Source: an uncultured Candidatus Peribacteria bacterium (lineage in GTDB: Bacteria > Patescibacteriota > Gracilibacteria > BD1-5 > UBA6164). From it: a stretch of DNA of 49,298 nucleotides. Positions 1-49,298 of this stretch are shown in pieces. The translations under genes were made by a program, and so were the position numbers. Positions within the stretch are counted from its first letter, which is position 1, and each line of letters begins with the position of its first letter. Location of the stretch: contig CAZPIB010000002.1 in NCBI GenBank assembly GCA_964586815.1, forward strand, positions 1-49,298. The letters run 5' to 3'. The notes beneath the pieces are model-generated. The model was not told where the DNA came from. It saw only the letters and a program-made list of their open reading frames with translations, and did no database searches.

Positions 1-55
1 TTCAGTTTTAGGAGCTTCAGTTTTAGGAGCTTCAGTTTTAGGAGCTTCAGTTTTA
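1..55. repeat. Terminal redundancy: bases 1-55 are identical to 49244-49298. The block is 3.7 copies of the 15-bp unit ttcagttttaggagc.
   Basis: Direct comparison of the first and last lines of the window. The ORF crossing the junction is in frame only if an overlap of 10+15k nt is removed. Confidence 0.9.
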
Positions 56-72
56 TTTAATGTTTTTGTCAT
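1..72 (-). CDS. 5' part of an ORF of about 137 aa that continues across the window junction into 48905-49298. It has an N-terminal (APKTE)n repeat and unknown function.
   Basis: ATG is the complement of 70-72. The reading MTKTLNKTE(APKTE)n continues in frame at the other end of the window. Confidence 0.6.
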   Translation of the reverse strand, partial: MTKTLNKTEAPKTEAPKTEAPKTE

Positions 73-162
73 AATAGTAATTATATTAATAATAAAAATA
101 CAAAGTTAATTATTTGTGGTATAGTTACTATAATGTTCTTTTAAAAAAAAGCAAAAGATTTT

Positions 163-3100
163 TTACCAAACTTTTCTTAGTCTTTTTTTCTTTTTAGGTT
201 CAAAAACTTTATTCCAATCTTCTAAATTATCTTTTTGATCTTCTGTTGTATGATTACTTCTTTTAACTAAGTTTCTTATCTTAGCAATATGTAATCCAAC
301 TAAAAAACTATTTGTAATATCATCTTTAAACATACTTTTCATAGCAAGCCTACCCTTATTATCTTCATCTTCATAGATAAAATTCATTTCTTCTAATAAA
401 TCTTTATTTGAGGTTTTTAAAACCTCAACTATTCATTCTTCCATAAAATCTACTGCATTTCATATTAATCTAGTTTTAGAGACTCTCCAATCTATCCCTT
501 TTGATGATTCTGTATCTCAAGAAGTATATCAGATTTTAATGAGTGTTTTATCTTTAAAAGTATGCTTAAATGCTTCATTGAATCATTCTCATACTCATCT
601 AATATCAACTCAATATACTATCTTTGGAAAACTTCAGAATTGTTTAATGATTGTTTTTTGATAATATGAGATTTGTGTACTCCATTGTTTTTTATGAGAT
701 TTAGGTACAAATCCAGATAAAATAACATATATCTTTCAGTTAATAATATATAGAACTGTAAAAGCACTTCTATCTGCTCAAGGTCTAGCTGGATCAAAAG
801 TAATAATAAAATATCACTCTTCTCAAATAATTGGATATGAACTGGTTTGTAATGGCTTAAAAAGAATATCATCTCAACTGTTCCAGCTACAAAACCATTG
901 CCTTTGATTTTTGGCTTTTGCTTGATTTTTCATAACTCTTTCTCTAAGCTTTGGATTAACTAGAGGATTTTGAGTAATATCAATTTGATAATAACTAACA
1001 TCTGGTAGTGATTCTGATTTAACTGCAATTTTAATTCATGCTAATTCAATTCCTTTTTTTGCCTCCATTATTAAATCATAATAATATCATTTAGCAGTTT
1101 TTCAAGGAGTTCAAATTAAAATCATTCTTCAATTAGTTGTAGCAAGAGTTGGTTCAAGTACTTCTTCAAAAACATAATCACTAATTAATTGAGCCTCATC
1201 AATAATGATATTACTTAAAGTTAATCATAGTACATTTTCAGCATCTCAATCTAGTGTTCTAAAATAGATCTTAGTTCAACTTTTTGTATTTAAAATATAT
1301 CATTCAGATTTAAAGTGAGTAAATATCCCATCATCAAATTTATTAATAAACTTCAACATATAATTTCTAATTACATCTGTGGTTTTTTTAATATATCATC
1401 CAACTAAAGTATCTTCATTTGGTAGAAAACTTAATTCAACTGCTTTTTCAGCTATTGTCAAAGAATTATGAGTCAATATTCAGTTAGAAAAATATAATTC
1501 ATCATCTGATTTTACCGCTATAGTTACAACTTTTTCTTCTCAAATATATTCTATGTTTTTTATTTTAACCCAAAGATAATCTAACCAACTTTCTAAATTA
1601 TCTCAAATAAAGTGTTTTGATTTTATTTTTCTTCTTTGAAAAGGATAAGATGGCTTCTTATTGGTTCTACTAGTATTGGTTATATTATTGACTGCATCTA
1701 ATGGTATTAATGAAACTTTTCAATTAGTTTGAATGTTGTTATCTGTTAATCTTGCTTTAAATTTTGTATAATTTAATTTTGTAGTTATATCTATTTTTGA
1801 ATCTAATAAAATAAGACTCTCTTTGTTAGTTATATATAAATAATAAGCAAATTCTCTATGTTTTTTAAAATTACTTCTTATTTTTTTAGTTCTTATAGCA
1901 CAGATAACCCCTAACTTTAATAATAATAATTGAAGTTGAATAATTAATTGTTTCGAAGTAGAACAATATTCAATACTAGCTGCTCTATTATTAGATATAG
2001 ATAAATATGCATCAGTGTTAAATATTCATTCAAGAAAAGCCCATTGATTAATATTACTTGTTAAAAATACTTTATTGTCTATAAATTTTTCATAAGAATA
2101 TAAATCCACTCAATTAAAATTAGTCCTTTGTTTATATTTTTCAATATTATAAATATTTGATGTTCATTTTAAATTTGAAGTAATTTTATATTCAGAGATA
2201 ATATCTTTTAGTCTATTATGGTTTCAAGAAATTTGATTAGTTTTCCTGCATCAATCTCAAATAAAGTATCAAAGAAGCATAAAATCTTCTCTTGTGTGTG
2301 TTTCTTTTTTATTATCATTGTATCAAAAAGAGTAATTAAATGCTGTAGGAATGAATAAGTTAGCTTCTCTTTGTAGCCTTTCTTGTATTTTTCTTTCAGG
2401 AAGTGTTCTATTCTTATTTAATCTTCTGTTTTCTTTTAATATATCTAATTCTTTATTTAAATTAATGAATTTTTCAAATAAAGATTTAGCATTTATATAA
2501 TGTTCTTTATTATTTAATTTATTTGCATCCCATTTTTCTCAATTAAAATTATGAGAAAGTGGTATTCTATGTTCTTCAGATATTGTATGTTCCATTCAAT
2601 TTTCTAAAGTAATCTTATAACTTGGTTTTTTTGAATAAGAAAGTTGTGTGATTTCAGTAAATTTATAATTACTTCACAATATTTTATCTCATACCTTTAC
2701 GTGTTGGGCTTCTTTATATCAATAATCTTGACAGAATACCTTTTGGTTGTATAGTACACTTTTACCTAGTTGTCTACTTCAATCAAGTAAGATTATTGGA
2801 GAATCATCCTGTAGTAGAGTATCTTGCCATTTTATATAGACTTGTTTAGTTCCCCATTTTGGCACAACATAAGGGGAGTATCAAGTTATCTTTCTTATTG
2901 CATCTCTTGAAATTGTTAAAACTTTCTTTTTCTTTTTATTTTTATTTTTATTTTGTTCTGGTTTTTGAATTGTAGGTCTTTCAGTCTGAATAAAAGTATT
3001 ATTTCTTCAGTCTTTTTTAACTAACCATAATTTAAGTTCATCAATTTTATAATAATATCATTTAAAGAAATAGAAATTATTGTATTGTGATCTTGTTTTT

Positions 3101-3342
3101 TCAGAAATGATTTTATTATAGTATTCATGTTTAGAATATAATTCTATCATTTTTATGGTATGCTCTTGTTGTTTTGTTATATCAGTAAAAATCATAGCAT
3201 TATCAATATTCTCAAAATGAAATTCAAAAGGCAAAGTAAAATACCTAAGATTTTTCCATTTCTTAGGTTCTGCTTCTGGTATTAAATCCTCCTGAGCTGG
3301 ATTGAATGTTCAATTTTTAACTAGCCAATATTTATCTATCAT
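163..3342 (-). CDS. terL: Terminase large subunit, 1059 aa as a precursor, interrupted by an intein.
   Basis: The frame was hand-scanned and contains no TAA or TAG. Walker A is ILLDGSRQLGK/S, Walker B is NIIIDEAQ and the coupling motif is MILIGTPG, with both Gly of LIGTPG encoded by TGA. The ATG overlaps the stop of the upstream ORF. Confidence 0.85.
1465..2760 (-). mobile_element. Intein of 432 aa with a LAGLIDADG homing-endonuclease domain, inserted in the TerL P-loop.
   Basis: The N-terminus is SVLYNQKV directly after GSRQLGK. Block B is ISEEHRI. The LAGLIDADG motifs are LLGYFIGDGC and FLEGIFNTDAYLS. The C-terminus is FSNGILTHN followed by Ser. The spliced extein restores GSRQLGKSLTIAEKAV. 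Confidence 0.8.
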
Positions 3343-3514
3343 TTTTATTATAATTAATATCTACGCTTTCATAATGTGCAATAAGCATTGACATAAAACC
3401 AGACATTGTTAATTCTAATTTTGAAGATTCTTCTCTAATTTTTTTATAATTAGATTCAGTTAACTTTAATGTAAAAACCTTACGAGGTGTTTTGTTTTTT
3501 ATATTATTATTCAT
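3332..3514 (-). CDS. Ribbon-helix-helix DNA-binding protein (60 aa), possibly a small-terminase-like or regulatory factor.
   Basis: It is a complete ORF even in the standard code. KVFTLKLTESNYKKIREESSKLELTMSGFMSMLIAHY has the strand-helix-helix pattern. The ORF overlaps both neighbouring genes. Confidence 0.6.
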   Translation of the reverse strand: MNNNIKNKTPRKVFTLKLTESNYKKIREESSKLELTMSGFMSMLIAHYESVDINYNKNDR

Positions 3515-4229
3515 TTGTATTATTATTTATAAAAATAAATCCTCCAGCTGACTTTCTTTTTCAATTAAGAACAGCAGAGATACTTGAAGATGCAATTTTT
3601 AATTTTTGTCCAGCTTCAGAAGCAGAAAAAAAATAATTAATAACATCTCATTTTTTATCTAATTGAATTATATTTTTCAAATTCAATAATCTTTCATTTG
3701 AAATTGTAGATATTTTAAATTCTTCAATTAAATCTGAATAAACTTTAGCATAAATTTTTTTATATAATCTTTTTTCTATTTCAATTAAAAGATTTGAGTC
3801 TATTATTCTTTTTTTTGGTTTTGGTGTATCTAATATAATAGTTTTTGTACATTTAGTAGAAATTTTCTTTCTTATTTGTTTAGTAGAAATTTTCTTTTTT
3901 ACTTGTTTAGAAAAAATATCATCATCAGTTAAAGTAAAAGTTAATTTTGTATCTGGGCAATACTTTAAAAATTCTTTTTGATTAAATTTTATTTCTTTTG
4001 TAATTAGATCATATCAGATAAACTCTGGAAAGACATCTTCATATAAAGCAGCTAAAGTTATTTTATCAGCTCACATTACTTCATTCCAATCTTTAAAAGT
4101 CTTTTCTAATATTCTAAATCAGTTAACTTGAGTTGGATCCTTTACTTTTACAAACAACACTCAATCATCCCTAAATTCTACTTCTTCCCCATTATAGGTT
4201 ATATGTTCAGATTTATATTTCATCTTCAT
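3507..4229 (-). CDS. DNA-binding protein (240 aa) with a C-terminal NUMOD1/IENR1-like helix-turn-helix. It is the first gene of the packaging operon and a small-terminase candidate.
   Basis: The ORF is open when TGA is read as Gly. The C-terminus GDVINYFFSASEAGQKLKIASSSISAVLNGKRKSAGGFIF resembles homing-endonuclease DNA-binding modules. Confidence 0.55.
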
Positions 4230-4315
4230 TTATAATTATCAATTAAATCTATAAGGTCATAGTATGTATTTTTAACTAAAAAGCAAATCTTTTGTTAACT
4301 TTTTGTTCTTTTTTT

Positions 4316-4536
4316 GTGTAATTTATATAGTTTATAATCAAATGTCATTATGTTTGGTGAAAATGATGGATTTGTGTGGTTTGTATAATTTATATAATTT
4401 GTATTCAAATGTCATTGTGTTTGGTGAAAATGATGGATTTGTGTAATTTATATAGTTTATAATCAAATGTCATTGTGTTTGATTATAATTTGTATTCAAA
4501 TGTCATTATGTTTGGTGAAAATGATGGATTTGTGTG
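4316..4536. repeat. Nested tandem repeat array. The core caaatgtcattRtgtttg occurs four times and ggtgaaaatgatggatttgtgt three times.
   Basis: Cores start at 4339, 4406, 4464 and 4497. The intervening segments are themselves repeated. Confidence 0.85.
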
Positions 4537-4537
4537 A

Positions 4538-4556
4538 GGGGGACTTACGACCCCCC
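4538..4556. other. GC-only hairpin (GGGGG-acttacga-CCCCCC) followed by ACCA.
   Basis: Read directly from the sequence. It is conspicuous in an AT-rich non-coding region, immediately after the repeat array. Confidence 0.6.
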
Positions 4557-4898
4557 ACCATAAAACAAAAAAGTGCTATACCCTTTGTGTTTATGTTTAT
4601 ATATAAATATAATCATTATAATTAAAAAGCCTTTAAAATATTAAGTTTTAAACTTTAATATTGTGGGGTAGTTTATTTTTTAAAAAGATGTGGGGTATGA
4701 AGCTGTATTTTCTATTAAAATTAAAGAGTATATAAAACTGTATATATTCATATATACTTAAGTATATAAAAACTGTATATAAAAGCGCAAAAAATGTACA
4801 AAAAGTTAACAAAAGCCAAAAAGCACAAAAAGCACAAAAAGTTAACAAAATGATAACAAAAAGCGCAAAAAGTTAACAAAATGATAACAAAAAGGCTT

Positions 4899-4948
4899 AA
4901 AAAAAAAATAAAAAAAAATAAAAAAAAATGAAAAAAAATGGAAAAAAA
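4899..4948. repeat. Five phased A-tracts (A7-A10) spaced about 10-11 bp apart, predicted to bend the DNA intrinsically.
   Basis: The sequence is aaaaaaaaaataaaaaaaaataaaaaaaaatgaaaaaaaatggaaaaaaac, directly upstream of a -35 box. Confidence 0.7.
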
Positions 4949-4949
4949 C

Positions 4950-4978
4950 TTGACAAAATACCTTAAAAACATTATAAA
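4950..4978 (+). promoter_or_regulatory. Sigma-70-like promoter, TTGACA-17 nt-TATAAA.
   Basis: TTGACA lies at 4950-4955 and TATAAA at 4973-4978. A-tracts lie upstream, and the operator-like inverted repeat starts about 17 nt downstream. Confidence 0.5.
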
Positions 4979-5480
4979 ATAAAAATTGTTATCATTTTGT
5001 TAACTTTTTGTACATTTTGCTTATAGTTATTTCAAAAGTTCTATGAATAGATCAACATTTTCAATTTTGACCCTATATATATTTATTTTTTTTCCTATAT
5101 AACCAAAAAAACACCCCTTCACAAATTAAACTATATCAATAAAAAAATAATTACATTCTATTCATAGTAGTTTCAAAATAACTATGAGCAAAAAGCGCAA
5201 AAAGTTAACAAAAAGTTAACAAAAAAAAAATAATAACATAAAAAAAATAAATGTAAAGAAAAAAAAAAAAAATGTTATTTTTTTGTTAACACTGTTTGTC
5301 TCTATTTAAAGGCATCTTGAGCCTTTTTGTACATTTTTTGTACTTTTTGTTAACTTTTTGTACATTTTGCTTTTTTATCTTTTTTTATAAAAATATATAC
5401 TTTCAGTAATAATAATAAATAAAAAAGTCTAAAAATCTTTTGACTTTTGTTTGCAAAAGAATATACTTAAGATAGTTAAT

Positions 5481-5557
5481 AAGATACATTTAATTAAAAT
5501 AAACATTTAAAAAACCTTCTTGGTTAGCTTAATGATTTTATTTAACTGATATATTTT
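5481..5557. repeat. Copy 1 of a ~75-bp intergenic element, upstream of the first early gene.
   Basis: aagatacatttaattaaaataaacatttaa...ttggtta.cttaatgattttattt..tgatatatt matches 6245-6320 at roughly 90 percent identity by eye. Confidence 0.8.
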
Positions 5558-5615
5558 TAAAACTATTAATAAACAACATTTAAATAAATAATAATAAATA
5601 ATAATAATAAATATT

Positions 5616-5867
5616 ATGGAAATGCAAACATATAAAAAAAATGCAAAGGTTGTATATATAGAGCAACTCAATTGCTCTAAAAGTTGAAATCCTAGATATG
5701 AATTAATTTTAAATATTTTAGATAATAATGAAAATATAAAAGTATGGACTGAATCAGATGCCAGTTTCGGTTACTCAATAACTAATTGAATGCTAAATAA
5801 AATATATGATTGTGAATTAGTAGACAAAAGAAATAGGATCTATATTGTAGGGGCTAAAAATATATAA
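5616..5867 (+). CDS. Hypothetical early protein (83 aa).
   Basis: ATG is preceded by aataaatATTATG. The ORF has two in-frame TGA and ends in TAA. Confidence 0.6.
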
Positions 5868-5904
5868 TATATATATTTTAATTTAATAATAATAAAAAAA
5901 AATT

Positions 5905-6228
5905 ATGCAATATAATGAAATAGCAATAGGTGATAGAGACCTACAATTCTTAGAGGATTTAACTGAAAAAACAGGTATTGAATGGGATGAGGTAGATTTT
6001 AATTATGTGCCAGAGTGTGACTCTATAGCAGATGTAACAAATAAAATTATCTATAATCTATTTATAGAATACATAACAAATTTAGAATTTTTAACAGATA
6101 TGCAACAAGAATCTTTAATTGAAAAAATTTATACTAATTGTTTAGATTCTTGAATTGATGATCTTGATGGATTCATTGAGGAGGAAAAACTAAAAAAGTA
6201 TAGAAAGGAATTAGAAAAAATTAATTAA
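5905..6228 (+). CDS. Hypothetical acidic early protein (107 aa).
   Basis: The track ORF 5905-6153 extends through one TGA to a TAA at 6226. Confidence 0.65.
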
Positions 6229-6244
6229 TTCCTTTAACAACAAC

Positions 6245-6320
6245 AAGATACATTTAATTAAAATAAACATTTAATAAACCTTTTTGGTTAACTTAATGAT
6301 TTTATTTTAATTGATATATT
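6245..6320. repeat. Copy 2 of the ~75-bp intergenic element.
   Basis: See 5481-5557. This copy lies upstream of the ORF starting at 6344. Confidence 0.8.
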
Positions 6321-6343
6321 AAACTTTAATAAAAAATAATATT

Positions 6344-6592
6344 ATGAAAACTACAATGAAAGAAATATTTGTAAATATAAATAAGGATTTTGAGAATCCT
6401 AAAGAAAAAACAATAAAAAAAGGAATTGAATTATTAAAAATATTATGATACCACTCAATGAGTGAAGAAATCCAATTATGAAAAAGCACAATACAAGAAA
6501 CGTGTAAATATTTATTAAAAAATTATTTAGAAATCAAACAAAGAAAAGTATTAATTGAATTATTAAAAATATCAAAACAATGTAAAATTTAA
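6344..6592 (+). CDS. Hypothetical early protein (82 aa).
   Basis: It has the ATTATG start context, two in-frame TGA and a TAA stop. Confidence 0.55.
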
Positions 6593-6637
6593 TTAAACTT
6601 TTTAACAACAATTTAATTTTTAATATAAAATACTAAA

Positions 6638-6904
6638 ATGAAACATTTTATGGCAACGGTAAAATATAAAAAAGGAAATGATTATTTTTTAATTATTTAT
6701 AGAATAAAAAATAATATTATAGAAAGAATAGGAGCTAAAGATTTTACAATATGAAATGCAACAGGTGAAGAGTCTGAGGTATATCTATTTTTAATTGATA
6801 AAAAAATAATACCAAAAAAAGCAAATGATTTTTCAAAAACACCCTGGAGAAGTGCTGGCTATTATGTTCATCATAATCCATATTGTAGAATTACTATAAT
6901 TTAA
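6638..6904 (+). CDS. Hypothetical early protein (88 aa).
   Basis: The ORF is open with TGA=Gly and has a TAA stop. Confidence 0.55.
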
Positions 6905-6921
6905 TAATAAAAAAAACAATT

Positions 6922-7209
6922 ATGAATAAAACATATATAGTAAAATATAAAAATTGATTATTAAAATATTACTCAATACATTTTTTTAAAAATAGGTACA
7001 ATTTTATGAATACCTATTTTAGTGAACATCAAAAACAACAAAATTGAATAATAAAAATAAAAACAATAAATGAAGAAATATTTAAATTTTGAAAAAGACT
7101 TAATAAATCTATATGTAATATTGTGGCTGATAGTAATTGAGCAATTTTAAGAGAAGAATATAATAAGTATGAGCAGAATATTTTAAATTTTATATTATAT
7201 ACAAAATAA
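6922..7209 (+). CDS. Hypothetical early protein (95 aa).
   Basis: It has the ATTATG start context, four in-frame TGA and a TAA stop. Confidence 0.55.
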
Positions 7210-7250
7210 AAAGAAATCGATTTTAATTTAATAATAAAAAATAAACAATT

Positions 7251-7643
7251 ATGAAAAATTTAAAAAAATACATAAACTGAATCATTATTTCTCTTATAGT
7301 GATACTTTTAATATGAATGAGTATGTTCATACTAAAACAAAATAAAAGCATTGCACAAGCTAATGTAAATATAATTCAATTAGAGTATGATATAAATAAT
7401 AAATCAGATATAGAAATATTAGAAAACTTAGCATCAAAAGCTAATACATCTAATATAAATTATCTAAATAAAATAAATAATTATAAAAAAACAATTAAAA
7501 AATTAGAGATAAAATTTGAAACATCAATACTTAAAGAGAGATGCTTTAAGGCACAAATAAATAGAAAAATAGAATGATTAGAATATAATTATAATCATTG
7601 TAAAGAGATAAAAAATCTAAATCAATTTAGATTAAAAAAATAA
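7251..7643 (+). CDS. Membrane-anchored coiled-coil protein (130 aa). It may be the N-terminal part of a frameshift fusion with the downstream lysozyme.
   Basis: The N-terminus has the hydrophobic helix IIISLIVILLIGMSMFIL. The ORF ends AAA AAA TAA inside an A7 run. Confidence 0.6.
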
Positions 7644-7684
7644 CAGGGGAAAAAACTCACCCCTTAGTTAAAGATGAGCAGTCG

Positions 7685-8116
7685 GTGACTAAAAAATCAC
7701 CTAACTGGAAGTATGAAGCTATATACTTCATACAAAATTGAAGAGGTAACTTTACTGGAGAATGATTTTCTGCTTACTGCAAGCGGGATAACAAGCAAAA
7801 CTCTTGGGGTCATTGAACCAAATGCAAAAACATTTGAGACAAAATAACACAAGAGCAAGCAGACTTAGAATTCCATAACCACCTTGTGCATATTTTTGAG
7901 CTAGTTGATAATTCAACTTGTTTCACTGACAATCAAAAAATAGCTTTAACAAGCTATATATATAATACCTGAGGTAATCAACTTAACCTCAGGAAACATA
8001 TACATAGATGCTCTCATAAAGACATAAGATACATTATGTCTATATGGGGCTGGAATAAAGAATTCCCTTGATTAAAACACAGAAGAATAGCTGAATTATA
8101 TTTATACGCTTTATAG
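7685..8116 (+). CDS. Glycoside hydrolase family 24 (T4/P22-type) lysozyme. As annotated it is 143 aa from a GTG start.
   Basis: The motifs are TGEGFSAYCKRD, SWGHG, ITQEQADLEF, FTDNQKIALTSYIYNTGG and GLKHRRIAELYLY, and several Gly are TGA. There is no ATG in the frame, which is open from 7631. Confidence 0.75.
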
Positions 8117-8147
8117 AGTAGATTTTAAATTAATAACCTTAAAACAA

Positions 8148-8498
8148 ATGCAAGAATTTAAAAAAGTAACCGATCCAAATAATTTTAAATGAAGTTGAAA
8201 AATGGGAAGTTTAGAAATAGATTATTTAGATTTAGTAGACAAAATTTGAGAACCTTTCAAATATACAGAAAATAATTTTCCAGATGATAAAAATAAAGTA
8301 CAGGTATGCTGGGGATTTAATAAGCAAAATGAAGCAGAACAAAATATTAATATAGCTATATGGGATTATAAAAGTTATGCTGATGATTTAGCAGAAATAA
8401 AACAGTTTAGTTTTTATGCTCCAACAGATAGACACTTACAAGAATTTTTAAAACAATATGATTTAGAAAATTATTTAGTAGAGAATTATTTAATTTAA
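8148..8498 (+). CDS. Hypothetical protein (116 aa).
   Basis: The ORF is open with TGA=Gly and has a TAA stop. Confidence 0.55.
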
Positions 8499-8516
8499 TA
8501 ATAAAAAAATAATATT

Positions 8517-8840
8517 ATGAAACTTAAAATAAAAGATTATATAAAATCTCTAGAAGAAATAGCAGAAGAAACTTATATGCAACAAGAGGATTATTTTGAT
8601 TTAAAAGATTTTTACATTGATGTAAAACATAGAGAAAAAGAACATAAAAAGGCTTTTGAAATATTGGGGAATTTAAATATTATTGTAGATCATATTCTTG
8701 AAAATGAATATAAAAATTTTCAAGAAAATTGTGAATGTGATATTGATGTTTGTGTTGATAATTGGGAGGTTTGCAAATGTCAAACTAATCATATTTATTA
8801 TATAGCACAAAAAGTATACAAAGGATTAAATAATATTTAA
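8517..8840 (+). CDS. Hypothetical Cys-rich protein (107 aa).
   Basis: It is complete in the supplied ORF track, has the ATTATG start context and a TAA stop. Confidence 0.65.
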   Translation: MKLKIKDYIKSLEEIAEETYMQQEDYFDLKDFYIDVKHREKEHKKAFEILGNLNIIVDHILENEYKNFQENCECDIDVCVDNWEVCKCQTNHIYYIAQKVYKGLNNI

Positions 8841-8995
8841 TAATATAAAAAGATGTCAAGAGCAAATGCGATTAAGTATGTGAAAAAATATCACACAAAA
8901 GAAGAAATAAATTTAATAGGGATGGAATCATTGATACAATTAAATATTGAATGAATCCTTTAACAACAATTTAATTTAATAATAAAAAATATATT

Positions 8996-9433
8996 ATGAG
9001 CAATATACAAGAAATTAAAATTTCAAAAAATCAATTAAATATTTTAAATGAAAGATGAGAAATATTTATAAATAATGAAAAAAGTTGAATATCAATTATA
9101 GCTGATGTGGTAAAATCAAATCCTAGAATTGAATATATTGAAGACCATTATGAAATAGATGATATTAAAATTAATGAGGATATTTTCCAAGAAGAAAAAT
9201 ATGATTATAGTATTGTGGATGTAGAGGATGAAATTAATAATCTTATTATGTTTATTCAAGAGTCTAAAAGTGATAGTCAAGCAGAATTAATGAAAGAAGA
9301 TTTAAGACAATTAATAAATTGTGATGAGGAGTATGTTTTTTCTTCAGTCAATACAAATGAATATATAGATTCTACTTATTGAGACCATTACAATTCTCAT
9401 TGTGAGGCAATTTTAAAACTTAATACAAAATAA
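8996..9433 (+). CDS. Hypothetical acidic protein (145 aa).
   Basis: The track ORF 9107-9382 extends on both sides through TGA codons. The start context is ATTATG. Confidence 0.6.
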
Positions 9434-9437
9434 TATT

Positions 9438-9650
9438 ATGAAAAATATAATAGAAAGAACTTTTGAAGAAATGTATTTTGGAGAGCAAACTTTATTTGCA
9501 GAATATGTAGAACAGTATTTTTTAGATACAGTTATAAAAAAAGCCAGTTCTAATATTGAAGGCTATTTATGAGAATATTATAAATGGTATAAAAAATTAA
9601 GTAAAGAAACTAAAGAAAATCTTATTATAGTTTTTAAACAAAATACATAA
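9438..9650 (+). CDS. Hypothetical protein (70 aa).
   Basis: It has the ATTATG start context, one TGA and a TAA stop. Confidence 0.5.
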
Positions 9651-9673
9651 TTTATTTTTAACAACAAAATATT

Positions 9674-9811
9674 ATGGCTAATTATTGTGGAATGTGTAGA
9701 TGAACAATTAAAGTGAATTATCACTCTGAAAGTGAATGAGATTATACTTGTAATGATTGTTATCAAGAAAGCATTAGAGATAAAAGTAAAAGTAGACATT
9801 ATAAAAATTAA
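9674..9811 (+). CDS. Small zinc-ribbon protein (45 aa).
   Basis: The sequence contains CGMC...CNDC, two CxxC pairs. Confidence 0.5.
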
Positions 9812-9832
9812 AAATTTATTTAAAAAAAACAT

Positions 9833-9866
9833 TTGCAATTTCAGATTTTATCTATACAATGTATAG
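9833..9866 (+). promoter_or_regulatory. Candidate promoter TTGCAA-16 nt-TACAAT, overlapped by a perfect 15-bp palindrome ctatacaatgtatag.
   Basis: The -35 box is at 9833-9838, the -10 box at 9855-9860 and the palindrome at 9852-9866. All lie in a 150-bp gap before the ORF at 9964. Confidence 0.4.
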
Positions 9867-9963
9867 GACTTATATTAATAATATTTAAGTATTATATAGA
9901 CATTTTAGAATAAGTCTTTAAAAAATTCTACCACATACTTTATATTTATAACATAATAATATT

Positions 9964-10530
9964 ATGGCAGTAGCAAAAGATAGTTTTGATAACTTCGATT
10001 GACAAGATGAAGTTCAGGTTGCTGGAAAGCCAGCAATTAAACAATTTAAAGAATGAGATACTTTTATAGGTTATTTACAATCTATAAATGATATTCCATT
10101 AGATGGAAAATCTAATAATCCATATTGAAATCCTAATTATGGGTCTAAGATATTTAATTTAATTAATATCTCAGAAAAAACAATAGACCATAAATCAGAT
10201 AATTGAAGAGCAACTTGAAAAGCAGTTGCCAATCCTCTTGATATAAATGTGGAATATTCTTTTTTTACCAACTATACTAAATACAAGAGTTGAACAGTTT
10301 GACCACATCCTATATCTTTTAAGTTATCAGAATTACCACTTGGGGCAGTGCTTCAAATAAAATTCATTTGATTAACTGAACCAGAGGCAGGAGGTAACCC
10401 CTATAGAAATGTTTCTATAATATGAAAAAAAGATAATAAATGAGATTATGTTATTCATCCAGATTATAAAGCAGTTGATAATTTTGATTGACAAGAGGAA
10501 GTTTCTATAGAGGATTTACCTTTTAGATAG
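9964..10530 (+). CDS. Hypothetical protein (188 aa), possibly a ssDNA-binding or annealing protein.
   Basis: The C-terminus EEVSIEDLPFR resembles the acidic DDDIPF-type SSB tail. The motif DNFDGQ(D/E)EV occurs at both termini. The stop is TAG. Confidence 0.35.
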
Positions 10531-10931
10531 TTGCTAAGCACTTCAACTAAAAAGGCTTAACATAAAGAATAATATTAATATATTAATTAATGTAATCCAT
10601 TTTAGTATATTAACTTTATTAATTATGAATCAAAAAAATTGCACAGAATATAAAACTTTATTACAATTAATGGAATTAAAACTAAGGTGCTTCAAGTAGT
10701 GGTTGAAGAAAAATGTAACACTCAAAAAGAAAAAAAGACAGCCCTAAAAAAAATATGTAAGTCTAGTAACTAATAAAATAAAAATAATATGTTTACTAGG
10801 CTTAATATTTTAACTTAATATTGACATTTGATTAAATATTTTATGAATAAAATAGAAAAGATTTTTTGTAAATGGGAAGATACAAAAAAGAAAAATAAAA
10901 AATTAAATAAATTATTTCCTAAAAATATATT

Positions 10932-11243
10932 ATGAAATATAAAATAAGTAAAGAAGAATCTATTCCTTTTAGAGAGGCAGATTGAACACTGATGACTATG
11001 ATACAACATAGGATTGGAGTAGTAGTTGAATCAGAAGAATGAGATAAGGTTGAAGATATTGAAAAAGAATTAGAACTTATTTTTAATAGAAATTATTGAA
11101 AAGTTTTAGATAAGGATGCTATTTATATGAATCAGAAAAAACAATTAAATTTTCTCGTTTCAAAATTAAAAGAAGTAGCACCAACAAAAGCCAAAAATAT
11201 AATACTTCAAGCAAAGAAAATTTTAGTTTCTAATATTAAATAA
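10932..11243 (+). CDS. Hypothetical protein (103 aa).
   Basis: It has the ATTATG start context, three TGA and a TAA stop. Confidence 0.5.
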
Positions 11244-11244
11244 A

Positions 11245-11490
11245 ATGATAAATAGAAAAATTAATTACAAATCTAAAGACTATACAGCCTGATATAAAAA
11301 CTGAAAAAAGTTTTATAAAGAAAAATATGAATGAGAAATAGAAAGTTTGGAACAAGAATGAAGCAAAATAATAACAAGTCTTAAAATGGATTTAGCAGAT
11401 TTAGAAAAAGGATCAAAGATGTGATTTATTATTATTTGAACAATCCTGCTAATTAGTGTGATATGAAATGTGGCACAGCTTATTTATTAA
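11245..11490 (+). CDS. Tail-anchored membrane protein (81 aa).
   Basis: The C-terminus carries the hydrophobic helix GFIIIGTILLISVIGNVAQLIY. Confidence 0.5.
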
Positions 11491-11501
11491 TAACTAAAAT
11501 A

Positions 11502-12455
11502 ATGCATATGGTAAAAACAATAAAAATGACAGATAAGGAATATTTTGCAACAGATTTTATAACTAATTCAAAGCTAAGAGACTTTGCTTCTTATGATAAA
11601 TGGGGAGCAAGATTACTTACTCCAGATAAATACTTAGCAAGACATATTGAAAAAACAATGGAGTTTAAATTAACTGATCCGGTTATTGTTGGGAAAATTG
11701 TAGATGCATTCTTTGACTGAACTGGAGAAAAAGTTTGGGAAAAATATATTCCAGTTGCAAGAAGAAGTGGAAAAGAAATTAAAAAATTAGCTGAAGAAAG
11801 ATATGAAGCTGAAAATACTACTGGAGCTTGAACAAATTCTATTATAGAAGCATCAAAAGAAGAAAAGGATATAAGACTAGCTGAAATAGAAAAAGAACTC
11901 TTAGAGGATGGTTATATGGAAATTACTGGCACTATAAAATCAGAGGCTGAAGAATGAATAAAATGGGGACAAAATTTTAAGCAACTCAGAGACTTTCTAC
12001 AAAAAGAAGATACAGAATCTCAAGTTATATTAAAAACTGATATTAATATTACTGATTGAGATTGAGTTATTCATACTATAACAATGGGTGGAAAACCAGA
12101 TTTCTTAAATAAAAAAGAAAAACTTATTGTAGATTTAAAATATACTGGTTCACTTAATATGGTTATTGAATGACTTCAATTTAGATGAGAACCTAAATTA
12201 ACAGCAGCCTATATCAGACAATGCTCTATCTACAATAAAATGTGTGGTGGAGATTATTCAGCAGCACTAGCGGTAGTTACTTCAACTGGAGTAAAATGGA
12301 TTTCAATTAGTAATGAAATTTTAGTTGCAGCTTGGGATATTATAAAAAAAGATATTCTTGATTTAGATAAATACTTAAAAGATCCTGACTCTTTAAATGA
12401 AACTATCTTTGTTAAGTCTGATACAGATATGAGTTTAGATAATTTACAATTATAA
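11502..12455 (+). CDS. PD-(D/E)XK recombination exonuclease (RecE/Cas4-like fold), about 317 aa.
   Basis: GGKPDFLNKKEKLIVDLKYTGS carries the D...D-x-K motif. The frame was hand-scanned and contains no TAA or TAG. The start could also be 11463 or 11523. Confidence 0.65.
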
Positions 12456-12457
12456 TT

Positions 12458-12646
12458 ATGTTTACAAAAAAAAGAATCAATATACAATTTTGTATGAGTG
12501 GATATACTTGATATGCTAAAGACCATAAACAAATAATAAAAACTCTTTTTAAAAAAATTGAATGAAAAAAAATTAAATATGCTTGAATGAATCTTATTAT
12601 ATACAAAGGTTCTAGTATTAATAATAGTTGATGTTTTATTTTATAA
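12458..12646 (+). CDS. Hypothetical protein (62 aa).
   Basis: The ORF is open with TGA=Gly and has the ATTATG start context. Confidence 0.45.
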
Positions 12647-12660
12647 AAAATAATTATACT

Positions 12661-12879
12661 ATGAACAAAGAAACCCAAAATAAATTTACGATATTGAAAC
12701 TGAAAAAAGAGAATCAATTAAAAGATAGTGTAATTTCATTATTACAATGAAGATCAATTATTGATGAAAAAATTATTAAAGAACAAAAAAAATGGATTAA
12801 AGAGGATCAAATATTATTTATCATAATAATGGTAGTAATATTTGCATTATGAATTTTTAGCTTATATATTAATAAATAA
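12661..12879 (+). CDS. Tail-anchored membrane protein (72 aa).
   Basis: The C-terminus carries the hydrophobic helix ILFIIIMVVIFALGIFSLYI. Confidence 0.5.
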
Positions 12880-12883
12880 AAAT

Positions 12884-13129
12884 ATGAGAATTATGAACTA
12901 TAAGGGCATATGCCTTTCAGTAATAGAAGAGGAAAATTTTTATGTAGCATACTTTTATTATTTGGATTATAATTGAGATGAGAGAGAAGTATGTATTACT
13001 AGACAATATTTATGACGTGAGACAACTTATATTGCAAAATACAGTGGACTAACAACACAACATATTTGAGCATATAAAGAAGTTTTAGATAAAGTAATTA
13101 AACAATATAGGGCTGAAGAAATAAAATAA
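12884..13129 (+). CDS. Hypothetical protein (81 aa).
   Basis: The ORF is open with TGA=Gly and has a TAA stop. Confidence 0.5.
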
Positions 13130-13153
13130 TTTATTAATAATAAAAAACAACAA

Positions 13154-13459
13154 ATGGAAAATAAAATAACAATAGGACTAACAATGTTTTTCTTACAACT
13201 AGATAGCTTTGTAATGAAAGACCAAACTAAACAAATTGAATGTAGAGTTAGTCCTATACAAATTAAATGAATTTTTAATTATGAAAATGAGTCAACTAAA
13301 TATTTATTTAATATTTGAGGGGCTAAATTTAATAAGCCAAAAAGTGATTTATTCTTTACTGAAATAGAAGCTAAAGCTGAATCTGAAAAAAGAATTTCAA
13401 ATATTAGAATAAATATTATTTGAGAAGAAATAAAAAAAGAAGAACCTAAACAAAAATAA
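13154..13459 (+). CDS. Hypothetical protein (101 aa).
   Basis: The ORF is open with TGA=Gly and has a TAA stop. Confidence 0.5.
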
Positions 13460-13477
13460 TTTATAATTAATTCTGGA

Positions 13478-14827
13478 ATGCATTATAATAAGAAAGGAAC
13501 ATTCTTAACTATTTGAGAATTTAAGGAAATCCAAAAATCTTTTGAATTAAAAAATGAAAAGAAGACTCAAATGAAAAGAATGTGAATGTGGGGTCGGCAT
13601 AAGCTACCAGATAAAATTAAACACTGGGAATTAACAAAAGATAAAAAATTTGTGTCTATCCCATCTGGATTAAGGTGATTCTGGAAATTTGAGGATAAGT
13701 ATCCTTTACCAACAAAAGTAAATTTTCCAGAGTTAGTTAATCCTTACAAAGGAAATGAATTAGATTTAAAACAAGATAAATTTATAAAACAATTTCTTCT
13801 CAAAGAGATTTGACTTTGACACTGCTCCACTGGAACTTGAAAAACTTTTATAGCAGGGAAAGTTATAAAGTTAATATCAGTAAGAACTCTAATTGTTGTT
13901 TCTTGAATTGAATTAATGAATCAAATGAAAAAAGATTTGAAAGAAATTTTCTGAAAAACATTTAAAACATTATCTTGAACAAAGACAAAACAAAAATGAG
14001 CTGATGATTCTATCATTATAGCTAACATAGATACTCTTGTAAAACAAGATGATGATTTCTTTGAGATGTTTGACTTAGTTATTCTTGATGAAGTTGATAC
14101 TTATTTTTCAGCAGATAGAAGAAGAGAAATGGTTTGGAAAAAATTAAATATGAAATATATTTATGGACTAACCTGAACAATTAAAGTAAATTATATTCCA
14201 GATAAAATATTTGATATTTACTTTTGACCAAAAACTGAATTGATTGAAAAACATTTTCAACCAAAAATAAGAAAAGTTATGACTGAATTTATATATCAAT
14301 TAGATGATATGAAAAAATTTCATGAATTAAAGGAAGCATTATATACAGCAGAAGATAGGAATAATTTAATTGTTAGAACTGTAAGAAATACTCTGGGAGA
14401 AAATAAATGAATTGTTTTTTCTGAATATATAAATCATGCAAAACTTTTAAAGGAAAAGATCCAAGCTCAATGAATAAAATGTTTTATGTTAATTTGAGAA
14501 GTAAAAGATACTGAAAGGCAAGAAATCAAGAAAAAACTTATATCTTATGATTGACCCTGTGTATTAATTGGCTCTGTTAAGATTATCTGAAGAGGATTCA
14601 ATATTCCAGAATTAAGTGTTTGATATTTAACAACTTGTGAAAAATTTGAAAGCAATATTATTCAATATGTAGGAAGAATAATAAGACTATTCCCTGGAAA
14701 AGAAGAATGTAGATGGTTTGATTTCATAGACCCTTGATGTAAAACATTACTTAATCAAAGTAAAAGTAGAACAAGAAATTACCATAAAACTTTTCCAGAA
14801 TCAAAAATTGAATTTTACACTCCCTAA
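13478..14827 (+). CDS. Superfamily-2 DEAD/DEAH-type DNA helicase (449 aa).
   Basis: Walker A is HCSTGTGKTFIAG (the Gly of GKT is TGA), motif II is LVILDEVD, motif III is GLTGTI and motif VI is QYVGRIIRL. Confidence 0.8.
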
Positions 14828-14894
14828 ACAAAACAAAAGAAAAATAAATAATTATTTGAGCTAATAAATTTTAATTACTAAATTTAAAAGAATC

Positions 14895-15749
14895 ATGAAA
14901 GTATTAAGTTTATTTGATTGAATGAGTTGATGAATGTTAGCATTTAAAAAAGCAAATATAGAAGTAGATAGATATTTTGCAAGTGAAGTTAATAAATATG
15001 CTATTCAAATTAGTCAAAAGAATTTTCCAGAGATATCTCACATATGAGATATAACAAAAGTAATATTTACAGAAAAAATTGATATACTTATTTGATGAAG
15101 TCCTTGTCAAGGATTTAGCTTTGCTTGAAAACAATTAAATTTTGAAGACCCAAGAAGTAAATTATTCTTTGAATATGTTAGACTATTAAAAGAAGTTAAG
15201 CCTAAATATTTTTTACTTGAAAATGTAAAAATGAAAAAGGAATATCAAGATATAATTACAGAAAATTTATTTTGAGTTGAACCTATTGAAATAAATTCTA
15301 ATTTAGTTTCAGCACAAAACAGAAAAAGATTATACTGGTTTTGAAAACTAAAAGAAGATTGAACTTATAAAAAAATAGAAGTAATTCAACCACAAGATAA
15401 ATGATTTTTATTAAAAGATATTTTAGAAAAAGAAGTTGATGAAAAATATTATTTGTCTGAAAAAAATCTAAAACATTTACAAAGAGATTTTGGGAGTAAA
15501 TGAAAACAACAAAACATTAATAATAAAACCTGTACATTAACAGCTTCTATGTGAACTTGATGATGAAATGTTCCTTATTTTACAACTTTACATAAAAGAT
15601 TAAGAAAATTAACACCAATAGAATGTGAAAGATTACAAACTGTTCCAGATAATTATACAAAATGAGTTTCAAATACTCAAAGATATAAAATGCTTTGAAA
15701 TGGTTGGACTATTGATGTAATAGCTTATTTATTTAATCAACTAAATTAA
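14895..15749 (+). CDS. DNA (cytosine-5) methyltransferase (284 aa).
   Basis: Motif I is LSLFDGMSGGMLAF (TGA at 14919, 14928 and 14931). Motif IV is [14 protein letters not shown] (TGA TGA at 15093-15098). Further motifs are [29 protein letters not shown] and [10 protein letters not shown]. Confidence 0.9.
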
Positions 15750-15893
15750 ATGGAAAACAAAGAAAACTTAAAACTACAATTACTAGAAATAGTAAAAGAC
15801 TATACTGATAAAAATTTAACTAATGAGGAATTACGTAAAAATTGATATGAAATTCTTAGTGGGTGACATTGATGTCGGTCAGTTAACTTTTAG
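15750..15893 (+). CDS. Hypothetical protein (47 aa).
   Basis: The ATG directly abuts the methyltransferase stop. The stop is TAG. Confidence 0.4.
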
Positions 15894-15967
15894 AAATTTA
15901 TGAGTTTGATTTGATGAACTACAAAATGAACTGATACTGAAAAATTATTTATTAAAAAACAAATAAT

Positions 15968-16606
15968 ATGTTAAAGTTAGAAGAAGTTTGAAATCAAATG
16001 AATAAAGAAGAATGGCTAGAAGATTATAAAAAAGAACAACTCTGAAAAAAAATGGATAAACTTGCTGATACATATTATAAAACTCCTTGATTTATTAAAA
16101 GTCAAATACTATCAATGATGTCAGATTCTGATATTGCAATTATTATTTGAGATAAAAGAAAAGAATGGGGAGGATTAGAATTTGAAAAAAAAGCTAAATT
16201 GAAATGACTAAGATGAGATGATAGAAAAATCTTAGAATTGATATATTTAGATGAGCAAAAAGAAATAAATAAACTTACTAAAGAATTGCAATATATATTA
16301 AAAAGTAGACAAGGATGAAATCAATGATGATTTAATTCTGAAGACTTACAAAGAGCTAAAGACAATATCCCTATTTCTGAAGTGATCCAGATTGTAGCTT
16401 GAGTGAAGATTGTCAATTCTTATAGACTTATTAGATGCCCTTTACATAAAGACAATACAGCTAGCTTTAAAATATATCACAAAACTAACAGCTTCTTTTG
16501 TCAGTGATGTAAAGCCGGTGGTAGATCTATAGATTTTATAAAACATTTTTATAATATATCTACATGAGAAGCAATTAGAAAACTTTTAACACTTTATAAA
16601 AAATAA
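15968..16606 (+). CDS. CHC2 (DnaG-type) zinc-finger protein (212 aa), a primase-associated DNA-binding module.
   Basis: CPLHKDNTASFKIYHKTNSFFCQGCKAGGRSIDF matches the C-P-x-H...C-x-G-C pattern. The Gly in CQGC is TGA. Confidence 0.7.
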
Positions 16607-16612
16607 TATAGA

Positions 16613-16891
16613 ATGGAAATAACACAAGAATGGAAAAAATATATAGAGTCTTGAGAGGAGGTAACTTATGCAAAATTCTATAACTATTTTAAAAAATATA
16701 AAACAATTGAGGAAGCAATAAAACAATTAAAAATTCCAAGGGGTAACTGAAAAAAAGGATTTACTAAAGTAGGTAATCCACAAGAGGTAGCAGAATTTGC
16801 TAAAATAAATTCTCCAACAAAGGCTGCTAGAATATATGAGCTTTCTGAAAGACAGGTATACAGATATATGGAAAAATATATTAAATCATAA
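16613..16891 (+). CDS. Helix-turn-helix DNA-binding protein (92 aa).
   Basis: The C-terminus PTKAARIYELSERQVYRYMEKY has the HTH pattern. Confidence 0.5.
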
Positions 16892-17028
16892 AGAGATAAT
16901 GTCTGCTTTTACTTGTACAGATTTTATTCCACAAGTTATAGTATTTTGAGAAACTGCAGAAAAACTAAAACAGCATTATGTAAGATGAAGAATTAAGAAA
17001 TAAATAATATTTTAATAATTTTATAAAA

Positions 17029-17781
17029 ATGAAAGATAAAATAATATTTTTAGATACAGAAACAACTTGAATTGAAGAACCTTGATTAATTCAATTATGA
17101 TATATAATTTGTGATTTGAATTTCAATGAAATAAAAAGAGAAAATCTTTTCTTCAAAACTGATAAAAAAATAGAATTTGGAGCAATGGCAATTCATCATA
17201 TTACTGAAGAAATATTAGAATATCAAATTGAAAAACATCCATGAACAGAAGAAGAAAAAAGAAGGCTTGTTATTCAAGACTTTGAAAATGCTTACCTAAT
17301 AGCACATAATTCTCCTTTTGATAAGAATGTATTAGATATTAATAATCTTGCAACTCCAGAGAGTTCAGAGTGGATAGACACATACAATATTGCTTATGGA
17401 GTTTTTACAGATAAAGAAATGAAGCATAGTCTACAATATCTTAGATATTATTTAGGTTGTACTTTTTCTGAAACTATTGATGCTCATGATGCATTATCTG
17501 ATGTTATTGTTTTGAAAGCAGTCTTTATGAAGTTGAGGTGGGCAATTTTTGAGCAAAATGGTTCAGAAATAGACACAGCAGAAATTTTAGACACAATGAT
17601 TGAGGATACTAAAAGATGAATAATCTTAAGGACTTGGGCTTTCTGAAAATACAAATGAAGAACTTTTGCTGAAACATTTAAAATGGATAGATGATATTTT
17701 ACTTGGATGTATAATGCTAAGATAGAAGACAGAAATACTAATGATGCAATATTTAATACTTTAAAATTTTACTTAAAATAA
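17029..17781 (+). CDS. DEDDh 3'-5' exonuclease (DnaQ/epsilon-like), 250 aa.
   Basis: ExoI is FLDTETTG (the Gly is TGA), ExoII is AHNSPFDKNVL and ExoIII is HDALSDV. The C-terminus has a KYKGRTFAE...YFTWM module. Confidence 0.85.
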
Positions 17782-17783
17782 TA

Positions 17784-18017
17784 ATGGAATATATGGAAGT
17801 AAAATATGAGGTTTATAGATTTCATAAATGGTGGAAAAATAGTTTTATAATACCTATGTGCTTTGAAAAAGATTTAGATTTTTGAGTATGTACAGATAAA
17901 ATAAAAATAACAAAAGAAGCAACGGCAACACTAGAAAAAATAGCCTATAAAAGAGATTTGTGAGAAATTAGAAACTTAACATATAAATATGTAGCTTATG
18001 ACAAAGAGAATAAATAG
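17784..18017 (+). CDS. Hypothetical protein (77 aa).
   Basis: The ORF is open with TGA=Gly and has a TAG stop. Confidence 0.5.
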
Positions 18018-18453
18018 AAAGCAAGTGGATCAATTTCTAATTGAACTAGATGCTTTTTTAGAAAAATATTCTGAACAATTAACTGAAGATGATATTTTTG
18101 ATTTTATTATTCCAATTAGAATGTCTAAGCCTTGAACTTTTAGAGCTGCTTGAGTAATTCCTTTACCAACATTAGTTAAATTAATAAATGTACAAGGGAA
18201 AATTAATAGGACTGAACAGTTTGTAAGAAAAGCTGCATATGCAGCAGACTTACATATAGTAAAATGAATTTCTTATACTGATATTTTTTATAGAATTCTA
18301 AAGAATAAATGAAGACTATTTTTTAAACAAGAAAAATGATTAATACTTAAAAACTTTTATGAAAAATATTGAGAGGATTTTATACTTCCAGTTGAATATG
18401 GTCAGATAAATACAGATTTATTGTATAAATGAAATTATATTTTACCAAAATAA
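17998..18453 (+). CDS. Hypothetical protein (151 aa).
   Basis: The ORF overlaps the end of the upstream gene by 20 nt, has six TGA and a TAA stop. Confidence 0.5.
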
Positions 18454-18519
18454 CATTTGCCTCTTATCCCTAAACAACTATACTAAGGACTATATTTTTA
18501 CTTTTATAAAACAAAACAA

Positions 18520-18783
18520 ATGGCATACCAAAATAAAGTATTACTTAGAGTTCGTCTTGATAGGAATTGATGGTTTAATTTTTCTAAATGAACACATAGA
18601 TTACAATTATGTTGAGATACTAGAAAAGATTGATTTTTCATTGAGCAATATGCTGACAAATTATGAAAAACAGAGTTTATGAAAGACTTTACAGAAATTT
18701 TAACTGCAATGGAGGCAGATAATAATCAACCTATCTTTACCCTATATGAGTTACCAGAAATTATTAATGGGAAATTAAATTAA
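18520..18783 (+). CDS. Hypothetical protein (87 aa).
   Basis: The ORF is open with TGA=Gly and has a TAA stop. Confidence 0.5.
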
Positions 18784-18802
18784 TTTAATAACTGAAGATT
18801 TT

Positions 18803-21800
18803 ATGAATACTATATCAAAATTTACCATTAATCCTCTATCGAAAAAATATTCTTCTGATGAAATGGAATTCATTGATGAATTAAATCTATCAAAAGAAAT
18901 ATGATATGAATTTCCTCATTATTATTCTGATAATACAATTACTGGATATAGAGCAGCAATAATTAAGTGTGATGAAGTGGATGTTGATTACATAGAGCAA
19001 ATATATAAATTAAAACCAAATAAGATTTATTGCCATAAAAATGTAAGGCATTTAGTTTTCTATTTTAAAAATAGTCTTAATAAATATGACTATAATAGAA
19101 TTACAAAAGCATTAGGTTTCTTATATAAATGAAAAGCTATTAATTATCATTTTTATCCATTAAATGGAGTAATTGAAGAGTTTTCTTCAGGAGAACTAAA
19201 CAAGTCATTATCTGATACTTGTACAAAACTATATTTTTTCCAACAACAAAGTATAAAATATCAAAAACTTTTTACAATTAGTGAATTTGATAAATATCTT
19301 GAAGTTGAGAAACTTAAGATAAAAGAAGTTGTAATAGCTTTATATAAAAAAGAGCCAGCAGTAATTCCAGATATTTTAAAATTAATTGATATTAGAAATA
19401 ATATTCATAAAGAATATTGAAATGCTTTTTCTTTTGTTCATCATTATTATTCTAGTATTGAAAAAGCTAAACAATTTTTTAAAAATGATTTTAAGATTTG
19501 ATTTGAAGAAACCAACTCTTTTGATTTTACTAAAGCAAAAGAATGAATAGTAATAAAAGAAGGAGAAAACTTATTTTTAAGTGAATTTTGATATTTTTCA
19601 CTTGATCCATCTGGAAATAATAAAAGATTAACTGATTTTTATATAAAAGTTCATGCAAAAATAGTATGAAAAGACTGAAAACATTTTTTTGTTGTTACTT
19701 TAGTTAACCAATGAGAATGAACTGAAACCAAGAAAATGATATGGGAAAATAAAACTTCTGGAACTACATTTTCTGATTTTATCCAATCTTATTGACCTTA
19801 TCATTATTATGGATGACCAGCTTTTATTAAAGAATTACATAGGCAAATATCTTCAACTAAGCAAATTTCAACAATTCAACAAGTAGTCTGATATTGACAT
19901 CATAAATCTGAATGAATAATTATTTTTAAAAATTGAATATGGGATATAAAAGAAAGATTATTCACAAAAAAGAAAGATAATGATGATGATTATTATTATA
20001 ATTATGATAGTAAATGATATTGGGTTACAGATAAGGGTTGAAATTCATTAACAGAAGTTCTATCTACTTGAGTGCCTAATTTGAATATTGAAGGAGTTGT
20101 TGAGATGGGTGATATTCTTGATTTTATGTCAGAATTATATGCTGATAATTCTTGAAGTTACTTAGTATTTTTAGCATTTGGGATGATGGGGTATCTTACA
20201 TATTGAGATTCAACAAAACCTTTCCCACTAGTATTTACTAGATGAGTAACTTGATGTGTAGATTCAGAAACTGAATACTTAACACCAACTTGATGGAAAT
20301 ATATTAAAGATTATCAAGAATGAGATATAATTTGAGAATTTAATAAAGATACTTGAAAATGTATTTTTAACAAACCATTAGATTATATTAAAGAAAAAGA
20401 TAATAGATTAGCATACAGAATTAAAACTAAAAATATAGATATGCTTCTAACAGAAGAGCATAGATTATTATCACAATCACAAAGAGATGTTTATTCTACT
20501 ACTCAATTATGAGAAGTTGTTTCTGATTTAGAATTACATAAGCACCATAAAACAAATAAATATAATATTCCTGTTGTTTTTGATATTGAAGACAAAATAG
20601 GAATAGATTTATCTGATGTAGAATTACAATTAATGGTGGCAGTTATAGCTAATTGAAGTTTTCCTAAAAAAAATGTTTGATGAAGGTGATGAGAGTATAT
20701 ATCCTATATTAAGATAAAAAAAGAAAATAAAAAAAAGAGACTAAGGGAAATATTGAATAAAACTGATATTTTTGTAGAAGAAAAGAATAATCCCGAATGA
20801 TATACTACTTTCAAATTTGATGCACCAAGAAAAGATAAGGTGTTTTCTAAATATTATTGGGGTGCTAGTAAATCTCAATTAAAAATAATTGCTGAGGAAG
20901 TAAGTTATTGGGATTGAAGTGTAGATAGAAAAGAAAGTGCTGACTTTGTTCAATATGCTTTACTTATAACTAATCAAAGTAATGATATAGAGATTATATC
21001 AACTCAACAAAAAAAGAAATCTACCAGAATAGAATATAAAGATATTGTTAGAGAACAACTTACTGATTGAAATAAATATTGTTTTACAACTAATACAAGC
21101 TATTGGGTAGCTAGAAGAAAATGAAAAATTTTTATAACGTGAAATAGTTGAAAATCTACTTTTAATGAATTACTTCAAAGAGTTTGGGGAATTAAAAAGG
21201 CTGGTACAGATTTTGAAAACTCTACACTTTTTACGATGACAGTAACATTATCTTATTTGATAAAGTTCCCATATTTTATTGCAGAATATAGAGAATCAGC
21301 AAATCAAAGATTACAGAAAGTAGGAACTTTAAGAAGTGTATTTGATAAAATTTCTCAAACTAAAGGTAGAGCAGACCAGTCTGTTGTGAAATATGATTAT
21401 TTTGCTACACCAGTATTAGATTGAGAAGAAATGATAACTGATCCTGCATTAAGGACAAGAAGCTTACAATTACAATTATTAAAAAAACATAAAATTCAAT
21501 GAAACTTCTCAAAAATTTTAAGAGAATGATGATCTATTTTAGATAAATTAATGTTTACTTATTTATCTAAAAGTACTTGAGATAAATACCAAGACTATTT
21601 AGATGAATGATATGATTTTTTTAAAAAACAAACTAGTCAAAATAGAATAGCTCAAAATGTTGCAAGTATTTATGCTTGATGTATGGCATTTAATTCAGAA
21701 AAAGATAATGAAGATCAATATAAAATGGTATTATCTGAAATAATACTTTTCCAAGAAGAGGATGTTTCAGAAAATTCTAATCAAATGCAAATCATTAAAT

Positions 21801-22105
21801 TAATTTCTAAATTTATGGAGTCTTCTTACAATTGAATATATCCATTAAAAGACAGGGTTGTTATTAGTTGGAATGCTTTTGAGGAATATGTGAGTAGACA
21901 TAGACTAAAAACAACGTTAAAAATAGACACATATAAAGAACATTTAATGATAAGGGATTTTAATATAGAATTTATTGAGGTTTGAATTGAGTGATGATTA
22001 GTTGAGTGAATTATTATTCCTTATAAATTAATCCCCAAAAATTTATTAGTCCACACAGAAACATATAAATTTTATAAGGATTGGAAAAATTTATCTTCTA
22101 ATTAA
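18803..22105 (+). CDS. Large replication ATPase, primase/helicase-like with a P-loop (D5/P4-like). The precursor is 1100 aa and is interrupted by an intein.
   Basis: The whole frame was hand-scanned and contains no TAA or TAG. The P-loop is split as FTRGVTG / SGKSTFNELL, and splicing restores GVTGSGKST. Confidence 0.7.
20255..21145 (+). mobile_element. Intein of 297 aa with a LAGLIDADG-like endonuclease region, inserted in the Walker A loop of the replication ATPase.
   Basis: The N-terminus is CVDSETEYLTPTGW and block B is LLTEEHRLL. The endonuclease-like motifs are LMVAVIANGSF and IIAEEVSYWDGSV. The C-terminus is YWVARRKGKIFITGN followed by Ser. The penultimate residue is Gly (TGA) rather than the usual His. 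Confidence 0.7.
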
Positions 22106-22111
22106 ATAAAT

Positions 22112-22591
22112 ATGGATCTTAATATAAGAAAGGCTATAATCAGAAGAGTTAAAAAATGAGGAAATCTTAAGGCTTCGTATGAAAAAATGATAACACAATC
22201 TAAATTTACTAAAGTTATTTATAGTGATTTTCTATTAGTAAGGGATCAATTTATGAAAAAAAAAGTTATAGATTGATATAAATGGTGTAATGTTTGTTGA
22301 TGCTCTCATCCTTATACATATGAGGTGTTTTGATATAATGGTTTTAATACAGATTGAAGTAGGAGATTACATTCAGTTTGTCTCAAGGCTAGATTACAAA
22401 TCAAGAAAAATATTATTATCATAAAAGATAAAAGATATGATTCTATGAAAAAATCTCAAAAGAAAAATAGGGAAAAAAATTGACATAAATGGCATAGGTT
22501 AAAGATTTCTGAAATGACTGAATCTGAACAAATTATTCAAAGGGAGAAATGGAGAAAATCTAGTAAAATTAAATATTTAAAGAAAAAGTAA
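22112..22591 (+). CDS. Basic protein with a Cys cluster (159 aa).
   Basis: It contains WCNVCGCSHP...HSVC and has a Lys/Arg-rich C-terminus. Confidence 0.5.
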
Positions 22592-22620
22592 AATTATTTT
22601 AATTTTTTAAATTATTTATT

Positions 22621-22911
22621 ATGTATATAAAATCATTAAGCCCATATCTTACTGTTTCTGAATTACTGCTACAGAAATTTTGAAACAAATATAAACAAAT
22701 CTTAATTTGATGTCAGTATCAACATTTAGCTGATTGTAAAATAGAAATTATTACATTTTTAAGAAGCAATGATTTAACTTTTTCTCAAATTGCCACTATA
22801 TTAAATAAAACTCATTCAACTATAATTTATACATATAACAAGCAAAAAGAGAATTTTTCATCAAAAGATTTAGAATATATCCATTCATTGGATAACAATG
22901 AAAAGATTTAA
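22621..22911 (+). CDS. HTH protein resembling DnaA domain IV (96 aa).
   Basis: LTFSQIATILNKTHSTIIYTYNK is comparable to the DnaA C-terminal R-D-H-T-T-V motif region. Confidence 0.4.
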
Positions 22912-22946
22912 TACAAAATGAAAATATATTTTATAATAATCTTATT

Positions 22947-23357
22947 ATGTTTAAATGGGAGGAAATTAGTTATTTTAAACTAAAAGGGAACTATAAAAAA
23001 TGAAGAATTGAATCTCAATTCCAGTCTGAATTATTATGAAAAATGAGATGAATGTGAAATATTTGTCATCATATTGCAGATATTTGATTGTGAAATAAAT
23101 TCTTAGATTTATTTTTTGTAACAAAAAAATGATTATGTTTATTTATTGAATTAAAGCAAATTCCTTGAAGTACTTTTAATGTTAAAAATTTTGAAGAGGA
23201 TCAAGTTATTCTTTTAAGAGAAATGGACAAAAGAAATCCAGAATTAGCTAGAGTGTGAATATTTTCAGTTAAACATAATACTTACAAAATATTAACATTT
23301 TCTGAAATCTGGAGAGCTCAAAATGAAAAAGGTTGAGTAAAAATTTTTAATAAATAA
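22947..23357 (+). CDS. PD-(D/E)XK nuclease, VRR-NUC or Holliday-junction-resolvase-like (136 aa).
   Basis: ESQFQ...NKFLDLFFVTKKGLCLFIELKQ fits the E...D...E-x-K pattern. Confidence 0.5.
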
Positions 23358-23367
23358 TTCATTTAAT

Positions 23368-23664
23368 ATGAAAATAACAGAAAATCTACCAGAAAATTTT
23401 ATAGGACAATTGGAGTTTATTTCAATTGAATGAGACAAGCCTATATGAAAATTCCAAATAAAAGAACCAGTTAAAAATATTCCTATCTTTGTTTTTCTTT
23501 TTCAATTGTTATGAGATTTATACAAAGATGAGAAAGATGTAAACATAGAAGCAGTTATTGATTTAATTGCTACACATAGAGAGGCTACTTGAAAAGAAGA
23601 ATCAGATAAAAAGATTGAGGAGATTTTTGGGAAAGAATTTACAATTAAATTAATGAATACATAA
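23368..23664 (+). CDS. Hypothetical protein (98 aa), the last plus-strand gene.
   Basis: The ORF is open with TGA=Gly and has a TAA stop. Confidence 0.5.
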
Positions 23665-23760
23665 TGACTCTACATAGCCAAACTTATACATAAAACTTAG
23701 TATATTGACCACAGTAAGGTTTTAAAAAGTTTAAAGGTGGGTTATATCCTAAAAACAAAA

Positions 23761-23786
23761 AGAAAGAGAGTAATTACTCTCTTTCT
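23761..23786. terminator. Bidirectional intrinsic terminator with a perfect 13-bp inverted repeat.
   Basis: agaaagagagtaa/ttactctctttct is flanked by an A-run on one side and a T-run on the other. It lies exactly where the two convergent modules meet. Confidence 0.8.
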
Positions 23787-24020
23787 TTTATTTCAGAACA
23801 TATATTGCATTAACTTGGTCTCAAGTTGTTCTTTTTTCTCTAAAGTGTCATTTTAATTTTAATTCTATTTCCATACTCTTTCTCCTTTCAGTATAATCTG
23901 GAACTTCATAATTTCATCAATCTCAATCTGCTATATATTTTGTGGCAGATAAGCAAAGATAATTTAATCAATTAGCTAATTTTTCATCACTTAATAAATG
24001 CTCTGTAATATCTTTCTCAA

Positions 24021-27000
24021 TTATATTACTTTGTCAAGAAGTGTGTTCAAGCTCACTTGTTTTAGATCCAATGGAGTTAATTTTTGTGGAGTTAATTTTA
24101 CTGGATTCACTAGATTTCAACTTATCTTTTTCCTTAATGTATTTTTCAGGGAAGATGTTTTCTGTTTTCATATATTGTTTAATTTATTGTTATTTTTTTG
24201 TTCAAGTATAGTTTTTTTAAGATTATTCTCAAGAGGCTTTCCTTTACCAACACTCCCTTCCTCTGTTTTTATTGTTCATGTGTCTTCTGTTCTTATAACT
24301 CATCATCTATTCATAACTGCAATATTATATAATTTTGCAATCTCTGGGAACTTTTGTATTGCTGCTCTTATATATTTTCTATTTTTAGAAAGACCTGTTA
24401 AAATTAAATTTTCTCAAAGAGAGTCAATAATTTGTTGTTTTAATGGTCAATCTTTTTTAAATATTTTTATAGATTGATTTATCCCATCTAATTTATCAAA
24501 AGTAGTTCTTCTCCTTTGTTGTTGATAATTAACAGTTCCTTTCGATAATTCTTCTGCGTATCTTCTAATATAATTAGCATAAGATGTAGCTAGTAGTTTT
24601 CAATTATGATTTTTATTTAGTATTGCAGAAATAAATACTCGATTTGATTTTTGGACTTTCTCATTTCAAGTGTTATTTCAATACCATAATACTTGTGACA
24701 TAAACTCATGATATAATTTTGGTTGCTTTTTATTTAAATCTCTAAGAGTTTTATTGAAATCTCACTTGAAGAAATCTCATCTATCAACAGTATTGAAATT
24801 CCTTAGAATTAAAGCAAGTGATCTTAATCTTGTATCGTTACTTTTACTATTCGCAATTAGTTTATCACTTAAATCAGTTTTATAGTCTAACATTAATTGA
24901 TTTCATTTATTTTCTCATAAAGCATTGTCTATCCAAGTTTTGAAATCCATAACCTCATTCTCTCTTTTGACAATTCTATTAGAAATATTTAACGCTTCAT
25001 TTCTAAATTTCTGCGTTCTGGCTCTATGGGTTAAATCTGTTATCTCCTTAATAAACCTATATTCTCTTGCAATACTAGTTATACTCTTCATTAAATCTCA
25101 AAAAAAACCTTGACTTTCAGATGGAATTTCATCTCTTAAGTCATTCATTTTCTTGAATAATCCTTTTGATTCAGAAGCAGCTGGATTAATTCATAAAGGG
25201 TATCAGAGCCAACTAGTTGGCGTAGTATCTTGATATAAAAATCATCAATCTCTACTATAATGCGTTTGGTAATCTCATAAAGAATTTTTAATTGCTCTAA
25301 GTCAGAAATTTCATCACCTAGCTAGACCTTTAGCTAATTTTTCCAATGCTTCTATTTTAGCTTCTGGTGTTTCCATTGCTACAATAGAGTTCATATTTAA
25401 TAATAGCTCAGCGACCATATTAGAAAGAATATTTAGACCTATTGTAAGAGCTGGTGTTGCTGCCATCCTTTTGAAATATGCTGTCATATCTGAAGCAAAT
25501 GTATATCTCACATAATCATTTTGTTCTTCTTCTGTATCAAATACTTTTGAAATTAATATTGCAGCTAAATAAATTGCATAAGTCTTTCAGATTAAAGTAG
25601 TTGTATTTTCAATAGCTCTATTTTTATCCATCCCTACATTTGCTCTAGCACCTGTTGCAATTTTTTTAGATTTTTCATTCTTTTTTGTTAAGAATTGATG
25701 TAATACATCAATATTATCAGAAATTGTATTTTTAATTTCAGAAGTATTTGCTCTATTAAAAGATTTTACCATATTAAATAAATATTGGTCAAAAATTCTA
25801 TTAGTTGCTGAAGATAGTCTAGTATTATTTTCAATTGTAGTTACTTGTCTTGTTAATTCTCATCTAATATTTATCGCATCTGCTTTATCCATCCCTTTTA
25901 AAGAAGCTTCAAAATCCTTAACTATATTTCAAGTTTTCTTTATTTTTCATCAGAATTTTTTAATTACTGCTCACATATAACTCATTCAGACTGCAGTTTG
26001 TAATTGTGGAACTAATGTTGCAGAAAAATATCTTAAACCTTTATTAGTTGCATCGTTTACATTTAATACCAATTTTTTCCCTACCGAGGAATTTCATCTC
26101 AAACTCATATCTGGATTATAATCTTTATGAGCCAATATTCATTGATCAAATAAATAATCCCTTACTTTAGTATTTTGAGAAAACATTTTTCATAAAGTAG
26201 ATACTCATCAGCCTTTTCAAGTAGCAAAATTAGTAGCAATTTTTGTCCCAACTCATACAGTTGCATATTGAAGATTTTGAAATATCATTTTAATATTTCA
26301 GATATATAATAAAGCAGAAAGTGTTTTATTTGTTAATCAAGGATTTAAATCAATATCATCAACTTGAGTTATTCCTAATATTCTTTTTGTGATATAGTTA
26401 TCATCTCATTTTAATATGTGAGTTAGAAATTCTCTTACAGAAGAACTTTTAGATTTAGCTTCCTCAATTACACTTAAAATTTCTTTTTGTTCCTTTAATA
26501 AAGATAATTCATTAGCATAACTTTTCATTATATCTAATGGATTTTGAGAATGCAAATACCATACATTTTTTTTATTTTTAAGAATTGCTGACCTTTGTTC
26601 TGGAGTTCAAAATTCTCAATCCCTTAAATCTTGTATTTGTATGTTTTCAAAATTTTTATCAAATAAATCAGACTCTATATCTTTCCCTAATTTTTTTTGT
26701 GTCCTTATATATGCTTGAATTTTCTCATTTGTTATAAATCAATGAGAATAATTTTCTTTCAAAAACTTAATTAATCAATCACTTTGTTCTAATTCTCATA
26801 TTTCTTTGAAGGCTCTTTTTAATTGAGTATCTGCCTTTATTTGACCATACTTATTAAATACTTCATTTACATAAGAGTGTAATTCTTTTGGTAATTGTGA
26901 AATTGTTTTTCTTTGGATAACATCAATTTCAGCATCTGATAAAATTCTTTTTTCAGCTTTTTCTATCTTTTTAACTTTATTTTGGATTTCTCATCAAATA

Positions 27001-28997
27001 AACTCAAAAATAACTCTATTTTTAGTAGTGTTTCTTCATTTGTCTGAACTTGATTTTACATATAAGTCATTATCTTTAATTCTAATAGAATCTCTCCTCA
27101 TTACATCTTCTATATTGTTTCAAGAAATAATTTTTTTATAATTATTTTTCACATATTTATATCATTTATTTATTCCATCAGTGTTTGCATCTTCTAATTT
27201 TCTTAATTCATAAAATCCTAATTGCTTTAAAATATCCCTTCAATGTTTTCTATTATTTGCAGTTATTCAATTTATTTTATCTGATAATGTAGATACATTT
27301 CACTCTTTATCTGTAAATTTAACATTATCTAATAATCATTTTATACTATCCCATAAAAAAGTTCAAGCTTTCCCAGTAAAATTCCTGTAAGTTTTTTCTT
27401 TAATTGGATTAAGATGTACTATTTCTCATTGTGTAAGTGGATCTTTTATCTCAACTTTTTTTTCAACTTTTCATTCCTCTATAAAATCTGGTTTATTCTT
27501 CTTCATTTGAGTTTCTAGAGAATTATCTTCATTTGTTAATTTTTTATCAACTTTTGAGGTATGGGATTTTTTAGCTCATAAAGCTTGTCCTTTTTTTGTT
27601 GGAACAAAAGATTTTCTTCCATCGTGGACTGTTTCTTTTTTTAATCTTGCTTGTACTAGTTCTTTATTTATATCTTCTTTTATATCTAATTGATTTTGAT
27701 AATCTTTTTTTGTAGCCTTTTTTCAAGAAATTAGATCTGGATGTATTCCTTTATTATTTCTTTTTCAATCTTGGATTTCATTTTCAATTAAAATATTCAT
27801 TCTATTGTATTTGTCTATTCATCTATTGTGAGATGTTACCCTTTTGATAGCTTTTTCATTTAATCAAATTTCTTTTGATAAGTCAATTTTTTTATTAGGG
27901 AATTTTTTTATTCTAGTATAAATATCTGGTTTTTTCAATTTCAATGCTCAGTCTTTTTCTGCTTGAGCCTTTCATTTAAGTGATTTAATAGTTCATTTTC
28001 ATCATATTAAAGAAGTTGCAGCTAAAGTAAAAGCATCTTTAAATTCAGCTGTTTCAGGCATATCTTTCCCTTCTTCTTGGAATATTTTTGCTGCAGTCAT
28101 TATTGCAAAATCTGGAATAGTCATTTCTAAAGAACCTTGTACAAAATCTGATACTTTTGCTTTAGTACTTCTTGAATCAATTTTACTAGATGTTTTTTTT
28201 CTTTTTAATGTGTTTGCTATGGAAGTTTTTAATGATGCAGTTTTTGCACCTTTTGGAACTTTAACTCAATATCTAGAAATTAATCATTTTCCAGAACCTT
28301 TCATAGTTCTTATTCATCTAATCATAAATAGTCCTGCTACTGCACTCATTGCAGAGTCAGTTCTACTTTCTGCTTTTTCTCTACTCATTCATTTTGACAT
28401 AAGTAAATTTACAGTTCAATTAGTAACAAAAGAAACTCAATCTTCTAGTTTTTTATCTGTTCAAGTCATATTTAAGGCTGAGCTTACTGTTTGAATCATT
28501 GGTGCAGCTAAAACAGTTAATCCTTGTAATCCCACAGAAAGAGTAGATTGGATTAATCCATCTGCTAATGTAATTTTTCAACTATCTACTTTATCCTTAA
28601 TTCTTACAACCTTTTTTCTGACTTCTTCTGGTCAAGAAATTAATCCTCAAGCAGCTCTAGTAATATCAGATGCATAATGAATTGGATTACGCTTAGATGT
28701 GCTAGCTTTTGCTTTAGTTCATATTTCTGTAAGCTTGTTCCCAGCTAATCCTATTCCTTTACTTATTGATTTAATTGGAGATTTTTTAAATGTTTGTATA
28801 TTTTTATGTATTCTTTTTCATTTATTAGTTTTTGCAAAGTCTGCCTCAGTTTTTCTTATAGTAGAAATTGCTGATTTAGCAGTATCTTTTAATGAATTGA
28901 GAAATCATTTCTTTTTTTTATTGCTTAAAAGACTAGATTTTACACTAGCCTTTAAGTTTGTTTGATTTGTGCTTCATTTTCAAATTAAATTTGCCAT
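24021..28997 (-). CDS. Giant protein of 1658 aa with unknown function. It is the last gene of the late operon and a candidate internal-virion, ejection or tape-measure-like protein.
   Basis: All 1659 codons were hand-scanned and contain no in-frame TAA or TAG but dozens of TGA. The two track ORFs 25314-25511 and 25587-25772 lie in this frame. Hydrophobic helices lie near the N-terminus. Confidence 0.75.
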
Positions 28998-29014
28998 ATT
29001 TATAGTTTTAAAAA

Positions 29015-31018
29015 TTAATATGAAGTTGTTGGATATGAAGATTGATACACTGGTCTTTGTGCATCTGGCTGATCATTTGCTTTAGTTAAAATTGTGCGTC
29101 ATTCATTTCTCATCCATGTTTGCCAAGCTAAATAATCTTCATGACTATATCAATCTGGATTTATACCATTGGCTAGTAATATGTTTATTTGAGCGGCTCT
29201 TAATCCAGTTTTTTTAGTTCAACTTCAAGAACTTCTTGGAGTGGCTCTTAATATTGCAACTTTATGCTCTAATTGTCTTTGTAGTTCAGCAGCTTTTTCA
29301 ACATCTGCAACTGCTTTATATAATTCAGAATTTTCATTTCCTAAATCTGCAATCATTTCTTTTAATGCTTCAACTGAATTTAAATTATCAAGATATTTCT
29401 CCATAACCACTTGAGCAGTTCCACTTATTCCAAGTTGAGTAATAAATTTTGAAACTGTATTTATAACTTCAGCTTTATTGTTATCTTTATCTTGAATATT
29501 TGCTCTTGCAATTTTAAAGGTATTTGTAATAAAATTATCTTTAAAGGCTCTAATATTAGTTTGTGTTAATTGTCTTGTTTTTTCAATAGCTATATTAAAT
29601 TCATTTTCATTTAATATTCATTCTTTTTGTAATCCTAATAATACTTTTTCAGATTCTTGCCCAACTTCTAATATTTTATTTTCCATATCAGTTGTTGCTT
29701 CATTTATTTTTTCTAATGCTTGACTTCATAGTTCTCCACTCATTGCAAGTAATTGTTCTGGTGGAATGTTTCCTATATTAATTCATCTCCTAGCTAACAG
29801 CGCTCTAATTCTACCAGTAATTTTATTCAATTCAGTAGTTTTAGTTCTTTCTAATGCTTTTAATGAAGCTTCTCTCATTTCTTCTAATAAGATCTTGTTT
29901 CTTTTTATGGATTCAGATAAAAAAGATTGCATTCTCTCTTCGTTATTTCATAGAACCATTAAAGTTCTATTATAATTTTCATTTGCTTTCATTATTTTAT
30001 CTTCCATTGTTTCTTTTTCTATATCTATTTGTTTTTTATTTAAATCTTCTACCTTTTTTTCTTTGGTTATAATTGTAGAATCAAGAGTGTTTGTTCAATC
30101 TTGAAATGGATTATCCTTAAGGAATCATTTTGCTTTTATATATTCTTTTGAGTCTTTTCAAAATTTTGCTTCTACTCTAGATAGTAAATCTGAATCAGTT
30201 TTCCCAGACAATCTTAATTCTTGTAATTTATCAATATGTTTTTTATTTTGTTCCTGAGCTGTTAATCTTTTTACAGGCTTAACTCTTTTAAATGTATTCT
30301 TTTTAGTTTGATTGGCTATTGTATTCTTTTCTATTGTATTTTTTTCTACCTTTTTTGAAGGAATATTGTTGTTTTCTCTAATTTTTCTTCTAAGTAAAAT
30401 ATTTTGTCTAGCAGTTCAAGTATAGTTTTTTATTCAATGTTTTTTAGCAGCTCACATTCTTTCTGGACTATTCCATTTTTTTGAAAAAATAACTTTTTCA
30501 TTAATTTTTGGTTTATTCCTTTTAAAATCATTTTCTATGTTTCTTTTATTTGAAGTTGTATTGTTTTCTCTGACTCTCTTAACTTCAAGCTTTTCATTTT
30601 TTTGAACATATGCTCTAATTTTTCTAACTTGTGGACTATTTGCCCCATATTTCCTCGCTGCAATATTAATAATATTTTTTCAGATATTAAATTTTTTAAC
30701 TGCTGCTGTGTTGTTTTTGATTCTATCAATTCCAGCTCTAACTCTAGATTTTACTCTAGATCTAAATGTATTTGTTTGAGTAGGTCTTGAGCTAGTAGGT
30801 CTTGAGCTAGTAGGTCTTGAGCTAGATGGTCTTGAGCTAGATGGTCTTGAGCTAGATGGTCTTGAGCTAGATGGTCTTGAACGAGATGGCATATATCCCC
30901 CTCTTCTTAATGCTGCACGAAGTTTTCTCTTAGCAGTTTTACTTCAATGAGAAGCTTTTATTTTTTTAAAAGCTGCTCTAACTCTAGTTTTTTGTGAATT
31001 AGATAATTTTTTAACCAT
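29015..31018 (-). CDS. Large basic, coiled-coil protein (667 aa) with unknown function, probably virion-associated.
   Basis: The frame was hand-scanned and is open. It contains track ORFs 29225-29410 and 30680-30892 and an (SRP[ST]SS)x6 repeat near the N-terminus. Confidence 0.7.
30780..30889. repeat. An 18-bp coding tandem repeat of about six units, encoding SRPSSS/SRPTSS.
   Basis: The unit ggtcttgagctag(a/t)(t/a)g is reiterated. Confidence 0.85.
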
Positions 31019-31163
31019 AATATTTAAAATAAAAAAATAAATATATTACATTATATAATATATTAAAATATTATCTATTTGCAAATATAAAATAGAAATA
31101 TCACCCCTGAGTATGATAAAATAATTAGAAATAATTATTAATCATAAATAAAAAGTATTTATA

Positions 31164-31191
31164 AATAAAAAAAGCCCTATTTATAAGGCTT
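31164..31191 (-). terminator. Weak intrinsic terminator after the methyltransferase gene.
   Basis: On the minus strand AAGCC-10 nt-GGCTT is followed by T8. The stem is only 5 bp. Confidence 0.4.
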
Positions 31192-33373
31192 ATTTAAGTA
31201 AATTATCAAATATAGCTTTTACTACAGGTACACTTACTGCATTACCTGCTTGTTTATATGCTTGTGAATTACTCATAAATTCAGTAGACCAGTTATCAGG
31301 GAAGCCCTGTAATCTTGCACACTCTACAGGTGTTAATTTTCTTATTATAAAATCGTCTAAAACTACCCCGTCTACTCCTGCTACTGTTAAAGTTCCACTT
31401 ATTCACTCTTTAATTCTGCTTCTTTTTGTTATACTTTTTGGATTATCTAAAATAACACCGTCCCCTATTTTAGCCTCAGCATATCATTTTTTAGTCCCAT
31501 TGTTTAATTTTATAAATTCATATATCTTTGGTCTATTTCAACCATCTCCAGCTGTTAGAGTTGGTACTAATCAATCCATACCAATAAAAATATTATCCTG
31601 ACTAAAATTACAAAAACTAGGATCCTTTAAATTTACTTGTAGTTTTATTTGTTTGGAATCTCTTGGAGTTATTTTATTATAAATTCTTTTTAAACTATCA
31701 AAACTTAATTTTTTATATTGTTCTTCGGTCATAAAAAATTTACTATCTACTTCTTTTTCTAAAATATCTTTTAAGAAAATATTTAATTCTTTACCTTCTG
31801 GGAAGTTGAAATAATCTAAAGTTCCCACACCTAATTTTCAAACTATAAAAACCCTTTGTCTATTTTGTGGCAATCAAAAATCTTTTGTATTTAAAACTTG
31901 AAATTTTACATCATAACCAGCATCTTTTATTCTATCTAAAATACTTTCAAAAAATCATTTGAATTTTTTATTTAAAAGCCCTTTTACATTTTCAAAAATA
32001 AAATATTGTGGTTGTTTTGTTTCTAAAATCTGTAATAAATATTCAACTAGTATAGTTCTTCAACCTTCCTTTAGGTTTTGTTTTCACGCTACACTAACAT
32101 CCTGACAATTATGTACAATGCAATTGTTTGCTGTGTAAGAATTATCATTTTCAACTTCTATATTATAAACAGTATTTGTTTCTTCTAAATATTCTTTTGA
32201 TTTAAAAGGTAGCCACATATATCAATTTATATTAATTCAATTGTCTTGTGTTTTTTTTTCGAACTTAATATCTAATGAATAAGTATCCCTCTGGTTAACT
32301 TCTCTTCATTCAATAATTGTTTTAGGTTTTCTTTTTGTATAATATACAGATGTAGGAGTTCAATATACTTTATGAACTAATTGTTGTATTCATAATATAA
32401 GTTTTTTTGATACAGATGAAACACGGTAATATCACTTATCCTTATAATAGTGTCAATCTCAGTCTATATATCATATTAATAATTGCTCTAAGTATTCTTT
32501 ATTTAATCACATTATTGATGTTGGTATAAATTTTCAATAACTGTATTTTCAAAATTGTTCCATATACTCCACAAATTCTTTATTTGCAATATAATATTTT
32601 AAAACAGTTCTGTCATCTACTTTTGAATAATTAAATAATCACTCTAGTAATTCTTCTACTTCTTTGTATTGATTTTTATTACAACACAATACTACTCTGT
32701 GTGATTTACGCTGTATATTTGGTCATCTACTATAACTACCCCACCATCCATCTGCTAGAAGCCTTCAAACTAATTTGTAAAATTTTAAACTTTTATCAGA
32801 ACATTCTGTAAGATCATCTTGAATGTTAAATCATATAAAATCTCATTTATTTAAATCTTCTACATTTTTCCACTTCGGTTCACTAAAAACTCTTTCATAT
32901 TTTCTAATTGAATTATTCCACTTTTTAGTCATTTCCCTTACATAATATGGATGCTCATTTGTTACAAAAGTTTCTAATGCTCCCTGTATTTTAACATTAT
33001 AAATTCATTTTTTATTTGGAGTTACAAAATGCCTTAATACTTTTTGATATTTATTTGTGTGTGTTAATACATAATCTCAAACTTCCATATTTTTAATATC
33101 TTTATATCACTTTTGTGTTAATACCATTGTTCATTCTTTAAAACAAGGAAATCCACCAGTTAATAAATCAAAATCAGGTAAATTTTCTATATCTATTTTT
33201 GTTATATCTCATAAATCAGGACTAGTTGCAAAATGTTCTTTATAAACTATTTTAGCAAATTTATCTATTTCGCTAAAGCCTATACATTCAATATTTTCTT
33301 TACCTATACTTTTCTCTAAGGCTAAATGAAAACCACCTATACCAGAAAAGGTATCTAAAAATTTCATAATCAT
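31190..33373 (-). CDS. DNA (cytosine-5) methyltransferase. The precursor is 727 aa and is interrupted by an intein at the catalytic Cys.
   Basis: The frame was hand-scanned and is open. Motif I is FLDTFSGIGGFHLAL. Motif IV is split as LLTGGFP / CQDVSVAGKQ. Further motifs are ENVKGL, QNRQRVFIVG, RKLTPVECARLQGFPDNW and AGNAVSVPV. Confidence 0.85.
32108..33145 (-). mobile_element. Intein of 346 aa with a LAGLIDADG homing endonuclease, inserted between Pro and the catalytic Cys of methyltransferase motif IV.
   Basis: The N-terminus is CFKEGTMVLT and block B is VTNEHPYYV. The LAGLIDADG motifs are LVGRLLADGWWG and LLIGYIDGDGHY. The C-terminus is TANNCIVHN followed by Cys. Confidence 0.8.
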
Positions 33374-33477
33374 TTTATAAAAAGTTAAATTTGAATTATA
33401 CAATTGTTTTTAATCTGATACTAATCATTTTAACTGGTTACAATCTGTAACCGTTTGATTTGACTTTTTTTTATAAA

Positions 33478-34002
33478 TTAAATTCTAAGATTATTTTTAT
33501 ATCTTTTAACTCTATCAAATAAGTAAACATAATCTACTGCTATTCATTTGTTCCATTGTTTGTCTTTAGGTATCTCCATACCTAAGTGAGACAAAGCATA
33601 TCAGTAAGCAAAGGTTTCTGCACCATACTCCATAGGCTGAGTAGAAGAATAATCTGAAACAAAGCCTTTTTCATTTAATCTTTCAAACATTTCTTTTTGA
33701 GTTTCTAGCTCATTTTCATTCATATGTAAATGTTGAATAAAATGAAAGAACTCGTGTAGGCAAGTTTTCATAACTCTATTATAATTATGTCTTTGCAATA
33801 ATGTGTTGGTTATGATTATCTGGTTATGCTTAGCTCAAGGAGTTATTCCTACAATATTAGCTATTCATAGTGTTCTATTACCGCTATCCACCCTGTAGAC
33901 AACTCTTATACCATTAATAGAACTAGGGTATTTATATACCTTTCCTTCTATTCTTACATTTCTATCCTCACCAATTTCAAATAGTTCTTTTAAAGTTTCC
34001 AT
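33478..34002 (-). CDS. HExxH zinc metallopeptidase-like protein (174 aa).
   Basis: The motif is CLHEFFHFIQH. The ORF contains track ORF 33601-33798. Confidence 0.55.
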
Positions 34003-34021
34003 AATTATTTTTTATTATATA

Positions 34022-34522
34022 TTATATTTTTCTATTAACAATTATTTCTATACAAGCCACAGCTTCATCAGCTGTACCAGTTCTAATTGTTTTTATTAAA
34101 TTAGTTGGATTATTAATAACTGATTGACCAGCTATTTTTCTATATTTACCTGTTTGTTTATAGGGTTTTTGATTACATTGAAAATGAGGTAAATCTCTAC
34201 CCCATAAATCATACCCCCAATCTATTCAATAAGAGTTAGCTATTTTTCATATCTCTTTCCAGAGTTTTAAATTATTAGGATATAGAGTTTTTCATTTAAA
34301 AGCTATATCAAAAGCTAATCCCTTAGTATGCATTGAATTTCTAGTCCAGGTTATTATAGAACCTGGTCTAGTTCTTCATTGAGTGAAGAGAAAGTTCTGT
34401 CTTGCTTGACTTCTATAAGCTTCTGTAATGAAAATTCTATCTCAAGTTTCTTTTAAAAAATCAATAACTTTAAGCCTAAAATTAGACTCTAAATTATTGA
34501 TATTTCTGTCTGCTTTTTTCAT
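34022..34522 (-). CDS. Peptidase M15 (VanY / L-Ala-D-Glu endopeptidase type) cell-wall hydrolase (166 aa).
   Basis: The motifs are ITEAYRSQARQ, SMHTKGLAFD, YGIDWGYDLWG and DLPHF. Confidence 0.75.
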
Positions 34523-34525
34523 AAT

Positions 34526-34669
34526 TTACTTATTATTAATATAATCTTTTAGAATTTTAATTACTAAAGATGATAATGTTCTTTCATCTTTAATAGCTAA
34601 ATTAATAAGTTTCTTTTTTAATTCTTTGTCTATAAATATTCATAGATGGGTCTTTATTATTTTCATCAT
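34526..34669 (-). CDS. Ribbon-helix-helix protein (47 aa).
   Basis: LGIFIDKELKKKLINLAIKDERTLSSLVIKILKDYI has the RHH pattern. Confidence 0.5.
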
Positions 34670-34784
34670 TCTATATGTGTTTTACAAAATTAAATATTTC
34701 TTCATATTCTCTTTTATTTCAGGAACTGTTTTAAACAGTTCTATTAGTTTTTCTTTATTTGTTTGCATAATTATTAGTTAAATA

Positions 34785-35189
34785 TTAATCTTTTATTATA
34801 AATCATAATACTTTTAAGAAAACAGGTACCTGTTTTTTAGTTAATTGACTAGTTCCTCATTTACCATAAAATTTACAATTCATTAAATCAGCTTCTGTTA
34901 AATTAGCTCCTATTAAATCAGCTCCTCTTAAATTAGCTCCTCTTAAATTAACTCCTCTTAAATTAGCTTCTGTTAAATCAACTCCTGTTAAACCAGCTTC
35001 TATTAAAACTTCTTTAATAGTAAAATATTTAATAGAAGTAAAAATTATATTTCAAAAAATAGATTTTATTTCAAATTTCTTTTCTTCTTCTTTATTTTGT
35101 AGTTTAAATTTTGTATGAAGTTTAATTATTTCTTCAACTTCATTTTCACTAAGTTCTATTTTTTTATTCTTTAATTTGTATTTCATCAT
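34785..35189 (-). CDS. Pentapeptide-repeat protein (134 aa).
   Basis: AGLTGVDLTEANLRGVNLRGANLRGADLIGANLTEADLMNC gives about eight A(D/N)LXX repeats. Confidence 0.75.
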
Positions 35190-35238
35190 TGTTTTAGTTA
35201 ATAATATTAAAGTAAGTCTACTTTATCTATTTTTAAAA

Positions 35239-35273
35239 AGAAATCAAAAGATTTTTTAACTCTTTTGATTTCT
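35239..35273 (-). terminator. Intrinsic terminator with a 13-bp perfect stem.
   Basis: The hairpin is agaaatcaaaaga-ttttttaac-tcttttgatttct, with a T-run after it on the minus strand. Confidence 0.7.
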
Positions 35274-35322
35274 TAAACATTTTTAAAATAATATTTATTA
35301 TAAGTTTTTACTTATAATTGTT

Positions 35323-35535
35323 TTATTTAATATTTGCATTTTTTATGTTTTCTGGAATTTCTGTATTATCATACATTTCTATATTGTCATCATCTTTATT
35401 ATTAAGTAGATTTTCTACTTTAGCAATAAACAATCATAAGAATAATCCAGAATATAATTCTTCTCCAAAGTATAATAATCATAACCCTACAGCAAGTAGT
35501 GCTGATAGCATTATATAATAGTCTAATCTTTTCAT
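35323..35535 (-). CDS. Two-TM small membrane protein (70 aa), a holin candidate.
   Basis: The two helices are YYIMLSALLAVGLGLLYF and LYSGLFLGLFIAKV, followed by an acidic C-terminus. Confidence 0.5.
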
Positions 35536-35539
35536 AATA

Positions 35540-35950
35540 TTATTTTTTTTTAAAATATAAAAATCAAAACAGTCTAACTGCTGACCATATAATCCAACTC
35601 TTAATCTTTCAGGCTCCCTCAACCTGAATAGCTTCTTTAAAGATGTTATCAGAGTGAAGCCTTGTAGGTCTTATAATCTCACACTCATTTTCAATAAGAA
35701 TTTTAGATTTCTTAGAATAAAGAAAGTCGTGTAAAATATATCAGATATAATGAGTAGGAGAAAATATAGCTTGCATAAATCTAGGGATAGAACCAAAGTC
35801 AGTTATAAATCACTTGGGAACAAGAATGTAAATATTTTTATTGTTAAAGTTTAAATACCGTACAAATTCTTCCATAACCATAAAATCTTTTTTAGTTCAA
35901 TTTACCTTTGATAAAAGTAAATTATTCTTACTTGCTTGAGTATAGTTCAT
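35540..35950 (-). CDS. DUF1353-like phage protein (136 aa).
   Basis: The motifs are VPKGFITDFGSIPRF and YILHDFLY. Confidence 0.6.
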
Positions 35951-36065
35951 AATTTTTATTAGAAATTAAATCTTTAATTACTTGCTCTCCTATTTTTATT
36001 TAAATCTTCAAGTAAATTATTTGCTTGATGAAGTACAAGTGGAGCTGTAATTTTTCAATCCATAA

Positions 36066-36326
36066 TTATTTTTTACAATTAAGTAATAAATCCTTATGTT
36101 TTTCTTTAATTAATTGTCTAGTTATCTGATGTTCATCTTTACTAGATTTAAGATGAGAGATTATGTCTCATAATTTATTAATAAAAGCTGTGTCTCTTTC
36201 TTTAACTAATGCTAAATAAGAATTGAGAAAAGGTTTCATCATCTTATATAATCAAAGTAATAAAATTACAAGCATAACTACTGCTAATCCTTCATCCCAT
36301 AATGTCTCTATTAATTGTGTTTCCAT
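36066..36326 (-). CDS. Single-TM membrane protein (86 aa).
   Basis: The helix is GLAVVMLVILLLGLY. Confidence 0.5.
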
Positions 36327-36344
36327 TGTTTTTTTAATTATTAA

Positions 36345-36626
36345 TTAATATTTTTTATATCTTATAATTCAATTTTTATAATAATATTTATTATCAGGTA
36401 TATTTAATATATTATATATATCTGATTTAAAATCAAGAGTAAATGCAGGACTTAATATATCTATTAGCTGATTTATTTGTTCTACTGGTGTTTTAGCTAG
36501 TCAATTTTTATCTAGAAGATTATGTAAAGACTGATGAATATGTTGCTGTAATTGAACAATATTGTTTGGATTATTAGTTCATCATAAGTGTTTTGGATAT
36601 AAATGATGATTGCTTAAATTATTCAT
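36345..36626 (-). CDS. HNH endonuclease (93 aa).
   Basis: The motif is HHLYPKHLGGTNNPNNIVQLQQHIHQSLH. Confidence 0.65.
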
Positions 36627-36629
36627 AAT

Positions 36630-37058
36630 CTAATCAATTATTAAATATTCTGTTGGTATAGTTTCTCAACTTATTTTATTTATATGTTCTTCTCTTATTA
36701 TAAATGTTCAAGGTGTTTTTTCAACTAAATCTGTATTCTTTTTAATCCAATCAATAGCTTCTATTGTAGTATTAAATATTTTAATATTAAATTCAGCTCA
36801 TACATTAGTTATTGATTTAGATAAATCTTCTGCTTTAATATATTTTTCATTATATTCTCAAATTAAAAATCTAGTTTGTTTTTTAATTCAAGGAACTATT
36901 TCAGAAGTATATCTATTTTCTGAAATTTCATTATCTAAGGTTTTAGTTAAGCCAGCTTCTAAAAAATCAGAAAACTGTTTATCTAAGAAATAAGATGGAG
37001 TATATCTTACTCAAGTATTAGTCCATTTATGTCTATATGTTCAATATATTTTTTTCAT
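36630..37058 (-). CDS. Hypothetical protein (142 aa).
   Basis: The ORF is open with TGA=Gly and has a TAG stop. Confidence 0.5.
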
Positions 37059-37060
37059 AG

Positions 37061-38406
37061 TTATATTATTTTATTAGAGTAATAAAGTGCTTGGATTTGT
37101 TGTGGTGTTAGGGCTTGGTTATAGATTTTTATATCTGAAATTTTTTGTCAAATAGTTGCAGACATAGGAGTATTAGAACTATTAAACATTCTAGTATTTA
37201 ATGGCGTAACTCATCCTATATAATTTGATGTTCAGCTGTCTTCTAATCTTCAATTAATATATAGTTTTGTATTATTTCATTGTAATGTAAATGCAATATG
37301 TGTCCATTGATTAAGGTATGTTTTTTTAGCTCTTACAATATTTAAATGCTGTGTTGTTCATCAGTTTCATATACCTACATTAATAATATTATCCCAGTTA
37401 TTAGATAGTCAAAAAATAATATTTTTATAATTAGGATCCCAATCATAACAAAATACTGACCATTGTCAGTTTACTTGATATACTAGTCAACTTATTGTCT
37501 TATCTCAAGCTCAAATAATACTATTTGTTCATAAGTTAATACTAGATGTATTACTTGTTGTTCTCATAACCTTATTTAATCCTAAATTACTTACTATCAC
37601 TCATCAACTTTGTGTTCAGTGATTTCAGTTTCAACTTTGGTCATAATAAGTATTTAAATTATGTGTTCAATCTATATGAAGCACAGGCTTAGGAAGAGAG
37701 AGTGGGGTGTATTTACTAAAAGCTCAATTATTTTGTTGTATTATTGAAGGTCAAAATTTTCTTAGTCATTCTAGGTAGAGGTTATTTATTTCTTTTTGTG
37801 AAAGAACTCTGTTATATATTCTTACTAATCAGATATTTCAATTAAAATAAAATCAATCTCAGTTATATCTTCATATTAACCAATTTTTAGAACTATCATT
37901 AGCTTCTATACCTACTCAAGCTCTTTGAACAGAATATGTTACTTCAATTCAATTAACATAAATATGAATAATTTTATCTGCTCATATTGTATATTGTACA
38001 TATGTCCAAGTATTTAATTTAATTATTCAAGAATGAGATGTTGAACGGGAAGCTGTGGTTGAAAAATGACAATCACCTTCTATAGCTCAATCAGATTTAA
38101 TATTAAACCATTTCCAATTCTTAGAAAAAGGCATTTGATTAGTATTAAATGAATTTATTTTAATAAAAGCTCAAACAGAAAATACTCATAAATTGTTAGT
38201 TGTAGTGCTATTAGATATATTTACTCAACTATTACCCCCATTAAAACTTCCACATTTTTTACATACCCTCTATCAGCATTTACCCAAGTTACATTTGTAG
38301 CTGTTCAATTATTACTTCAAGCTGTATCATTAGCATTTCAGTCTAATAAATATTCAGCTACAAGTCCATCTCTTGGGATTGTTTCATATCAATAATATTG
38401 TGCCAT
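37061..38406 (-). CDS. LamG/concanavalin-like domain fibre or receptor-binding protein. It is about 448 aa if the two frames are joined by a -1 shift at 38254-38260.
   Basis: The N-terminal 51 codons (GLVAEYLLDGNANDTAGSNNGTATNVTW...GYVK) and the 398-codon downstream frame (CGSFNGGNSGVNIS...) form one continuous LamG-type sequence. The downstream frame was hand-scanned and is open, but has no start codon near the junction. Confidence 0.65.
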
Positions 38407-38417
38407 ACTTATTTTGA

Positions 38418-40253
38418 TTAAGAGATATTAATTAAACAACTGAAATCTGAACCAGCTACTGCACTTCAAACTTGTGTTATTTTTAATGTAAATACATCTG
38501 TATTTACTAAAGCTGTTGCTATATTTAGATTTGCTATATGCCTGCCATTTATAGCAATTCATCACCCATTAATTATACTTATATCTTTATTTAGACTAAT
38601 TCAGTTTTTATAGCATTTAACTATAAAATTAGCACCAGTATTTGCAACTTGTAAGGCTATTTTTATATTTCATACTGTTTTATTTCAGTCAGCTATATAC
38701 TCAAAGAATTCAGTTCAAGCTATTTGTGGTCAAGCTATTTTAACTGTTTCTATTCATCAGCCTCCTCATCAGGCATTATCATCTACATATTTTTTAGTAG
38801 CAGGATGATAATTTGTTGTTGGAATAAAACTTGTTGTATTATTTTTTTCTAATACATTAGTCTTATCTGCTTTAGTGTTATCTGATGGAGGTGTATAATT
38901 TCACTCTAACATAGTTCCAGCAGTAGTTCAAAACTGTAATTTATTTTTAATAAAAGTATCTAATGTATTATTTATCTCATTAAAATCAGATTGTACATTA
39001 GCTTTTGCATTATTTTCAATGGTTCATAATTTAGTTTTCTCTATATTTGTAAATTTTTCTCAATCAAGATTGATTATTGGATTCGCTGGATCTAAATTAT
39101 TAATAGTTATGTTACTTCATCAGACTATTGATGATATGGTTCAACTTCAATTTGTTACTGTGAAAGTTGAAGTAGTTCCATTTTGATATGTAATTGTGTA
39201 AGTATCTATAAGTCAAACAGTTCAAGTTTTTGTTGTACTAACAATTCAACTTCAATTTGTTATTGTATATGTTGTGTTTGTTCAATCTGTGAAGTTAATT
39301 TGATAAGTATCTATAAGTCAAGTAGTATTTATCTTTACAATATTAATAATTCAACTTCAATTTGTTATTGTATATGTTGTGTTTGTTCAATCTGTGAAAT
39401 TAATCTGATAAGTATCTATAAGTCAAGTAGTATTTATTTTTACAATATTAGCAATTCAATTTCAATTTGTTACTGTGAAAGTTGAAGTAGTTCCATTTTG
39501 ATATGTAATTGTGTAAGTATCTACAAGTCAAGCAGTTCAAGTTTTTACTATATTGGAAATTCAATTTCAATTTGTTATTGTGAAAATTGAAGTAGTTCCA
39601 TCTGTATAAGTGATAGTATAAGTATCAACAATTCAAGTAGTTCAAGTTTTTGTTATGCTTTCAATAAAATTTCAAATAAATAATCAGTGATGTCTATACT
39701 CTATTTTAGAAATAAGGGAACTTACAACAGTAACCTCAGCAGTAATTATTCCTTTTTCAGTAGTAGCTGTATTCTCATTAGTTGTGGATTTTATTGTATT
39801 TGTATTAAGTTTATAATATATATAATTAATTCAGTTAGATAATATTAAATCTTGATCCATTACTTCTATTGTTTCTATTCATTTAGCTATTGGTCATCAT
39901 AAAACTCTTATCTCTACATTTCATAATTGTTCAATAAAAAATGTTGTACTATTTAATTTAGATAAATAGTTGAAAACTAAAGAAGTATCATTGATTTGTA
40001 CTTTTTCTGTACTAAGATGTGATTTAGGCTCAATCCTATCATTTCATCTTACATAAATAGAGTTTCAAACAACTTTATTATAAAACATTTTTTCTCTATT
40101 TAAAATGTTGTCTGGATCTACAATAATAAATCATTTTTGATGTTGTGGTACTTGAGTTACAATTAAAATAATATCTCAACTATCTGCTAAGTTATTTGTT
40201 AATTCTGTTTGGTAAAAATCTTCTACAAGAATATTTTTAGTTGTTTTTGACAT
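38418..40253 (-). CDS. Tail fibre protein (611 aa) with five 35-aa tandem domains.
   Basis: The frame was hand-scanned and is open. It contains the repeat G-I-x-N-I-V-K-T-G-T-x-G-L-(V/I)-D-T-Y-x-I-x-(Y/F)-x-(D/N)-G-T-x-(S/T)-x-(F/Y)-T-(V/I)-T-N-G, the fibre motif HPATKKYVDDN, and a GGGGGG linker encoded tga tga gga ggc tga tga. Confidence 0.75.
39130..39655. repeat. A 105-bp coding tandem repeat of five units inside the tail fibre gene.
   Basis: The units at about 39246-39350 and 39351-39455 are nearly identical. The flanking units are more diverged. Confidence 0.8.
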
Positions 40254-40276
40254 AATATTAAATTAAAATATAATTA

Positions 40277-40561
40277 TTATCTTTGGAGTCTTATTTTAGG
40301 TTTTAATCTTCAAATCATTGCTTTTTTTTGTCATAATCTTCTATTTTTTAATCTTGTAAGAACTCTTAAATTAGATAATTTATTTCAAAAAGAAACTCAT
40401 TTTAAATGATCCACTTCTTTTCAATCTCACTTAGTTACTTTCCCTTTTTTCTCCATAATTCTTCTTGCAAGTGTTCTTAGGACTTTTTCATGTCTTTTTA
40501 TTGGAGATTTATTATATTCTCTCATATATTTATTCATATATTCTGTGCTGTTTGCTGGCAT
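40277..40561 (-). CDS. Small HNH-like nuclease (94 aa).
   Basis: The motif is GKEVDHLKGVSFGNKLSNLRVLTRLKNRRLG. Confidence 0.5.
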
Positions 40562-40621
40562 ATTAATATTATTATAGAATAGTCTAAAAATATAATAATC
40601 AAAAAATACAATTTATCAAAA

Positions 40622-42460
40622 TTAAATTGTATGTTTTGGTGGGAAATATTCTTTTTCTTTTTCTGCTTCTATTAAAACATCTAATTGGTTAAGATAAAAA
40701 GCACTTCAATTTATTCATTCTATAATGATTTTCCAAAAATTTGCCTTATCATTAGAATATTGTATATGTTTCATTATTGGTAATCAAATATCTGAACTTA
40801 ATCAACTTCATCATATTATTCAAGTTCATATTGTACTGTTTCATAAGGGAATAGAAGATACTCAAACATCTGATGCTGTAATATTAATATTTTTAATACT
40901 TTTTTTTGTATTTCTTCAAGGAACAGCCATATATGTAGAAATAGATAAATTTTGTGAAAAATTATCTAACCATATAAAAACATCTGTCATAGACTTAGTA
41001 GTAAAAGGTTTTCATAAAGAAATTTCTTTTAATGAGATTTTTTGTGATATTTCTATTCATATATCATTTTTGATTTCAGATGAAAAAACTCTCACTTTAT
41101 CAGAATTATTATCAGATAAATAAATTTTTCATCAATCAAATTGAATATCTGATGGAGCAAGTCAAGTATATATACTCCAAAATTTATATTGAATATCTAA
41201 AACTGTTATAATTCAACTTACTCCAGAAACTTTTTCTCAATAAAAATATAATTTACTTCAATCAAAGGTTCCCATTAAATTAAAATTATAATCTTTTATA
41301 TAATTTCAAATGATTTTTCATTCATCAGTAGCTTCAATAGTAGTTCAAGCTAAATTCTCTTTTAAAGAATAAATATGTTTGTTGGTTGATAAAAAATATG
41401 CATCAATTCATACATCAATTAATGTTTTAGGAGTAATTCAATAACTTTGTGTAATTAGATGTATTTCTGTACCACCAGAAAGAGGTCATCTTAAATAAGC
41501 TATATATGTATCTCATCATATAATTAATCTATCTTTAAATATAAATAAATCATTAATTTTTCCAGAGATATTTCAAGGGATTGATAAAACTGTAGTAAAA
41601 TTATATAAAAATGGATTATTTAATCACCCAGCAGAATAATAAAGAGAATTTTTATTAAAAGTCCAAAATGAACCATAATAAGAAATTTGCTTAACTATAA
41701 ATTCAGAATTTTGTATTCATTTCACTAATCTTAATGCTTTTGTCGCTAATCAAGAAAATGTTGTATTTTCAGTAATTGTTCAATCATTTTTTCAGAAAAA
41801 ATATTTTTCATATTCTTCTCAATTAGATACTTGAAGATACTCTCCTAAGGTATCATAGATTTGATATTTAGCTCAAGATTTTAATATTATAGTAATCCCA
41901 GCTCAATTTAATGTATATTCTAATGTTGTAGTATCATAATCTAAAATAAAAGCAAATGCACCTCTGTATGCTTGTTTATTTCAAGTATTATCAGTAATGA
42001 TTAGATATTTTCAAATTGCAGCAGCTCATAGTGGATCACTTGCAGATTTTTTTACTCTTTCTCAAGCAGATGAATCACTTCCAGTGATATAAATAGTTGG
42101 AATAGTTCAATCTAACTGTACTGGAAGCAGTATTGGATTAAAAGAAAACTTATTTGAAATGAAAGTAAATCATAAATCAACCCAAGTAGATCAATTTAAT
42201 CTCCATATTTTTTTGTTAAATCATTTTAAATGATGTTTTTTCTTGAAAAAATCTACAAAGAAAAATTGTCAAGACACTCATCAATTTCAAGTTAATGTAT
42301 TTCAAACTTGTAATGTTCAAGGTCTCATTTTTATTGCCATTTGTCAAAATTCAGAAAATCCAATATCAGACTTTCTATTTGTAATTTCTATATTTTGTAA
42401 TTCATCAAAGTCTGTGGAAAAACTTTTTCAAATTCTAAATGATAATGCTTTTTTACTCAT
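40622..42460 (-). CDS. Large structural protein (612 aa), probably a tail or baseplate component.
   Basis: The frame was hand-scanned and is open, and it is Gly-rich through TGA codons. Its position between the adaptor-like and fibre genes supports a structural role. I recognised no motif. Confidence 0.6.
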
Positions 42461-42480
42461 AATTATAAATTATTAAAATA

Positions 42481-43077
42481 TTACCAAATTTTATTTTTAC
42501 TTTTATTTAATCTTTTAATTTTGGTTGGTTGTGGATTAGAACTTCTTGTAGCTATACTTTTTATCATTCAATCAAAAATTGCTTTTTTATTATTTGCTTT
42601 GTCATATACTTTTATATCCATAAAACCAAAATAAGTAGCTTTAATTATAATTATATCATAAAAATGCTCTGGGATTTCAATCAAATCAGTTAAATCAGTA
42701 ATTGGTGCTGGTAATCCTCTGTAAAACAGTTCATATTCTCAAGGTTCTTCACATATTAAAATATTTTCCCATATTCATATTGCTTTTGTTTTATCATTAA
42801 GTCTATGATAATCTTGAAAATCATAAAAGCCTACTTCAACTCATCATTTTTTTACAAAGAAAGTTTCTATCTGATAAGGTATTTCATATTTTACTGTTCA
42901 TTCTATGATTGTTATTTTTTTATTATATTGATTATATCAAAAATTTCTTGCTATTGTTATAGCTCTAACTGCTGAATTAATATATCTGATAATGTCATTA
43001 CTTCAATGTGCTTCTGTTGAAAAAAATGATCCAAGTTCTTTTTGAATTACTGGGGCTATTGTTGATACTGCTATCAT
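42481..43077 (-). CDS. Head-tail adaptor/connector-like protein (198 aa).
   Basis: The call rests only on its position after the capsid genes and on its size. Confidence 0.35.
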
Positions 43078-43191
43078 AATATATTGTTTTATATAATAAA
43101 TTATATTTATATAATATGAATAAATTGATTTTAATCAATAAAAAAAATACCATATTGAAATATTTCTATTTCTCATGTATTTATATTTTTA

Positions 43192-43767
43192 TTAACTTAA
43201 TTTTCAAGACTCTTTTAGTAATTCAAGAACTTTTTTCTTAATTACATCAACATCTCATAATTCTAACAGATTATCTGGTAATTCAACATTCCAAGCAGTA
43301 GCTAATTCTTGAAGTTGTGCAACATTCATATTTTTAGCAATAATCTCTGGAATTTGTTGTACTTCTACTGTTTCAGTTACAGTTTTAATTTCAGCCTTTG
43401 GTCAAGTTTGAATTTTTTCAGTAGCAACCTTATGGATTCAGTCATTTCTATATTTTCTTCCATTTAAATGTTTTTGTCATTGTCCTCATTTTTCTAACAT
43501 TCATCATCTGGGATTATAAAATCCTAACCATTCTACTTGTTGTTCAAAAATAATATTTCATAATTCTTTTCTTTTGGCAGTATATTGTCATTTCTTAAAT
43601 TCTACAAAGTCTGGTCTATCATGGTAGTCCTCTGATGGAGTTCTTCCTAATGTTTTGACATTGTAAGGGCTATAAATCTTTTTAGCTCTTTGTGCTAAAC
43701 TATTAGCATAATCATATAAATAAAAAGTAACCTCTTGTAATTGTTCTTTTGGCATAATATAGTTCAT
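43192..43767 (-). CDS. Protein with a C-terminal HeH/SAP (Rho-N-like) motif (191 aa).
   Basis: The motif is NMNVAQLQELATAWNVELPDNLLELGDVDVIKKKVLELL. An alternative in-frame start lies at 43755. Confidence 0.5.
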
Positions 43768-43891
43768 TAAATATTAAAAATTTCATAATGCATAATTAGT
43801 ATATTACTTTAAGATAAAAAGTCAAAAAAAAAGACTAAAAAAACTTGCTTTTTTATAATTTACAAATAAGATGAGGGTATAAATATTTTTT

Positions 43892-43963
43892 ATGACCAGA
43901 AAAAAGTATTTATTACTTTATTTAAAACAATTACTCTGGTCAGTAATTGTTTTTTTGATTTAA
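43892..43963 (+). CDS. Candidate 23-aa hydrophobic peptide on the opposite strand.
   Basis: The peptide is MTRKKYLLLYLKQLLWSVIVFLI. The ORF embeds a terminator hairpin, so it could instead be a small RNA. Confidence 0.3.
   Translation: MTRKKYLLLYLKQLLWSVIVFLI
43928..43956 (+). terminator. Plus-strand intrinsic terminator.
   Basis: The hairpin caattact-ctggtc-agtaattg is followed by T7. Confidence 0.6.
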
Positions 43964-43968
43964 AAAAA

Positions 43969-44136
43969 ATGAAAGATTATAATAAATGATACTTAACAGA
44001 AGAAATACTATGAAAACTGCTTGTGAATAATATAAATTCTATAATATATCCTCAATTCCCAAAAAAATGAAGGGATGATAAATTAGCAGACAAGTATAAT
44101 ATATTAAATTTTAAAAAGAAATTGATAAGTCATTAA
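43969..44136 (+). CDS. Opposite-strand small ORF (55 aa), moron-like.
   Basis: It is the only plus-strand ORF inside the late module. It has three TGA and a TAA stop and is flanked by hairpins. Confidence 0.4.
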
Positions 44137-44191
44137 GTAGATGATTAAAAAAAGGATTAGATAAAAAAATATTGTTTTTTGAACAATAAAA

Positions 44192-44215
44192 AAGACTAGA
44201 AATTAATCTAGTCTT
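44192..44215. terminator. Bidirectional terminator downstream of the capsid gene.
   Basis: The hairpin is aagactaga-aattaa-tctagtctt, with A-runs on one side and T-runs on the other. The same ctagaaattaatctag core recurs at 48882-48903. Confidence 0.7.
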
Positions 44216-44246
44216 TTCTTAGGTTATAATTATGTAAAGTTATTAC

Positions 44247-45512
44247 CTAAACAACACGGATAGCAGCAAACGCATTAGAATTTGAGTTTTCCATAGTTAA
44301 ATACGTAACCAATGAAGCCTCTGAATTTGCAAAAGTTGAAGTTGCGTCATTCATCACTAATCTAGTTTTACCATTCATACCAGCATTTTTAATTGGGTTT
44401 TTTCAAATAGGATAAATTATTTTACAAAAACTTGGGTCAATTACAAACATTATTCCATCATATCCAGATTGAGAATCTAGTAATGGGTGTTCAATAAAGA
44501 TGAATTCTCCTTGATTAATTCTTAGAGATTCAAACCTTAAATCAACATCTTTTATGTCTGTAACATTTAATCTATTTTCAAATAGAGTAGCAATTGCAGA
44601 TTTTACACCAGTTCCACAAAGAACAATTTTTTTATAAGAACCATCTTTTGTGTATTTTAGTGGGTTGGCTAATGCTTCTTCTAGTGTAGTTCTTGATAGA
44701 GTAGAAGAAATATCATTCGTCCAACCTCTTTTAGTATTTTCAATTACTCATTCCATAGTATAATATGATTTACCAGTAATTGGATCAGTTGATGCAGTTT
44801 TTTGTCCAAACAATACAGCTTTTTCAATTTCAAGTGCATGTTGTATAGTTTTTTCAGCTATAATTGCTTCTCATCCTCCTATTTTATTAGTTAGATTATC
44901 AAAGTCATCTTGACTAAAAGTAGTTAAGAATTTTTGGTAGTAATTGCTTCTATTTTGATTTACTACATAGAAAGAATCAAGGCTAGCTTGTCCTTTAGTA
45001 GAAGCAGAACCTAAAACTTGCAATTCATCTCCAGAAGTAATTGCAGCAGCGGCAACTGTACCAACTCCTCTTTGTATTACTATATCAGTTGCATTAGTTA
45101 TAGCAGATATTCTCATTTGTTCATTAGTAACTATATTTCTGAAAGTTAATCCAGCATATAGTCCAGAAGTTGAAACTAAAGTTAATGTAGTTATTGCAGA
45201 GGTAATAGTTGCATTAGCTTTGAACATATCATTAGCCTCATCTCTTTCTTTCCATTTATACTCTGGAAAATTATTAGATAAATCTTCGTTAAAACCTAAA
45301 TTTTTATAATTACCTCCATTTAATCCTCTACCTAAATTAATAAGTGTGTGCATAAAAGGAGTTCTACCTTTTGCAATTGAAATTACTTCCAATTCTTGAT
45401 TATTATATACTTCAAAAGAATCTTGAGAAGTATTTTTGTCTGTGTTTGCTCTTGCTGGTACTCCAGTAGTAGCTATTACCCCAGTAGGGTAACCATTTGC
45501 ATTTAAAGCCAT
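44247..45512 (-). CDS. Major capsid protein, HK97-fold type (421 aa).
   Basis: The track ORF 44871-45512 extends through TGA codons to a TAG at 44247, and the frame was hand-scanned. It lies directly after an acidic scaffold-like gene, and the local GC is noticeably higher. Confidence 0.75.
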
Positions 45513-45537
45513 AATAAGTTTATTTATTTAATTAAAA

Positions 45538-46179
45538 TTAATACATTTGTGAAGCTCTTTTTGAGAGCTTATCTTGCAATGATGGAGGAGTATTAACCTC
45601 TGTAAGTTCATTTGCAATGTGTTCCATATTAGGAAGTTCATCAAGATCTTCTTCAAGAGATTTTGTTAAAAGTTCTGGAATATTTAATTCTTCCCCTTTT
45701 AATAATTTATCACTTAATGGTCATAAGACTGGATGTTGTGAGATTATATCTAATCAGTTTCAAAAAGCTAATGCTTCTTCTTTTGCATTATCTCTTTCTT
45801 CTTCAATTGTTATAATTTGTTCTTTTAATGAATCCACTTCAGTTTCAAGTTCTCAAAATGATTCATCTAATTCTTCAAGAATATTATCATCAATTTCTTC
45901 TTCTGAATCATTGTTCGGAAAAAAAGTAGGTTTAGTTGGTGTTGGTTCAACTTCTTCTTCAACTTCTTCTTCAACTTCTTCTTCTGAACTATCAAGTATA
46001 GATTCTAAATCTAAATCTAAATCTAAATCTAAATCTAAATCTAAATCTAAATCTATTTCATCATTTTGAATTTCTTCAACTTCTGGATTTGTATCTTCAA
46101 TTATAGGCTCTACTTCTTCAGTAGCTATATTAGTATCTTCATGTGACATATTTATGTAATTATTATGTAAAATCTTCAT
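45538..46179 (-). CDS. Scaffolding protein (very acidic, up to 213 aa).
   Basis: It has Glu/Asp-rich helices and a (DL)x7 repeat and lies immediately upstream of the capsid gene. An alternative start lies at 46149. Confidence 0.6.
46003..46055. repeat. Hexanucleotide coding microsatellite (tctaaa), about 8 units.
   Basis: It was read directly and encodes the DLDLDLDLDLDLDL stretch of the scaffold protein. Confidence 0.9.
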
Positions 46180-46212
46180 TAAAATAACTTCAAGTACAAT
46201 CTCATAATATAA

Positions 46213-46464
46213 TTACAAGAGTGATTGTCAAACTTTATTTTCTTTTTTGTTAAGTTTTTGTTTCATTTTGTAGAAAAATAAATGCATCTCATGTAAAGCA
46301 TCTAAATATCATATTTTCTTTTCTGTCTCTTCTGAGCTTCTAATTGAATCAGTTTTAACAAAAATTTTATATTCATGTATTGATATCAGTAAATCAATAA
46401 CATCTGGATTATTTAGAAGAAGATCCAAGTCTTCCTCTTTATATTTAGTAACCTTTCAAATCAT
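46213..46464 (-). CDS. Hypothetical protein (83 aa).
   Basis: The ORF is open with TGA=Gly and has a TAA stop. Confidence 0.4.
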
Positions 46465-46608
46465 AATTGGATTCTGCTTTGTTTTAAGAATTTCTTCAGT
46501 CAGAATTATATTTAACTTTTTTAAATTCCATAAATATATTATTATTCAAATTAATAATAATATTATTAATGCTAATATTCAGTAAATCATCATATATAAA
46601 ATTAAAAA

Positions 46609-46878
46609 TTAATAACTTCTCTTTTTTATCATTACCATAACTGGAGAATCTTGATTTTCACAAGTTTTACAAAGAATTTCTTCTTTTGGAATTTCTTCCT
46701 TTTCTGGAGCTTCTTCTTTTCCTTCCATTTTTAGAGATTCCTCCTTTTCTGGAGCCTTAGTAGTAACTTCTGTAAGTTCTTTTTCAATAGTATTTAAAAA
46801 TTCATCCTTTAATCATAACTTTTTACCTAATTCTAGGTATTTAGTTTTCATTGTAACTAGTTTTTCTATATTTTCCAT
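46609..46878 (-). CDS. Hypothetical Glu/Lys-rich protein (89 aa).
   Basis: The ORF is open with TGA=Gly and has a TAA stop. Confidence 0.5.
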
Positions 46879-46897
46879 AATTGTATTATGTTAAAAA

Positions 46898-48814
46898 TTA
46901 AATATTTGGATTTCATTGCCCTTTATTTCCTAAATCCATATTAGGAGTGGCTGCTTGTCATGCTTCATTACCTATCTCTTCAGCTTCAGATTGTTCTGGA
47001 GCATTTACTCAAGGTAATCAAGTTTGAGAAATTTCTGCTGCAATTTCTTCATGATTTGCTGGTTTTACTCATTCTCATGGTTCAGTTATAAACTTACTAG
47101 GGTGATAACCACTCTTTTTAATAATTTCTTTTCACATATCATCAGATTTGAAAAATCCAGATGGTCAAAGTGTATTATATAATTCAATAAGTTTTTTTGC
47201 TTCTATAGCTTGATTTGTTCCAAACATTCATTCAGTTTCCAATGATAAATTTACACCTCAAAGTAATTTAGTTCATTGGATAGCTTCCCAAGTTTGTTCT
47301 CATTCTTCATCAAGAATATAAATTAATTGCTCCTTTGTCCAATATTTTTTAACTAATTTCAACCACATTTGAGCTACTATTGAAATAGCATCTAAGAAAT
47401 TACTCACATAAGGAGATAATCTTCTTTGAGAAGATTGAGATACTGCTAATGCTCAAGTTGCAGTTCTTTCTCTGGCTGAAATTCATTGATCATATTCAGA
47501 AATTCAAGTAATTTGAGTGGCTATTTGTTGAATTAATGTCATAACCCCAAAATCATTTAATCCTCATTTATCTAATCTATAAACTGCATTCCCATTTAGG
47601 TTATCTTCAGTATATAATATTCCTCAAGGAGTTCAGTCTTCAAGTTCATCATCATTTAACATAAGATTTTTCTGAACAACCATTGTTGGATTTGCAATAC
47701 TTCTTGCAGAATCAAAGTAATTATTTATGAAAGAATTTCAAACTTCTTCTAATCATTTTAACATATAAGGTATTCATTCTCAAAATCTAGCTTGAGTTTG
47801 ATTCGCTGCTTTTACAACATATGGAATAAATCAATAAGGATTTGGTCAAATATAAACTGGATAATTGTTTGCTATAATTATTAGTCTTCCTTGATACCAA
47901 CTTGCTTTAAATTCAATAAGTCATTCAATTACATCTGGATCTTCATCAATTGCAGTTCCAGAAGTATTGTCTACTCCTAAAACAGTTGGAGATTTAAAAA
48001 AATCTTTTTCTCTGAAATCTTTGTTTACTTCTTGACGAATTTGATGAATTATATTTCAATAATCTTGAAAATCTGAAGAATTATCATTTAAAGGAAGAAG
48101 TGTTAAGAGTTTTTTATCTTTGAAAGGACTTCTATTTTTCTTACTTTTTATTGTGTTCCCGAAAACTTCAATAAATTCTCCATATGAAATAACTCATCTT
48201 TCAGTTATATATCTTAATGGTCAAGTATAAGGATCTGGAAATATATTAAATACTGGAATATTGACAGCATAAGGATGATTTTTTTCTTCAACCTCAACTT
48301 CTTCGGTAATTATTGATCCATCTACTATTGATGTATATGTTTCAGTTTTATTGGTCTTTTTATATCATACTCTCATACAGATTTCTCAAATAACTAATCA
48401 ATTAGCCATTGTATCCTTTAGTTGCTTATGAAATCAGCTAACATCTGAAATATAATTTAAAGTATTTAAGATATTCTCTTTATTTTCTGCTCCTTTTTTA
48501 TTTATAGCAGTTGCCATAAATATTAGAGGTTTTTCATTTAAACTTGCAACCAAAATATCAACAAAACTTCTAATAAGTCCTATTGTTATATTTTGCTTCC
48601 AACTATTACTTCATAATTGTACTTTTCTATCATAAGTAGAAAGATGATAAGCTTTTAGTGCTGCTCTCCATATAAAAAATTCTGAATTTCTAATATGTTT
48701 ATGAGAAGTTTGAAAATCTTTTTCTGCTTGATTTACTAATTTTGAATCTTCATCTGAAATACTTATTTCTTTTGAATTTCATTTCAGATCCTTATATGAA
48801 TATTTTTTTGGCAT
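46898..48814 (-). CDS. Portal protein (638 aa).
   Basis: The frame was hand-scanned and is open. The call rests on size, position after the terminase, and portal-like core sequence (ISARERTATGALAVSQSSQRRLSPY). Confidence 0.7.
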
Positions 48815-48881
48815 AAAATTATTTTTTTAAGAATAAATATTTAACTTTATATTATATAATAACTACAAAAAGGCAAATAAA

Positions 48882-48903
48882 AAACTAGAAATTAATCTAG
48901 TTT
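48882..48903 (-). terminator. Hairpin with a T-run right after the junction-spanning ORF.
   Basis: The hairpin is aaactaga-aattaa-tctagttt. On the minus strand it is followed by tttatttgcc. Confidence 0.5.
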
Positions 48904-48904
48904 G

Positions 48905-49298
48905 TTAAATCTTTGAAATAACTTCATTTATTAATCCTTGTAATTTAATCTTGAAAGGATTACTATCTGGAATTTCTTTTTTAGCCTCTTCAAGTAAAGT
49001 TAAAAGTTTAGATTTTTTAGGAGTTTCTTTTTTTACTATATTTTTATCTGGCTCTGGAGAAAATTTTAATGCCTCATCAGTATCAATAAATTCTAAATAA
49101 CCTTTTTTCATTTTTGGATTAATAATAGTTCCATCAATTCTTTTAACTCTCACAGAAAAAGTTTCTTTAATTATTCCTCATTTTTCATTTGTAATTTTTT
49201 TCCCAATTTCATCTCAATTAATATCTAAAATGATAAAATCTTTTTCAGTTTTAGGAGCTTCAGTTTTAGGAGCTTCAGTTTTAGGAGCTTCAGTTTTA
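48905..49298 (-). CDS. 3' part of the junction-spanning ORF (see 1-72).
   Basis: The track ORF 48905-49153 extends upstream through two TGA into the APKTE repeat. Confidence 0.6.
49244..49298. repeat. Terminal redundancy copy, identical to 1-55.
   Basis: Direct comparison of the two ends. Confidence 0.9.

Follow-up and report, generated by a model that had tools for sequence, protein, structure and literature searches.

In the Absconditabacterales and in BD1-5 ('Gracilibacteria'; GTDB class JAEDAM01), the codon UGA is read as glycine. This assignment, genetic code 25, is credited to Campbell et al. 2013 for SR1 and to Rinke et al. 2013 and Hanke et al. 2014 for Gracilibacteria/BD1-5 in the accounts given by PMC10746230 and the gTranslate preprint. 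Phages that follow the same code in Absconditabacteria (SR1) and Gracilibacteria were described by Liu, Jaffe, Chen, Bor and Banfield (mBio 2023; PMC10746230). Of the predicted Absconditabacteria phages longer than 20 kb, 44 of 50 clearly followed code 25, as did 4 of 38 Gracilibacteria phages, and all prophages of both groups were dense in in-frame TGA. Stop codons are also reassigned in phages of standard-code gut bacteria, with UGA read as tryptophan (code 4) or UAG as glutamine (code 15), as reported by Borges et al. (bioRxiv 10.1101/2021.08.26.457843) and Peters et al. 2022 (PMC9523058). According to the discussion in PMC10746230, suppressor tRNAs are often, and release factors sometimes, encoded by the gut phages, and in-frame recoded stops in their genes for structure and lysis are believed to postpone late-protein production.

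The window analysed here is the whole stretch of DNA, 49,298 nt in length. Code-25 phages have been known since 2023, and the genome in the window adds one more; an initial sequence-only reading had supposed that few such viruses were described, which is somewhat out of date now that a few dozen are known. Like the phages of PMC10746230, this genome is dense in TGA, has hardly any table-11 genes, regains its coding regions under table 25, and would need no recoding machinery of its own in a host that reads UGA as glycine. In that work the hosts were tied to their phages by CRISPR spacers, whereas we infer the host of the present genome; code 25 was deduced there from coding density and host identity, whereas here glycine and tryptophan are told apart by residue and codon alignment. 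With the code of the host lineages the genome appears to share UGA as glycine, UGG as the sole tryptophan codon, UAA and UAG as stops, and low GC, but it is a virus and has neither the tRNA-Gly(UCA) gene nor the RF2 loss of the cellular trait. As in the code-4 and code-15 gut phages, a stop codon is reassigned and routine pipelines mistranslate the proteins; unlike them, the genome has no decoding genes, has TGA in all modules and encodes glycine with it.

Genome organisation and coding density

Judged by its predicted proteins, the window is a complete tailed-phage genome with an SU10-like podovirus virion module, the capsid, portal and adaptor proteins all scoring above the curated Pfam cut-offs (Table 1). 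Endolysins and tail proteins are also recognised by Pfam and PHROGs, and the portal protein has 61 relatives in the public protein collection. The two identical copies of a 55-nt repeat are the overlapping ends of an assembly that is circular or circularly permuted; they lie within a 15-nt tandem repeat, and a gene of APKTE repeats crosses the joined ends. With one copy of the overlap removed the genome measures 49,243 bp, with a GC content of 24.8%. Phage SU10 is an Escherichia podovirus from which the families SU10_MCP, SU10_portal and SU10_adaptor take their names. The likeness to it consists of these three virion families, shared distantly (E = 1e-7 to 1e-14), and the present genome differs from SU10 in its genetic code, GC content, replication module and intein-bearing genes. 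Gene order is common to this genome and the related loci.

Table 1. Positions of genes, motifs and repeats in the window
Feature	Position	Strand	Details
End overlap, 55 nt	1..55 and 49244..49298		Two identical copies
Large terminase orf0, 1059 aa	163..3342	-	46 TGA; Pfam Terminase_6N
LIGTPG (terminase)	1102-1119		
Terminase intein, 432 aa	1465-2760	-	LAGLIDADG; after GK of Walker A
LLGYFIGDGC (LAGLIDADG)	2248-2277		
SF2 helicase orf24, 449 aa	13478..14827	+	19 TGA, including Walker A GTGKT
GTGKT (helicase Walker A)	13832-13846		
C5 cytosine DNA methyltransferase orf25, 284 aa	14895..15749	+	18 TGA, including motif I and IV glycines
FDGMSGG (C5-methyltransferase motif I)	14913-14933		TTT GAT TGA ATG AGT TGA TGA; TGA at 14919, 14928, 14931
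GGSPC (C5-methyltransferase motif IV)	15093-15098 (TGA TGA)		
DnaG-type CHC2 zinc-finger protein orf26	15968..16606	+	Pfam Zn_ribbon_DnaG
CQGC (DnaG-type finger)	16499-16510		
DEDDh 3'-5' exonuclease orf28	17029..17781	+	Last Gly of DTETTG is TGA
DTETTG (DEDDh exonuclease)	17053-17070		
P-loop protein orf32, 1100 aa	18803..22105	+	Walker A interrupted: GVTG, insertion, SGKST
GVTG / SGKST (P-loop halves)	20243-20254 / 21146-21160		
orf32 insertion (candidate intein), 297 aa	20255-21145	+	Cys at start, Asn at end, then Ser
Second C5 methyltransferase orf39, 737 aa	31190..33403	-	Pfam DNA_methylase in two stretches
orf39 intein, 346 aa	32108-33145	-	Hint/LAGLIDADG; Hint_2, Intein_splicing, LAGLIDADG_3
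Endolysin orf41, M15 peptidase type	34022..34522	-	PHROGs endolysin E = 1.5e-27; Pfam Peptidase_M15_4
Tail-fibre-like orf51, repeat-rich	38418-40253		
Hexaglycine in orf51	38754-38771	-	TGA TGA GGA GGC TGA TGA
Head-tail adaptor orf54	42481..43176	-	SU10_adaptor 31.6 bits (cut-off 27)
Major capsid protein orf57	44247..45512	-	SU10_MCP 54.7 bits (cut-off 24.1)
Portal protein orf61, 638 aa	46898..48814	-	34 TGA; SU10_portal 46.9 bits (cut-off 30), P22_portal 39.9 bits; PHROGs portal

Two insertions, in the terminase and in the second C5 methyltransferase, were verified as inteins by sequence comparison. The terminase insertion carries the Pfam domains LAGLIDADG_3 and Intein_splicing, an intein-free allele (GSRQIGK/SLTIAEK) is present in a related contig, L001, and the Terminase_6N score of the spliced protein is 33.1 bits, compared with 19.8 bits unspliced. 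In orf39 the catalytic cysteine of the PCQ motif is the first residue after the intein, and the spliced protein matches DNA_methylase in a single stretch with 263 bits. The insertion that splits the P-loop of orf32, a probable primase/helicase, is a candidate third intein, with junction residues that fit one; neither this insertion nor the spliced remainder has a match in Pfam, PHROGs or PDB.

If TGA is taken as a stop (table 11), ORFs of at least 100 aa span 6.1% of the window, compared with 79.4% if it is read as sense; with the threshold lowered to 60 aa the figures are 19% and 92%, and the longest ORF grows from 213 to 1658 aa. Treating TAG as sense instead covers 9.8% of the window, and with TAA as a sense codon many short frames open up at this GC content, the longest reaching only 280 aa, so that high density together with long ORFs is seen only with TGA read through. 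The small standard-code coverage and the back-to-back genes on both strands described in the sequence-only reading were thus both recovered, the latter as 63 non-overlapping ORFs covering 90% of the window. About 630 in-frame TGA codons occur in them, on both strands and in the replication and virion modules alike; with so many sites, located at glycine positions, selenocysteine insertion and programmed readthrough were set aside.

Of the 63 ORFs, 56 end in TAA and 7 in TAG, in line with the claim that every gene does so, although this count is partly a result of the ORF-calling rule: a TGA stop closely flanked by TAA on its 3' side escapes ORF calling, and at such an AT content TAA or TAG soon follows in any frame. 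Some TGA codons may additionally end genes. The proposed comparison of coding density among tables 11, 4 and 25 clearly favours TGA as sense over TGA as stop and leaves tables 4 and 25 inseparable; coding density was rejected as a discriminator between these two because both yield identical ORFs.

The amino acid at TGA

Among the 14,914 codons of the ORFs, TGA accounts for 4.22%, GGN for 2.17% and TGG for 0.80%. TGA and GGN together give 6.4%, a normal glycine content, while 5% tryptophan would be abnormal. Read in this way, TGA is the commonest glycine codon, with 66% of glycine codons genome-wide, a majority share that distinguishes this genome from the host-lineage code and fits strong A+T pressure at 24.8% GC.

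Six Pfam domains were scored with TGA translated as glycine, masked (X) or translated as tryptophan, and in all six the order was glycine, X, tryptophan from highest to lowest. The respective scores in bits were 181, 148 and 137 for DNA_methylase of orf25; 59.7, 46 and 43.2 for ResIII and 46, 37 and 31 for Helicase_C of orf24; 52.4, 51.2 and 48.6 for Zn_ribbon_DnaG of orf26; and 50, 43.3 and 39.8 for RNase_T of orf28, in which ExoX-like_C gave 31.1 and 15.7 and was lost with tryptophan. The motifs and coordinates quoted in the sequence-only reading were all recovered without change, and its expectation that tryptophan would ruin them agrees with these profile searches.

Residues aligned to TGA were tabulated for the C5 methyltransferase orf25, which was also aligned to HhaI. 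With TGA masked, its 18 TGA columns hold 73.7% glycine and 0% tryptophan in 73 homologs, these being the ones with a tryptophan content of 3% or less; in the same alignment GGN columns hold 81% glycine and TGG columns 100% tryptophan. In the helicase orf24, the TGA columns of Walker A and other motifs are occupied by glycine in distant helicases of normal tryptophan content. The masked exonuclease orf28 had no matches in PDB, which therefore provided no column count for it.

Codon alignments with related phages give the same picture. Against the recoded relatives L001, L004 and L006, 454 TGA codons of the window are paired with TGA in 215 cases, GGN in 119 and TGG in none, and 75 TGG codons are paired with TGG in 61, tyrosine in 6, phenylalanine in 5 and TGA in none. 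Against the relatives in which TGA is a stop, L008 and L009, which have no in-frame TGA, 144 TGA codons of the window are paired with GGN in 79 cases, alanine in 14, asparagine in 11 and TGG in none. Across both sets of relatives no TGA-TGG pairing occurs among 598 aligned pairs. TGA and TGG are therefore not interchanged in the methyltransferase columns or the codon alignments, and TGG behaves as the sole tryptophan codon; the sequence-only reading had described TGG as used separately for tryptophan. In the methyltransferase homologs, the TGA-stop relatives and the Pfam families, TGA falls on the conserved glycine of standard-code homologs, and a conserved tryptophan or other aromatic residue was not found at the TGA sites.

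Five independent tests thus agree with the proposed reading in giving glycine and not tryptophan. On sequence evidence, the genome is most probably (about 95%) written in code 25, with UGA read as glycine, UGG alone as tryptophan, and UAA and UAG as stops.

Decoding, host and alternative readings

The absence of tRNA and release-factor genes noted from the sequence alone held in each search: ARAGORN detected no tRNA in the window, Rfam gave no match there at gathering score or at E of 1 or less, and family scans of the proteins returned no release factor or aminoacyl-tRNA synthetase. With no decoding genes of its own, the phage would therefore depend on a code-25 host. Such a cell would supply a UGA-decoding tRNA-Gly(UCA) and be without RF2, and the phage mRNAs would be readable only there; we infer that the host is a code-25 bacterium decoding UGA in this way. 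The only direct hint, a weak one, is provided by L001, a syntenic relative contig with 70-75% nucleotide identity that was placed by CONCOCT in a MAG labelled Candidatus Gracilibacteria, perhaps through composition or coverage likeness alone; some NCBI 'Ca. Gracilibacteria' genomes, moreover, do not use table 25 (gTranslate preprint).

A code-4 phage, resembling those of Mycoplasmatales or the code-4 phages of the gut in reading UGA as tryptophan, would have the same ORFs and coding density, and 24.8% GC is compatible with a mollicute host. UGA-to-tryptophan users were recently reported within Patescibacteriota (gTranslate preprint), and three public proteins of this contig (P0001, P0122 and the helicase P0183) are stored with tryptophan at every TGA, at 18, 34 and 19 sites. 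The stored tryptophans are, however, explained by gene callers restricted to tables 11 or 4, because the usual coding-density rule chooses between these two tables only. Code 4 would also imply about 5% tryptophan and about 2.2% glycine, and it is contradicted by the lowest scores in all six Pfam domains, the lack of tryptophan at the methyltransferase TGA columns of 73 homologs, and the 598 aligned pairs free of TGA-TGG exchange, TGG pairing with TGG, tyrosine and phenylalanine; it is considered very improbable. The standard code, under which the TGA-broken frames would be pseudogenes, non-coding DNA or an assembly artefact, would be in keeping with the table-11 coverage of just 6% at the 100-aa threshold. 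Nevertheless, frames that run for as many as 1658 codons without TAA or TAG are not a chance product at 25% GC, the proteins obtained with TGA as sense align to curated families over their full length, and the same frames recur, with TGA/GGN exchange, in dozens of related contigs that come from independent samples, which makes this explanation next to impossible.

It is also conceivable that code 25 is imposed by the phage itself on a standard-code host, since recoded phages of such hosts are well documented (PMC10746230) and TGA-stop relatives exist within the same SU10-like lineage. Against this, the genome has no tRNA, RNA-family match, release factor or synthetase, and TGA is dense beyond the virion and lysis genes, in the replication-module genes for the helicase, zinc-finger protein, exonuclease and methyltransferases. 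With RF2 at work, protein synthesis from this genome would all but fail. Self-imposed recoding is judged very unlikely, and decoding by a code-25 host is preferred.

Tryptophan in place of glycine is also seen in 47 of the 120 closest methyltransferase homologs and in most portal and helicase relatives. The portal matches are nearly all recoded and stored with tryptophan; the standard-code test came through L008 and L009. The proteins of a whole clade of code-25 phages are accordingly stored with about 4-8% wrong residues, exactly at conserved glycines, which harms structure prediction, the building of families and the search for homologs. A peptide-pattern scan of IMG/VR for the major capsid protein returned neither a copy of the genome nor a relative, and the second half of the window, searched by megablast against GenBank phages, gave only an 84-nt chance-level match to a crAss-like phage. 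Pieces of this genome are contained in Logan run SRR9822619.

The code boundary in the lineage and the capsid gene

With the present genome, the few dozen known code-25 phages gain a complete SU10-like podovirus that is rich in inteins. The TGA-stop members of the same SU10-like lineage have a GC content of 42-55%. As recoded and TGA-stop members occur in one clade, the clade straddles a genetic-code boundary and could reveal, gene by gene, how a virus lineage adapts to a host whose code differs. The genome and its TGA-stop relatives form a usable data set on viruses following their hosts across a code change.

The major capsid gene is expected to be the most heavily translated gene of a phage. 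In orf57, 3 of the 32 glycine codons are TGA and 29 are GGN, against the 66% TGA found genome-wide (Fisher p = 1.7e-11 versus the rest of the genome). Orthologous capsid genes, from genomes of 25-36% GC, have TGA in 2 of 29, 1 of 31 and 4 of 38 glycine codons; in the genes beside the capsid TGA makes up 23-91% of glycine codons, with the exception of one small L006 gene (9%). Even in a system wholly on code 25, UGA might be an inferior glycine codon, a tentative view with slightly less than even odds. Dense TGA use has been proposed, in the discussion of PMC10746230, as a form of codon optimisation, and the avoidance of TGA in the capsid gene therefore counts against this idea. The capsid gene keeps GGA and GGT, and a general codon bias of the expression type is present in it as well.

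Coding density and the amino acid at TGA

With TGA taken as a sense codon, the window (49,298 nt, GC 24.8%) was expected from the sequence-only reading to be filled by back-to-back genes that the standard code leaves largely uncovered, and this proved correct. Table 11 places only 6.1% of the window in ORFs of 100 aa or more, the longest of them 213 codons long. Taking TGA as sense raises this coverage to 79.4%, or to 92% with a 60-aa minimum, and extends the longest ORF to 1658 codons. The same treatment of TAG gave a coverage of only 9.8%, and that of TAA produced the numerous short frames expected of an AT-rich sequence, the longest of 280 codons. Greedy selection of non-overlapping ORFs, called with TGA as sense, gave 63 that cover 90% of the window; they are packed back to back on the two strands and end in TAA (56) or TAG (7). 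All motifs in which TGA had been noticed at invariant glycines were recovered exactly, including TGA at 14919, 14928 and 14931 and the pair at 15093-15098 in the C5 methylase orf25, as well as the hexaglycine TGA TGA GGA GGC TGA TGA.

Tables 4 and 25 yield identical ORFs, so coding density is unable to separate tryptophan from glycine at TGA, a point that several independent tests do settle. Among 14,914 ORF codons, TGA accounts for 4.22%, GGN for 2.17% and TGG for 0.80%. The sum of TGA and GGN, 6.4%, is an ordinary glycine content, and that of TGA and TGG, 5%, is absurd as a tryptophan content, with a glycine deficit beside it. The same proteins, with TGA translated as Gly, X or Trp, were scored against Pfam, giving in this order 181.2, 148.2 and 137.1 for DNA_methylase, 59.7, 46.0 and 43.2 for ResIII, 46.0, 37.0 and 31.0 for Helicase_C, 50.0, 43.3 and 39.8 for RNase_T, 52.4, 51.2 and 48.6 for Zn_ribbon_DnaG, and 31.1, 15.7 and no match for ExoX-like_C. 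When the 18 TGA codons of orf25 were masked as X and the protein was aligned to 73 public homologs with a Trp content of at most 3%, the TGA columns contained 73.7% Gly and 0% Trp; of the control columns, three GGN columns were 81% Gly and two TGG columns 100% Trp. Alignment with M.HhaI gave the same glycine match at motifs I and IV, and the TGA columns in Walker A and other motifs of the SF2 helicase (residues 121, 233, 250, 340 and 371) correspond to Gly in remote helicases whose Trp content is normal.

Codon exchange was examined in two sets of relatives. Opposite 454 TGA codons of the window, three related phage contigs with recoded TGA (L001, L004 and L006; protein identity 40-76%) have TGA 215 times, GGN 119 times and TGG never, the remainder being Ala, Ser, Asn, Thr or Asp, and opposite 75 TGG codons they have TGG (61), Tyr (6) or Phe (5) and neither TGA nor GGN. 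Two more remote relatives, L008 (GCA_040384245.1 JAWVHA010019649.1; GC 55%) and L009 (ERR8156865 contig; GC 42%), are free of in-frame TGA and use it as a stop in 2 of 6 and 6 of 8 genes, respectively; their portals are 48% and 39% identical to that of the window. Across the terminase, portal, capsid, adaptor and tail genes of this pair, 144 window TGA codons face GGN in 79 cases, Ala in 14, Asn in 11 and TGG in none, while GGN is retained at 73 of 118 positions and TGG at 16 of 26. On these five lines of evidence (composition, profiles, columns and the two exchange sets) TGA acts as a glycine codon indistinguishable from GGN, with TGG kept separately for tryptophan, as had been proposed. The use of TGA as a stop in L008 and L009 implies that the SU10-like lineage spans hosts with different genetic codes.

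Gene content, genome ends and inserted elements

Gene matches show that the window is a tailed phage, in agreement with the viral origin suggested earlier. The virion genes encode a large terminase, an SU10/P22-type portal, an SU10-type major capsid protein and adaptor, and an acidic scaffold-like protein; they are accompanied by Laminin_G-type and repeat-rich tail proteins and, for lysis, by an M15 peptidase endolysin and a phage lysozyme. The replication block comprises an SF2 helicase, a DnaG-type zinc-finger protein, a DEDDh exonuclease, a large P-loop protein, two C5 methyltransferases and a weakly PDDEXK-like protein scoring under the Pfam cut-off. Since the two ends overlap and one ORF crosses the joined ends, the genome is complete, circular or circularly permuted, with a length of 49,243 bp.

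Coordinates of features in the window and in related contigs
Feature	Position (strand)	Description
Terminal overlap	1-55 = 49244-49298	
Terminase intein	1465-2760 (-)	432 aa, LAGLIDADG, directly after GK of Walker A; within terminase 163-3342
Non-coding stretch	4230-5615	1.4 kb, between divergent gene blocks
67-nt repeat units	4313-4537	
Small ORFs	4332-4499; 4721-4972	probably spurious
11-nt phased ACAAAAAGTTA-type units	4781-4928; 5180-5281	inverted at 5323-5376
10-nt phased A-tracts	4900-4958	
66-nt inverted repeat	4986-5051 / 5157-5222	
orf32 insertion, candidate intein	20255-21145 (+)	297 aa, P-loop split GVTG / SGKST; within orf32 18803-22105
orf38 coding tandem repeat	30783-30889 (-)	seven SSRP(S/T) units
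orf39 intein	32108-33145 (-)	346 aa, Hint/LAGLIDADG, in motif IV; within methylase 31190-33403
orf43 coding tandem repeat, pentapeptide-repeat protein	34883-35007 (-)	Pfam Pentapeptide E = 5.7e-15
Hexaglycine	38754-38771	
orf51 (tail-fibre-like) coding tandem repeat	39140-39651 (-)	five copies of a 105-nt (35-aa) unit
Major capsid gene	44247-45512 (-)	TGA 3/32 Gly codons (29 GGN)
L001 capsid ortholog	7964-9284	TGA 2/29 Gly codons
L004 capsid ortholog	13525-14844	TGA 1/31 Gly codons
L006 capsid ortholog	10681-11958	TGA 4/38 Gly codons
L001 terminase, N-terminal part	about 1146-1780	other frame than the remainder
L004 and L005 small protein	6139-6378; 1189-1428	Acb2_Tad1_hairpin family

Two genes are interrupted by inteins. 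The terminase of L001 is an intein-free allele (GSRQIGK/SLTIAEK), and the window terminase scores 33.1 bits against Terminase_6N once its intein is removed, compared with 19.8 bits when it is left in. In the second C5 methylase, orf39, the catalytic Cys of the PCQ motif immediately follows the intein as its +1 residue, and the spliced protein matches in one stretch with 263 bits. The insertion in orf32 has intein-like junctions (first residue Cys, last Asn, followed by Ser), which makes it a candidate third intein; it had no match in Pfam, PHROGs or PDB, and the 1100-aa host protein had no family match. The repeat-rich non-coding stretch looks like an origin or regulatory region.

Decoding, host and codon choice in the capsid gene

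About 630 in-frame TGA codons occur in every gene module, including the replication genes, so there is no early/late code switch, and expression would be possible only in a cell that already reads UGA as Gly without termination. The noted absence of tRNA and release-factor genes was borne out: ARAGORN found no tRNA in the window, no Rfam family matched it at gathering score or at E<=1, and scans of the 38 larger ORFs (126 aa and above) gave no family match to a release factor or aminoacyl-tRNA synthetase. In Absconditabacterales and BD1-5/'Gracilibacteria' (GTDB class JAEDAM01), tRNA-Gly(UCA) is present and RF2 is missing (as cited in PMC10746230, gTranslate preprint), and we infer that the host belongs to these groups and supplies the UGA decoding. 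The sole direct hint is L001, a 19-kb contig syntenic with the window (nucleotide identity 70-75%, capsid protein 76% identical) and binned in a MAG from a river metagenome (contig prefix CALMDL01; sample SRR8859111) that carries the label 'uncultured Candidatus Gracilibacteria bacterium', binning being weak evidence. The NCBI label 'Ca. Gracilibacteria' does not always imply table 25 (gTranslate preprint).

TGA makes up 66% of glycine codons genome-wide and is strongly depleted in the major capsid gene (Fisher p = 1.7e-11), the GC3 of which is ordinary (0.124). The three capsid orthologs, from genomes of 25-36% GC, are similarly poor in TGA, and in the genes adjoining them it forms 23-91% of Gly codons, except for one small L006 gene (1/11). 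Compared with the rest of the genome, the capsid gene has higher shares, within the respective amino acids, of ACT (0.76 vs 0.49), TCT (0.58 vs 0.39) and AAA (1.00 vs 0.85), and a lower share of GGG (0.03 vs 0.16), which shows a general expression-type bias, as in highly expressed genes. The simplest reading of these sequences suggests that UGA-Gly is disfavoured by translational selection in the gene with the heaviest expression, a view that qualifies the idea of TGA as codon optimisation put forward in the discussion of PMC10746230. Across relatives, the TGA share of Gly codons drops with rising GC, from about 75% at 25% GC to 47% at 32% and 34% at 36%, a pattern that mutation pressure would produce.

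Known code-25 phages and public translations

Phages of Absconditabacteria and Gracilibacteria were predicted through CRISPR spacers by Liu et al. 2023 (PMC10746230), who found 44 of 50 Absconditabacteria and 4 of 38 Gracilibacteria phages >20 kb to be clearly code 25 and in-frame TGA to be dense in all prophages of both groups. The kind is therefore already known, and the window is an additional member of it and does not constitute a new type of system. It is valuable for providing a complete SU10-like code-25 phage, a phage lineage on both sides of a genetic-code boundary, a capsid gene that avoids TGA, and a correct reading of a clade whose public translations are wrong.

The public protein collection includes the window's own contig, with sources tagged NCBI and Logan; its source sample is SRR9822619. 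Three of its proteins were checked (P0001, P0122 and P0183) and equal the code-25 translation except for Trp at every TGA (18, 34 and 19 sites). Among the best 120 methylase matches (P0001-P0120), 47 have more than 3% Trp, and at ten columns where the remaining 73 have at least 95% Gly, these 47 show a mixture of 266 Trp and 201 Gly; the pattern recurs in most portal and helicase relatives. Such alternation is the mark of translating code-25 sequences with table 4, and it fits a widespread coding-density rule choosing solely between tables 11 and 4.

No near match to the second half of the window was found among GenBank phage records, and a capsid peptide-pattern scan of IMG/VR returned no relative; relatives of the portal (about 60) and of the helicase (about 70) occur in public assemblies on contigs 38-60 kb long. 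The frame of the L001 terminase switches near ...ITGYS, where the window keeps one uninterrupted ORF; either a real frameshift or an assembly error could account for this. The small protein of L004 and L005, related code-25 phage contigs, matches a family with the anti-CBASS/anti-Thoeris sponge fold.

What the first reader, a model, noticed from the sequence alone, without database searches (positions are those of the whole stretch)
1465..2760. Intein with a LAGLIDADG endonuclease splitting the Walker A loop of the large terminase
The TerL ORF is about 430 aa too long. Directly after GSRQLGK the sequence switches to an intein-like N-terminus (SVLYNQKV..., then ISEEHRI). Two LAGLIDADG motifs follow (LLGYFIGDGC, FLEGIFNTDAYLS). 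The insert ends in the canonical GILTHN|S. Removing it gives GSRQLGKSLTIAEKAV, a normal P-loop and helix, with Walker B IIIDEAQ downstream. The first residue would be Ser rather than Cys.
Basis: partly seen in the sequence, partly recalled or inferred. Interest (0 to 1): 0.7.

Follow-up and report, generated by a model that had tools for sequence, protein, structure and literature searches.

The report
LAGLIDADG intein in phage terminase P-loop
The large terminase gene of this phage, which reads TGA as glycine, is interrupted in its ATP-binding loop by a genuine self-splicing intein carrying a homing endonuclease; this is a well-known kind of selfish element in a well-known kind of site.

Summary
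The gene lies on the minus strand, and it is open only if TGA is read as glycine (code 25).

- **ORF:** under code 25, one 1059-codon ORF (3342..163, minus) encodes TerL.
- **Insert:** a 432-aa segment (2760..1465) sits exactly between Lys and Ser of the Walker A motif GSRQLGK|S.
- **Homologues:** all 25 homologues that cover the site lack exactly these 432 residues and read GSRQ[IL]GK|S.TIAEK without a gap.
- **Intein features:** Ser1, block B SEEH and a C-terminal THN followed by Ser+1. Its N- and C-terminal splicing regions match the solved gp41-1 intein (E 3e-9).
- **Endonuclease:** Pfam LAGLIDADG_3 scores above threshold, and both motifs keep their catalytic Asp.
- **After excision:** the protein matches Terminase_6N across the junction.
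- **Relatives:** related inteins occupy the same site in two other code-25 phage TerLs. The intein-bearing genes are scattered among intein-free ones.

Insertion between the P-loop Lys and Ser/Thr of TerL is the "classic" site already described for mycobacteriophages. This is therefore a new member of a known kind. Splicing and homing are inferred, not shown.

The genome also carries a second intein (in a C5-methyltransferase) and a probable third (in a primase/helicase P-loop).

The parts
163..3342 (-). TerL precursor CDS (1059 codons plus stop), readable only with TGA = Gly. It contains 46 TGA, 15 TGG and 10 GGN codons.
   Evidence: The start at 3342 is supported by homologues that begin ML.K.W...G.FNP.Q.
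2761..3342 (-). N-extein, 194 aa. It ends in the first part of Walker A, GSRQLGK (2781..2761).
1465..2760 (-). Intein, 432 aa, SVLYNQKV...SNGILTHN. It has 17 TGA and 1 GGG glycine codons, and 22.6% GC.
2554..2760 (-). N-terminal splicing region: Ser1 (AGT, 2760..2758), block A, and block B GMEHTISEEHRIPL (2598..2557).
   Evidence: Residues 13-69 align to gp41-1 intein residues 15-71. [ST]xxH is conserved in 5 relatives.
2248..2277 (-). First LAGLIDADG motif, LLGYFIGDGC. The catalytic Asp is kept, and three of its Gly residues are TGA codons.
1792..2040 (-). Pfam LAGLIDADG_3 match (intein residues 241-323). It includes the second motif FLEGIFNTDAYLS (2037..1999), with the catalytic Asp kept.
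   Evidence: 44.3 bits against cutoff 22.5; 61% identity to P0032 over this stretch.
1465..1575 (-). C-terminal splicing region (intein residues 396-432): blocks F and G, VVTIAVKSDDELYFSNGILTHN, ending His-Asn.
   Evidence: Aligns to gp41-1 residues 93-128. TIGR01443 intein_Cterm matches weakly.
166..1464 (-). C-extein, 433 aa. It starts with Ser+1 (TCT, 1464..1462), which is the Ser of Walker A GKS. Walker B IIIDEAQ lies at 1209..1189. The nuclease domain follows.

Best explanation
The segment is a class 1 (canonical four-step) intein with an inserted double-motif LAGLIDADG homing endonuclease. It lies in the Walker A P-loop of the large terminase of a roughly 49.2-kb tailed phage that uses genetic code 25 (TGA = Gly).

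Inferred mechanism:
1. The 1059-aa precursor is translated as one chain.
2. Ser1 performs an N-O acyl shift at the Lys-Ser1 bond.
3. Ser+1, which is the Walker A serine, attacks that ester (transesterification).
4. The terminal Asn432 cyclises, assisted by the penultimate His, and releases the intein.
5. An O-N shift restores a normal peptide bond. The product is a 627-aa TerL with an intact GSRQLGKS P-loop.

Because the intein splits the ATP-binding loop, TerL cannot bind ATP or package DNA until splicing has happened.

The excised intein (or its endonuclease domain) would cut the uninterrupted GK|S-coding site of intein-free TerL alleles during co-infection. Repair from the intein-bearing copy would then spread the element (homing).

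Shown here: the exact in-frame insertion, the conserved splice-junction and block residues, the profile and PDB matches, and the patchy distribution. Inferred: splicing activity, endonuclease activity and homing.
For: - **Exact insertion:** the 25 homologues that cover the site have zero residues in the 432 insert columns and read GSRQ[IL]GK|S.TIAEK continuously.
- **Splicing residues:** Ser1, block B SEEH, and THN followed by Ser+1 are all present.
- **Solved relative:** phmmer against the PDB finds only the gp41-1 intein (6QAZ, 6RIZ; E 3e-9). Separate hits cover the N half (13-69) and the C half (396-432), including SYKITLE.G.E...SEEH and NGILTHN. A profile of 3 related inteins gives E 1.5e-10.
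- **Pfam:** LAGLIDADG_3 scores 44.3 bits (cutoff 22.5) and Intein_splicing has E 4.9e-8. NCBIfam models of intein-containing DnaB, GyrA, IF-2 and RecA hit only through the insert.
- **After excision:** Terminase_6N matches at 33.1 bits (cutoff 22) over residues 188-397, spanning the junction. Thermus phage phiFa TerL aligns in one piece over query residues 11-444. The solved P74-26 TerL ATPase matches the family profile.
- **Related inteins at the same site:** L006 has Ser1 and is 49% identical. L007 has Thr1 and is 40% identical. Junction residues are conserved in both.
- **Patchy distribution:** each intein-bearing TerL has an intein-free nearest neighbour, at 65%, 65% and 83% identity.
- **Endonuclease decay:** L007 has lost both catalytic Asp (GNG, NTAGY). 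The window and L006 keep them. This is the pattern expected from a homing cycle.
- **Not an RNA element:** no Rfam family, and so no group I intron, anywhere in the window.
- **Precedent:** TerL inteins between the invariant P-loop Lys and the Ser/Thr are described as the 'classic' insertion, and such TerL inteins were shown to splice and to cleave intein-free alleles (PMC5050341).
Against: - Pfam Intein_splicing falls 2.4 bits below its gathering cutoff (33.4 against 35.8), and Hom_end_hint is not significant.
- Two residues that are often conserved in block F differ. The Asp of gp41-1's LIDIEV is Thr here, and the block F His is Glu (my reading of the alignment). These positions are variable among inteins but could affect efficiency.
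- No near-identical intein-free allele was found. The best empty sites share only 19-22 of the central 30 nt, so recent homing cannot be shown.
- Intein divergence tracks extein divergence (49/50%, 40/37%). That also fits old vertical inheritance with repeated loss.
- The 3D fold could not be predicted, because the structure and representative-search tools refuse code-25 translations.
- No experiment was done.
Confidence: 0.93

Rival explanations
1. The element is a decayed intein that no longer splices. TerL would then be dead and the genome a defective or non-propagating phage.
For: Pfam Intein_splicing is just under threshold. The block F Asp and His are substituted (alignment). Related contigs L001/L002 and L006 show frameshifts in the TerL N-terminal region, so damaged TerL genes do occur in these data.
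Against: Ser1, [ST]xxH, His-Asn and Ser+1 are all intact and conserved across inteins that are only 40-49% identical. That indicates selection on splicing. The 1059-codon frame has no TAA or TAG. The genome assembles as a complete circle with intact portal, capsid and replication genes.
Confidence: 0.04
2. The insert is an RNA-level element: a group I or group II intron carrying an in-frame LAGLIDADG ORF that is removed from the mRNA rather than from the protein.
For: LAGLIDADG endonucleases are common in group I introns, and phage genes do host such introns (established knowledge).
Against: No Rfam family matches anywhere in the window. The insert is in frame at both ends. It begins and ends on codon boundaries with the intein residues Ser1 and His-Asn|Ser. 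HINT splicing blocks homologous to a solved intein flank the endonuclease.
Confidence: 0.01
3. The insert is a lineage-specific accessory domain of TerL, or an assembly chimera, and is not a mobile element.
For: Only this genome in its immediate TerL clade has the insert. The window's own sequence was not found in the public collections searched.
Against: An insert that splits the P-loop between Lys and Ser is incompatible with ATP binding unless it is removed. The same kind of insert, homologous in sequence, sits at the same codon in independent samples: L006 (ENA ERZ16303040) and L007 (ENA ERZ17987011). Composition and Gly-codon usage match the rest of the genome.
Confidence: 0.01

Closest known systems
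Mycobacteriophage TerL1-a inteins (Kelley et al. 2016, mBio, PMC5050341)
   Same: The host protein is the large terminase. The insertion lies between the invariant Walker A Lys and the nucleophilic Ser/Thr, which the paper calls the 'classic' P-loop site. Inteins at other TerL sites were shown there to splice, and two of them to cleave intein-free alleles.
   Different: The window's TerL is of the Terminase_6N type, whereas site 'a' was described in Terminase_1 proteins. The host and genetic code differ (code 25, about 25% GC). The +1 residue is Ser rather than Thr. Sequence relatedness between these inteins was not tested here.
gp41-1 intein (PDB 6QAZ, 6RIZ), a naturally split intein from cyanophage-like metagenomic sequence
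   Same: It is the only solved structure found by sequence (E 3e-9). It shares SYKITLE.G, the block B SEEH, the C-terminal N.ILTHN and Ser at +1.
   Different: gp41-1 is split and has no endonuclease (about 125 aa in its fused form). It starts with Cys and sits in a different host protein. The window intein is contiguous, starts with Ser, and carries a roughly 325-aa DNA-binding and LAGLIDADG insert at the position where gp41-1 is split.
Unannotated metagenomic TerL inteins L006 (P0032) and L007 (P0037)
   Same: Same TerL family, same insertion codon, same architecture. They are 49% and 40% identical to the window intein and also use TGA = Gly.
   Different: L007 starts with Thr and has lost both catalytic Asp of the endonuclease. 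Their exteins are only 50% and 37% identical to the window's and lie in other branches of the TerL tree.
PhoH-like ATPase intein P0031 (standard code)
   Same: It is a LAGLIDADG intein inserted after GTGK of a P-loop, ending ITHN|T, and is about 26-30% identical.
   Different: The host protein and genetic code differ. It was the only hit of the word-indexed search.

Membership tests
Intein (HINT-domain protein-splicing element, class 1) | An in-frame insertion that is absent from orthologues, whose removal restores a conserved host motif | tested here: met
   The 25 homologues that cover the site have 0 residues in the 432 insert columns. Removal restores GSRQLGKS.
Intein (HINT-domain protein-splicing element, class 1) | Nucleophile (Cys/Ser/Thr) at position 1; block B [TS]xxH; C-terminal His-Asn; Cys/Ser/Thr at +1 | tested here: met
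   Ser1, SEEH, His431-Asn432 and Ser+1. All are conserved in L006 and L007.
Intein (HINT-domain protein-splicing element, class 1) | Significant match to curated intein or Hint profiles | tested here: inconclusive
   Pfam Intein_splicing has E 4.9e-8 but scores 33.4 bits against a gathering cutoff of 35.8. TIGR01443 scores 13.6 against 15.6. Sequence homology to the solved gp41-1 intein is significant (E 3e-9, both halves).
Intein (HINT-domain protein-splicing element, class 1) | HINT horseshoe fold | not tested
Intein (HINT-domain protein-splicing element, class 1) | Autocatalytic protein splicing | not testable with these tools
   This needs expression of a TGA->GGN recoded precursor.
LAGLIDADG homing endonuclease (double-motif, intein-borne) | Profile match above the curated threshold | tested here: met
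   PF14528 scores 44.3 bits against a cutoff of 22.5. All 3 related inteins match.
LAGLIDADG homing endonuclease (double-motif, intein-borne) | Two LAGLIDADG motifs, each with the catalytic acidic residue | tested here: met
   LLGYFIGDGC and FLEGIFNTDAYLS both keep the Asp. L007 has GNG and NTAGY at the same columns.
LAGLIDADG homing endonuclease (double-motif, intein-borne) | Site-specific cleavage of the intein-free allele, and homing | not testable with these tools
   Only indirect support is available: a patchy distribution in the TerL tree. The empty sites found are only 63-73% identical over the central 30 nt.
Large terminase subunit (Terminase_6N-type ATPase plus nuclease) | Profile match, Walker A and B motifs, and position next to portal and capsid genes | tested here: met
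   Terminase_6N scores 33.1 bits against a cutoff of 22 after excision. The P74-26 TerL (4ZNI) matches the family profile. Walker B is IIIDEAQ. An SU10-type portal and major capsid protein follow TerL across the circular junction.
Group I intron with a LAGLIDADG ORF (considered and rejected) | Intron RNA core structure | tested here: not met
   No Rfam match at gathering thresholds in the whole window.

The most novel reading that the evidence does not exclude
The intein belongs to a pool of inteins confined to code-25 (Gracilibacteria/Absconditabacteria-type) phages.
- In this intein, 17 of 18 glycine codons are TGA. They include glycines inside the first LAGLIDADG motif and in the C-terminal NGILTHN block.
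- The element would therefore be truncated in any standard-code host. The genetic code would act as a barrier to its horizontal spread.
- One 49-kb genome carries two or three inteins (TerL, C5-methyltransferase, probably primase/helicase).
- The position-1 nucleophile within this one TerL intein family varies among Ser, Thr, Cys and even a TGA codon.

Together these would make the group a natural experiment in intein evolution under a reassigned code.
Probability: 0.3. Interest if true: 0.45.

Novelty: new member of a known kind. Interest (0 to 1): 0.3.

Why it matters
For annotation, the case is a useful warning. Under the default code the TerL gene of this phage disappears entirely. Even under the right code it looks 430 aa too long unless the intein is recognised.

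Biologically, it extends the known preference of inteins for the terminase P-loop to phages that read TGA as glycine. It also supplies a contiguous, endonuclease-bearing relative of the widely used gp41-1 split intein, one that uses Ser at both splice junctions.

None of this changes current understanding of inteins.

Tried and rejected
- **Standard-code ORF listing** shows no gene at all here. I reread the region with TGA as sense.
- **TGA = Trp (code 4)** was rejected. TGA never aligns with TGG and often aligns with GGN.
- **Word-indexed protein search with the intein:** the Gly version found only one distant PhoH intein, and the Trp version found nothing.
- **Intein searches of contig collections:** the IMG/VR scan found nothing. 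The JGI metagenome scan returned only an unrelated DnaE intein (L005) that shares the 13-aa string WVKIKNIEYIGEE.
- **Megablast of the first 8 kb against GenBank phages** gave no match.
I worked around this with a 101-aa TGA-free stretch of the endonuclease, and that search found the real relatives.
- **P0013** starts exactly at the residue after Ser+1. I suspected a second intein-bearing allele or an assembly break at the junction. It is only a TTG start chosen by the gene caller in an intein-free gene.
- **L006** has a 251-aa gene call on the opposite strand just upstream of P0032. I suspected a fractured or split-intein arrangement. The N-extein and intein are in fact continuous on the plus strand, and the opposite-strand call is spurious.
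- **Genome collection (GTDB):** the first scan, with the single protein, found nothing. The profile scan found one intein-free relative in a Gracilibacteria MAG.

Full report
**What is at the coordinates**

With the standard bacterial code there is no ORF longer than 84 aa between 1 and 3500. The minus strand is full of in-frame TGA codons. Read with TGA as a sense codon, one frame stays open from 3360 to 163 on the minus strand. The first ATG is at 3342, giving 1059 codons. These are exactly the coordinates given.

**Genetic code**

The quoted motifs need TGA = Gly, so I tested that.
- In an alignment with 27 database homologues, gene callers had translated TGA as W. Columns where the window has TGA show G 135 times and W 368 times. 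Columns where the window has TGG show W 189 times and G never.
- At codon level across seven TerL genes whose DNA I retrieved, TGA pairs with TGA 422 times, with GGN 198 times and with TGG 0 times. TGG pairs with TGG 258 times and never with TGA or GGN.
- The universally conserved P-loop glycine of GK[ST] is itself a TGA codon in most intein-free alleles.
- ORFs of at least 100 aa cover 5% of the window in code 11 and 77% with TGA read as sense.

This is genetic code 25, known for Gracilibacteria, Absconditabacteria and many of their phages (PMC10746230). An intein-free TerL that is 63% identical lies on a contig binned with a Candidatus Gracilibacteria MAG. That is a hint about the host, not proof.

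**The host protein is TerL, and the insert is exact**

A search with the excised (spliced) sequence returned about 27 close homologues. The full-length ones are 600-675 aa and none is about 1060 aa. In the multiple alignment, the 25 homologues that cover the site have zero residues in the 432 insert columns. They read ...GSRQ[IL]GK|S[LHFKY]TIAEK... without interruption.

After excision:
- The protein matches Pfam Terminase_6N (33.1 bits, cutoff 22) over residues 188-397, across the junction.
- It aligns in one tblastn piece to Thermus phage phiFa TerL, and also to TerLs of P23-45, P74-26 and G20c.
- A family profile matches the solved P74-26 TerL ATPase around Walker B.

In the related contig L003, TerL is followed by one small gene, then an SU10/P22-type portal, and further downstream an SU10-type capsid gene. 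The window has the same genes across its circular junction.

**The insert is an intein**

- Junction residues: Ser1 (AGT), block B GMEHTISEEHRIPL, C-terminal ...LYFSNGILTHN, then Ser+1 (TCT), which is the Walker A serine.
- phmmer against all PDB chains finds only the gp41-1 intein (6QAZ, 6RIZ; E 3e-9). One stretch covers intein residues 13-69 and a second covers 396-432. The solved mini-intein therefore matches both ends, and the middle 325 residues are an insertion where gp41-1 is naturally split. A three-sequence profile improves this to E 1.5e-10.
- Pfam Intein_splicing gives E 4.9e-8, but at 33.4 bits it is 2.4 bits under the gathering cutoff. I therefore mark that single criterion as inconclusive.
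- NCBIfam models of intein-containing DnaB, GyrA, IF-2 and RecA hit only through the insert.
- No RNA family, and so no group I intron, is detected in the window.

The one-residue boundary ambiguity (GK|S...HN|S against GKS|...HNS|) is resolved by the His-Asn|nucleophile rule. L007 supports the same choice: its intein starts with Thr, yet its nearest intein-free homologue has GKS.

**The endonuclease**

Pfam LAGLIDADG_3 scores 44.3 bits (cutoff 22.5) on intein residues 241-323. Both motifs, LLGYFIGDGC (2277..2248) and FLEGIFNTDAYLS (2037..1999), keep the catalytic Asp. The enzyme could therefore be active.

**Relatives and distribution**

Word-indexed searches nearly failed. An exhaustive HMMER search with a 101-aa TGA-free stretch found relatives. 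After I retrieved their DNA and translated it in code 25, the picture is as follows.

| Locus | Position 1 | Identity to window intein | Endonuclease Asp | TerL family |
|---|---|---|---|---|
| L006 | Ser | 49% | both kept | same |
| L007 | Thr | 40% | both lost (GNG, NTAGY) | same |
| L014 | Cys | 33% | not examined | other |
| L012/L013 | TGA codon | 34% | not examined | other |

All of these inteins follow the P-loop GK and end THN|S.

In a neighbour-joining tree of exteins, the three intein-bearing genes of this family are scattered. Each has an intein-free nearest neighbour: the window at 65%, L006 at 65% and L007 at 83%. This patchiness, together with one decayed endonuclease, is the usual signature of a homing element.

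Intein and extein divergences are similar, however (49/50% and 40/37%). The empty sites available share only 19-22 of the central 30 nt with the window's reconstructed site. Recent homing is therefore not demonstrated, and old inheritance with repeated loss is not excluded.

The intein's composition (22.6% GC, 17 of 18 Gly codons TGA) matches the genome. It has therefore been resident in code-25 genomes for a long time.

**Mechanism**

Canonical class 1 splicing, inferred from established intein chemistry: an N-O shift at Ser1, transesterification by Ser+1, cyclisation of Asn432 aided by His431, then an O-N shift. The product is a 627-aa TerL with the Walker A loop GSRQLGKS.

The intein splits the loop that binds the ATP phosphates. 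The precursor cannot be an active packaging motor, so splicing must precede DNA packaging. The same argument was made for mycobacteriophage TerL inteins, which were shown to splice and, for two of them, to cut intein-free alleles (PMC5050341).

**Comparison with what is known**

[quoted passage not shown] The present case is the same site logic in a different TerL family (Terminase_6N type), a different host group and a different genetic code. I found no paper linking inteins with code-25 phages, but that is an extension and not a new principle. To my knowledge, Ser at position 1 is a known minority state in class 1 inteins.

**Verdict**

The finding is real and was correctly interpreted. It is a new member of a known kind. 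Confidence that this is a LAGLIDADG-bearing intein in the TerL P-loop is 0.93. I would put splicing competence at about 0.85 and endonuclease activity at about 0.5; these are my estimates, not computed values.

Noticed in passing
whole window: The genome uses genetic code 25 (TGA = Gly). At codon level, TGA aligns with GGN 198 times and with TGG 0 times. ORFs of at least 100 aa cover 5% of the window in code 11 and 77% with TGA read as sense. No tRNA gene is present, so no phage-borne tRNA-Gly(UCA).
   Followed up: yes
window 1-55 and 49244-49298: An identical 55-bp terminal overlap (a 15-bp unit TTCAGTTTTAGGAGC repeated 3.7 times) indicates a circularly closed assembly of 49,243 bp. On the minus strand, a small gene with K-T-E-A-P repeats crosses the junction between TerL and the portal gene.
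   Followed up: partly
window 32108-33145 (-), inside ORF 31190-33373 (-): A second intein of 346 aa sits in a C5 cytosine DNA methyltransferase: CFKEGTMV...NCIVHN|C, inserted right before the catalytic Cys of motif IV (GFP|CQ). Pfam scores: Intein_splicing 35.9, Hint_2 30.7 and LAGLIDADG_3 29.1, all above cutoff. DNA_methylase scores 241 bits in two stretches.
   Followed up: partly
window 20255-21145 (+), inside ORF 18803-22105 (+): A probable third intein of 297 aa splits the Walker A loop GVTG|SGKST of a primase/helicase-like protein. It starts CVDSETEY, has LLTEEHRLL, and ends IFITGN|S (Gly-Asn rather than His-Asn). No Pfam or PDB hit was found. The spliced junction aligns without a gap to the Pseudomonas phage PMBT3 primase (FGNAGAGKS).
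   Followed up: partly
L012:2552-5740 and L013:2245-5433 (P0033): A related TerL P-loop intein, seen in two independent samples, has TGA as the codon at intein position 1 (AAA|TGA GGT TAT GTA). Relatives have TGC, AGT/AGC or ACA there. Under code 25 this gives Gly1, which has no N-terminal nucleophile. This is unexplained. It could be an inactive intein, a class-2-like mechanism, or special decoding.
   Followed up: partly
L007:3119-4372 (P0037): The same-site TerL intein here starts with Thr (ACA), a rare position-1 residue. Both LAGLIDADG catalytic Asp are replaced (GNG, NTAGY). Its extein is 83% identical to the intein-free P0025.
   Followed up: partly
window 2761-2772 (-) versus L003, L001, L008, L009, L010: The two intein-bearing alleles with intact endonuclease motifs (window, L006) encode the flanking Q-L-G-K with CTA plus GGT/GGC. 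All five intein-free alleles, and L007, use TGA for that glycine and do not have Leu. This may be a co-conversion tract left by homing, or it may be chance.
   Followed up: no
L001:1-420, L002:1-490, L006:2200-2900: The TerL genes in these related contigs carry a frameshift in the N-terminal extension, at a different position in L006 than in L001/L002. In L006 it lies next to a CAACAAACA-type repeat. These could be assembly errors or real disruptions.
   Followed up: no
window 2782-3342 (-): This TerL family has a conserved N-terminal extension of about 190 aa ahead of Walker A (MLxKxWxxxxGxFNP...YFTLPFE...ISRxAIRxITGYS). No Pfam match was found and its function is unknown.
   Followed up: no
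L005:5001-5108: A DnaE (DNA polymerase III alpha) intein from a 51% GC, standard-code organism shares an identical 13-aa string, WVKIKNIEYIGEE, with the window intein just before block F. Elsewhere the two are unrelated.
   Followed up: no
L015 (CALMDL010000141.1, Candidatus Gracilibacteria MAG): An intein-free TerL 63% identical to the window's lies on a 19-kb contig binned with a Gracilibacteria genome. This hints at the host lineage. I did not check whether the contig is a prophage or a co-binned phage.
   Followed up: no
window 39140-39651, inside ORF 38418-40253 (-): There are 4.9 tandem copies of a 105-bp unit. They encode repeated 35-aa modules (TGTxGLxDTYTITYxxGTTSTFTxTNGxGI) in a 611-aa protein that is probably a tail fibre or receptor-binding protein.
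   Followed up: no
L001:1822-2382: A free-standing HNH_3 endonuclease gene lies directly downstream of the intein-free TerL in a related phage contig. This is another mobile-endonuclease association with this terminase locus.
   Followed up: no

Follow-up and report, generated by a model that had tools for sequence, protein, structure and literature searches.

The window analysed here, a contig of 49,298 nucleotides, is very probably a complete tailed phage genome that uses genetic code 25 and carries three in-frame inteins. The 55-nt ends of the contig are identical, so it closes on itself and the genome is complete at about 49,243 bp; an ORF spans the junction of the ends, and the capsid and portal are of the SU10 type. 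Coverage by ORFs rises from 17% to full once TGA is read through. The features are listed below, with a caret marking each splice junction.

1-55 (no strand): terminal overlap of 55 nt, identical to 49244-49298; repeat family D5
163-3342, minus strand: terminase large subunit (TerL) precursor, 1059 aa, predicted spliced product 627 aa; N-extein nt 2761-3342, C-extein nt 163-1464
1465-2760, minus strand: intein 1, 432 aa, TerL aa 195-626; Ser1 ... THN^Ser+1
3507-4229, minus strand: NUMOD-like HTH protein, 240 aa; C-terminal domain PF22083, 3.8e-9
14895-15749, plus strand: second C5 methyltransferase, uninterrupted
18803-22105, plus strand: P-loop ATPase precursor, 1100 aa, predicted spliced product 803 aa; in the replication module
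20255-21145, plus strand: intein 2, 297 aa, ATPase aa 485-781; Cys1 ... ITGN^Ser+1
20651-20653, plus strand: AAT codon, giving Asn in place of the catalytic acidic residue in the first LAGLIDADG motif of intein 2
31190-33373, minus strand: C5 DNA cytosine methyltransferase (Dcm) precursor, 727 aa, predicted spliced product 381 aa; N-extein nt 33146-33373, C-extein nt 31190-32107
32108-33145, minus strand: intein 3, 346 aa, Dcm aa 77-422; Cys1 ... VHN^Cys+1
36345-36626, minus strand: ORF, 93 aa, N-terminal HH..P...GG....N...H...H pattern
40277-40561, minus strand: HNH_3-like ORF, 94 aa, flanked by tail genes on both sides, in a slot of variable content

Stop codons in the window are TAA (53) and TAG (4). 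The reading of TGA as tryptophan (code 4), with the motif 'glycines' really Trp, is followed by deposited copies of the window proteins (P0001, P0016 and P0036), which show W at TGA, and has next to no chance of being right, given that TGA falls on universally conserved glycines (G..G.GKS of Walker A, FGLPQNRQR, LAGLIDADG and the penultimate Gly of the intein 2 family) where relatives have GGN, that at 4-8% of codons it lies far above Trp frequencies, that Trp is still encoded by TGG, and that the nearest Dcm comes from Gracilibacteria, a phylum that uses code 25 (PMC10746230). The host is most likely of the Gracilibacteria or Absconditabacteria type, its phylum being drawn solely from the genetic code and that one closest Dcm match.

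Inteins in terminase, ATPase and methyltransferase

The first-pass annotation had placed three LAGLIDADG inteins in the active sites of enzymes for packaging, replication and DNA modification. All three insertions are in frame, alignment with alleles resolves their boundaries to the exact residue, and all three calls pass profile analysis; two structure predictions scored low (pLDDT 46 and 35). Packaging and modification are borne out by TerL and Dcm, and the replication label given to the ATPase stays tentative. The survey of intein-free alleles suggested there turned up TerL and ATPase genes that lack the insert and close up exactly at the intein 1 and intein 2 sites.

The spliced terminase matches PHROG 2 'terminase large subunit' at 6.4e-30. 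Intein 1 lies between the Lys and Ser of its Walker A motif (SRQLGK^S), keeps both LAGLIDADG acidic residues (LLGYFIGDG, FLEGIFNTDA) and matches Pfam LAGLIDADG_3 at 3.6e-11 and Intein_splicing at 2e-7 (31.4 bits, under the Pfam cut-off of 35.8); by hhalign it aligns end to end with the Pfam-validated Dcm-intein family (97.7% probability, E 2e-12). TerL inteins are sporadic: two alleles carry the intein, L005 has a homologous intein in the identical site (47% identity, Ser1 too), and the insert is absent from seven close homologues of 628-635 aa as well as from L006 and L008-L010. The nearest non-recoded relatives of intein 1 are cyanobacterial DnaB inteins, at about 25% identity.

Intein 2 splits the Walker A motif of the ATPase (GVTG^SGKST), which reads GVTG^SGKS in eleven intein-free alleles of 800-812 aa, against two alleles with the intein. 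The interrupted protein of about 800 aa is probably Rep/helicase-like, to judge from weak matches (DUF927 at 3.6e-4, by a distant homologue, and, over the P-loop, PDB 8tch 'pathogenicity island protein' at E 2.4e-4) and from its neighbours, a DEAD helicase, a DnaG zinc ribbon and an exonuclease. As a single sequence, the insert matched nothing when Pfam, NCBIfam and the PDB sequences were searched; it matches phrog_32482 at 5.5e-25 and has 118 full-length homologues in unrelated ATPases. It belongs to a large P-loop-specific LAGLIDADG intein lineage of over 100 clusters, hosted by SNF2, DnaB, RecD, UvrD, pol III clamp-loader, MCM, RecA and TraG ATPases. Cys1, a Ser, Thr or Cys at +1 and the block-B His each occur in 103/103 family representatives, and the terminal residue is Asn; the penultimate residue is Gly instead of the usual His, as in 98/103 relatives.

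It is very improbable that aa 485-781 form a lineage-specific accessory domain kept in the mature ATPase. The lack of single-sequence matches in those three databases, the missing penultimate His and an uninformative predicted structure would fit such a domain; however, a retained insert would leave the Walker A loop split, with no ATP binding, the insert is missing precisely from eleven orthologues, homologous inserts with their splice residues kept lie in Walker A of unrelated ATPases, and the intein 2 family aligns with the validated Dcm-intein family (hhalign 95%, E 3e-8). Within intein 2, the AAT codon lies a single G-to-A change from GAT and puts Asn where 103/103 family representatives, plus P0002, P0014 and P0015, have Asp; because this Asp is otherwise invariant in the family, the homing endonuclease has probably been inactivated.

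The methyltransferase matches Pfam DNA_methylase at 2.9e-71 and, when spliced, TIGR00675 dcm at 4e-77 over its full length. Intein 3 sits at GGFP^CQ, with the catalytic Cys of PCQ as +1 residue, a boundary that the allele alignment shifts by one residue beyond where a naive reading would put it. The two LAGLIDADG motifs are intact (LVGRLLADG, LLIGYIDGDG), Pfam matches are Intein_splicing at 8.3e-9 (above cut-off), Hint_2 at 4.7e-7 and LAGLIDADG_3 at 1.2e-6, and TIGR01443 intein_Cterm also matches; a same-site intein occurs in more than 100 metagenomic Dcm clusters.

Elsewhere in the window, the second C5 methyltransferase (GGSP-CQGFS; Pfam DNA_methylase 3e-49) offers a potential, unoccupied intein site, its 48-nt site being identical to the occupied one at 31/48 positions.

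Small ORFs and the homing-type load

Three free-standing ORFs had also been counted among the homing-type elements, one as NUMOD-like and two as HNH. The NUMOD-like domain of ORF 3507-4229 holds up, and its assignment as a homing-type element does not: the first 181 aa match nothing in Pfam at E up to 5, the protein has no nuclease domain, and L003 (31% over 231 aa, E 2e-29) and L004 both have a homologue upstream of TerL. Since relatives keep this nuclease-free gene at its place just upstream of the terminase, we do not regard it as homing-type; it looks like a DNA-binding protein, possibly with a small-terminase-like or regulatory role.

ORF 40277-40561 matches HNH_3 at 3.7e-4 (20.5 bits, under the Pfam cut-off of 24.8), phrog_4590 at 6.5e-13 and phrog_4578 'HNH endonuclease' at 2.4e-5. 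It is nevertheless sporadic: L003 and L004 lack it and have an unrelated 86-aa ORF in its slot, and in L008-L010 the slot is empty; we treat it as a candidate free-standing HNH element. For ORF 36345-36626 the matches are marginal (HNH_5 E 0.025, HNH E 1.2, and phrog_655 and phrog_10088 'homing endonuclease' at 3e-3 and 5e-3) and consistent with a possible minimal HNH domain. The 'unusually high load' of the first-pass annotation thus describes the density of elements and not their kind: those of homing type are the three inteins and, perhaps, one of the HNH ORFs, and one of the three intein endonucleases looks inactivated.

Recoding, distribution and proposed mobility of the inteins

Each of the three inteins has TGA-Gly within its LAGLIDADG motifs, as had been noted at first pass. 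Among Gly codons, TGA accounts for 53/59 in the inteins (90%) versus 75/125 in the exteins (60%; p = 3e-5), and intein GC and GC3 are those of the genome. The closest relatives of each intein, few in number (1, 1 and 4, respectively), lie in TGA-recoded genomes only; standard-code relatives follow after a gap, at no more than 46% identity (25% for intein 1). Intein 3 is 72% identical to the intein of a Gracilibacteria chromosomal Dcm gene that adjoins dnaN, versus 37-49% for the exteins, which points to a recent horizontal move of this intein from one code-25 gene to another. Together, the TGA enrichment, the recoded-only nearest relatives and the Dcm intein transfer support the proposal that the inteins have long been resident in, or have moved among, code-25 genomes.

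Three essential or near-essential genes are thus interrupted in frame by class-1 inteins, each with a nested double-motif LAGLIDADG homing endonuclease and each placed exactly where an active-site Ser or Cys nucleophile of the interrupted enzyme can act as the +1 splice residue. In the mechanism we propose, translation of the precursors would need TGA to be read as Gly, even inside the intein motifs, after which the inteins would excise themselves, ligate the exteins and restore the active site; the endonucleases would spread by cutting intein-less alleles in co-infection or between host and phage genes. Inteins 1 and 3 keep all catalytic residues, and intein 2, which retains its splicing residues, can probably still splice but no longer home, as a copy at a late stage of the homing cycle. 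The insertions with their exact boundaries, the alleles without inteins, the family assignments, the codon usage and the occurrence of relatives are observed; splicing and homing are what we infer. With TGA at roughly 90% of their Gly codons, the inteins can function only in code-25 translation systems, and accordingly their nearest relatives are all in TGA-recoded genomes.

A possible but distinctly less probable account is that the elements are fixed relics and no active load, the inteins persisting because precise deletion from an active site is hard and the HNH and NUMOD ORFs being ordinary phage genes for packaging or regulation. The Asn of intein 2 fits this account, as do the conserved, nuclease-free NUMOD ORF and the sub-cut-off Pfam matches of both HNH ORFs, and the roughly equal divergence of intein and extein in TerL (51 vs 52%) and ATPase (75 vs 68%) is what vertical inheritance would give. 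However, inteins 1 and 3 retain both acidic residues of their endonucleases; the TerL and ATPase inteins are absent from equally close relatives, so their gain or loss is recent with respect to genome divergence; the Dcm intein is far better conserved than its exteins; and ORF 40277-40561 is absent from relatives.

Comparison with known systems

ORF 3507-4229 shares a NUMOD-like DNA-binding module with I-HmuI-type free-standing endonucleases, but unlike I-HmuI and I-TevI types it lacks a catalytic HNH or GIY-YIG domain and keeps a conserved position in relatives. Inteins in C-5 methylases, helicases and terminases are known in phages, those in C-5 methylases being listed for actinobacteriophages (bioRxiv 10.1101/2025.01.02.630785). 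Intein 1 resembles the mycobacteriophage TerL P-loop intein 'TerL1-a' (Kelley et al. 2016, PMC5050341) in its 'classic' P-loop site, between the invariant Walker A Lys and the nucleophilic Ser/Thr, in its nested LAGLIDADG endonuclease and in its sporadic occurrence among related phages; it differs in its Ser1 nucleophile, its TGA recoding and its host, a T4/Terminase_6-type TerL of an SU10-like phage, whereas TerL1-a interrupts a terminase_1.

Intein 2 starts with CVD..TE[FY]L and finishes with ...TGN, as its P-loop lineage does, and has in common with it the block-B S/T..H, a pair of LAGLIDADG motifs and the site G^[S/T/C]GK[S/T]. Unlike the rest, it resides in an uncharacterised phage ATPase of about 800 aa, it alone has Asn for the motif-1 Asp, and it is TGA-recoded, as is only one other known member, P0002. 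Intein 3 is like other PCQ-site C5 methyltransferase inteins (FP^C...HN^CQ, Cys1 and Cys+1, about 345 aa, LAGLIDADG), but falls in a small subclade (58-72% identity) found in TGA-recoded genomes only, including a Gracilibacteria chromosome, whereas its standard-code relatives are all 46% identical or less.

As in the code-25 phages of Gracilibacteria and Absconditabacteria (PMC10746230), in-frame TGA is dense, code 11 ORFs are nearly absent and the window is independent of TGA stops. To that picture, drawn in a study whose text mentions neither inteins nor homing endonucleases (0 occurrences; PMC10746230), the window adds three inteins and the sharing of an intein with a Gracilibacteria chromosome. 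The elements are ordinary in kind, but their closest relatives are confined to TGA-recoded genomes.

Genome and genetic code

Under the standard bacterial code the window holds only 8 open reading frames (ORFs) of at least 100 amino acids, and these cover 17% of the sequence; once TGA is read as a sense codon, ORFs extend over all of it and form a compact gene map with two arms. TGA occupies invariant glycine positions in the Walker A loop (G..G.GKS), the methyltransferase motif FGLPQNRQR and the LAGLIDADG motifs, and relatives carry GGN at these positions. It accounts for 629 of 942 glycine codons genome-wide (67%) and for none of the gene stops, which are TAA (53) or TAG (4). From these codon patterns we read TGA as glycine (code 25). 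Code 4, in which TGA encodes tryptophan, was rejected given the TGA codons at conserved glycines and the retention of TGG for tryptophan.

The contig begins and ends with the same 55 nt and therefore closes into a complete genome of about 49.2 kb. An ORF of about 135 aa, located between the portal and terminase genes, spans this junction (48815-49298 and 1-162) and holds a 15-nt repeat (APKTE, three to four times) that makes up the terminal overlap. Pfam searches identified an SU10-type capsid and portal, a DEAD/ResIII helicase, a DnaG zinc ribbon, an exonuclease, an M15 peptidase and a laminin-G tail protein. The recoding, the closed genome and the capsid, portal and tail genes together indicate a tailed phage that uses code 25, a kind known for Gracilibacteria and Absconditabacteria (PMC10746230). 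A 7-kb megablast query had no match among deposited phage genomes, and scanning viral contigs with the capsid protein yielded no relatives. The window contains no tRNA genes (ARAGORN) and no Rfam families, from which we take group I and group II introns to be absent, and the 629 in-frame TGA codons must be decoded by a host tRNA-Gly(UCA), since the phage has no tRNA gene.

Repeats occur in several other parts of the genome. A non-coding, repeat-rich stretch of about 1.4 kb (4230-5600) where the two gene arms diverge, with four direct repeats of about 67 nt (4313-4537) and arrays of A-rich units spaced by about 11 nt (4779-4983 and 5180-5281), may be an origin or regulatory region. Within coding sequence, the tail-fibre-like ORF 38418-40253 carries five tandem 105-nt (35-aa) repeats at 39140-39746 (TGT.GLxDTYTITY..GT...FT.TNG.GI), and 15-nt tandem arrays lie in ORF 29015-31018 (30753-30902; a 667-aa protein, with SRPSS/SRPTS repeats close to its N-terminus) and ORF 34785-35189 (34868-35022), which encodes a pentapeptide-repeat protein (Pfam Pentapeptide, 1.3e-13).

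The public records of the three intein-bearing proteins, P0016 (terminase large subunit, TerL; 163-3342), P0001 (a P-loop ATPase; 18803-22105) and P0036 (the C5 DNA methyltransferase Dcm; 31190-33373), are translated with TGA as tryptophan, as are those of most relatives. This code-4 translation introduces dozens of false tryptophans per protein and weakens profile matches. Such records hide glycine-rich motifs from profile searches, and automated intein and domain surveys would miss such cases.

Predicted inteins and their host enzymes

The first-pass annotation had placed three LAGLIDADG inteins in enzymes for packaging, replication and DNA modification. Exact empty alleles (7 for TerL and 11 for the ATPase), splice residues and profile matches bear out all three insertions:

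1465-2760, minus strand: intein 1, residues 195-626 of the 1059-aa TerL ORF
20255-21145, plus strand: intein 2, residues 485-781 of the 1100-aa ATPase
32108-33145, minus strand: intein 3, in the Dcm precursor

For the TerL ORF, Pfam reports LAGLIDADG_3 (3.6e-11), Intein_splicing (2e-7, below cut-off) and Terminase_6N; removing the insert leaves a protein that hits PHROG 2, 'terminase large subunit', with 6.4e-30. The seven insert-free TerL homologues (628-635 aa) close the site as SRQxGK|SLTIAEK, and TerL also lacks the insert in the relative loci L006 and L008-L010. The related protein P0023, on locus L005, has a homologous intein at the same TerL site (47-51% identity) that starts with Ser and ends THN|S. 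Intein 1 has the splicing residues S1, TISEEH in block B and THN|S as well as both LAGLIDADG acidic residues (GDG/TDA), and hhalign matches it end to end with the Dcm-intein family (97.7% probability, E 2e-12).

The Dcm precursor matches DNA_methylase (2.9e-71), Intein_splicing (8.3e-9) and Hint_2, the latter two above cut-off, together with LAGLIDADG_3 (1.2e-6). Once spliced, it aligns with TIGR00675 (dcm, 4e-77) over residues 5-379 of 381 with no gap at the insertion site and presents the motifs GGFPCQ, FENVKG and LPQNRQR. Intein 3 has C1, VTNEH in block B, VHN|C and the acidic residues ADG/GDG; given the junction GGFP|C...VHN|CQD, its +1 nucleophile is the catalytic Cys of Dcm. Inteins occupy the same Dcm site in more than 100 database clusters, and no close intein-free orthologue was found among the best 120 matches, all of which carry inserts. 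A second C5 methyltransferase gene (14895-15749), between the helicase and DnaG-like genes, is intein-free; L002, a syntenic relative, lacks a gene there.

Neither the 1100-aa ATPase nor its isolated insert matched Pfam, NCBIfam or PDB sequences, and a four-sequence profile of the insert found just a sub-threshold AceL NrdHF intein in PDB (E 0.44). The eleven homologues of 800-812 aa lack exactly residues 485-781, reading GVTG|SGKS, and the related protein P0002 retains the insert. An exhaustive HMMER search with the insert matched 1,049 clusters, and among the best 150 of these 118 proteins have a full-length homologue of the insert only, in hosts that include SNF2, DnaB, RecD, UvrD, pol III clamp-loader subunits, MCM, RecA, KaiC-like and TraG ATPases. 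All 103 canonical family members have Cys1 and a Ser, Thr or Cys at +1, and the family C-terminus reads ...[T/S]GN (penultimate Gly in 98/103). Since Gly stands before the insert in 90/103 and [STC]GK[ST] directly after it in 86/103, the family insert always splits the Walker A loop. At family level, hhalign matches the profile to the Dcm inteins validated by Pfam, in an alignment that starts at Cys1 and takes in block B and the two LAGLIDADG motifs (95% probability, E 3e-8), and 6 of 43 relatives of intein 2 match LAGLIDADG_3. Intein 2 itself has C1, LLTEEH in block B and TGN|S, with Gly instead of the penultimate His. The intein-free alleles, the P-loop homologue family, the conserved splice residues and the hhalign match together lead us to regard the insert as an intein. 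AlphaFold models of an intein-free ATPase allele (AF2, pLDDT 46) and of an SNF2 protein with a related intein (pLDDT 35) were of too low quality to use.

On sequence evidence, all three inserts are class 1 inteins, with nested double-motif LAGLIDADG endonucleases predicted in each and catalytic acidic residues complete in inteins 1 and 3 but not in intein 2. Each LAGLIDADG motif supplies one metal-binding acidic residue. Motif 1 of intein 2 (VIANG) ends in Asn (AAT, nt 20651-20653), at a position that is Asp in 103/103 representatives and in the three closest relatives; motif 2 (YWDG) is intact. Intein 2 can probably still splice but no longer home.

The ATPase host protein had no match in Pfam, NCBIfam or PHROG. 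One distant homologue matches DUF927 weakly (3.6e-4), and PDB entry 8tch, a staphylococcal pathogenicity-island protein, matches marginally (E 2.4e-4 over 82 residues). The host of intein 2, first put down as a replication enzyme, is a P-loop ATPase whose gene lies in the replication module; the DUF927 and 8tch matches are the only pointers to its family, and a replication role, which we infer, is plausible.

Code-25 adaptation and intein relatives

As first noted, each of the three inteins has TGA glycine codons within its own LAGLIDADG motifs. TGA makes up 53 of 59 glycine codons in the inteins compared with 75 of 125 in the exteins, the flanking host-protein parts (Fisher p = 3e-5), and intein GC and GC3 equal those of the genome. 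The glycine codons beside the intein 2 site are also TGA. Over 48 nt, intein-less sites of relatives share 71-81% identity with the reconstructed site. TGA use is low in the Dcm exteins (10 of 34 glycines, 29%) when set beside the intein they enclose (88%) and the genome as a whole (67%), which suggests that the Dcm gene reached the code-25 background later than its own intein or is differently constrained.

The Dcm intein shares 72% identity with its counterpart in a related protein, P0037, with exteins only 37-49% identical. P0037 is encoded on an 80-kb Gracilibacteria contig, where it adjoins dnaN and yidD, neighbours that mark the contig as bacterial chromosome; its intein uses TGA at 24 of 25 glycines. 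The four closest relatives of the Dcm intein (58-71%) all lie in TGA-recoded genomes, whereas standard-code relatives are all at most 46% identical. A scan of genome contigs with this intein returned just a 33% Tissierellia match, uninformative on code-25 taxa. For intein 2 the sole close relative, in P0002 (75%), is recoded, and the 103 other family members are at most 45% identical, none of them appearing recoded. The sole close relative of intein 1, on L005, is likewise recoded (13 of 16 glycines as TGA), followed by DnaB inteins at about 25%. Identities to these relatives are similar for intein and extein, at 51 versus 52% for the terminase and 75 versus 68% for the ATPase. Equally close relatives lack the terminase and ATPase inteins, and so we place the gain or loss of both within this phage group.

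The TGA bias, the recoded-only close relatives and the sharing with P0037 support the first-pass suggestion that the inteins have resided long in a code-25 background or moved among code-25 genomes. We tentatively go one step further. Inteins would enter code-25 genomes from standard-code donors, after which their glycines, including those of catalytic motifs and the glycine codons of homing sites, would drift to TGA. Drifted inteins would lose function in standard-code cells, making the genetic code a one-way valve, and private, code-confined subclades would then circulate between code-25 bacterial chromosomes and phages. We give this scheme somewhat less than an even chance of being correct.

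Small ORFs, element load and known systems

Beyond the inteins, the first-pass annotation had counted two free-standing HNH ORFs and a NUMOD-like ORF. The latter (3507-4229) does contain a NUMOD-like module (PF22083, 3.8e-9), but the Pfam search found no HNH or GIY-YIG nuclease domain in it, and relatives carry full-length homologues upstream of TerL. Its sequence points to a conserved DNA-binding protein and not a homing element; a degenerate homing endonuclease was rejected on account of these conserved homologues.

Both HNH candidates fall below Pfam thresholds. ORF 40277-40561 scores 20.5 bits against the HNH_3 cut-off of 24.8 (E 3.7e-4) and matches small-protein PHROGs (6.5e-13) and an 'HNH endonuclease' PHROG (2.4e-5). 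It is absent from the same junction in L003, L004 and L008-L010; there the slot is either empty or occupied by an unrelated 86-aa ORF. A free-standing HNH insertion is credible here but unproven. On L005, a 93-aa ORF starting MNNSLEY (15732-15754; the window ORF starts MPANSTEY) sits in the HNH_3-like slot where the locus ends, and may be a homologue. ORF 36345-36626 is marginal (HNH_5, 15 bits against 27.5, E 0.025; PHROG, 3e-3). Pfam found no further Hint, HNH, GIY-YIG or LAGLIDADG domains in the rest of the proteome.

The inteins together span 3,225 nt, or 6.5% of the genome. Such an intein density seems high. In published surveys, mycobacteriophage cluster C1 by itself accounts for 415 inteins, and terminases, methylases, helicases and primases are among the genes that carry them, so that phages with several inteins were already known, as were the host genes and sites seen here. 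Intein 1 occupies the 'classic' P-loop site of mycobacteriophage TerL inteins, after the Walker A Lys and before the Ser/Thr that follows it (PMC5050341), and a list of actinobacteriophage inteins includes C-5 methylase ones (bioRxiv 10.1101/2025.01.02.630785). P-loop inteins, inteins at the catalytic Cys of methyltransferases, multi-intein phages and code-25 phages have each been documented. Inteins do not seem to have been described explicitly in a code-25 phage before, with no earlier account in the searchable literature, and one of them is common to a Gracilibacteria chromosome and a phage despite divergent host genes. The genome also offers a data set, small but clean, which suggests that reassignment of a stop codon can divide selfish elements into separate gene pools.

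What the first reader, a model, noticed from the sequence alone, without database searches (positions are those of the whole stretch)
7631..7690. A7 slippery run and GC hairpin join a membrane-anchored ORF to a lysozyme that has no ATG
The ORF 7251-7643 has an N-terminal transmembrane helix and ends ...TTA AAA AAA TAA. The run A AAA AAA at 7634-7640 is a classical -1 slippery heptamer placed directly before the stop. Four nucleotides downstream lies an AGGGG-10 nt-CCCCT hairpin (7645-7664), conspicuous in this AT-rich genome and not followed by a T-run. The -1 frame is open from 7631 and runs straight into a GH24 lysozyme. In that frame the lysozyme has no ATG, only a GTG at 7685 without the usual ATTATG leader. 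A -1 shift would give a membrane-tethered lysozyme of about 290 aa. A single missing A in the assembly would produce the same fusion.
Basis: partly seen in the sequence, partly recalled or inferred. Interest (0 to 1): 0.65.

Follow-up and report, generated by a model that had tools for sequence, protein, structure and literature searches.

The report
Frameshift-made membrane-anchored phage lysozyme
In a phage whose host reads TGA as glycine, the cell-wall-cutting lysozyme has no start codon of its own and is most likely made only when ribosomes slip back one base at the last lysine codons of a membrane-anchor gene, an arrangement conserved in 13 distantly related phage genomes.

Summary
The window is a complete ~49 kb, 25% GC phage genome that uses genetic code 25 (TGA = Gly). 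ORF 7251-7643 encodes a 130-aa protein with an N-terminal TM helix and long helices. It ends TTA AAA AAA TAA, followed by a hairpin. A GH24 lysozyme follows in the -1 frame without an ATG.

Twelve further diverged relatives (24-48% identity in the anchor protein) from independent metagenomes have the same anchor ORF. In every one a cell-wall hydrolase follows in the -1 frame. The shift site is always an in-register A_AAA_AAA, A_AAA_AAG or A_AAG (once G_GGT_TTA) at the last or second-to-last codon. Most have a downstream hairpin. Two relatives have no ATG, GTG or TTG at all before the catalytic Glu.

None of 35 anchor-family clusters is fused in frame, and a 108x strain variant also has A7, so assembly error is excluded.

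The best explanation is programmed -1 ribosomal frameshifting ("shifty stop" plus hairpin). It would yield a short anchor protein and a 288-aa anchor-stalk-lysozyme fusion. Transcriptional slippage cannot be ruled out for the A7 members. No expression data exist. I found no published case of a lysin produced this way.

The parts
7221..7250 (+). AT-rich conserved leader (TTTTAATTTAATAATAAAAAATAAACAATT) in front of the anchor ORF start
   Evidence: The same TTTAATTTAATAATAAAAAA..ATTATG leader precedes many + strand genes. The lysozyme frame has none.
7251..7643 (+). 0-frame ORF: 130-aa membrane anchor/stalk protein (code 25, 3 in-frame TGA=Gly), ending ...NLNQFRLKK*
   Evidence: The family comprises 35 clusters that all end at this point. 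AF2 pLDDT is 94, with helices 3-49 and 53-107 plus a short cap.
7278..7334 (+). Single N-terminal transmembrane helix (residues 10-28, GIIISLIVILLIGMSMFIL); the Lys-rich N-terminus suggests N-in/C-out topology
   Evidence: Kyte-Doolittle 19-residue maximum of 2.90. The same feature is seen in L001, L006, L007 and L008.
7542..7544 (+). Codon of invariant Cys98 of the anchor family
   Evidence: Invariant in 32 cluster representatives.
7599..7601 (+). Codon of invariant Cys117 of the anchor family
   Evidence: Invariant in 32 cluster representatives.
7634..7640 (+). Slippery heptamer A AAA AAA in X XXY YYZ register; proposed site of the -1 shift
   Evidence: The same in-register A7 occurs in L001, L006, L007, L008, L136 and L139. 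L137 and L138 have A AAA AAG. L133-L135 have A AAG. It lies in the stretch with the highest nucleotide identity of the whole gene.
7641..7643 (+). 0-frame stop TAA immediately 3' of the heptamer ('shifty stop')
   Evidence: The stop is 0 codons (9 genomes) or 1 codon (4 genomes) after the shift site in 13 of 13 genomes.
7645..7664 (+). GC-rich hairpin core AGGGG/CCCCT with a 10-nt loop; the extended stem is 7641-7670
   Evidence: A hairpin at the same position is conserved in relatives, with G-C/A-U and C-G/A-U compensatory changes. Nine of 12 junctions are in the best 8% of local folds.
7640..8116 (+). -1 frame segment read after the shift: linker (ITGEKTHPLVK...) plus GH24 lysozyme; the stop is 8114-8116
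   Evidence: The peptide is conserved from the first codon after the shift.
7760..8095 (+). Phage_lysozyme (PF00959) domain; the catalytic Glu codon is 7760-7762 and an Asp lies 9 residues later
   Evidence: residues 44-155 of the frame opening at 7631. Invariant E and D.
7685..7687 (+). GTG, the only canonical start codon in the lysozyme frame before the catalytic Glu; not conserved and lacking the usual leader

Best explanation
This is a programmed -1 ribosomal frameshift cassette that makes two proteins from one message. Ribosomes start at ATG 7251 and translate a type-II (N-in) membrane anchor with a long helical stalk. Most of them terminate at TAA 7641 and release the 130-aa anchor protein. 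A fraction slips back one base on A AAA AAA (7634-7640). In that event tRNA-Lys re-pairs perfectly with AAA in the -1 frame, either as a tandem P/A-site slip or as a P-site slip while the slowly decoded stop sits in the A site. The GC-rich hairpin, whose strong pairs begin 5 nt after the heptamer, would sit at the mRNA entrance of the ribosome and favour the slip. The shifted ribosome reads ATA ACA GGG... and continues through a short linker into the GH24 lysozyme, giving a 288-aa anchor-stalk-lysozyme fusion. Because the anchor is a Sec-type signal-anchor, the fusion would place the lysozyme outside the membrane on a helical stalk. The shared stalk would let short and long products assemble together in a ratio set by the shift frequency. 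Shown here: the sequence layout, its conservation and the absence of any alternative start. Inferred: the slip itself, its frequency, the topology, co-assembly and a role in lysis.
For: (1) The layout is conserved in 13 of 13 genomes. The anchor ORF is followed by a hydrolase ORF in the -1 frame that is open across the junction: W, L001, L006, L007/L011 and L008/L012, L005, L133-L138 and L139. Anchor proteins are only 24-48% identical to the window's, and flanking genes are mostly unrelated. Chance for 12 further -1 frames is about 2e-6. (2) The shift site is always an in-register Lys slip motif at the last or penultimate sense codon: A_AAA_AAA in 7 genomes, A_AAA_AAG in 2, A_AAG in 3, and G_GGT_TTA in L005. 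The preceding codon varies in amino acid (L, T, V, R, E) but ends in A in 12 of 12; probability about 6e-4 from codon usage. (3) L007 and L008 have no ATG, GTG or TTG in the lysozyme frame before the catalytic Glu, and candidate starts elsewhere are not positionally conserved. (4) The protein sequence is conserved across the junction, NL(N/D)QFRxKK|I..(E/V)K(T/D)xPL. The Val codon in the hairpin loop varies synonymously (GTG/GTT/GTA) in the -1 frame. (5) The hairpin is conserved at the same place, with 82% of cells paired against 36-60% for slid controls and 2 pairs changed on both sides. Folds are -7.8 to -13.3 kcal/mol, with z down to -5.5. Unrelated stems occupy the same position in L134, L135 and L137. 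Fisher p is 1.6e-6 over all 12 junctions, or 8e-4 if the shared-hairpin clade is counted once. (6) The junction is the nucleotide-identity maximum of the 322-codon alignment, 0.84 against a mean of 0.57. A strain variant contig has 11 substitutions but none in 7614-7722. (7) None of the 35 anchor-family clusters at 50% identity is fused in frame; all stop within one residue of the conserved Lys. (8) More distant relatives (P0002, P0003) are single ORFs of TM helix, linker and the same lysozyme, so a membrane-anchored lysozyme is a used architecture in this group. (9) The A_AAG members have no homopolymer, so a ribosomal slip explains the whole family whereas polymerase slippage does not.
Against: There is no RNA, ribosome-profiling or peptide evidence, and no RNA runs could be found. 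Only assembler contigs were available, not raw reads. In-register A_AAA_AAA occurs 35 times in this genome's genes, so it cannot be highly shift-prone on its own. The window's hairpin is short (5 GC-rich pairs, z about -1.5), and its spacer of 4 nt is at the short end of known stimulators. L138 and L005 show no significant downstream structure. Some relatives have a possible own start in the hydrolase frame: ATG in L006, L133 and L135, and GTG in W, L001 and L005. Independent or dual expression is therefore possible in those genomes. Covariation rests on few sequences and only 2 compensatory pairs (68 of 500 shuffles reach it).
Confidence: 0.77

Rival explanations
1. These are two ordinary adjacent genes. 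The lysozyme is translated on its own, from GTG 7685 or a non-canonical codon, or by termination-reinitiation after TAA 7641. The A-run and hairpin are incidental or regulate coupling.
For: GTG 7685 exists in frame. Gene callers gave stand-alone lysozymes in relatives: GTG in L001 and L005, ATG in L006, L133 and L135. The heptamer is common in this genome.
Against: L007 and L008 have no ATG, GTG or TTG before the catalytic Glu. Candidate starts sit at different positions and lack the genome's usual leader. 13 of 13 hydrolase ORFs are in the -1 frame and open across the junction. The peptide between the slip site and those starts is conserved and shows synonymous variation in the -1 frame. The codon before the Lys ends in A in 12 of 12.
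Confidence: 0.09
2. Transcriptional slippage: RNA polymerase adds one A in the A7 tract, so a fraction of mRNAs carry A8 and encode the fusion in frame.
For: Nine of 13 junctions have a run of 6-8 A. Polymerase slippage on A runs is a known alternative to frameshifting, for example Thermus dnaX (review PMC5009743). The protein outcome would be identical.
Against: L133, L134 and L135 have only GTA AAG and L005 has G GGT TTA, so there is no homopolymer for the polymerase to slip on, yet the -1 layout is kept. The run is always exactly in the X XXY YYZ codon register and next to a stop, features that matter to ribosomes and not to polymerases. A conserved downstream RNA hairpin is a ribosomal stimulator. 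A7 is shorter than the runs usually used by bacterial polymerases (my own knowledge).
Confidence: 0.08
3. Assembly or sequencing error, or a decaying pseudogene: the true genome has A8 and a simple fusion gene, or the lysozyme is dead.
For: Homopolymers are error-prone. One extra A would fuse the frames.
Against: The same break occurs in 13 independent assemblies from different projects, with different junction sequences. A variant contig at 108x depth with 11 substitutions has no indel. None of 35 clusters is fused. The lysozyme keeps its catalytic Glu and Asp and is 50-58% identical among relatives.
Confidence: 0.01
4. DNA-level phase variation: the A tract is a contingency locus that switches the fusion on (A8) and off (A7) by replication slippage.
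For: Homopolymeric tracts can behave this way. Contigs cannot show minority variants.
Against: All A-run members are in the 'off' length and none was caught 'on'. The A_AAG and G_GGT_TTA members have no tract.
Confidence: 0.02

Closest known systems
E. coli dnaX tau/gamma -1 frameshift (A AAA AAG, downstream hairpin, nearby stop)
   Same: It uses a Lys-Lys slippery heptamer in X XXY YYZ register, a downstream stem-loop, and a stop within a codon or two of the shift. One mRNA gives two products that share an N-terminus (review PMC5009743; PMC6771820 listed).
   Different: In dnaX the shift truncates the protein, so the short product is the shifted one. Here the shift extends it into a catalytic domain. 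No upstream Shine-Dalgarno stimulator is visible and the genome shows no SD use at all. The spacer is shorter and the genetic code is 25.
IS3-family transposases (IS911, IS150) OrfA / OrfAB trans-frame fusion
   Same: A short 0-frame product and a -1 trans-frame fusion that adds the catalytic domain. The heptamer is A AAA AAG or A AAA AAA with a 3' structure (my own knowledge; the PRFect paper PMC10885494 lists IS3 transposases as frameshifted).
   Different: The protein families and biology are unrelated: cell-wall hydrolase against transposase.
Phage lambda tail assembly chaperones gpG / gpGT
   Same: A phage cassette conserved by position and frame rather than by sequence. Short and long products share an N-terminal module and are made in a fixed ratio. 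The downstream module varies between phages (my own knowledge; the host tRNA link is in PMC3296357, listed).
   Different: The slippery site is different (G GGA AAG) and no hairpin is required. The function is tail assembly, not a membrane-anchored enzyme.
'Shifty stop' frameshifting (Weiss et al. 1987) and the B. subtilis cdd -1 shift at A AAG
   Same: tRNA-Lys slips -1 on A AAG or A AAA when the next codon is a stop. Nine of 13 family members have the stop immediately after the Lys codon. The comparison itself is from my own knowledge.
   Different: Those are low-level or SD-stimulated events. Here a downstream hairpin is the conserved companion.
SAR and signal-anchored endolysins (P1 Lyz, phage 21 R)
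   Same: A GH24-type lysozyme is exported without a holin by an N-terminal membrane segment and held at the membrane (my own knowledge).
   Different: SAR domains are weakly hydrophobic, Gly/Ala-rich and directly adjoin the catalytic domain in one ORF. Here the TM is strongly hydrophobic (KD 2.2-2.9), is separated from the enzyme by a helical stalk of about 100 aa, and is joined only through a frame change.
Overlapping or embedded lysis genes (phi vML3 lysin plus holin-like protein, Ms6 lysA/lysin241, lambda Rz/Rz1, MS2 L)
   Same: Several lysis products are encoded from one stretch. MS2 L expression depends on frameshifted ribosomes in the coat gene (PMC3111421; references in PMC5009743).
   Different: Those use internal starts, embedded frames or reinitiation and give separate proteins. 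None is a trans-frame fusion of a membrane anchor to the enzyme.
lambda Rz-type i-spanins
   Same: An N-terminal TM, a helical extracytoplasmic domain of about 100 aa and conserved cysteines (my own knowledge for Rz; for this protein).
   Different: There is no sequence or fold match to any family and no lipoprotein partner was seen. Whether the hosts have an outer membrane was not established here.

Membership tests
Programmed -1 ribosomal frameshift site | Downstream ORF in the -1 frame, overlapping or abutting the 0-frame ORF, and lacking its own conserved initiation signal | tested here: met
   13 of 13 genomes are in the -1 frame and open across the junction. There is no start codon in L007 or L008 and no conserved one elsewhere.
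Programmed -1 ribosomal frameshift site | Slippery motif in the correct codon register that allows tRNA re-pairing in the -1 frame | tested here: met
   A_AAA_AAA 7634-7640. Relatives have A_AAA_AAA, A_AAA_AAG, A_AAG or G_GGT_TTA, all in register, and the preceding base is A in 12 of 12.
Programmed -1 ribosomal frameshift site | Stimulatory element: downstream RNA structure at a short spacer and/or an adjacent stop | tested here: met
   The hairpin is at 7645-7664. Nine of 12 junctions are in the best 8% of local folds, and two pair changes are compensatory. The stop is 0-1 codon after the site in 13 of 13. Weak points: the window's stem is short, and L138 and L005 lack a structure.
Programmed -1 ribosomal frameshift site | Phylogenetic conservation of the site beyond what the coding needs require | tested here: met
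   The junction is the nucleotide-identity peak, 0.84 against a mean of 0.57. The strain variant has no substitutions in 7614-7722.
Programmed -1 ribosomal frameshift site | Demonstrated trans-frame protein, or shift measured in a reporter | not testable with these tools
   No RNA runs were found and there are no proteomic data.
GH24 phage lysozyme (Pfam PF00959) | Profile match above the curated threshold | tested here: met
   39.1 bits against a cut-off of 22.3, E 1.1e-9, profile positions 4-125 of 125. PHROG endolysin families also match.
GH24 phage lysozyme (Pfam PF00959) | Catalytic Glu followed by Asp about 9 residues later (T4 lysozyme E11/D20 pattern) | tested here: met
   In TGEGFSAYCKRD the E and D are invariant in the family alignment. 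The comparison with T4L is from my own knowledge.
SAR (signal-anchor-release) endolysin | Weakly hydrophobic, Gly/Ala/Ser-rich N-terminal TM directly preceding the catalytic domain in one ORF | tested here: not met
   The TM has KD 2.2-2.9 and only 2-6 G+A+S+T residues of 19. It lies more than 130 residues from the catalytic Glu and in another reading frame.
Transcriptional slippage site | Homopolymer run long enough for polymerase realignment, conserved as a run | tested here: not met
   There is no run in L133-L135 (GTA AAG) or L005 (G GGT TTA) although the layout is kept. This cannot be excluded for the A7 members.
i-spanin (Rz-like) | Family or profile match and a cognate outer-membrane lipoprotein partner gene | tested here: inconclusive
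   There is no Pfam, PHROG or PDB-fold match for the anchor protein. A lipoprotein partner was not searched for systematically.

The most novel reading that the evidence does not exclude
The cassette is a previously unrecognised lysis (or wall-remodelling) device of phages of code-25 candidate-phyla bacteria. A conserved membrane anchor/stalk protein with an invariant Cys pair is made in excess. A small recoding-set fraction carries an exchangeable hydrolase head (GH24, glucosaminidase-like, or an unknown domain). The two forms co-assemble through the stalk into a holin-independent, membrane-tethered wall-cutting complex. The timing or dose of that complex would be set by the competition between termination and slippage at a 'shifty stop', in hosts that may rely on a single release factor because TGA is a sense codon.
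Probability: 0.25. Interest if true: 0.8.

Novelty: new variant of a known kind. Interest (0 to 1): 0.64.

Why it matters
The mechanism (a -1 slip on a Lys heptamer with a hairpin and a nearby stop) is textbook, but three things about this case are not.

First, I found no published case in which a phage cell-wall hydrolase is produced as a trans-frame fusion to a membrane anchor. That would add a new way of exporting and dosing an endolysin.

Second, the cassette is conserved by frame and position across at least 13 very divergent uncultivated phages. The catalytic module is swapped while the junction is kept, much like the tail-chaperone G/GT frameshift. This makes it a useful annotation rule, because current gene callers split it and invent starts.

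Third, it is a clear candidate recoding site in code-25 phages of Absconditabacteria/Gracilibacteria-type hosts, whose translation is little studied.

In practice, endolysin mining in these phages will miss the N-terminal 130 residues unless the shift is modelled.

Tried and rejected
- Table-11 ORF calling is meaningless here. It was rejected in favour of code 25 after codon statistics.
- The search for related loci on IMG/VR found nothing, because back-translated patterns cannot match TGA-encoded Gly.
- A lysozyme-motif DNA pattern found no GTDB genome hit in two scans, so no prophage or host was identified. In IMG/VR it found only the L008 contig again.
- The junction pattern CARTTYARRNNAAAAAAATA on IMG/VR gave more than 120 chance hits. 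None encoded the lysozyme apart from L012, which was already in hand from the scan and is the same contig as L008.
- Read laying gave only assembler contigs, so no read-level A-run counts.
- No RNA runs were found.
I used database homologues instead, which carry W for TGA.
- There is no Rfam match at 7200-8200 and there are no tRNA genes in the window.
- The anchor protein has no Pfam, PHROG or PDB-fold relative.
- The L136/L139 domain has no Pfam, PHROG or PDB sequence match.
- A loop-to-downstream pseudoknot (CUC with the invariant GAG) would have only 3 pairs, so I did not pursue it.
- The GAGGU in the relatives' hairpin was rejected as a Shine-Dalgarno signal, because no gene in the window uses one and no start follows it in most relatives.
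[quoted passage not shown] The original paper was not held.
Full report
**What the window is.** The 49,298-base window is 24.8% GC. With table 11 it breaks into short ORFs. With TGA read as sense it resolves into long genes. TGA makes up 4.8% of codons in ten long ORFs, against 2.4% for all four GGN codons together and 0.7% for TGG. TGA also falls at Gly positions of the C5-methylase (LFDGMSGG) and DnaQ-type exonuclease (DTETTG) motifs. The genome therefore uses code 25 (TGA = Gly), the code of Absconditabacteria and Gracilibacteria and of many of their phages (PMC10746230).

Pfam finds SU10-like portal, major capsid and adaptor proteins, a Peptidase_M15 and two C5 methylases. It also finds a DnaG zinc ribbon, a helicase, an exonuclease and inteins. 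The same 15-nt repeat array sits at both ends of the window, so this is probably a complete phage genome.

**Checking the observation.**
- ATG 7251 opens a 130-codon ORF ending TTA AAA AAA TAA (stop 7641-7643).
- The A7 run is 7634-7640, in X XXY YYZ register.
- AGGGG (7645-7649) and CCCCT (7660-7664) flank a 10-nt loop, with no T-run after them.
- The -1 frame is open from 7631 to 8116 and matches Phage_lysozyme PF00959 over profile positions 4-125 (E 1.1e-9).
- Its only canonical start codon before the catalytic Glu (7760) is GTG 7685.
- The anchor protein has one strongly hydrophobic helix (residues 10-28, KD 2.9) after a Lys-rich N-terminus.

Taken alone, the window is only suggestive. In-register A_AAA_AAA occurs 35 times inside its genes. 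That is depleted relative to about 59 expected, but it is not rare. The hairpin's energy is only about 1.5 sd better than shuffles. On the other hand, only six GC-rich hairpins of this kind exist in 49 kb, and this site has the most stable downstream fold of all 35 heptamers.

**Comparative evidence: the close group.** Protein and DNA-motif searches recovered four diverged relatives with the same A7: L001, L006, L007 (= L011) and L008 (= L012). Their lysozymes are 51-58% identical to the window's and their anchors 31-45%.

In each, a homologous TM/coiled-coil ORF ends ..QF(R/K)xKK. It ends with NNA AAA AAA followed by TAA or TAG (W, L007, L008) or by TAC TAG (L001, L006), and the lysozyme is in the -1 frame. 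Protein similarity runs without a break across the junction: NLNQFRLKK|ITGEKTHPLVK in the window against NLDQFRTKK|ILEVKTQPLVK in L001. L007 and L008 contain no ATG, GTG or TTG at all in the lysozyme frame before the catalytic Glu. Where a candidate start exists (W, L001, L006) it sits at a different position each time.

The hairpin is at the same position in all five:
- L001 and L006: 8 bp, CTAGAGGT/ACCTCTAG.
- L007: 7 bp.
- L008: 10 bp, TAATAGAGGT/ACCTCTATTA.
- Window: 5 bp, or 9 bp with a bulge.

Folds are -7.8 to -13.3 kcal/mol. Two pairs show compensatory changes (A-U to G-C in the window, C-G to A-U in L008). Overall 82% of cells are paired, against 36-60% when partners are slid.

In a codon alignment of the five fusions, the 9-codon window over the slip site has the highest nucleotide identity of the whole gene. 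It scores 0.84 against a mean of 0.57, and 85% of synonymous pairs are identical against 56% overall. A contig of a strain variant from a third vent metagenome (depth 108) covers 7552-7788 with 11 substitutions and no indel, and none of the substitutions lies in 7614-7722.

**Comparative evidence: the wider family.** An exhaustive HMMER search with the L001 anchor protein found 35 cluster representatives at 50% identity. All are 37-175 aa, all align to their last residue, and all end ..NL(E/D)x(F/Y)(R/K)xKK(Y) or ..FRTVK / ..FKTAK. None is fused to a hydrolase in frame. Cys98 and Cys117 are invariant, and the terminal Lys is at least 90% conserved.

I fetched DNA for seven of these representatives.

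| Locus | End of 0-frame ORF |
|---|---|
| L136 | ACA AAA AAA TAC TAG |
| L139 | GAA AAA AAA TAG |
| L137 | AGA AAA AAG TAG |
| L138 | TTA AAA AAG TAA |
| L134 | TCT GTA AAG TAA |
| L135 | ACA GTA AAG TAA |
| L133 | ACA GTA AAG CAC TAA |

In all seven the downstream hydrolase ORF is again in the -1 frame and open across the junction.

L005 differs. Its 0-frame ends G GGT TTA TAT TAG, a different classical heptamer that is in register and inside the frame overlap.

Across the family, 13 of 13 hydrolase ORFs are in the -1 frame. The codon before the Lys ends in A in 12 of 12 although it encodes L, T, V, R or E, with a probability of about 6e-4 from this genome's codon usage.

Downstream structure is in the best 8% of local 50-nt windows for 9 of 12 junctions. 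L134 (GGTACAG/CTGTACC), L135 (GGTTGAG/CTCAACC) and L137 achieve this with stems unrelated to the window's. L138 and L005 have none. Fisher's p is 1.6e-6 over all twelve, or 8e-4 when the shared-hairpin clade is counted once.

The catalytic module is exchangeable. It is GH24 in most members, shows a weak glucosaminidase-like match in L135, and is an unrecognised domain in L136 and L139. The junction is kept throughout. More distant lysozyme relatives (P0002, P0003) are single ORFs with a TM helix, a linker and the lysozyme, so membrane anchoring of this enzyme is a used design.

**Mechanism.** The simplest reading is programmed -1 ribosomal frameshifting. tRNA-Lys can re-pair perfectly after a one-base backward slip on A_AAA_AAA, A_AAA_AAG or A_AAG. 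In 9 of 13 genomes the next codon is a stop, the 'shifty stop' situation in which a slowly decoded A site favours P-site slippage. In the A7 members a tandem slip is equally possible.

In the window the strong G-C pairs begin 5 nt after the heptamer. Relatives have longer stems that start 0-3 nt after the heptamer, with their G-C-rich pairs 5-8 nt after it. This would put the stable part of the stem at the mRNA entrance when the slip codons are being decoded, which is an inference from general knowledge of -1 frameshift stimulators.

The result would be two proteins: the 130-aa anchor and a 288-aa anchor-stalk-lysozyme. AlphaFold2 on the family alignment models the anchor with pLDDT 94. It shows helices 3-49 (including the TM) and 53-107 plus a short C-terminal cap, and it has no PDB fold match.

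The following points are inference and were not shown:
- The anchor inserts N-in/C-out and carries the enzyme outside the membrane without a holin.
- Short and long forms co-assemble through the stalk.
- The invariant cysteines stabilise or regulate the assembly.

The gene lies at the start of the + strand block with replication genes. A Peptidase_M15 gene lies in the late block. Whether this enzyme is the main lysin or has another wall-remodelling role is therefore open.

**Rivals.**
- Independent initiation or reinitiation is contradicted by the start-less relatives, the universal -1 frame, the conserved peptide upstream of any candidate start and the fixed A before the Lys codon. It may still contribute in genomes that have an ATG close to the domain (L006, L133, L135).
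- Transcriptional slippage would give the same protein and cannot be excluded for A7 members. It does not explain the A_AAG and G_GGT_TTA members, the strict codon register or the adjacent stop.
- Assembly error is excluded by 13 independent assemblies, by the 108x variant contig and by the absence of any fused cluster.
- DNA phase variation is unlikely, because every A-run member is in the same 'off' length and four members have no run.

**Comparison with what is known.** As a recoding signal this resembles dnaX and IS3-family sites (Lys heptamer, 3' hairpin, nearby stop). In logic it resembles lambda G/GT, where short and long products share an N-terminal module and conservation is by frame and position.

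As a lysis protein it resembles SAR or signal-anchored endolysins in being membrane-inserted. It fails the SAR definition, however, because the TM is strongly hydrophobic, distant from the enzyme and in another frame.

Full-text searches found no endolysin produced by a programmed frameshift fusion. The phi vML3 'two overlapping genes' case is a lysin plus a holin-like protein (PMC3111421). Papers on code-25 phages do not mention frameshifting or lysozymes. I therefore rate it a new variant of a known kind.

**Limits.**
- There are no expression data of any kind.
- Only contigs, not reads, could be laid on the site.
- Covariation rests on five close sequences.
- Junction DNA was examined for only 7 of the 35 clusters found in the wider search, plus the five relatives found earlier (L001, L005-L008).
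- The AF2 model used database translations with Trp at three TGA positions.
- The host was not identified.

Noticed in passing
whole window: The genome uses genetic code 25 (TGA = Gly): TGA is 4.8% of codons, all GGN together 2.4% and TGG 0.7%. No gene has a Shine-Dalgarno-like leader and no tRNA genes are present.
   Followed up: yes
window 1-55 and 49244-49298: The same 15-nt tandem repeat (TTCAGTTTTAGGAGC x3.7) is at both ends. The window is probably a complete, circularly closing or terminally redundant phage genome of about 49.2 kb. The repeat lies in the ORF running off the end (KTEAPKTEAP... repeats).
   Followed up: partly
window 4230-5615: This gene-poor region lies between the divergent - and + strand gene blocks and is dense in repeats. 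It holds a 67-nt unit x2.8 (4313-4481), ACAAAAAG-type 11/31-nt iterons (4781-4958) and a GC hairpin GGGGGAC..GACCCCC (4538-4556). It may be a replication origin or control region.
   Followed up: no
window 163-3342 (-), 31190-33373 (-), 18803-22105 (+): Inteins with LAGLIDADG endonuclease domains interrupt the terminase-like gene and a C5 cytosine methylase (inserted at the catalytic PC motif). A third Hint-like insertion is suspected by eye in the 1100-aa replication protein, but Pfam found no hit.
   Followed up: partly
window 34022-34522 (-): A second cell-wall hydrolase, Peptidase_M15_4/VanY-like, lies in the late structural block. The phage therefore carries two different wall-degrading enzymes in two transcription blocks.
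   Followed up: partly
window, upstream of 5905, 6344, 6922, 7251, 8517, 8996, 13154 and others: A conserved leader, TTTAATTTAATAATAAAAAA followed by about 8 nt and ATTATG, precedes many + strand genes. It could be a promoter or a non-SD translation signal. About a third of all gene starts have ATTATG.
   Followed up: partly
window 35540-35950 (-): This gene ends AAA AAA AAA TAA (A9 plus stop), superficially like the finding. The next gene has its own ATTATG start, so no frameshift is implied.
   Followed up: partly
L135:1716-2117, L136:1569-2072, L139:996-1388: In these relatives the -1 frame module after the conserved anchor is not GH24. L135 has a weak glucosaminidase-like match. L136 and L139 share an unrecognised domain with FLAE(S/N)...G(M/I)CQ(T/I)N motifs that look like a lytic transglycosylase by eye, but it has no Pfam, PHROG or PDB hit.
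   Followed up: partly
window 7251-7643 and 35 database clusters: The anchor/stalk protein is an uncharacterised family with invariant Cys98 and Cys117 and a conserved KSDIE(I/L)LE motif. AF2 models it confidently as long helices, and there is no Pfam, PHROG or PDB relative.
   Followed up: yes
window 30783-30889 (-) and 39140-39651 (-): There are in-gene tandem repeats. A 15-nt unit x7 encodes the SSSRP repeats in the 667-aa protein, and a 105-nt unit x4.9 encodes 35-aa repeats in the 611-aa tail-fibre-like protein.
   Followed up: no
L005:4956-5001: This relative has G GGT TTA as its in-register heptamer and carries an A8 run inside the lysozyme frame, 18 nt after its 0-frame stop. The slip site appears to have moved during evolution while the -1 layout was kept.
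   Followed up: partly

What the first reader, a model, noticed from the sequence alone, without database searches (positions are those of the whole stretch)
20255..21145. Second intein, in the P-loop of the replication ATPase, ending in Gly-Asn instead of His-Asn
In the 1100-aa ORF, FTRGVTG is followed by CVDSETEYLTPTGW, an intein block A. About 297 aa later, YWVARRKGKIFITGN is followed by SGKSTFNELL. Excision yields GVTGSGKST, a textbook Walker A. The insert contains LAGLIDADG-like segments (LMVAVIANGSF, IIAEEVSYWDGSV). The penultimate residue is Gly, encoded by TGA, where most inteins have His. The Gly of the restored GSGKST is also TGA, so the element is fully adapted to code 25.
Basis: partly seen in the sequence, partly recalled or inferred. 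Interest (0 to 1): 0.75.

Follow-up and report, generated by a model that had tools for sequence, protein, structure and literature searches.

The report
Recoded phage intein splitting an ATPase P-loop
This is a real self-splicing intein that interrupts the ATP-binding loop of a phage ATPase, but its Gly-Asn ending is normal for a very large intein family found in ordinary phages and bacteria, so the case is solid rather than exceptional.

Summary
Nt 20255-21145 encode a 297-aa in-frame insert in the 1100-aa ORF 18803-22105. Fifteen homologues of about 800 aa lack the insert and read FTRGVTG|SGKS without a break.

The insert is an intein. It has Cys1, block B TEEH, C-terminal Asn and Ser+1. 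The AlphaFold model (pLDDT 91) matches only endonuclease-bearing inteins in the PDB (TliVMA, PI-SceI, PI-PfuI).

TGA means Gly. It makes up 5.2% of codons. Standard-code relatives have Gly, and almost never Trp, at the intein's TGA positions.

The emphasis on Gly-Asn is misplaced. The insert belongs to a large family that Pfam does not detect (5503 representative proteins). That family ends in ...ITGN in 136 of 146 members. It always sits before [S/C/T]-G, in the Walker A loops of unrelated ATPases and also in MetK and RtcB. A distant member, the mycobacteriophage Bethlehem RDF intein, has been shown to splice with its penultimate Gly.

This window's copy has a decaying homing endonuclease, with Asp133 changed to Asn and two in-frame deletions. 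It is a new member of a known kind and of modest interest.

The parts
18803..22105 (+). Host gene: 1100-aa precursor under code 25, giving an 803-aa ATPase after splicing. The stop codon TAA is at 22103-22105.
   Evidence: In public databases the same protein is held translated with code 4 (P0003).
18803..20254 (+). N-extein (484 aa), ending ...FTRGVTG. This is the first half of Walker A. Both of its Gly residues are TGA.
   Evidence: Collinear with the intein-free homologues.
20255..21145 (+). Intein, 297 aa, from Cys1 to Asn297. It is a Hint splicing domain with a LAGLIDADG endonuclease domain nested inside.
   Evidence: Precise absence in about 800-aa homologues. AF2 pLDDT 91. Foldseek top hits are the inteins 7qsu, 7qst, 1vde and 1dq3. 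The family profile hits 5503 representative proteins.
20255..20296 (+). Block A, CVDSETEYLTPTGW. Cys1 is the presumed first nucleophile.
   Evidence: C1, T6, E7 and W14 are each present in 146 of 146 family members.
20435..20473 (+). Block B, IDMLLTEEHRLLS, with Thr66 and His69 (the TxxH motif, 20450-20461).
   Evidence: His69 is present in 146 of 146 members. Position 66 is S, T or C in all of them.
20630..20662 (+). First LAGLIDADG motif, LMVAVIANGSF. The catalytic acidic residue is Asn here (AAT 20651-20653).
   Evidence: The family has D in 143 members, E in 3 and N in none at this position. The sibling contig L007 has GAT.
20885..20923 (+). Second LAGLIDADG motif, IIAEEVSYWDGSV. Asp220 is retained.
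   Evidence: W219 is present in 146 of 146 members and D220 in 144 of 146.
20924..20990 (+). Region with two in-frame deletions relative to the 97.6%-identical sibling allele. One removes 33 bp (11 aa, RNGSIHFYTTI) at about 20928. The other removes 72 bp (24 aa) at about 20981.
   Evidence: Nucleotide alignment of the window against L007. Protein alignment A1.
21074..21145 (+). Blocks F and G, KYCFTTNTSYWVARRKGKIFITGN. Key residues are Cys276, Arg287, Thr295, Gly296 (TGA 21140-21142) and Asn297 (AAT 21143-21145).
   Evidence: Family counts out of 146: C276 146, R287 146, T295 137, G296 136, N297 146.
21146..22105 (+). C-extein (319 aa plus stop), starting with Ser+1 (AGT), Gly (TGA), then KST. 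This is the second half of Walker A.
   Evidence: The first three residues after the intein are SGK in 61, CGK in 58 and TGK in 13 of 147 family members.

Best explanation
Nt 20255-21145 encode a class 1 type intein that carries a LAGLIDADG homing endonuclease domain. It sits between the third and fourth variable residues of the Walker A motif (G-V-T-G | S-G-K-S-T) of an 803-aa ATPase from a phage that reads TGA as glycine.

Inferred mechanism:
- The precursor cannot bind ATP, because 297 residues split the P-loop.
- Cys1, assisted by block B Thr66 and His69, makes the thioester at the Gly(-1)-Cys1 bond.
- Ser+1 attacks this thioester to form the branched intermediate.
- Asn297 cyclises to release the intein.
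- An O-to-N acyl shift then restores GVTGSGKST.
- Asn cyclisation runs without a penultimate His and, in this copy, without a block F His. This is normal for its family, whose conserved C-terminal signature is Y-C-F...R-R...I-T-G-N.

Family. It is very large and occurs mainly in the standard code. It is always found immediately before a [Ser/Cys/Thr]-Gly dipeptide in glycine-rich nucleotide-binding loops. Hosts include RecD2-like, DnaB and T7-type, SNF2, AAA, clamp-loader, PhoH and IstB-like ATPases, plus MetK (GGGAF|SGKD) and RtcB (VDIG|CGM).

This copy. It has been fully recoded: 15 of its 17 Gly codons are TGA. Its endonuclease is in decay (Asp133 to Asn, two deletions). It is therefore probably a vertically inherited element that still splices but no longer homes.

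Shown: the insertion, the fold, family membership, the reading of the code, and the endonuclease lesions.

Inferred: actual splicing, the order of the chemical steps, and loss of endonuclease activity.
For: Insertion and restoration of the P-loop:
- 12 intein-free homologues, read, and 3 more.
- The DNA of the free allele reads ...GGT GTT ACT GGG TCT TGA AAG..., against the window's ...TGA GTA ACT TGA | AGT TGA AAA....

Fold:
- AF2 gives pLDDT 91.0 and pTM 0.86.
- All 12 PDB hits with E <= 1e-3 are endonuclease-bearing inteins. Mini-inteins, hedgehog Hint domains and I-DmoI follow lower in the list.

Family:
- 5503 representative proteins at E <= 1e-3 and 681 at E <= 1e-30.
- 133 cultured-phage records carry the family, with junctions read.

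Genetic code:
- TGA is 5.24% of codons, GGN 2.1% and TGG 0.8%.
- At the intein's 15 TGA positions, 49 standard-code homologues have Gly in 348 of 591 cells and Trp in 1 of 591.
- At TGG positions they have Trp in 114 of 196 cells and Gly in none.
- At the penultimate position, 47 of 49 have Gly.

Splicing with a penultimate Gly:
- The Bethlehem phosphoesterase/RDF intein (C95-N411...KIHLTGN|S) matches the family HMM at E 1.5e-9.
- This is the intein shown to splice completely, with G316H slower (PMC5050341).

Endonuclease decay.
Against: - No Pfam or NCBIfam intein, Hint or LAGLIDADG model reaches E <= 1 on this insert, and a PDB sequence search finds nothing. The intein assignment rests on the insertion logic, the motifs, the predicted fold and a family profile built here.
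The model was therefore built on the code-4 version, with Trp at the 15 TGA positions, plus a 53-sequence alignment.
- Splicing has not been observed for this protein.
- Neither a penultimate His nor a block F His is present, so the catalytic helper for Asn cyclisation is unknown.
- The match to the Bethlehem intein is weak (23.6 bits), and its E-value is for a search of a single sequence.
Confidence: 0.9

Rival explanations
1. It is a dead, non-splicing insertion. The Hint domain has lost activity, so the 1100-aa product is a permanently disabled ATPase, or the gene is a pseudogene.
For: The endonuclease part is clearly decaying. There is no penultimate His and no block F His. No splicing data exist.
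Against: Every residue that is invariant in 146 family members and tied to splicing is intact: C1, T6, E7, H69, C276, R287, N297 and a Ser at +1. The ORF is open for 1100 codons. Against P0007 the Hint parts are 84-88% identical, compared with 65% for the endonuclease part. Both lesions are confined to the endonuclease domain.
Confidence: 0.05
2. The family uses a non-class-1 route, or a regulated one. The invariant block F Cys276, together with Thr295 (the C and T of the class 3 'WCT' triad), would act as a branch nucleophile. Alternatively, Cys276 forms a redox-sensitive disulfide with Cys1 that gates activation of the ATPase.
For: C276 is present in 146 of 146 members and T295 in 137 of 146. 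Class 3 inteins appear among the Foldseek mini-intein hits (6zgq, 6bs8). Class 3 P-loop inteins in DnaB are known (PMC6195587, listed).
Against: Cys1 is invariant, whereas class 3 inteins lack a residue-1 nucleophile. The B:12 position is Leu or Val, not Trp. Cys is the second commonest residue at F:4 among inteins in general (PMC4031507).
Confidence: 0.07
3. TGA is read as Trp (code 4), so the intein ends in Trp-Asn and the P-loop reads WVTW...SWKST.
For: Public databases hold this protein translated that way (P0003).
Against: It would make Trp about 6% and Gly about 2% of residues. It would destroy the Walker A Gly-Lys. Standard-code homologues have Gly in 348 cells against Trp in 1 cell at these positions.
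Confidence: 0.01

Closest known systems
Mycobacteriophage Bethlehem RDF (phosphoesterase) intein, studied by Kelley et al. 2016, mBio (PMC5050341)
   Same: It is a phage intein of about 317 aa with Cys1, a LAGLIDADG endonuclease, a block F Cys and the ending ...LTGN|S. It matches the family profile built here (E 1.5e-9). It was shown to splice completely with a penultimate Gly, and G316H slows splicing.
   Different: It sits in a metallophosphoesterase motif (EGNHD|C...N|SRA), not in a P-loop. It is only distantly related (23.6 bits). It uses the standard genetic code, and its endonuclease is active (toxic in E. coli).
P-loop inteins of DnaB (site b), MCM (site a), RFC-S and RadA (Novikova et al. 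2016, PMC4760082)
   Same: They are inteins that interrupt the Walker A loop of replication or recombination ATPases, so ATP binding requires splicing.
   Different: The family's own position in the loop is before the fourth variable residue (GxxxG|[S/C/T]GK[ST]). By contrast, the terminase intein in this same window sits after Gly-Lys. The exact residue positions of the DnaB, MCM and RFC sites were not compared here. The classical P-loop inteins I know of end in His-Asn; that is from my own knowledge and was not checked.
Anaeramoeba cluster 1 inteins that moved between the P-loops of non-homologous proteins (PNAS 2023, PMC10710043)
   Same: One intein lineage is found in the Walker A loops of unrelated proteins, which implies non-allelic spread.
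   Different: Those are class 3 inteins with atypical N-termini in a eukaryote. This family has an invariant Cys1, is bacterial and phage-borne, and also occupies MetK and RtcB.
Archaeal and yeast VMA inteins with LAGLIDADG endonucleases (TliVMA 7qsu, PhoVMA 7qst, PI-SceI 1vde)
   Same: They are the best structural matches. They share the Hint horseshoe with a nested two-motif LAGLIDADG domain.
   Different: Sequence identity is 8-12% and TM-score is only 0.5-0.6. They are larger, with extra DNA-recognition regions, and they are also in a different host protein.

Membership tests
Intein (class 1 protein-splicing element) | An in-frame insertion that is absent from orthologues, whose removal restores a conserved host motif | tested here: met
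   Fifteen homologues of about 800 aa lack it. The twelve whose sequences were read show FTRG[VIT]TGSGK[ST] continuously. Removal gives GVTGSGKST.
Intein (class 1 protein-splicing element) | Cys or Ser at position 1, and Asn at the C-terminus followed by Cys, Ser or Thr at +1 | tested here: met
   Cys1 is TGT at 20255. Asn297 is AAT at 21143. Ser+1 is AGT at 21146.
Intein (class 1 protein-splicing element) | Block B TxxH | tested here: met
   T66-E-E-H69. The His is invariant in 146 family members.
Intein (class 1 protein-splicing element) | Penultimate His (G:6). This is highly conserved but not obligatory. | tested here: not met
   Gly296 (TGA). The family has Gly in 136 of 146 members. Splicing-competent exceptions are documented (PMC5050341).
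Intein (class 1 protein-splicing element) | Hint fold | tested here: met
   AF2 pLDDT 91. Foldseek gives probability 1.00 to the inteins 7qsu, 7qst, 1vde and 1dq3 and to mini-inteins. Caveat: the modelled sequence had Trp at the TGA positions.
Intein (class 1 protein-splicing element) | A match to curated intein or Hint profiles (Pfam PF14890, PF13403, PF07591; NCBIfam) | tested here: not met
   No hit at E <= 1. The two other inteins in the window do match.
Intein (class 1 protein-splicing element) | Autocatalytic excision with ligation of the exteins | not testable with these tools
   Needs a splicing assay or proteomics.
LAGLIDADG homing endonuclease (two-motif, intein-nested) | Two LAGLIDADG helices, each ending in a catalytic Asp or Glu | tested here: not met
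   Both helices are present (20630-20662 and 20885-20923). Motif 1 ends in Asn133, whereas the family has D in 143, E in 3 and N in none. Motif 2 keeps Asp220.
LAGLIDADG homing endonuclease (two-motif, intein-nested) | An intact DNA-binding beta-sheet scaffold | tested here: inconclusive
   11-aa and 24-aa deletions relative to the sibling allele lie just after motif 2. The model has low pLDDT (54-79) at residues 221-260.
Class 3 intein (WCT) | No nucleophile at residue 1, Trp at B:12, Cys at F:4 and Thr at G:5 | tested here: not met
   Cys1 is invariant and B:12 is Leu or Val. Only Cys F:4 and Thr G:5 are present.
'...ITGN' glycine-loop intein family (defined here by profiles A2/A4) | CVDxxTE start, YCF...RR...ITGN end, and insertion before [S/C/T]-G | tested here: met
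   The window sequence scores 477.7 bits against profile A2, but it was one of the five sequences that profile was built from. All signature residues are present. The site is G|SGK.

The most novel reading that the evidence does not exclude
The ...ITGN family may be a distinct, so far undescribed intein lineage. It does without both the penultimate His and the block F His, and uses an invariant Tyr-Cys-Phe / Arg-Arg constellation for Asn cyclisation. Its endonucleases may recognise DNA encoding Gly-[Ser/Cys/Thr]-Gly loops loosely enough to hop between unrelated nucleotide-binding proteins (P-loop ATPases, MetK, RtcB). The code-25 copy here would then be a lineage trapped behind a genetic-code barrier.
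Probability: 0.2. Interest if true: 0.6.

Novelty: new member of a known kind. Interest (0 to 1): 0.3.

Why it matters
For annotation:
- The gene should be called as one 1100-aa precursor under code 25.
- It carries a 297-aa intein whose removal gives an 803-aa P-loop ATPase.
- Public databases currently hold the protein mistranslated with Trp at 51 positions.

For intein biology:
- This case adds a code-25 phage to the hosts of a very large intein family that Pfam misses.
- That family ends in Gly-Asn and targets glycine-rich nucleotide-binding loops in many unrelated proteins.
- The copy shows the expected late stage of the homing cycle, with the endonuclease decaying while the splicing residues are kept.
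- Heavy use of TGA for Gly, including the residue next to the scissile Asn, means this allele could not be expressed after transfer to a standard-code genome.

None of this overturns current understanding.

Tried and rejected
- Pfam, NCBIfam and PDB sequence searches of the insert gave no intein hit. Only PHROG 32482 ('PhoH-like', evidently an intein-containing family) matched, at 5.5e-25.
- A first AlphaFold run on the MetK relative with a 5-sequence alignment failed (pLDDT 43) and was not used.
The code-4 database version was used as the query instead.
- Megablast of 18000-23000 against cultured phages found nothing.
- Attempts to name the host ATPase all failed: Pfam, PHROG and NCBIfam, a PDB search with a 12-sequence profile, and a second profile search of 5.8 billion proteins, which found only 3 more unannotated relatives.
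- 'Replication ATPase' is therefore supported only by the neighbours: an SF2 helicase, a DnaG-type CHC2 zinc ribbon and an RNase T-like exonuclease.
- The code-4 reading was considered and rejected.
- The class 3 reading was considered and rejected because of the invariant Cys1.
- No paper describing MetK inteins or inteins in code-25 phages was found.

Full report
**1. The observation**

The window has about 24% G+C. With TAA and TAG as the only stops, long ORFs appear that are full of in-frame TGA.

The ORF 18779-22105 has its first ATG at 18803. It has 1100 codons and 51 TGA codons.

At nt 20255 the text ...FTR-G-V-T-G is followed by CVDSETEYLTPTGW. At nt 21145 the text ...YWVARRKGKIFIT-G-N is followed by S-G-KSTFNELL. 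The segment is exactly 297 codons.

The following are all TGA:
- the penultimate Gly (21140-21142);
- the Gly after Ser+1 (21149-21151);
- both Gly residues of GVTG (20243-20254).

Every statement of fact in the finding is correct.

**2. The genetic code**

In eleven large ORFs, TGA is 5.24% of codons, all GGN codons together are 2.1%, and TGG is 0.8%. Reading TGA as Gly gives normal Gly and Trp contents. Reading it as Trp gives 6% Trp.

A direct test used an alignment with 49 standard-code relatives of the intein:
- At the window's 15 TGA positions the relatives have Gly in 348 of 591 cells and Trp in 1.
- At its 4 TGG positions they have Trp in 114 of 196 cells and Gly in none.
- At the penultimate position 47 of 49 have Gly.

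No tRNA gene lies in the window, so the phage presumably relies on a host that uses code 25.

**3. It is an insertion**

A search with the spliced 803-aa sequence found the window's own protein, translated with code 4 in the database (P0003). It also found 12 homologues of 800-821 aa that lack the segment and one of 1102 aa that has it. A profile search later added three more homologues of about 800 aa.

The twelve whose sequences were read show FTRG[VIT]TGSGK[ST] without interruption.

At the DNA level, the free allele in L008 reads ...AGA GGT GTT ACT GGG TCT TGA AAG TCA.... The window's flanks read ...AGA TGA GTA ACT TGA | AGT TGA AAA TCT....

**4. It is an intein**

Curated profiles fail. 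Pfam, NCBIfam and a PDB sequence search gave nothing for the insert. The two other inteins in the window are recognised by Pfam.

Homology gave the way in. The insert is:
- 44% identical to an insert in a small unrelated ATPase (P0001, ...GGVTG|C...ITGN|TGKST);
- 32-34% identical to an insert in a standard-code S-adenosylmethionine synthetase (P0002/P0019...HGGGAF|CVDSETEYLTPTGWKYI...KIFITGN|SGKDPSKVDRS).

In that MetK gene the penultimate codon is GGA.

A profile of five such inserts, searched against 1.84 billion representative proteins, gave 5503 hits at E <= 1e-3 and 681 at E <= 1e-30.

With a 53-sequence alignment, AlphaFold2 modelled the window's insert at pLDDT 91.0 and pTM 0.86.

Foldseek against the PDB gave the following:
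- All twelve hits with E <= 1e-3 are endonuclease-bearing inteins: TliVMA 7qsu at 7e-10, PhoVMA, PI-SceI, PI-PfuI and 2cw7.
- Mini-inteins, hedgehog Hint domains and the LAGLIDADG enzyme I-DmoI follow lower in the list.

The splicing residues are all present: Cys1, Thr66 and His69 (TEEH), Asn297 and Ser+1.

**5. The family, and why Gly-Asn is ordinary here**

Among 146 full-length representatives, nearly all in the standard code:

| Position | Count out of 146 |
|---|---|
| Cys1 | 146 |
| His69 | 146 |
| Cys276 (block F) | 146 |
| Arg287 | 146 |
| Thr295 | 137 |
| Gly296 | 136 (K 4, H 3, and S, A, M once each) |
| Asn297 | 146 |

At the position equivalent to the block F His, the family has Gly in 82, His in 30, Ser in 17 and Thr in 11. 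The window has Ser.

In the 147 junctions read, the three residues after the intein are SGK in 61 members, CGK in 58 and TGK in 13. The residue before the intein is almost always Gly.

Pfam identified the hosts of a sample of members as:
- RecD2-like helicase;
- T7-type primase-helicase and DnaB;
- clamp loader;
- PhoH;
- an IstB-like ATPase;
- an SNF2 helicase fused to a methylase;
- an AAA ATPase.

MetK is also a host.

In cultured phages, 133 records carry the family. Examples are Pseudomonas phage KIL4 primase/helicase (SASG|TGKST) and Bacillus phage JBP901 RtcB (VGVDIG|CGMEV).

All 21 full-length loci found in bacterial genomes end in GN.

The family HMM also matches the mycobacteriophage Bethlehem phosphoesterase/RDF intein (C95-N411, 317 aa...KIHLTGN|S) at E 1.5e-9. 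Kelley et al. showed that this intein splices completely with its native penultimate Gly, and that G316H causes precursor to accumulate. They also noted that the penultimate His is poorly conserved in phage inteins (PMC5050341).

**6. State of this copy**

A contig 97.6% identical in nucleotides (L007, protein P0018, 1135 aa) carries the same intein without two in-frame deletions found in the window. The deletions are 33 bp at about 20928 and 72 bp at about 20981. That contig also has GAT where the window has AAT (20651-20653).

This codon is the catalytic acidic residue of the first LAGLIDADG motif. The family has D in 143 members, E in 3 and N in none.

The 11-aa deletion removes the strand segment just after the second motif. 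The model's confidence drops there.

Against P0007, the Hint parts are 84-88% identical and the endonuclease part 65%.

Inference: the endonuclease is inactive and the element persists by vertical descent, with selection acting only on splicing.

**7. Host protein and context**

The extein matches no family in Pfam, PHROG or NCBIfam, and no PDB sequence. Its only relatives are about 17 unannotated proteins from contigs whose stored translations read TGA as Trp.

Upstream genes encode an SF2 helicase, a C5 methylase, a DnaG-type CHC2 zinc-ribbon protein and an RNase T-like exonuclease. 'Replication ATPase' is therefore plausible but is inferred from context only.

**8. Comparison with what is known**

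P-loop inteins are well documented in DnaB, MCM, RFC and RadA (PMC4760082). Spread of one intein lineage among the P-loops of non-homologous proteins has been described for class 3 inteins of Anaeramoeba (PMC10710043).

The present family differs in four ways:
- it has an invariant Cys1;
- it ends in ...TGN;
- its position is before the [S/C/T]-G;
- it extends to MetK and RtcB.

I found no paper describing the family as such, nor any describing inteins in code-25 phages. The held library is incomplete, so this is not proof of absence.

**9. Verdict**

It is a new member of a known kind. The Gly-Asn ending and the P-loop site are both typical of its family.

The points of modest interest are:
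- the complete TGA recoding;
- the decaying endonuclease;
- the size and target range of a family that curated profile libraries miss.

Noticed in passing
window 1465-2760 (-), inside ORF 163-3360 (-): There is another intein in a P-loop. The large terminase subunit reads ...DGSRQLGK | SVLYNQKVFCQDYG...SNGILTHN | SLTIAEKAV. The intein is 432 aa, starts with Ser1, ends in His-Asn, and sits after Gly-Lys. Pfam detects Intein_splicing, LAGLIDADG_3 and Terminase_6N.
   Followed up: partly
window 32108-33145 (-), inside ORF 31190-33409 (-): There is a third intein, in the catalytic Pro-Cys motif of a C5 cytosine DNA methyltransferase...LLTGGFP | CFKEGTMV...NNCIVHN | CQDVSVAGK. It is 346 aa. Pfam detects DNA_methylase, Intein_splicing, Hint_2 and LAGLIDADG_3.
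   Followed up: partly
whole window; protein P0003: The window is a complete 49298-bp NCBI contig. In the public protein collection its proteins are translated with code 4, which puts Trp at every TGA. There are 51 wrong residues in this protein alone. No tRNA genes are found in the window.
   Followed up: partly
L003 6001-8169 (P0019); also P0024, P0042, P0050, P0103, P0141, P0152, P0161: The same intein family splits the GGGAF|SGKD phosphate-binding loop of S-adenosylmethionine synthetase (MetK). In L003 the neighbourhood looks phage-like, with many short genes that have no Pfam hit. I found no paper describing MetK inteins.
   Followed up: partly
L005 (Bacillus phage JBP901 RtcB); L026 (Melioribacteraceae): Family members also sit in RtcB RNA ligase at VGVDIG|CGM. 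This is not a Walker A loop, but it has the same Gly|Cys-Gly local sequence.
   Followed up: partly
L006 1430-4231 (Pseudomonas phage KIL4, KU130129.1): The primase/helicase CDS that contains a family member is annotated as a join of two pieces, and so is the neighbouring DNA polymerase. The depositors may have treated the inteins as intervening sequences.
   Followed up: no
L001 1426-2886 (P0001): A code-25 contig encodes a very small host for the same intein. It has a 67-aa N-extein and a 94-aa C-extein with GGVTG|TGKST. This relative is 44% identical to the window's intein. The function of the host protein is unknown.
   Followed up: no
L025 (JAYRRZ010000060.1, labelled Candidatus Gracilibacteria MAG): This family member has no in-frame TGA at all in its intein. 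That is unexpected for a code-25 organism. The contig may be misbinned or may come from a standard-code element.
   Followed up: no
P0023 about aa 262-302; P0028 about aa 310-356: Two T7-type primase-helicases that carry a family intein in the P-loop also show a second LAGLIDADG_3 hit upstream of it. This suggests a second intein in the same protein.
   Followed up: no

What the first reader, a model, noticed from the sequence alone, without database searches (positions are those of the whole stretch)
32108..33145. Third intein, placed immediately before the catalytic cysteine of a C5 DNA methyltransferase
Motif IV of the methyltransferase is split as LLTGGFP | CFKEGTMVLT...TANNCIVHN | CQDVSVAGKQ. 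The insert has the block A pattern C-F-x-x-G-T-x-V-L, block B TNEH, two clear LAGLIDADG motifs (LVGRLLADGWWG, LLIGYIDGDGHY) and a terminal HN. The +1 nucleophile needed for splicing would be the enzyme's own catalytic Cys of the P-C-Q motif. Methyltransferases are, to my knowledge, uncommon intein hosts. Methylation activity, and hence any self-protection it provides, would depend on splicing.
Basis: partly seen in the sequence, partly recalled or inferred. Interest (0 to 1): 0.8.

Follow-up and report, generated by a model that had tools for sequence, protein, structure and literature searches.

The report
Intein splitting a phage cytosine methylase
A self-splicing, mobile protein element (an intein with its own homing endonuclease) sits just before the catalytic cysteine of a phage DNA cytosine methylase; the call is correct, but the same insertion site is already occupied in many public phage and bacterial sequences, so this is a new member of a known kind.

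Summary
On the minus strand, 31190..33373 is one 727-codon gene if TGA is read as Gly (code 25). Codons 77-422 (window 32108..33145) form a 346-aa insert between Pro76 and the PCQ cysteine of motif IV. Profile searches, invariant family residues (C1, TxxH, HN, +1 Cys, both LAGLIDADG Asp-Gly cores), an AlphaFold model and Foldseek matches (TliVMA, PI-SceI, PI-PfuI inteins, and M.HhaI on both sides of the insert) all indicate a class-1 intein with a LAGLIDADG homing endonuclease. Removing it in silico gives a 381-aa enzyme that matches PF00145 end to end and is collinear with intein-free homologs up to 65% identical.

The novelty claim is overstated. All 120 best database hits (the window's own deposited protein among them) have Pro at -1 and Cys at +1 at the same site. 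Cultivated phages carry the same-site intein (Escherichia A4, P1-like RCS47, Lactobacillus Nyseid). At least 35 IMG/VR contigs also do, and a 2025 survey already lists C-5 methylases as intein hosts.

Points of moderate interest: Pro at -1 is invariant although the literature calls it non-permissive; the subclade is locked to code 25 (21 of 24 intein Gly codons are TGA); intein similarity is discordant with extein similarity. The phage also encodes a second, intein-free C5 methylase. Splicing and endonuclease activity are inferred, not tested.

The parts
31190..33373 (-). Precursor gene: C5 DNA methyltransferase interrupted by an intein. 727 codons plus a TAA stop, read with genetic code 25 (TGA=Gly, 31 in-frame TGA).
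   Evidence: translation; TGA=Gly; PF00145 241 bits in two stretches plus intein domains.
33146..33373 (-). N-extein, aa 1-76. It carries motif I (FSGIGG, AdoMet binding) and the first half of motif IV, ending in G-G-F-P.
   Evidence: It aligns to M.HhaI residues 12 onward.
32108..33145 (-). Intein, aa 77-422 (346 aa). Class-1 type with Cys1, block B T138-x-x-H141, and terminal H421-N422.
   Evidence: Intein_splicing 39.3 bits against a cut-off of 35.8; Hint_2 30.4 against 28.4; intein_Cterm 19.6 against 15.6. (C77, T138, H141, N422 invariant; H421 in 119 of 120). (fold).
32828..33145 (-). N-terminal Hint (splicing) lobe, aa 77-182, containing blocks A and B. Approximate boundary, taken from the model.
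   Evidence: beta strands 83-182, pLDDT blocks about 68-94. (aa 6-70 of the insert resemble the gp41-1 intein 6qaz, E 2e-5).
32336..32797 (-). LAGLIDADG homing-endonuclease domain, aa about 193-346. Approximate boundaries, taken from the model.
   Evidence: LAGLIDADG_3 30.6 bits against a cut-off of 22.5; Hom_end 22.5 against 21.1. (two alpha/beta halves, each starting with a long helix). (PI-SceI, PI-PfuI, TliVMA).
32747..32773 (-). LAGLIDADG motif 1, L201-G209 (LVGRLLADG). D208 is the predicted catalytic acid.
   Evidence: G203, R204, D208 and G209 are invariant in 56 family members.
32453..32479 (-). LAGLIDADG motif 2, L299-G307 (LIGYIDGDG). D306 is the predicted catalytic acid. All three Gly codons are TGA.
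   Evidence: G301, D306 and G307 are invariant.
32108..32323 (-). C-terminal Hint lobe, aa 351-422, containing blocks F and G (VYNIEVENDNSYTANNCIVHN).
   Evidence: strands 351-421. (V402, Y403, V407, S412, H421 and N422 conserved). (intein_Cterm).
32105..32107 (-). Cys423 codon (TGT). It is the +1 splice nucleophile and also the catalytic Cys of motif IV (P-C-Q).
   Evidence: codon read by hand. (aligns with the GFPCQ cysteine of M.HhaI; that this residue is the catalytic Cys81 is established knowledge). Cys in 120 of 120 homologs.
31190..32107 (-). C-extein, aa 423-727 plus the stop. It carries the rest of motif IV (CQDVSVAGKQ), motifs VI (ENV) and VIII (QNRQR), the variable target-recognition region, and motifs IX (RKLTPVECARLQGFP) and X (GNAV).
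   Evidence: The target-recognition region (aa about 558-666) has low model confidence.

Best explanation
This is a canonical class-1 intein carrying an intact double-motif LAGLIDADG homing endonuclease. It is inserted in frame between Pro76 and the catalytic Cys of motif IV (G-F-P|C-Q) of an HhaI/Dcm-type C5 DNA methyltransferase. The host is a tailed phage that uses genetic code 25 (TGA=Gly), so the host bacterium is presumably from the Gracilibacteria or a related lineage.

Inferred mechanism. The 727-aa precursor cannot methylate DNA, because 346 residues separate the motif IV proline from its nucleophile. Cys77 (intein Cys1) attacks the Pro76 carbonyl in an N-S acyl shift, helped by block B T138/H141. 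Cys423 (+1) takes over the N-extein by trans-thioesterification. Asn422, helped by His421, cyclises and releases the intein. An S-N shift then rebuilds a native Pro-Cys peptide bond. The products are a 381-aa active methylase and a free 346-aa endonuclease. The endonuclease cuts intein-free alleles at the conserved motif IV DNA, and recombinational repair copies the intein into them (homing).

Shown here: the anatomy, conservation of all catalytic residues, the fold, collinearity with empty alleles, the patchy distribution, and the mismatch between intein and extein similarity. Inferred only: actual splicing, cleavage and methylation.
For: (1) Profiles. The insert alone hits Intein_splicing, Hint_2, LAGLIDADG_3, Hom_end and intein_Cterm above their curated cut-offs. 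The in-silico spliced product hits PF00145 1-323/324 in one stretch at 263 bits (the precursor gives 241 bits in two stretches) and TIGR00675 dcm 1-329/329.
(2) The spliced product aligns to M.HhaI across the junction at GFPCQ..S..GKQ (E 2.3e-44). It has motifs I, IV, VI, VIII, IX and X in canonical order.
(3) The ten closest intein-free homologs (up to 65% identity, 99-100% coverage) have an uninterrupted GFP-CQDVSVAGKQ and no residues in the insert columns.
(4) Family conservation. Among the 120 same-site sequences, -1 is Pro in 120, Cys1 in 120, T138 in 120, H141 in 120, H421 in 119, N422 in 120 and +1 Cys in 120. D208-G209 and D306-G307 of both LAGLIDADG motifs are invariant in a 56-sequence alignment.
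(5) Structure. In the AF2 model the intein blocks have pLDDT about 76-94. Foldseek gives TliVMA intein 7qsu (E 1.5e-15, TM 0.65 by target), PI-SceI, PI-PfuI, and M.HhaI aligned over about 731 columns on both sides of the insert.
(6) Signs of mobility. The nearest intein relatives are L013 (80.5% aa) and P0002 (72%), but their exteins are only 58-70% and about 40% identical, while the nearest exteins are intein-free. The empty-allele DNA is 47/60 identical to the joined flanks.
(7) The same junction is occupied in cultivated phages: A4, Nyseid, RCS47 and 587AP2.
Against: There is no experimental evidence of splicing, endonuclease or methylase activity for this protein. Pro at -1 is reported to block splicing in tested inteins (PMC6486613 abstract; PMC13014065 section 2.2), so efficient splicing cannot be taken for granted. 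The block F position that is usually Asp is Asn here (VYNIEV; Asn in 98 and Asp in 22 of the 120 sequences). The model's pTM is only 0.51, and the junctions and the target-recognition region have low confidence. The phage has a second C5 methylase, so selection on this one could be relaxed.
Confidence: 0.88

Rival explanations
1. The intein is real but splices poorly, slowly or only under certain conditions. Candidate causes are Pro at -1, or a Cys1/Cys+1 redox trap. In that case the precursor would work as a post-translational timer or switch for methylase activity, or the methylase would be largely inactive and the element would persist mainly as a homing parasite.
For: Pro at -1 gave no detectable splicing in a tested intein (PMC13014065). 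PMC6486613 states that natural and engineered inteins had failed with Pro at -1. Cys1 and Cys+1 are both present. The phage has a second, intein-free C5 methylase that could reduce dependence on this one. In Mannheimia phage 587AP2 the same-site intein is followed by a frameshift, so at least one host gene looks decayed.
Against: Residues needed only for splicing (C1, T138, H141, H421, N422) are invariant or nearly so across 120 sequences that share only about 35-45% identity. This argues for sustained selection on splicing with Pro at -1. The extein motifs are all intact. The family is abundant and occurs in viable cultivated phages.
Confidence: 0.1
2. The insert is not an intein. It would instead be an in-frame domain insertion that stays in the mature protein, such as a free-standing LAGLIDADG endonuclease fusion, a bacterial intein-like (BIL)/Hint domain, or an unusual target-recognition module.
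For: In-frame LAGLIDADG insertions that are not inteins have been described in actinophage methylases (PMC9957025).
Against: The endonuclease domain is bracketed by both Hint lobes, with blocks A, B, F and G complete. The insert ends in H-N followed by Cys. It splits the P-C dipeptide that forms the active site, so a retained insert would leave the catalytic loop broken. Intein-free homologs are exactly collinear. Whole-intein structures are the best fold matches.
Confidence: 0.01
3. This is an artefact of the genetic code or the assembly. TGA would be a stop or Trp, and the region would be a set of gene fragments or a pseudogene rather than one precursor.
For: Under table 11 the region breaks into ORFs of fewer than 90 aa. 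The public record translated it with Trp at TGA (P0001).
Against: At TGA codons the homologs have Gly 1947 times and Trp 63 times. At TGG codons they have Trp 369 and Gly 0. Across the window's long ORFs, TGA is the commonest Gly codon (575 uses), and none of 37 such ORFs ends in TGA. The TGA codons fall on the invariant glycines of both LAGLIDADG motifs and of motif IV.
Confidence: 0.01

Closest known systems
Same-site inteins in C5 methyltransferases of cultivated phages: Escherichia phage A4 gp120 (ON286972), ph0011, UE-S1, Lactobacillus phage Nyseid (MG765276), and P1-like Escherichia phage RCS47 Dmt (FO818745). Depositors annotated these only as methyltransferases.
   Same: The junction is identical, G-x-P|C...HN|C-Q-x-x-S-x-x-G-K. 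The size is similar (about 340-350 aa) and the Hint plus LAGLIDADG architecture is the same. The inteins align over 100% of their length at 29-38% identity.
   Different: Those phages use the standard genetic code and have unrelated hosts and genomes. Identity to the window's intein is only 29-38%. The window's intein belongs to a code-25 subclade that also includes L013 at 80.5% and the Ca. Gracilibacteria MAG protein P0002 at 72%.
C-5 DNA methylase inteins listed in the actinobacteriophage intein survey (bioRxiv 10.1101/2025.01.02.630785)
   Same: The host family is the same (InterPro IPR001525, C-5 cytosine methyltransferase) and the setting is a phage genome.
   Different: The text I could read gives no insertion site and does not discuss the catalytic Cys or Pro at -1. 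I could not test whether the site is the same.
Mycobacteriophage DNMT-1/DNMT-2 inteins (Kelley et al. 2016, PMC5050341) and the actinophage methylase intein of PMC9957025
   Same: These are also inteins with LAGLIDADG endonucleases in phage DNA methylases. They show about 28% identity over the full length of the window's intein.
   Different: The host enzymes are N6/N4 methylases (PF01555). That class of enzyme has no catalytic cysteine, so the insertion site and the +1 logic differ.
PI-SceI (VMA1 intein), TliVMA/PhoVMA inteins and PI-PfuI: solved endonuclease-bearing inteins
   Same: They share the overall architecture, a Hint splicing domain interrupted by a double LAGLIDADG endonuclease. 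They are the top Foldseek hits (E 1.5e-15 to 1e-9, TM up to 0.65 by target).
   Different: Sequence identity is only 11-14%. Their hosts are V-ATPase and ribonucleotide reductase. The window's intein is smaller (346 aa against 454 for PI-SceI). I did not look for an extra DNA-recognition region.
gp41-1 mini-intein (PDB 6qaz, 6riz)
   Same: It is the closest solved sequence relative of the N-terminal Hint lobe (E 2e-5 over aa 6-70). The C-terminal ...ANxxxxHN block is alike.
   Different: gp41-1 is a naturally split mini-intein without an endonuclease, found in a helicase.

Membership tests
Intein (class 1, Hint-fold protein-splicing element) | Hint splicing domain with blocks A, B, F and G | tested here: met
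   Pfam Intein_splicing 39.3 bits (cut-off 35.8), Hint_2 30.4 (28.4), NCBIfam intein_Cterm 19.6 (15.6). The model has beta-rich N and C lobes, and whole inteins are the best PDB fold matches.
Intein (class 1, Hint-fold protein-splicing element) | N-terminal nucleophile (Cys/Ser at position 1) and block B T-x-x-H | tested here: met
   Cys77, and T138-N-E-H141. All three residues are present in 120 of 120 family members.
Intein (class 1, Hint-fold protein-splicing element) | C-terminal His-Asn followed by a +1 Cys/Ser/Thr | tested here: met
   H421-N422|C423. In the family, N422 and C423 are present in 120 of 120 and H421 in 119 of 120.
Intein (class 1, Hint-fold protein-splicing element) | In-frame insertion whose removal restores a host protein collinear with intein-free homologs | tested here: met
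   The spliced product matches PF00145 1-323/324 in one stretch. The ten nearest intein-free homologs place no residues in the insert columns.
Intein (class 1, Hint-fold protein-splicing element) | Sporadic presence or absence among homologous host genes | tested here: met
   Occupied alleles are shown, and empty alleles up to 65% identical. Intein similarity and extein similarity are discordant.
Intein (class 1, Hint-fold protein-splicing element) | Autocatalytic excision and ligation of the exteins | not testable with these tools
   This needs expression of a recoded gene followed by SDS-PAGE or mass spectrometry. Pro at -1 makes the test worthwhile (PMC6486613, PMC13014065).
LAGLIDADG homing endonuclease (single-chain, double-motif) | Two LAGLIDADG helices, each ending in a catalytic acidic residue followed by Gly | tested here: met
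   LVGRLLAD208G and LIGYIDGD306G. D208, G209, D306 and G307 are invariant in 56 sequences. LAGLIDADG_3 and Hom_end score above their cut-offs. Helices 193-208 and 292-305 are in the model.
LAGLIDADG homing endonuclease (single-chain, double-motif) | Site-specific cleavage of the intein-free allele | not testable with these tools
   I could only show that a candidate target exists. The empty alleles L005 and L006 are 47/60 nt identical to the joined flanks, and 27/30 on the 5' side.
C5 DNA cytosine methyltransferase (PF00145 / TIGR00675 dcm, HhaI-like) | Conserved motifs I (FxGxG), IV (PCQ), VI (ENV), VIII (QxRxR), IX and X (GN) in canonical order | tested here: met
   All six are found in the spliced product at aa 9, 76, 115, 157, 332 and 364. 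PF00145 scores 263 bits and dcm 260 bits. M.HhaI matches at E 2.3e-44.
C5 DNA cytosine methyltransferase (PF00145 / TIGR00675 dcm, HhaI-like) | Contiguous motif IV catalytic loop in the translated product | tested here: not met
   In the precursor, Pro76 and Cys423 are separated by 346 residues, and there is no second PC motif. The feature is met only after splicing. The precursor is therefore a pro-enzyme, and family membership applies to the spliced form.
C5 DNA cytosine methyltransferase (PF00145 / TIGR00675 dcm, HhaI-like) | AdoMet-dependent methylation of cytosine C5 at a specific sequence | not testable with these tools
   The target-recognition region (aa about 558-666 of the precursor) is poorly modelled. 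I did not predict a specificity.

The most novel reading that the evidence does not exclude
This intein family has evolved to splice with proline at -1, since the P of the methylase P-C motif is invariant in 120 of 120 members. The literature describes Pro at -1 as non-permissive for natural and engineered inteins. If so, the family would be a natural source of inteins that work at Pro-Cys junctions. The window's code-25-locked member and its relatives would also mark an intein lineage whose horizontal spread is fenced in by a genetic-code barrier. A bolder version is that slow or redox-gated splicing at Pro-Cys times the methylase's activity during infection.
Probability: 0.65. Interest if true: 0.5.

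Novelty: new member of a known kind. Interest (0 to 1): 0.35.

Why it matters
For this phage, one of its two C5 methylases can only become active after protein splicing, because the intein separates the motif IV proline from the catalytic cysteine. Any protection from restriction that this enzyme gives is therefore conditional on splicing.

More generally, the motif IV P|C site turns out to be a heavily used intein homing site that depositors usually annotate just as 'methyltransferase'. It fits the known rule that inteins settle in the most conserved catalytic residues.

Two points may be useful beyond bookkeeping. First, the family keeps Pro at -1, which protein engineers treat as a forbidden junction, so its members are candidates for splicing at Pro-Cys sites. 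Second, the window's subclade encodes nearly all its glycines with TGA. It cannot be expressed in standard-code cells, which makes it a clean case of a genetic code limiting the spread of a selfish element.

It also flags a practical annotation problem: the public record of this contig, and many of its relatives, were translated with Trp at TGA.

Tried and rejected
I used the deposited W-for-G version, P0001, instead.
- Megablast of the gene against 50,697 phage records found nothing.
- The search for related loci in IMG/VR found no close relatives with either the spliced extein or the intein as a single query. A degenerate codon pattern for the C-junction worked instead.
- Several literature searches found no paper describing the motif IV site: intein with 'cytosine methyltransferase', PF00145, COG0270, or 'catalytic cysteine'. 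The papers opened from them were irrelevant: a CASP14 N4-methylase, a Bt phage, a Thermus phage RNR intein, reference-list mentions in a Halobacteria paper, and Pectobacterium phage CB7.
- Four literature calls failed on term syntax or returned nothing useful.
- Rejected readings: target-recognition or other methylase domain; an intact motif IV elsewhere in the protein; TGA as Trp or stop; a pseudogene (intact 727-codon frame with all motifs).
- I did not run the search of protein representatives. Only full-length database proteins would have been accepted, and those would have returned ordinary methylases.
Full report
OBSERVATION. The feature lies on the minus strand. Under table 11 the region breaks into short ORFs. 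One frame reads through from 33373 down to a TAA at 31190-31192 if TGA is a sense codon. That gives 727 codons with 31 in-frame TGA. The junctions are LLTGGFP|CFKEGTMVLT and TANNCIVHN|CQDVSVAGKQ. Block B TNEH is at aa 138-141, and the LAGLIDADG motifs are at aa 201-212 and 298-309. I confirmed the boundary codons by hand. By my own arithmetic, at 25% GC the chance of 728 codons free of TAA and TAG is about 1e-23.

GENETIC CODE. The window's own protein is in the public collection (P0001, from a contig of 49,298 nt). It differs from my translation only by Trp at all 31 TGA codons. I tested Gly against Trp using 119 homologs. At the TGA codons their columns hold Gly 1947 times and Trp 63 times out of 3422 cells, and the Trp cells come from a few sequences that appear to be similarly mistranslated. 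At the gene's TGG codons they hold Trp 369 times and Gly 0 times. Across the window's long ORFs, TGA is the commonest Gly codon (575 uses), and no ORF ends in TGA. So TGA is Gly, which is code 25.

WHAT IT IS. The insert alone matches Pfam Intein_splicing (39.3 bits against a cut-off of 35.8), Hint_2 (30.4 against 28.4), LAGLIDADG_3 (30.6 against 22.5) and Hom_end (22.5 against 21.1), and NCBIfam intein_Cterm (19.6 against 15.6). It matches no methylase or target-recognition profile. Removing it in silico gives a 381-aa protein that matches PF00145 over 1-323/324 in one stretch at 263 bits. The precursor scores 241 bits in two stretches. The spliced product also matches TIGR00675 dcm over 1-329/329. 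It aligns to M.HhaI at E 2.3e-44, with GFPCQ..S..GKQ running straight across the junction. That the cysteine in this motif is the catalytic nucleophile (Cys81 of M.HhaI) is established knowledge. Motifs I, IV, VI, VIII, IX and X are present in canonical order, and the precursor has only one PC dipeptide, at the junction.

STRUCTURE. The model has a mean pLDDT of 76. The intein is confident, with 10-residue block means of about 76-94. It shows a beta-rich N lobe (83-182), an alpha/beta domain whose two long helices begin at the LAGLIDADG motifs (193-208 and 292-305), and a beta-rich C lobe (342-421). Confidence collapses at the two junctions and in the target-recognition region. The best Foldseek matches in the PDB are endonuclease-bearing inteins: TliVMA 7qsu (E 1.5e-15, TM 0.65 by target), PI-SceI, PI-PfuI and PhoVMA. 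M.HhaI also matches, aligned across about 731 columns, meaning on both sides of the insert. The N-terminal Hint lobe also resembles the gp41-1 intein by sequence.

HOW COMMON IS IT. A search with the precursor returned 4173 significant hits. The best 120 were nearly all C5 methylases that also carry Hint or intein domains, and JGI names one of them 'site-specific DNA-cytosine methylase/intein/homing endonuclease'. In an alignment of these 120 sequences (119 homologs plus the window's own protein), -1 is Pro in 120, +1 is Cys in 120, +2 is Gln in 107 and Thr in 13, and 119 have Cys1 together with a terminal His-Asn. Intein lengths run from 325 to 375 aa. C77, T138, H141, N422 and C423 are invariant, as are D208-G209 and D306-G307 of the two LAGLIDADG motifs. 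This shows selection on both the splicing and the endonuclease functions.

Cultivated phages have the same junction: Escherichia phage A4 gp120 (GGFP|CFPAGT...VVHN|CQAWSVAGKQ), Lactobacillus phage Nyseid, P1-like phage RCS47 Dmt, and Mannheimia phage 587AP2, where a frameshift follows the junction. One narrow codon pattern for N-N-x-x-V-H-N|C-Q found 85 IMG/VR stretches. Of these, 29 have both methylase junctions in one frame and 6 more have only the C-junction on the locus.

In the literature, inteins are described in N6/N4 methylases of mycobacteriophages (PMC5050341; PMC9957025). A 2025 survey lists 'DNA methylase N-6/N-4 (PF01555) and C-5 (IPR001525)' among intein-invaded actinophage proteins (bioRxiv 10.1101/2025.01.02.630785). 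In the library I could search, I found no paper that discusses the motif IV site itself.

EVIDENCE OF MOBILITY. Intein-free homologs of the spliced enzyme reach 65% identity at 99-100% coverage. The ten closest have an uninterrupted GFP-CQDVSVAGKQ, and their W-for-G pattern shows they also come from TGA-recoded genomes. The closest inteins sit in more distant exteins. P0002 comes from a Ca. Gracilibacteria MAG, where it sits next to dnaN and yidD. Its intein is 72% identical but its extein only about 40%. The code-25 viral contig L013 (IMGVR_UViG_3300035698_017699) has an intein 80.5% identical, against 69.7% for the N-extein and 57.9% for the C-extein. An intein that is better conserved than its host gene, together with empty alleles among the nearest exteins, is the expected signature of homing. 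The empty-allele DNA (L005, L006) is 47/60 identical to the window's joined flanks, and 27/30 on the 5' side.

MECHANISM (inferred). The precursor should be catalytically dead, because 346 residues separate Pro76 from its nucleophile Cys423. Standard class-1 splicing would restore a native Pro-Cys bond and release an active LAGLIDADG endonuclease that targets empty motif IV DNA. The steps are an N-S shift at Pro76-Cys77, trans-thioesterification to Cys423, cyclisation of Asn422, and an S-N shift.

POINTS OF REAL INTEREST.
(a) Pro at -1 is invariant. PMC6486613 states that natural and engineered inteins had failed with Pro at -1 or +2. PMC13014065 found no detectable splicing with Pro at -1 in its test intein. 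Since the splicing residues are conserved, the family is probably adapted to this junction. This leaves open a minority rival of slow or conditional splicing.
(b) The intein encodes 21 of its 24 glycines with TGA, including those of both LAGLIDADG motifs. The extein uses TGA for 10 of 34 and the rest of the genome for 66%. The element is committed to code 25 and would terminate at its fifth codon in a standard-code cell.
(c) The phage carries at least two inteins (see CONTEXT).

CONTEXT. The window is a tailed-phage genome. It has an SU10-like portal and major capsid protein, a helicase, and a large terminase that carries its own 423-aa LAGLIDADG intein. A 55-nt terminal overlap suggests a circular assembly. 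There are no tRNA genes. A second C5 methylase at 14895..15749 is intein-free, with an intact [14 protein letters not shown]. It is only about 35% identical to the spliced enzyme and has a shorter variable region. So the phage's cytosine methylation does not depend wholly on splicing. The third intein candidate, in ORF 18803..22105, rests on motifs alone.

VERDICT. The novelty is modest. This is a new, code-25 member of a large intein family at a recurrent homing site. That family is well represented in sequence databases, sparsely noted in the literature, and seldom annotated. Splicing, cleavage and methylation remain untested.

Noticed in passing
window 31190..33373 (-) and the whole window: The public (NCBI) copy of this contig's protein, P0001, has Trp at all 31 TGA codons, so it was deposited under code 4. 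Homolog columns show Gly, which means code 25. Many of the nearest database homologs (P0003, P0004, P0027, P0121-P0134) show the same W-for-G mistranslation.
   Followed up: yes
window 163..3342 (-); intein about 1465..2733 (-): The large terminase subunit carries a 423-aa LAGLIDADG intein at aa 204-626, with junctions KVF|CQDYG and ILTHN|SLT. LAGLIDADG_3 scores 44.6 bits. After in-silico splicing, Terminase_6N matches 4-209/215 above its cut-off.
   Followed up: partly
window 18803..22105 (+); candidate insert 20255..21145: A candidate 297-aa insert splits a P-loop (RGVTG|CVDSETEYL ... KIFITGN|SGKST). The penultimate residue is Gly rather than His. Neither the insert nor the spliced host has any Pfam support, so this remains a motif-level candidate.
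   Followed up: partly
window 14895..15749 (+): A second, intein-free C5 DNA methyltransferase of 284 aa matches PF00145 over 1-322/324 and has an intact [14 protein letters not shown]. It is about 35% identical to the spliced enzyme. Its motif IV DNA is 40/60 identical to the putative homing site.
   Followed up: partly
window 31190..33373 (-) compared with 14895..15749 (+) and the other long ORFs: TGA's share of Gly codons is uneven: 88% in the intein (21/24), 29% in its host extein (10/34), 86% in the second methylase (18/21) and 66% genome-wide. The extein's low value is unexplained. It might reflect a different history for the host gene.
   Followed up: no
window 1..55 and 49244..49298: The first and last 55 nt are identical, as in a circularised k=55 assembly. 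The overlap lies inside a 15-nt tandem repeat (TTCAGTTTTAGGAGC), so the contig may also have broken at a repeat.
   Followed up: partly
L013 (IMGVR_UViG_3300035698_017699), minus strand around 5215-5241: This is a second code-25 viral contig (GC 25%) with the same-site methylase intein. The intein is 80.5% identical in protein and 81.7% in DNA to the window's, while the extein is only 58-70% identical. The C-terminal part of its methylase diverges or may be frameshifted.
   Followed up: partly
L007 (GCA_030949885.1 JAUZSB010000030.1), 8001-9983: The closest properly translated relative of the intein (P0002, 72% identical) is in a Ca. Gracilibacteria MAG, in a chromosomal-looking neighbourhood that includes dnaN and yidD. 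This hints at intein exchange between code-25 bacteria and their phages.
   Followed up: partly
L003 (Mannheimia phage vB_MhS_587AP2, KP137435), locus 1264-3100: This phage has the same-site intein, but the reading frame shifts right after HN|CQS. The depositors annotated the two parts as 'hypothetical protein' and 'cytosine-specific DNA methyltransferase'. It is either a decayed host gene or a sequencing error.
   Followed up: no
phage collection hits: Relatives of this intein at 28-31% identity over its full length also sit in the anaerobic ribonucleotide reductase of Lactococcus phages (949, P1048, AM4/AM5), in mycobacteriophage N6 methylase or helicase genes, and in 48 Erwinia phage records that I did not inspect.
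   Followed up: no
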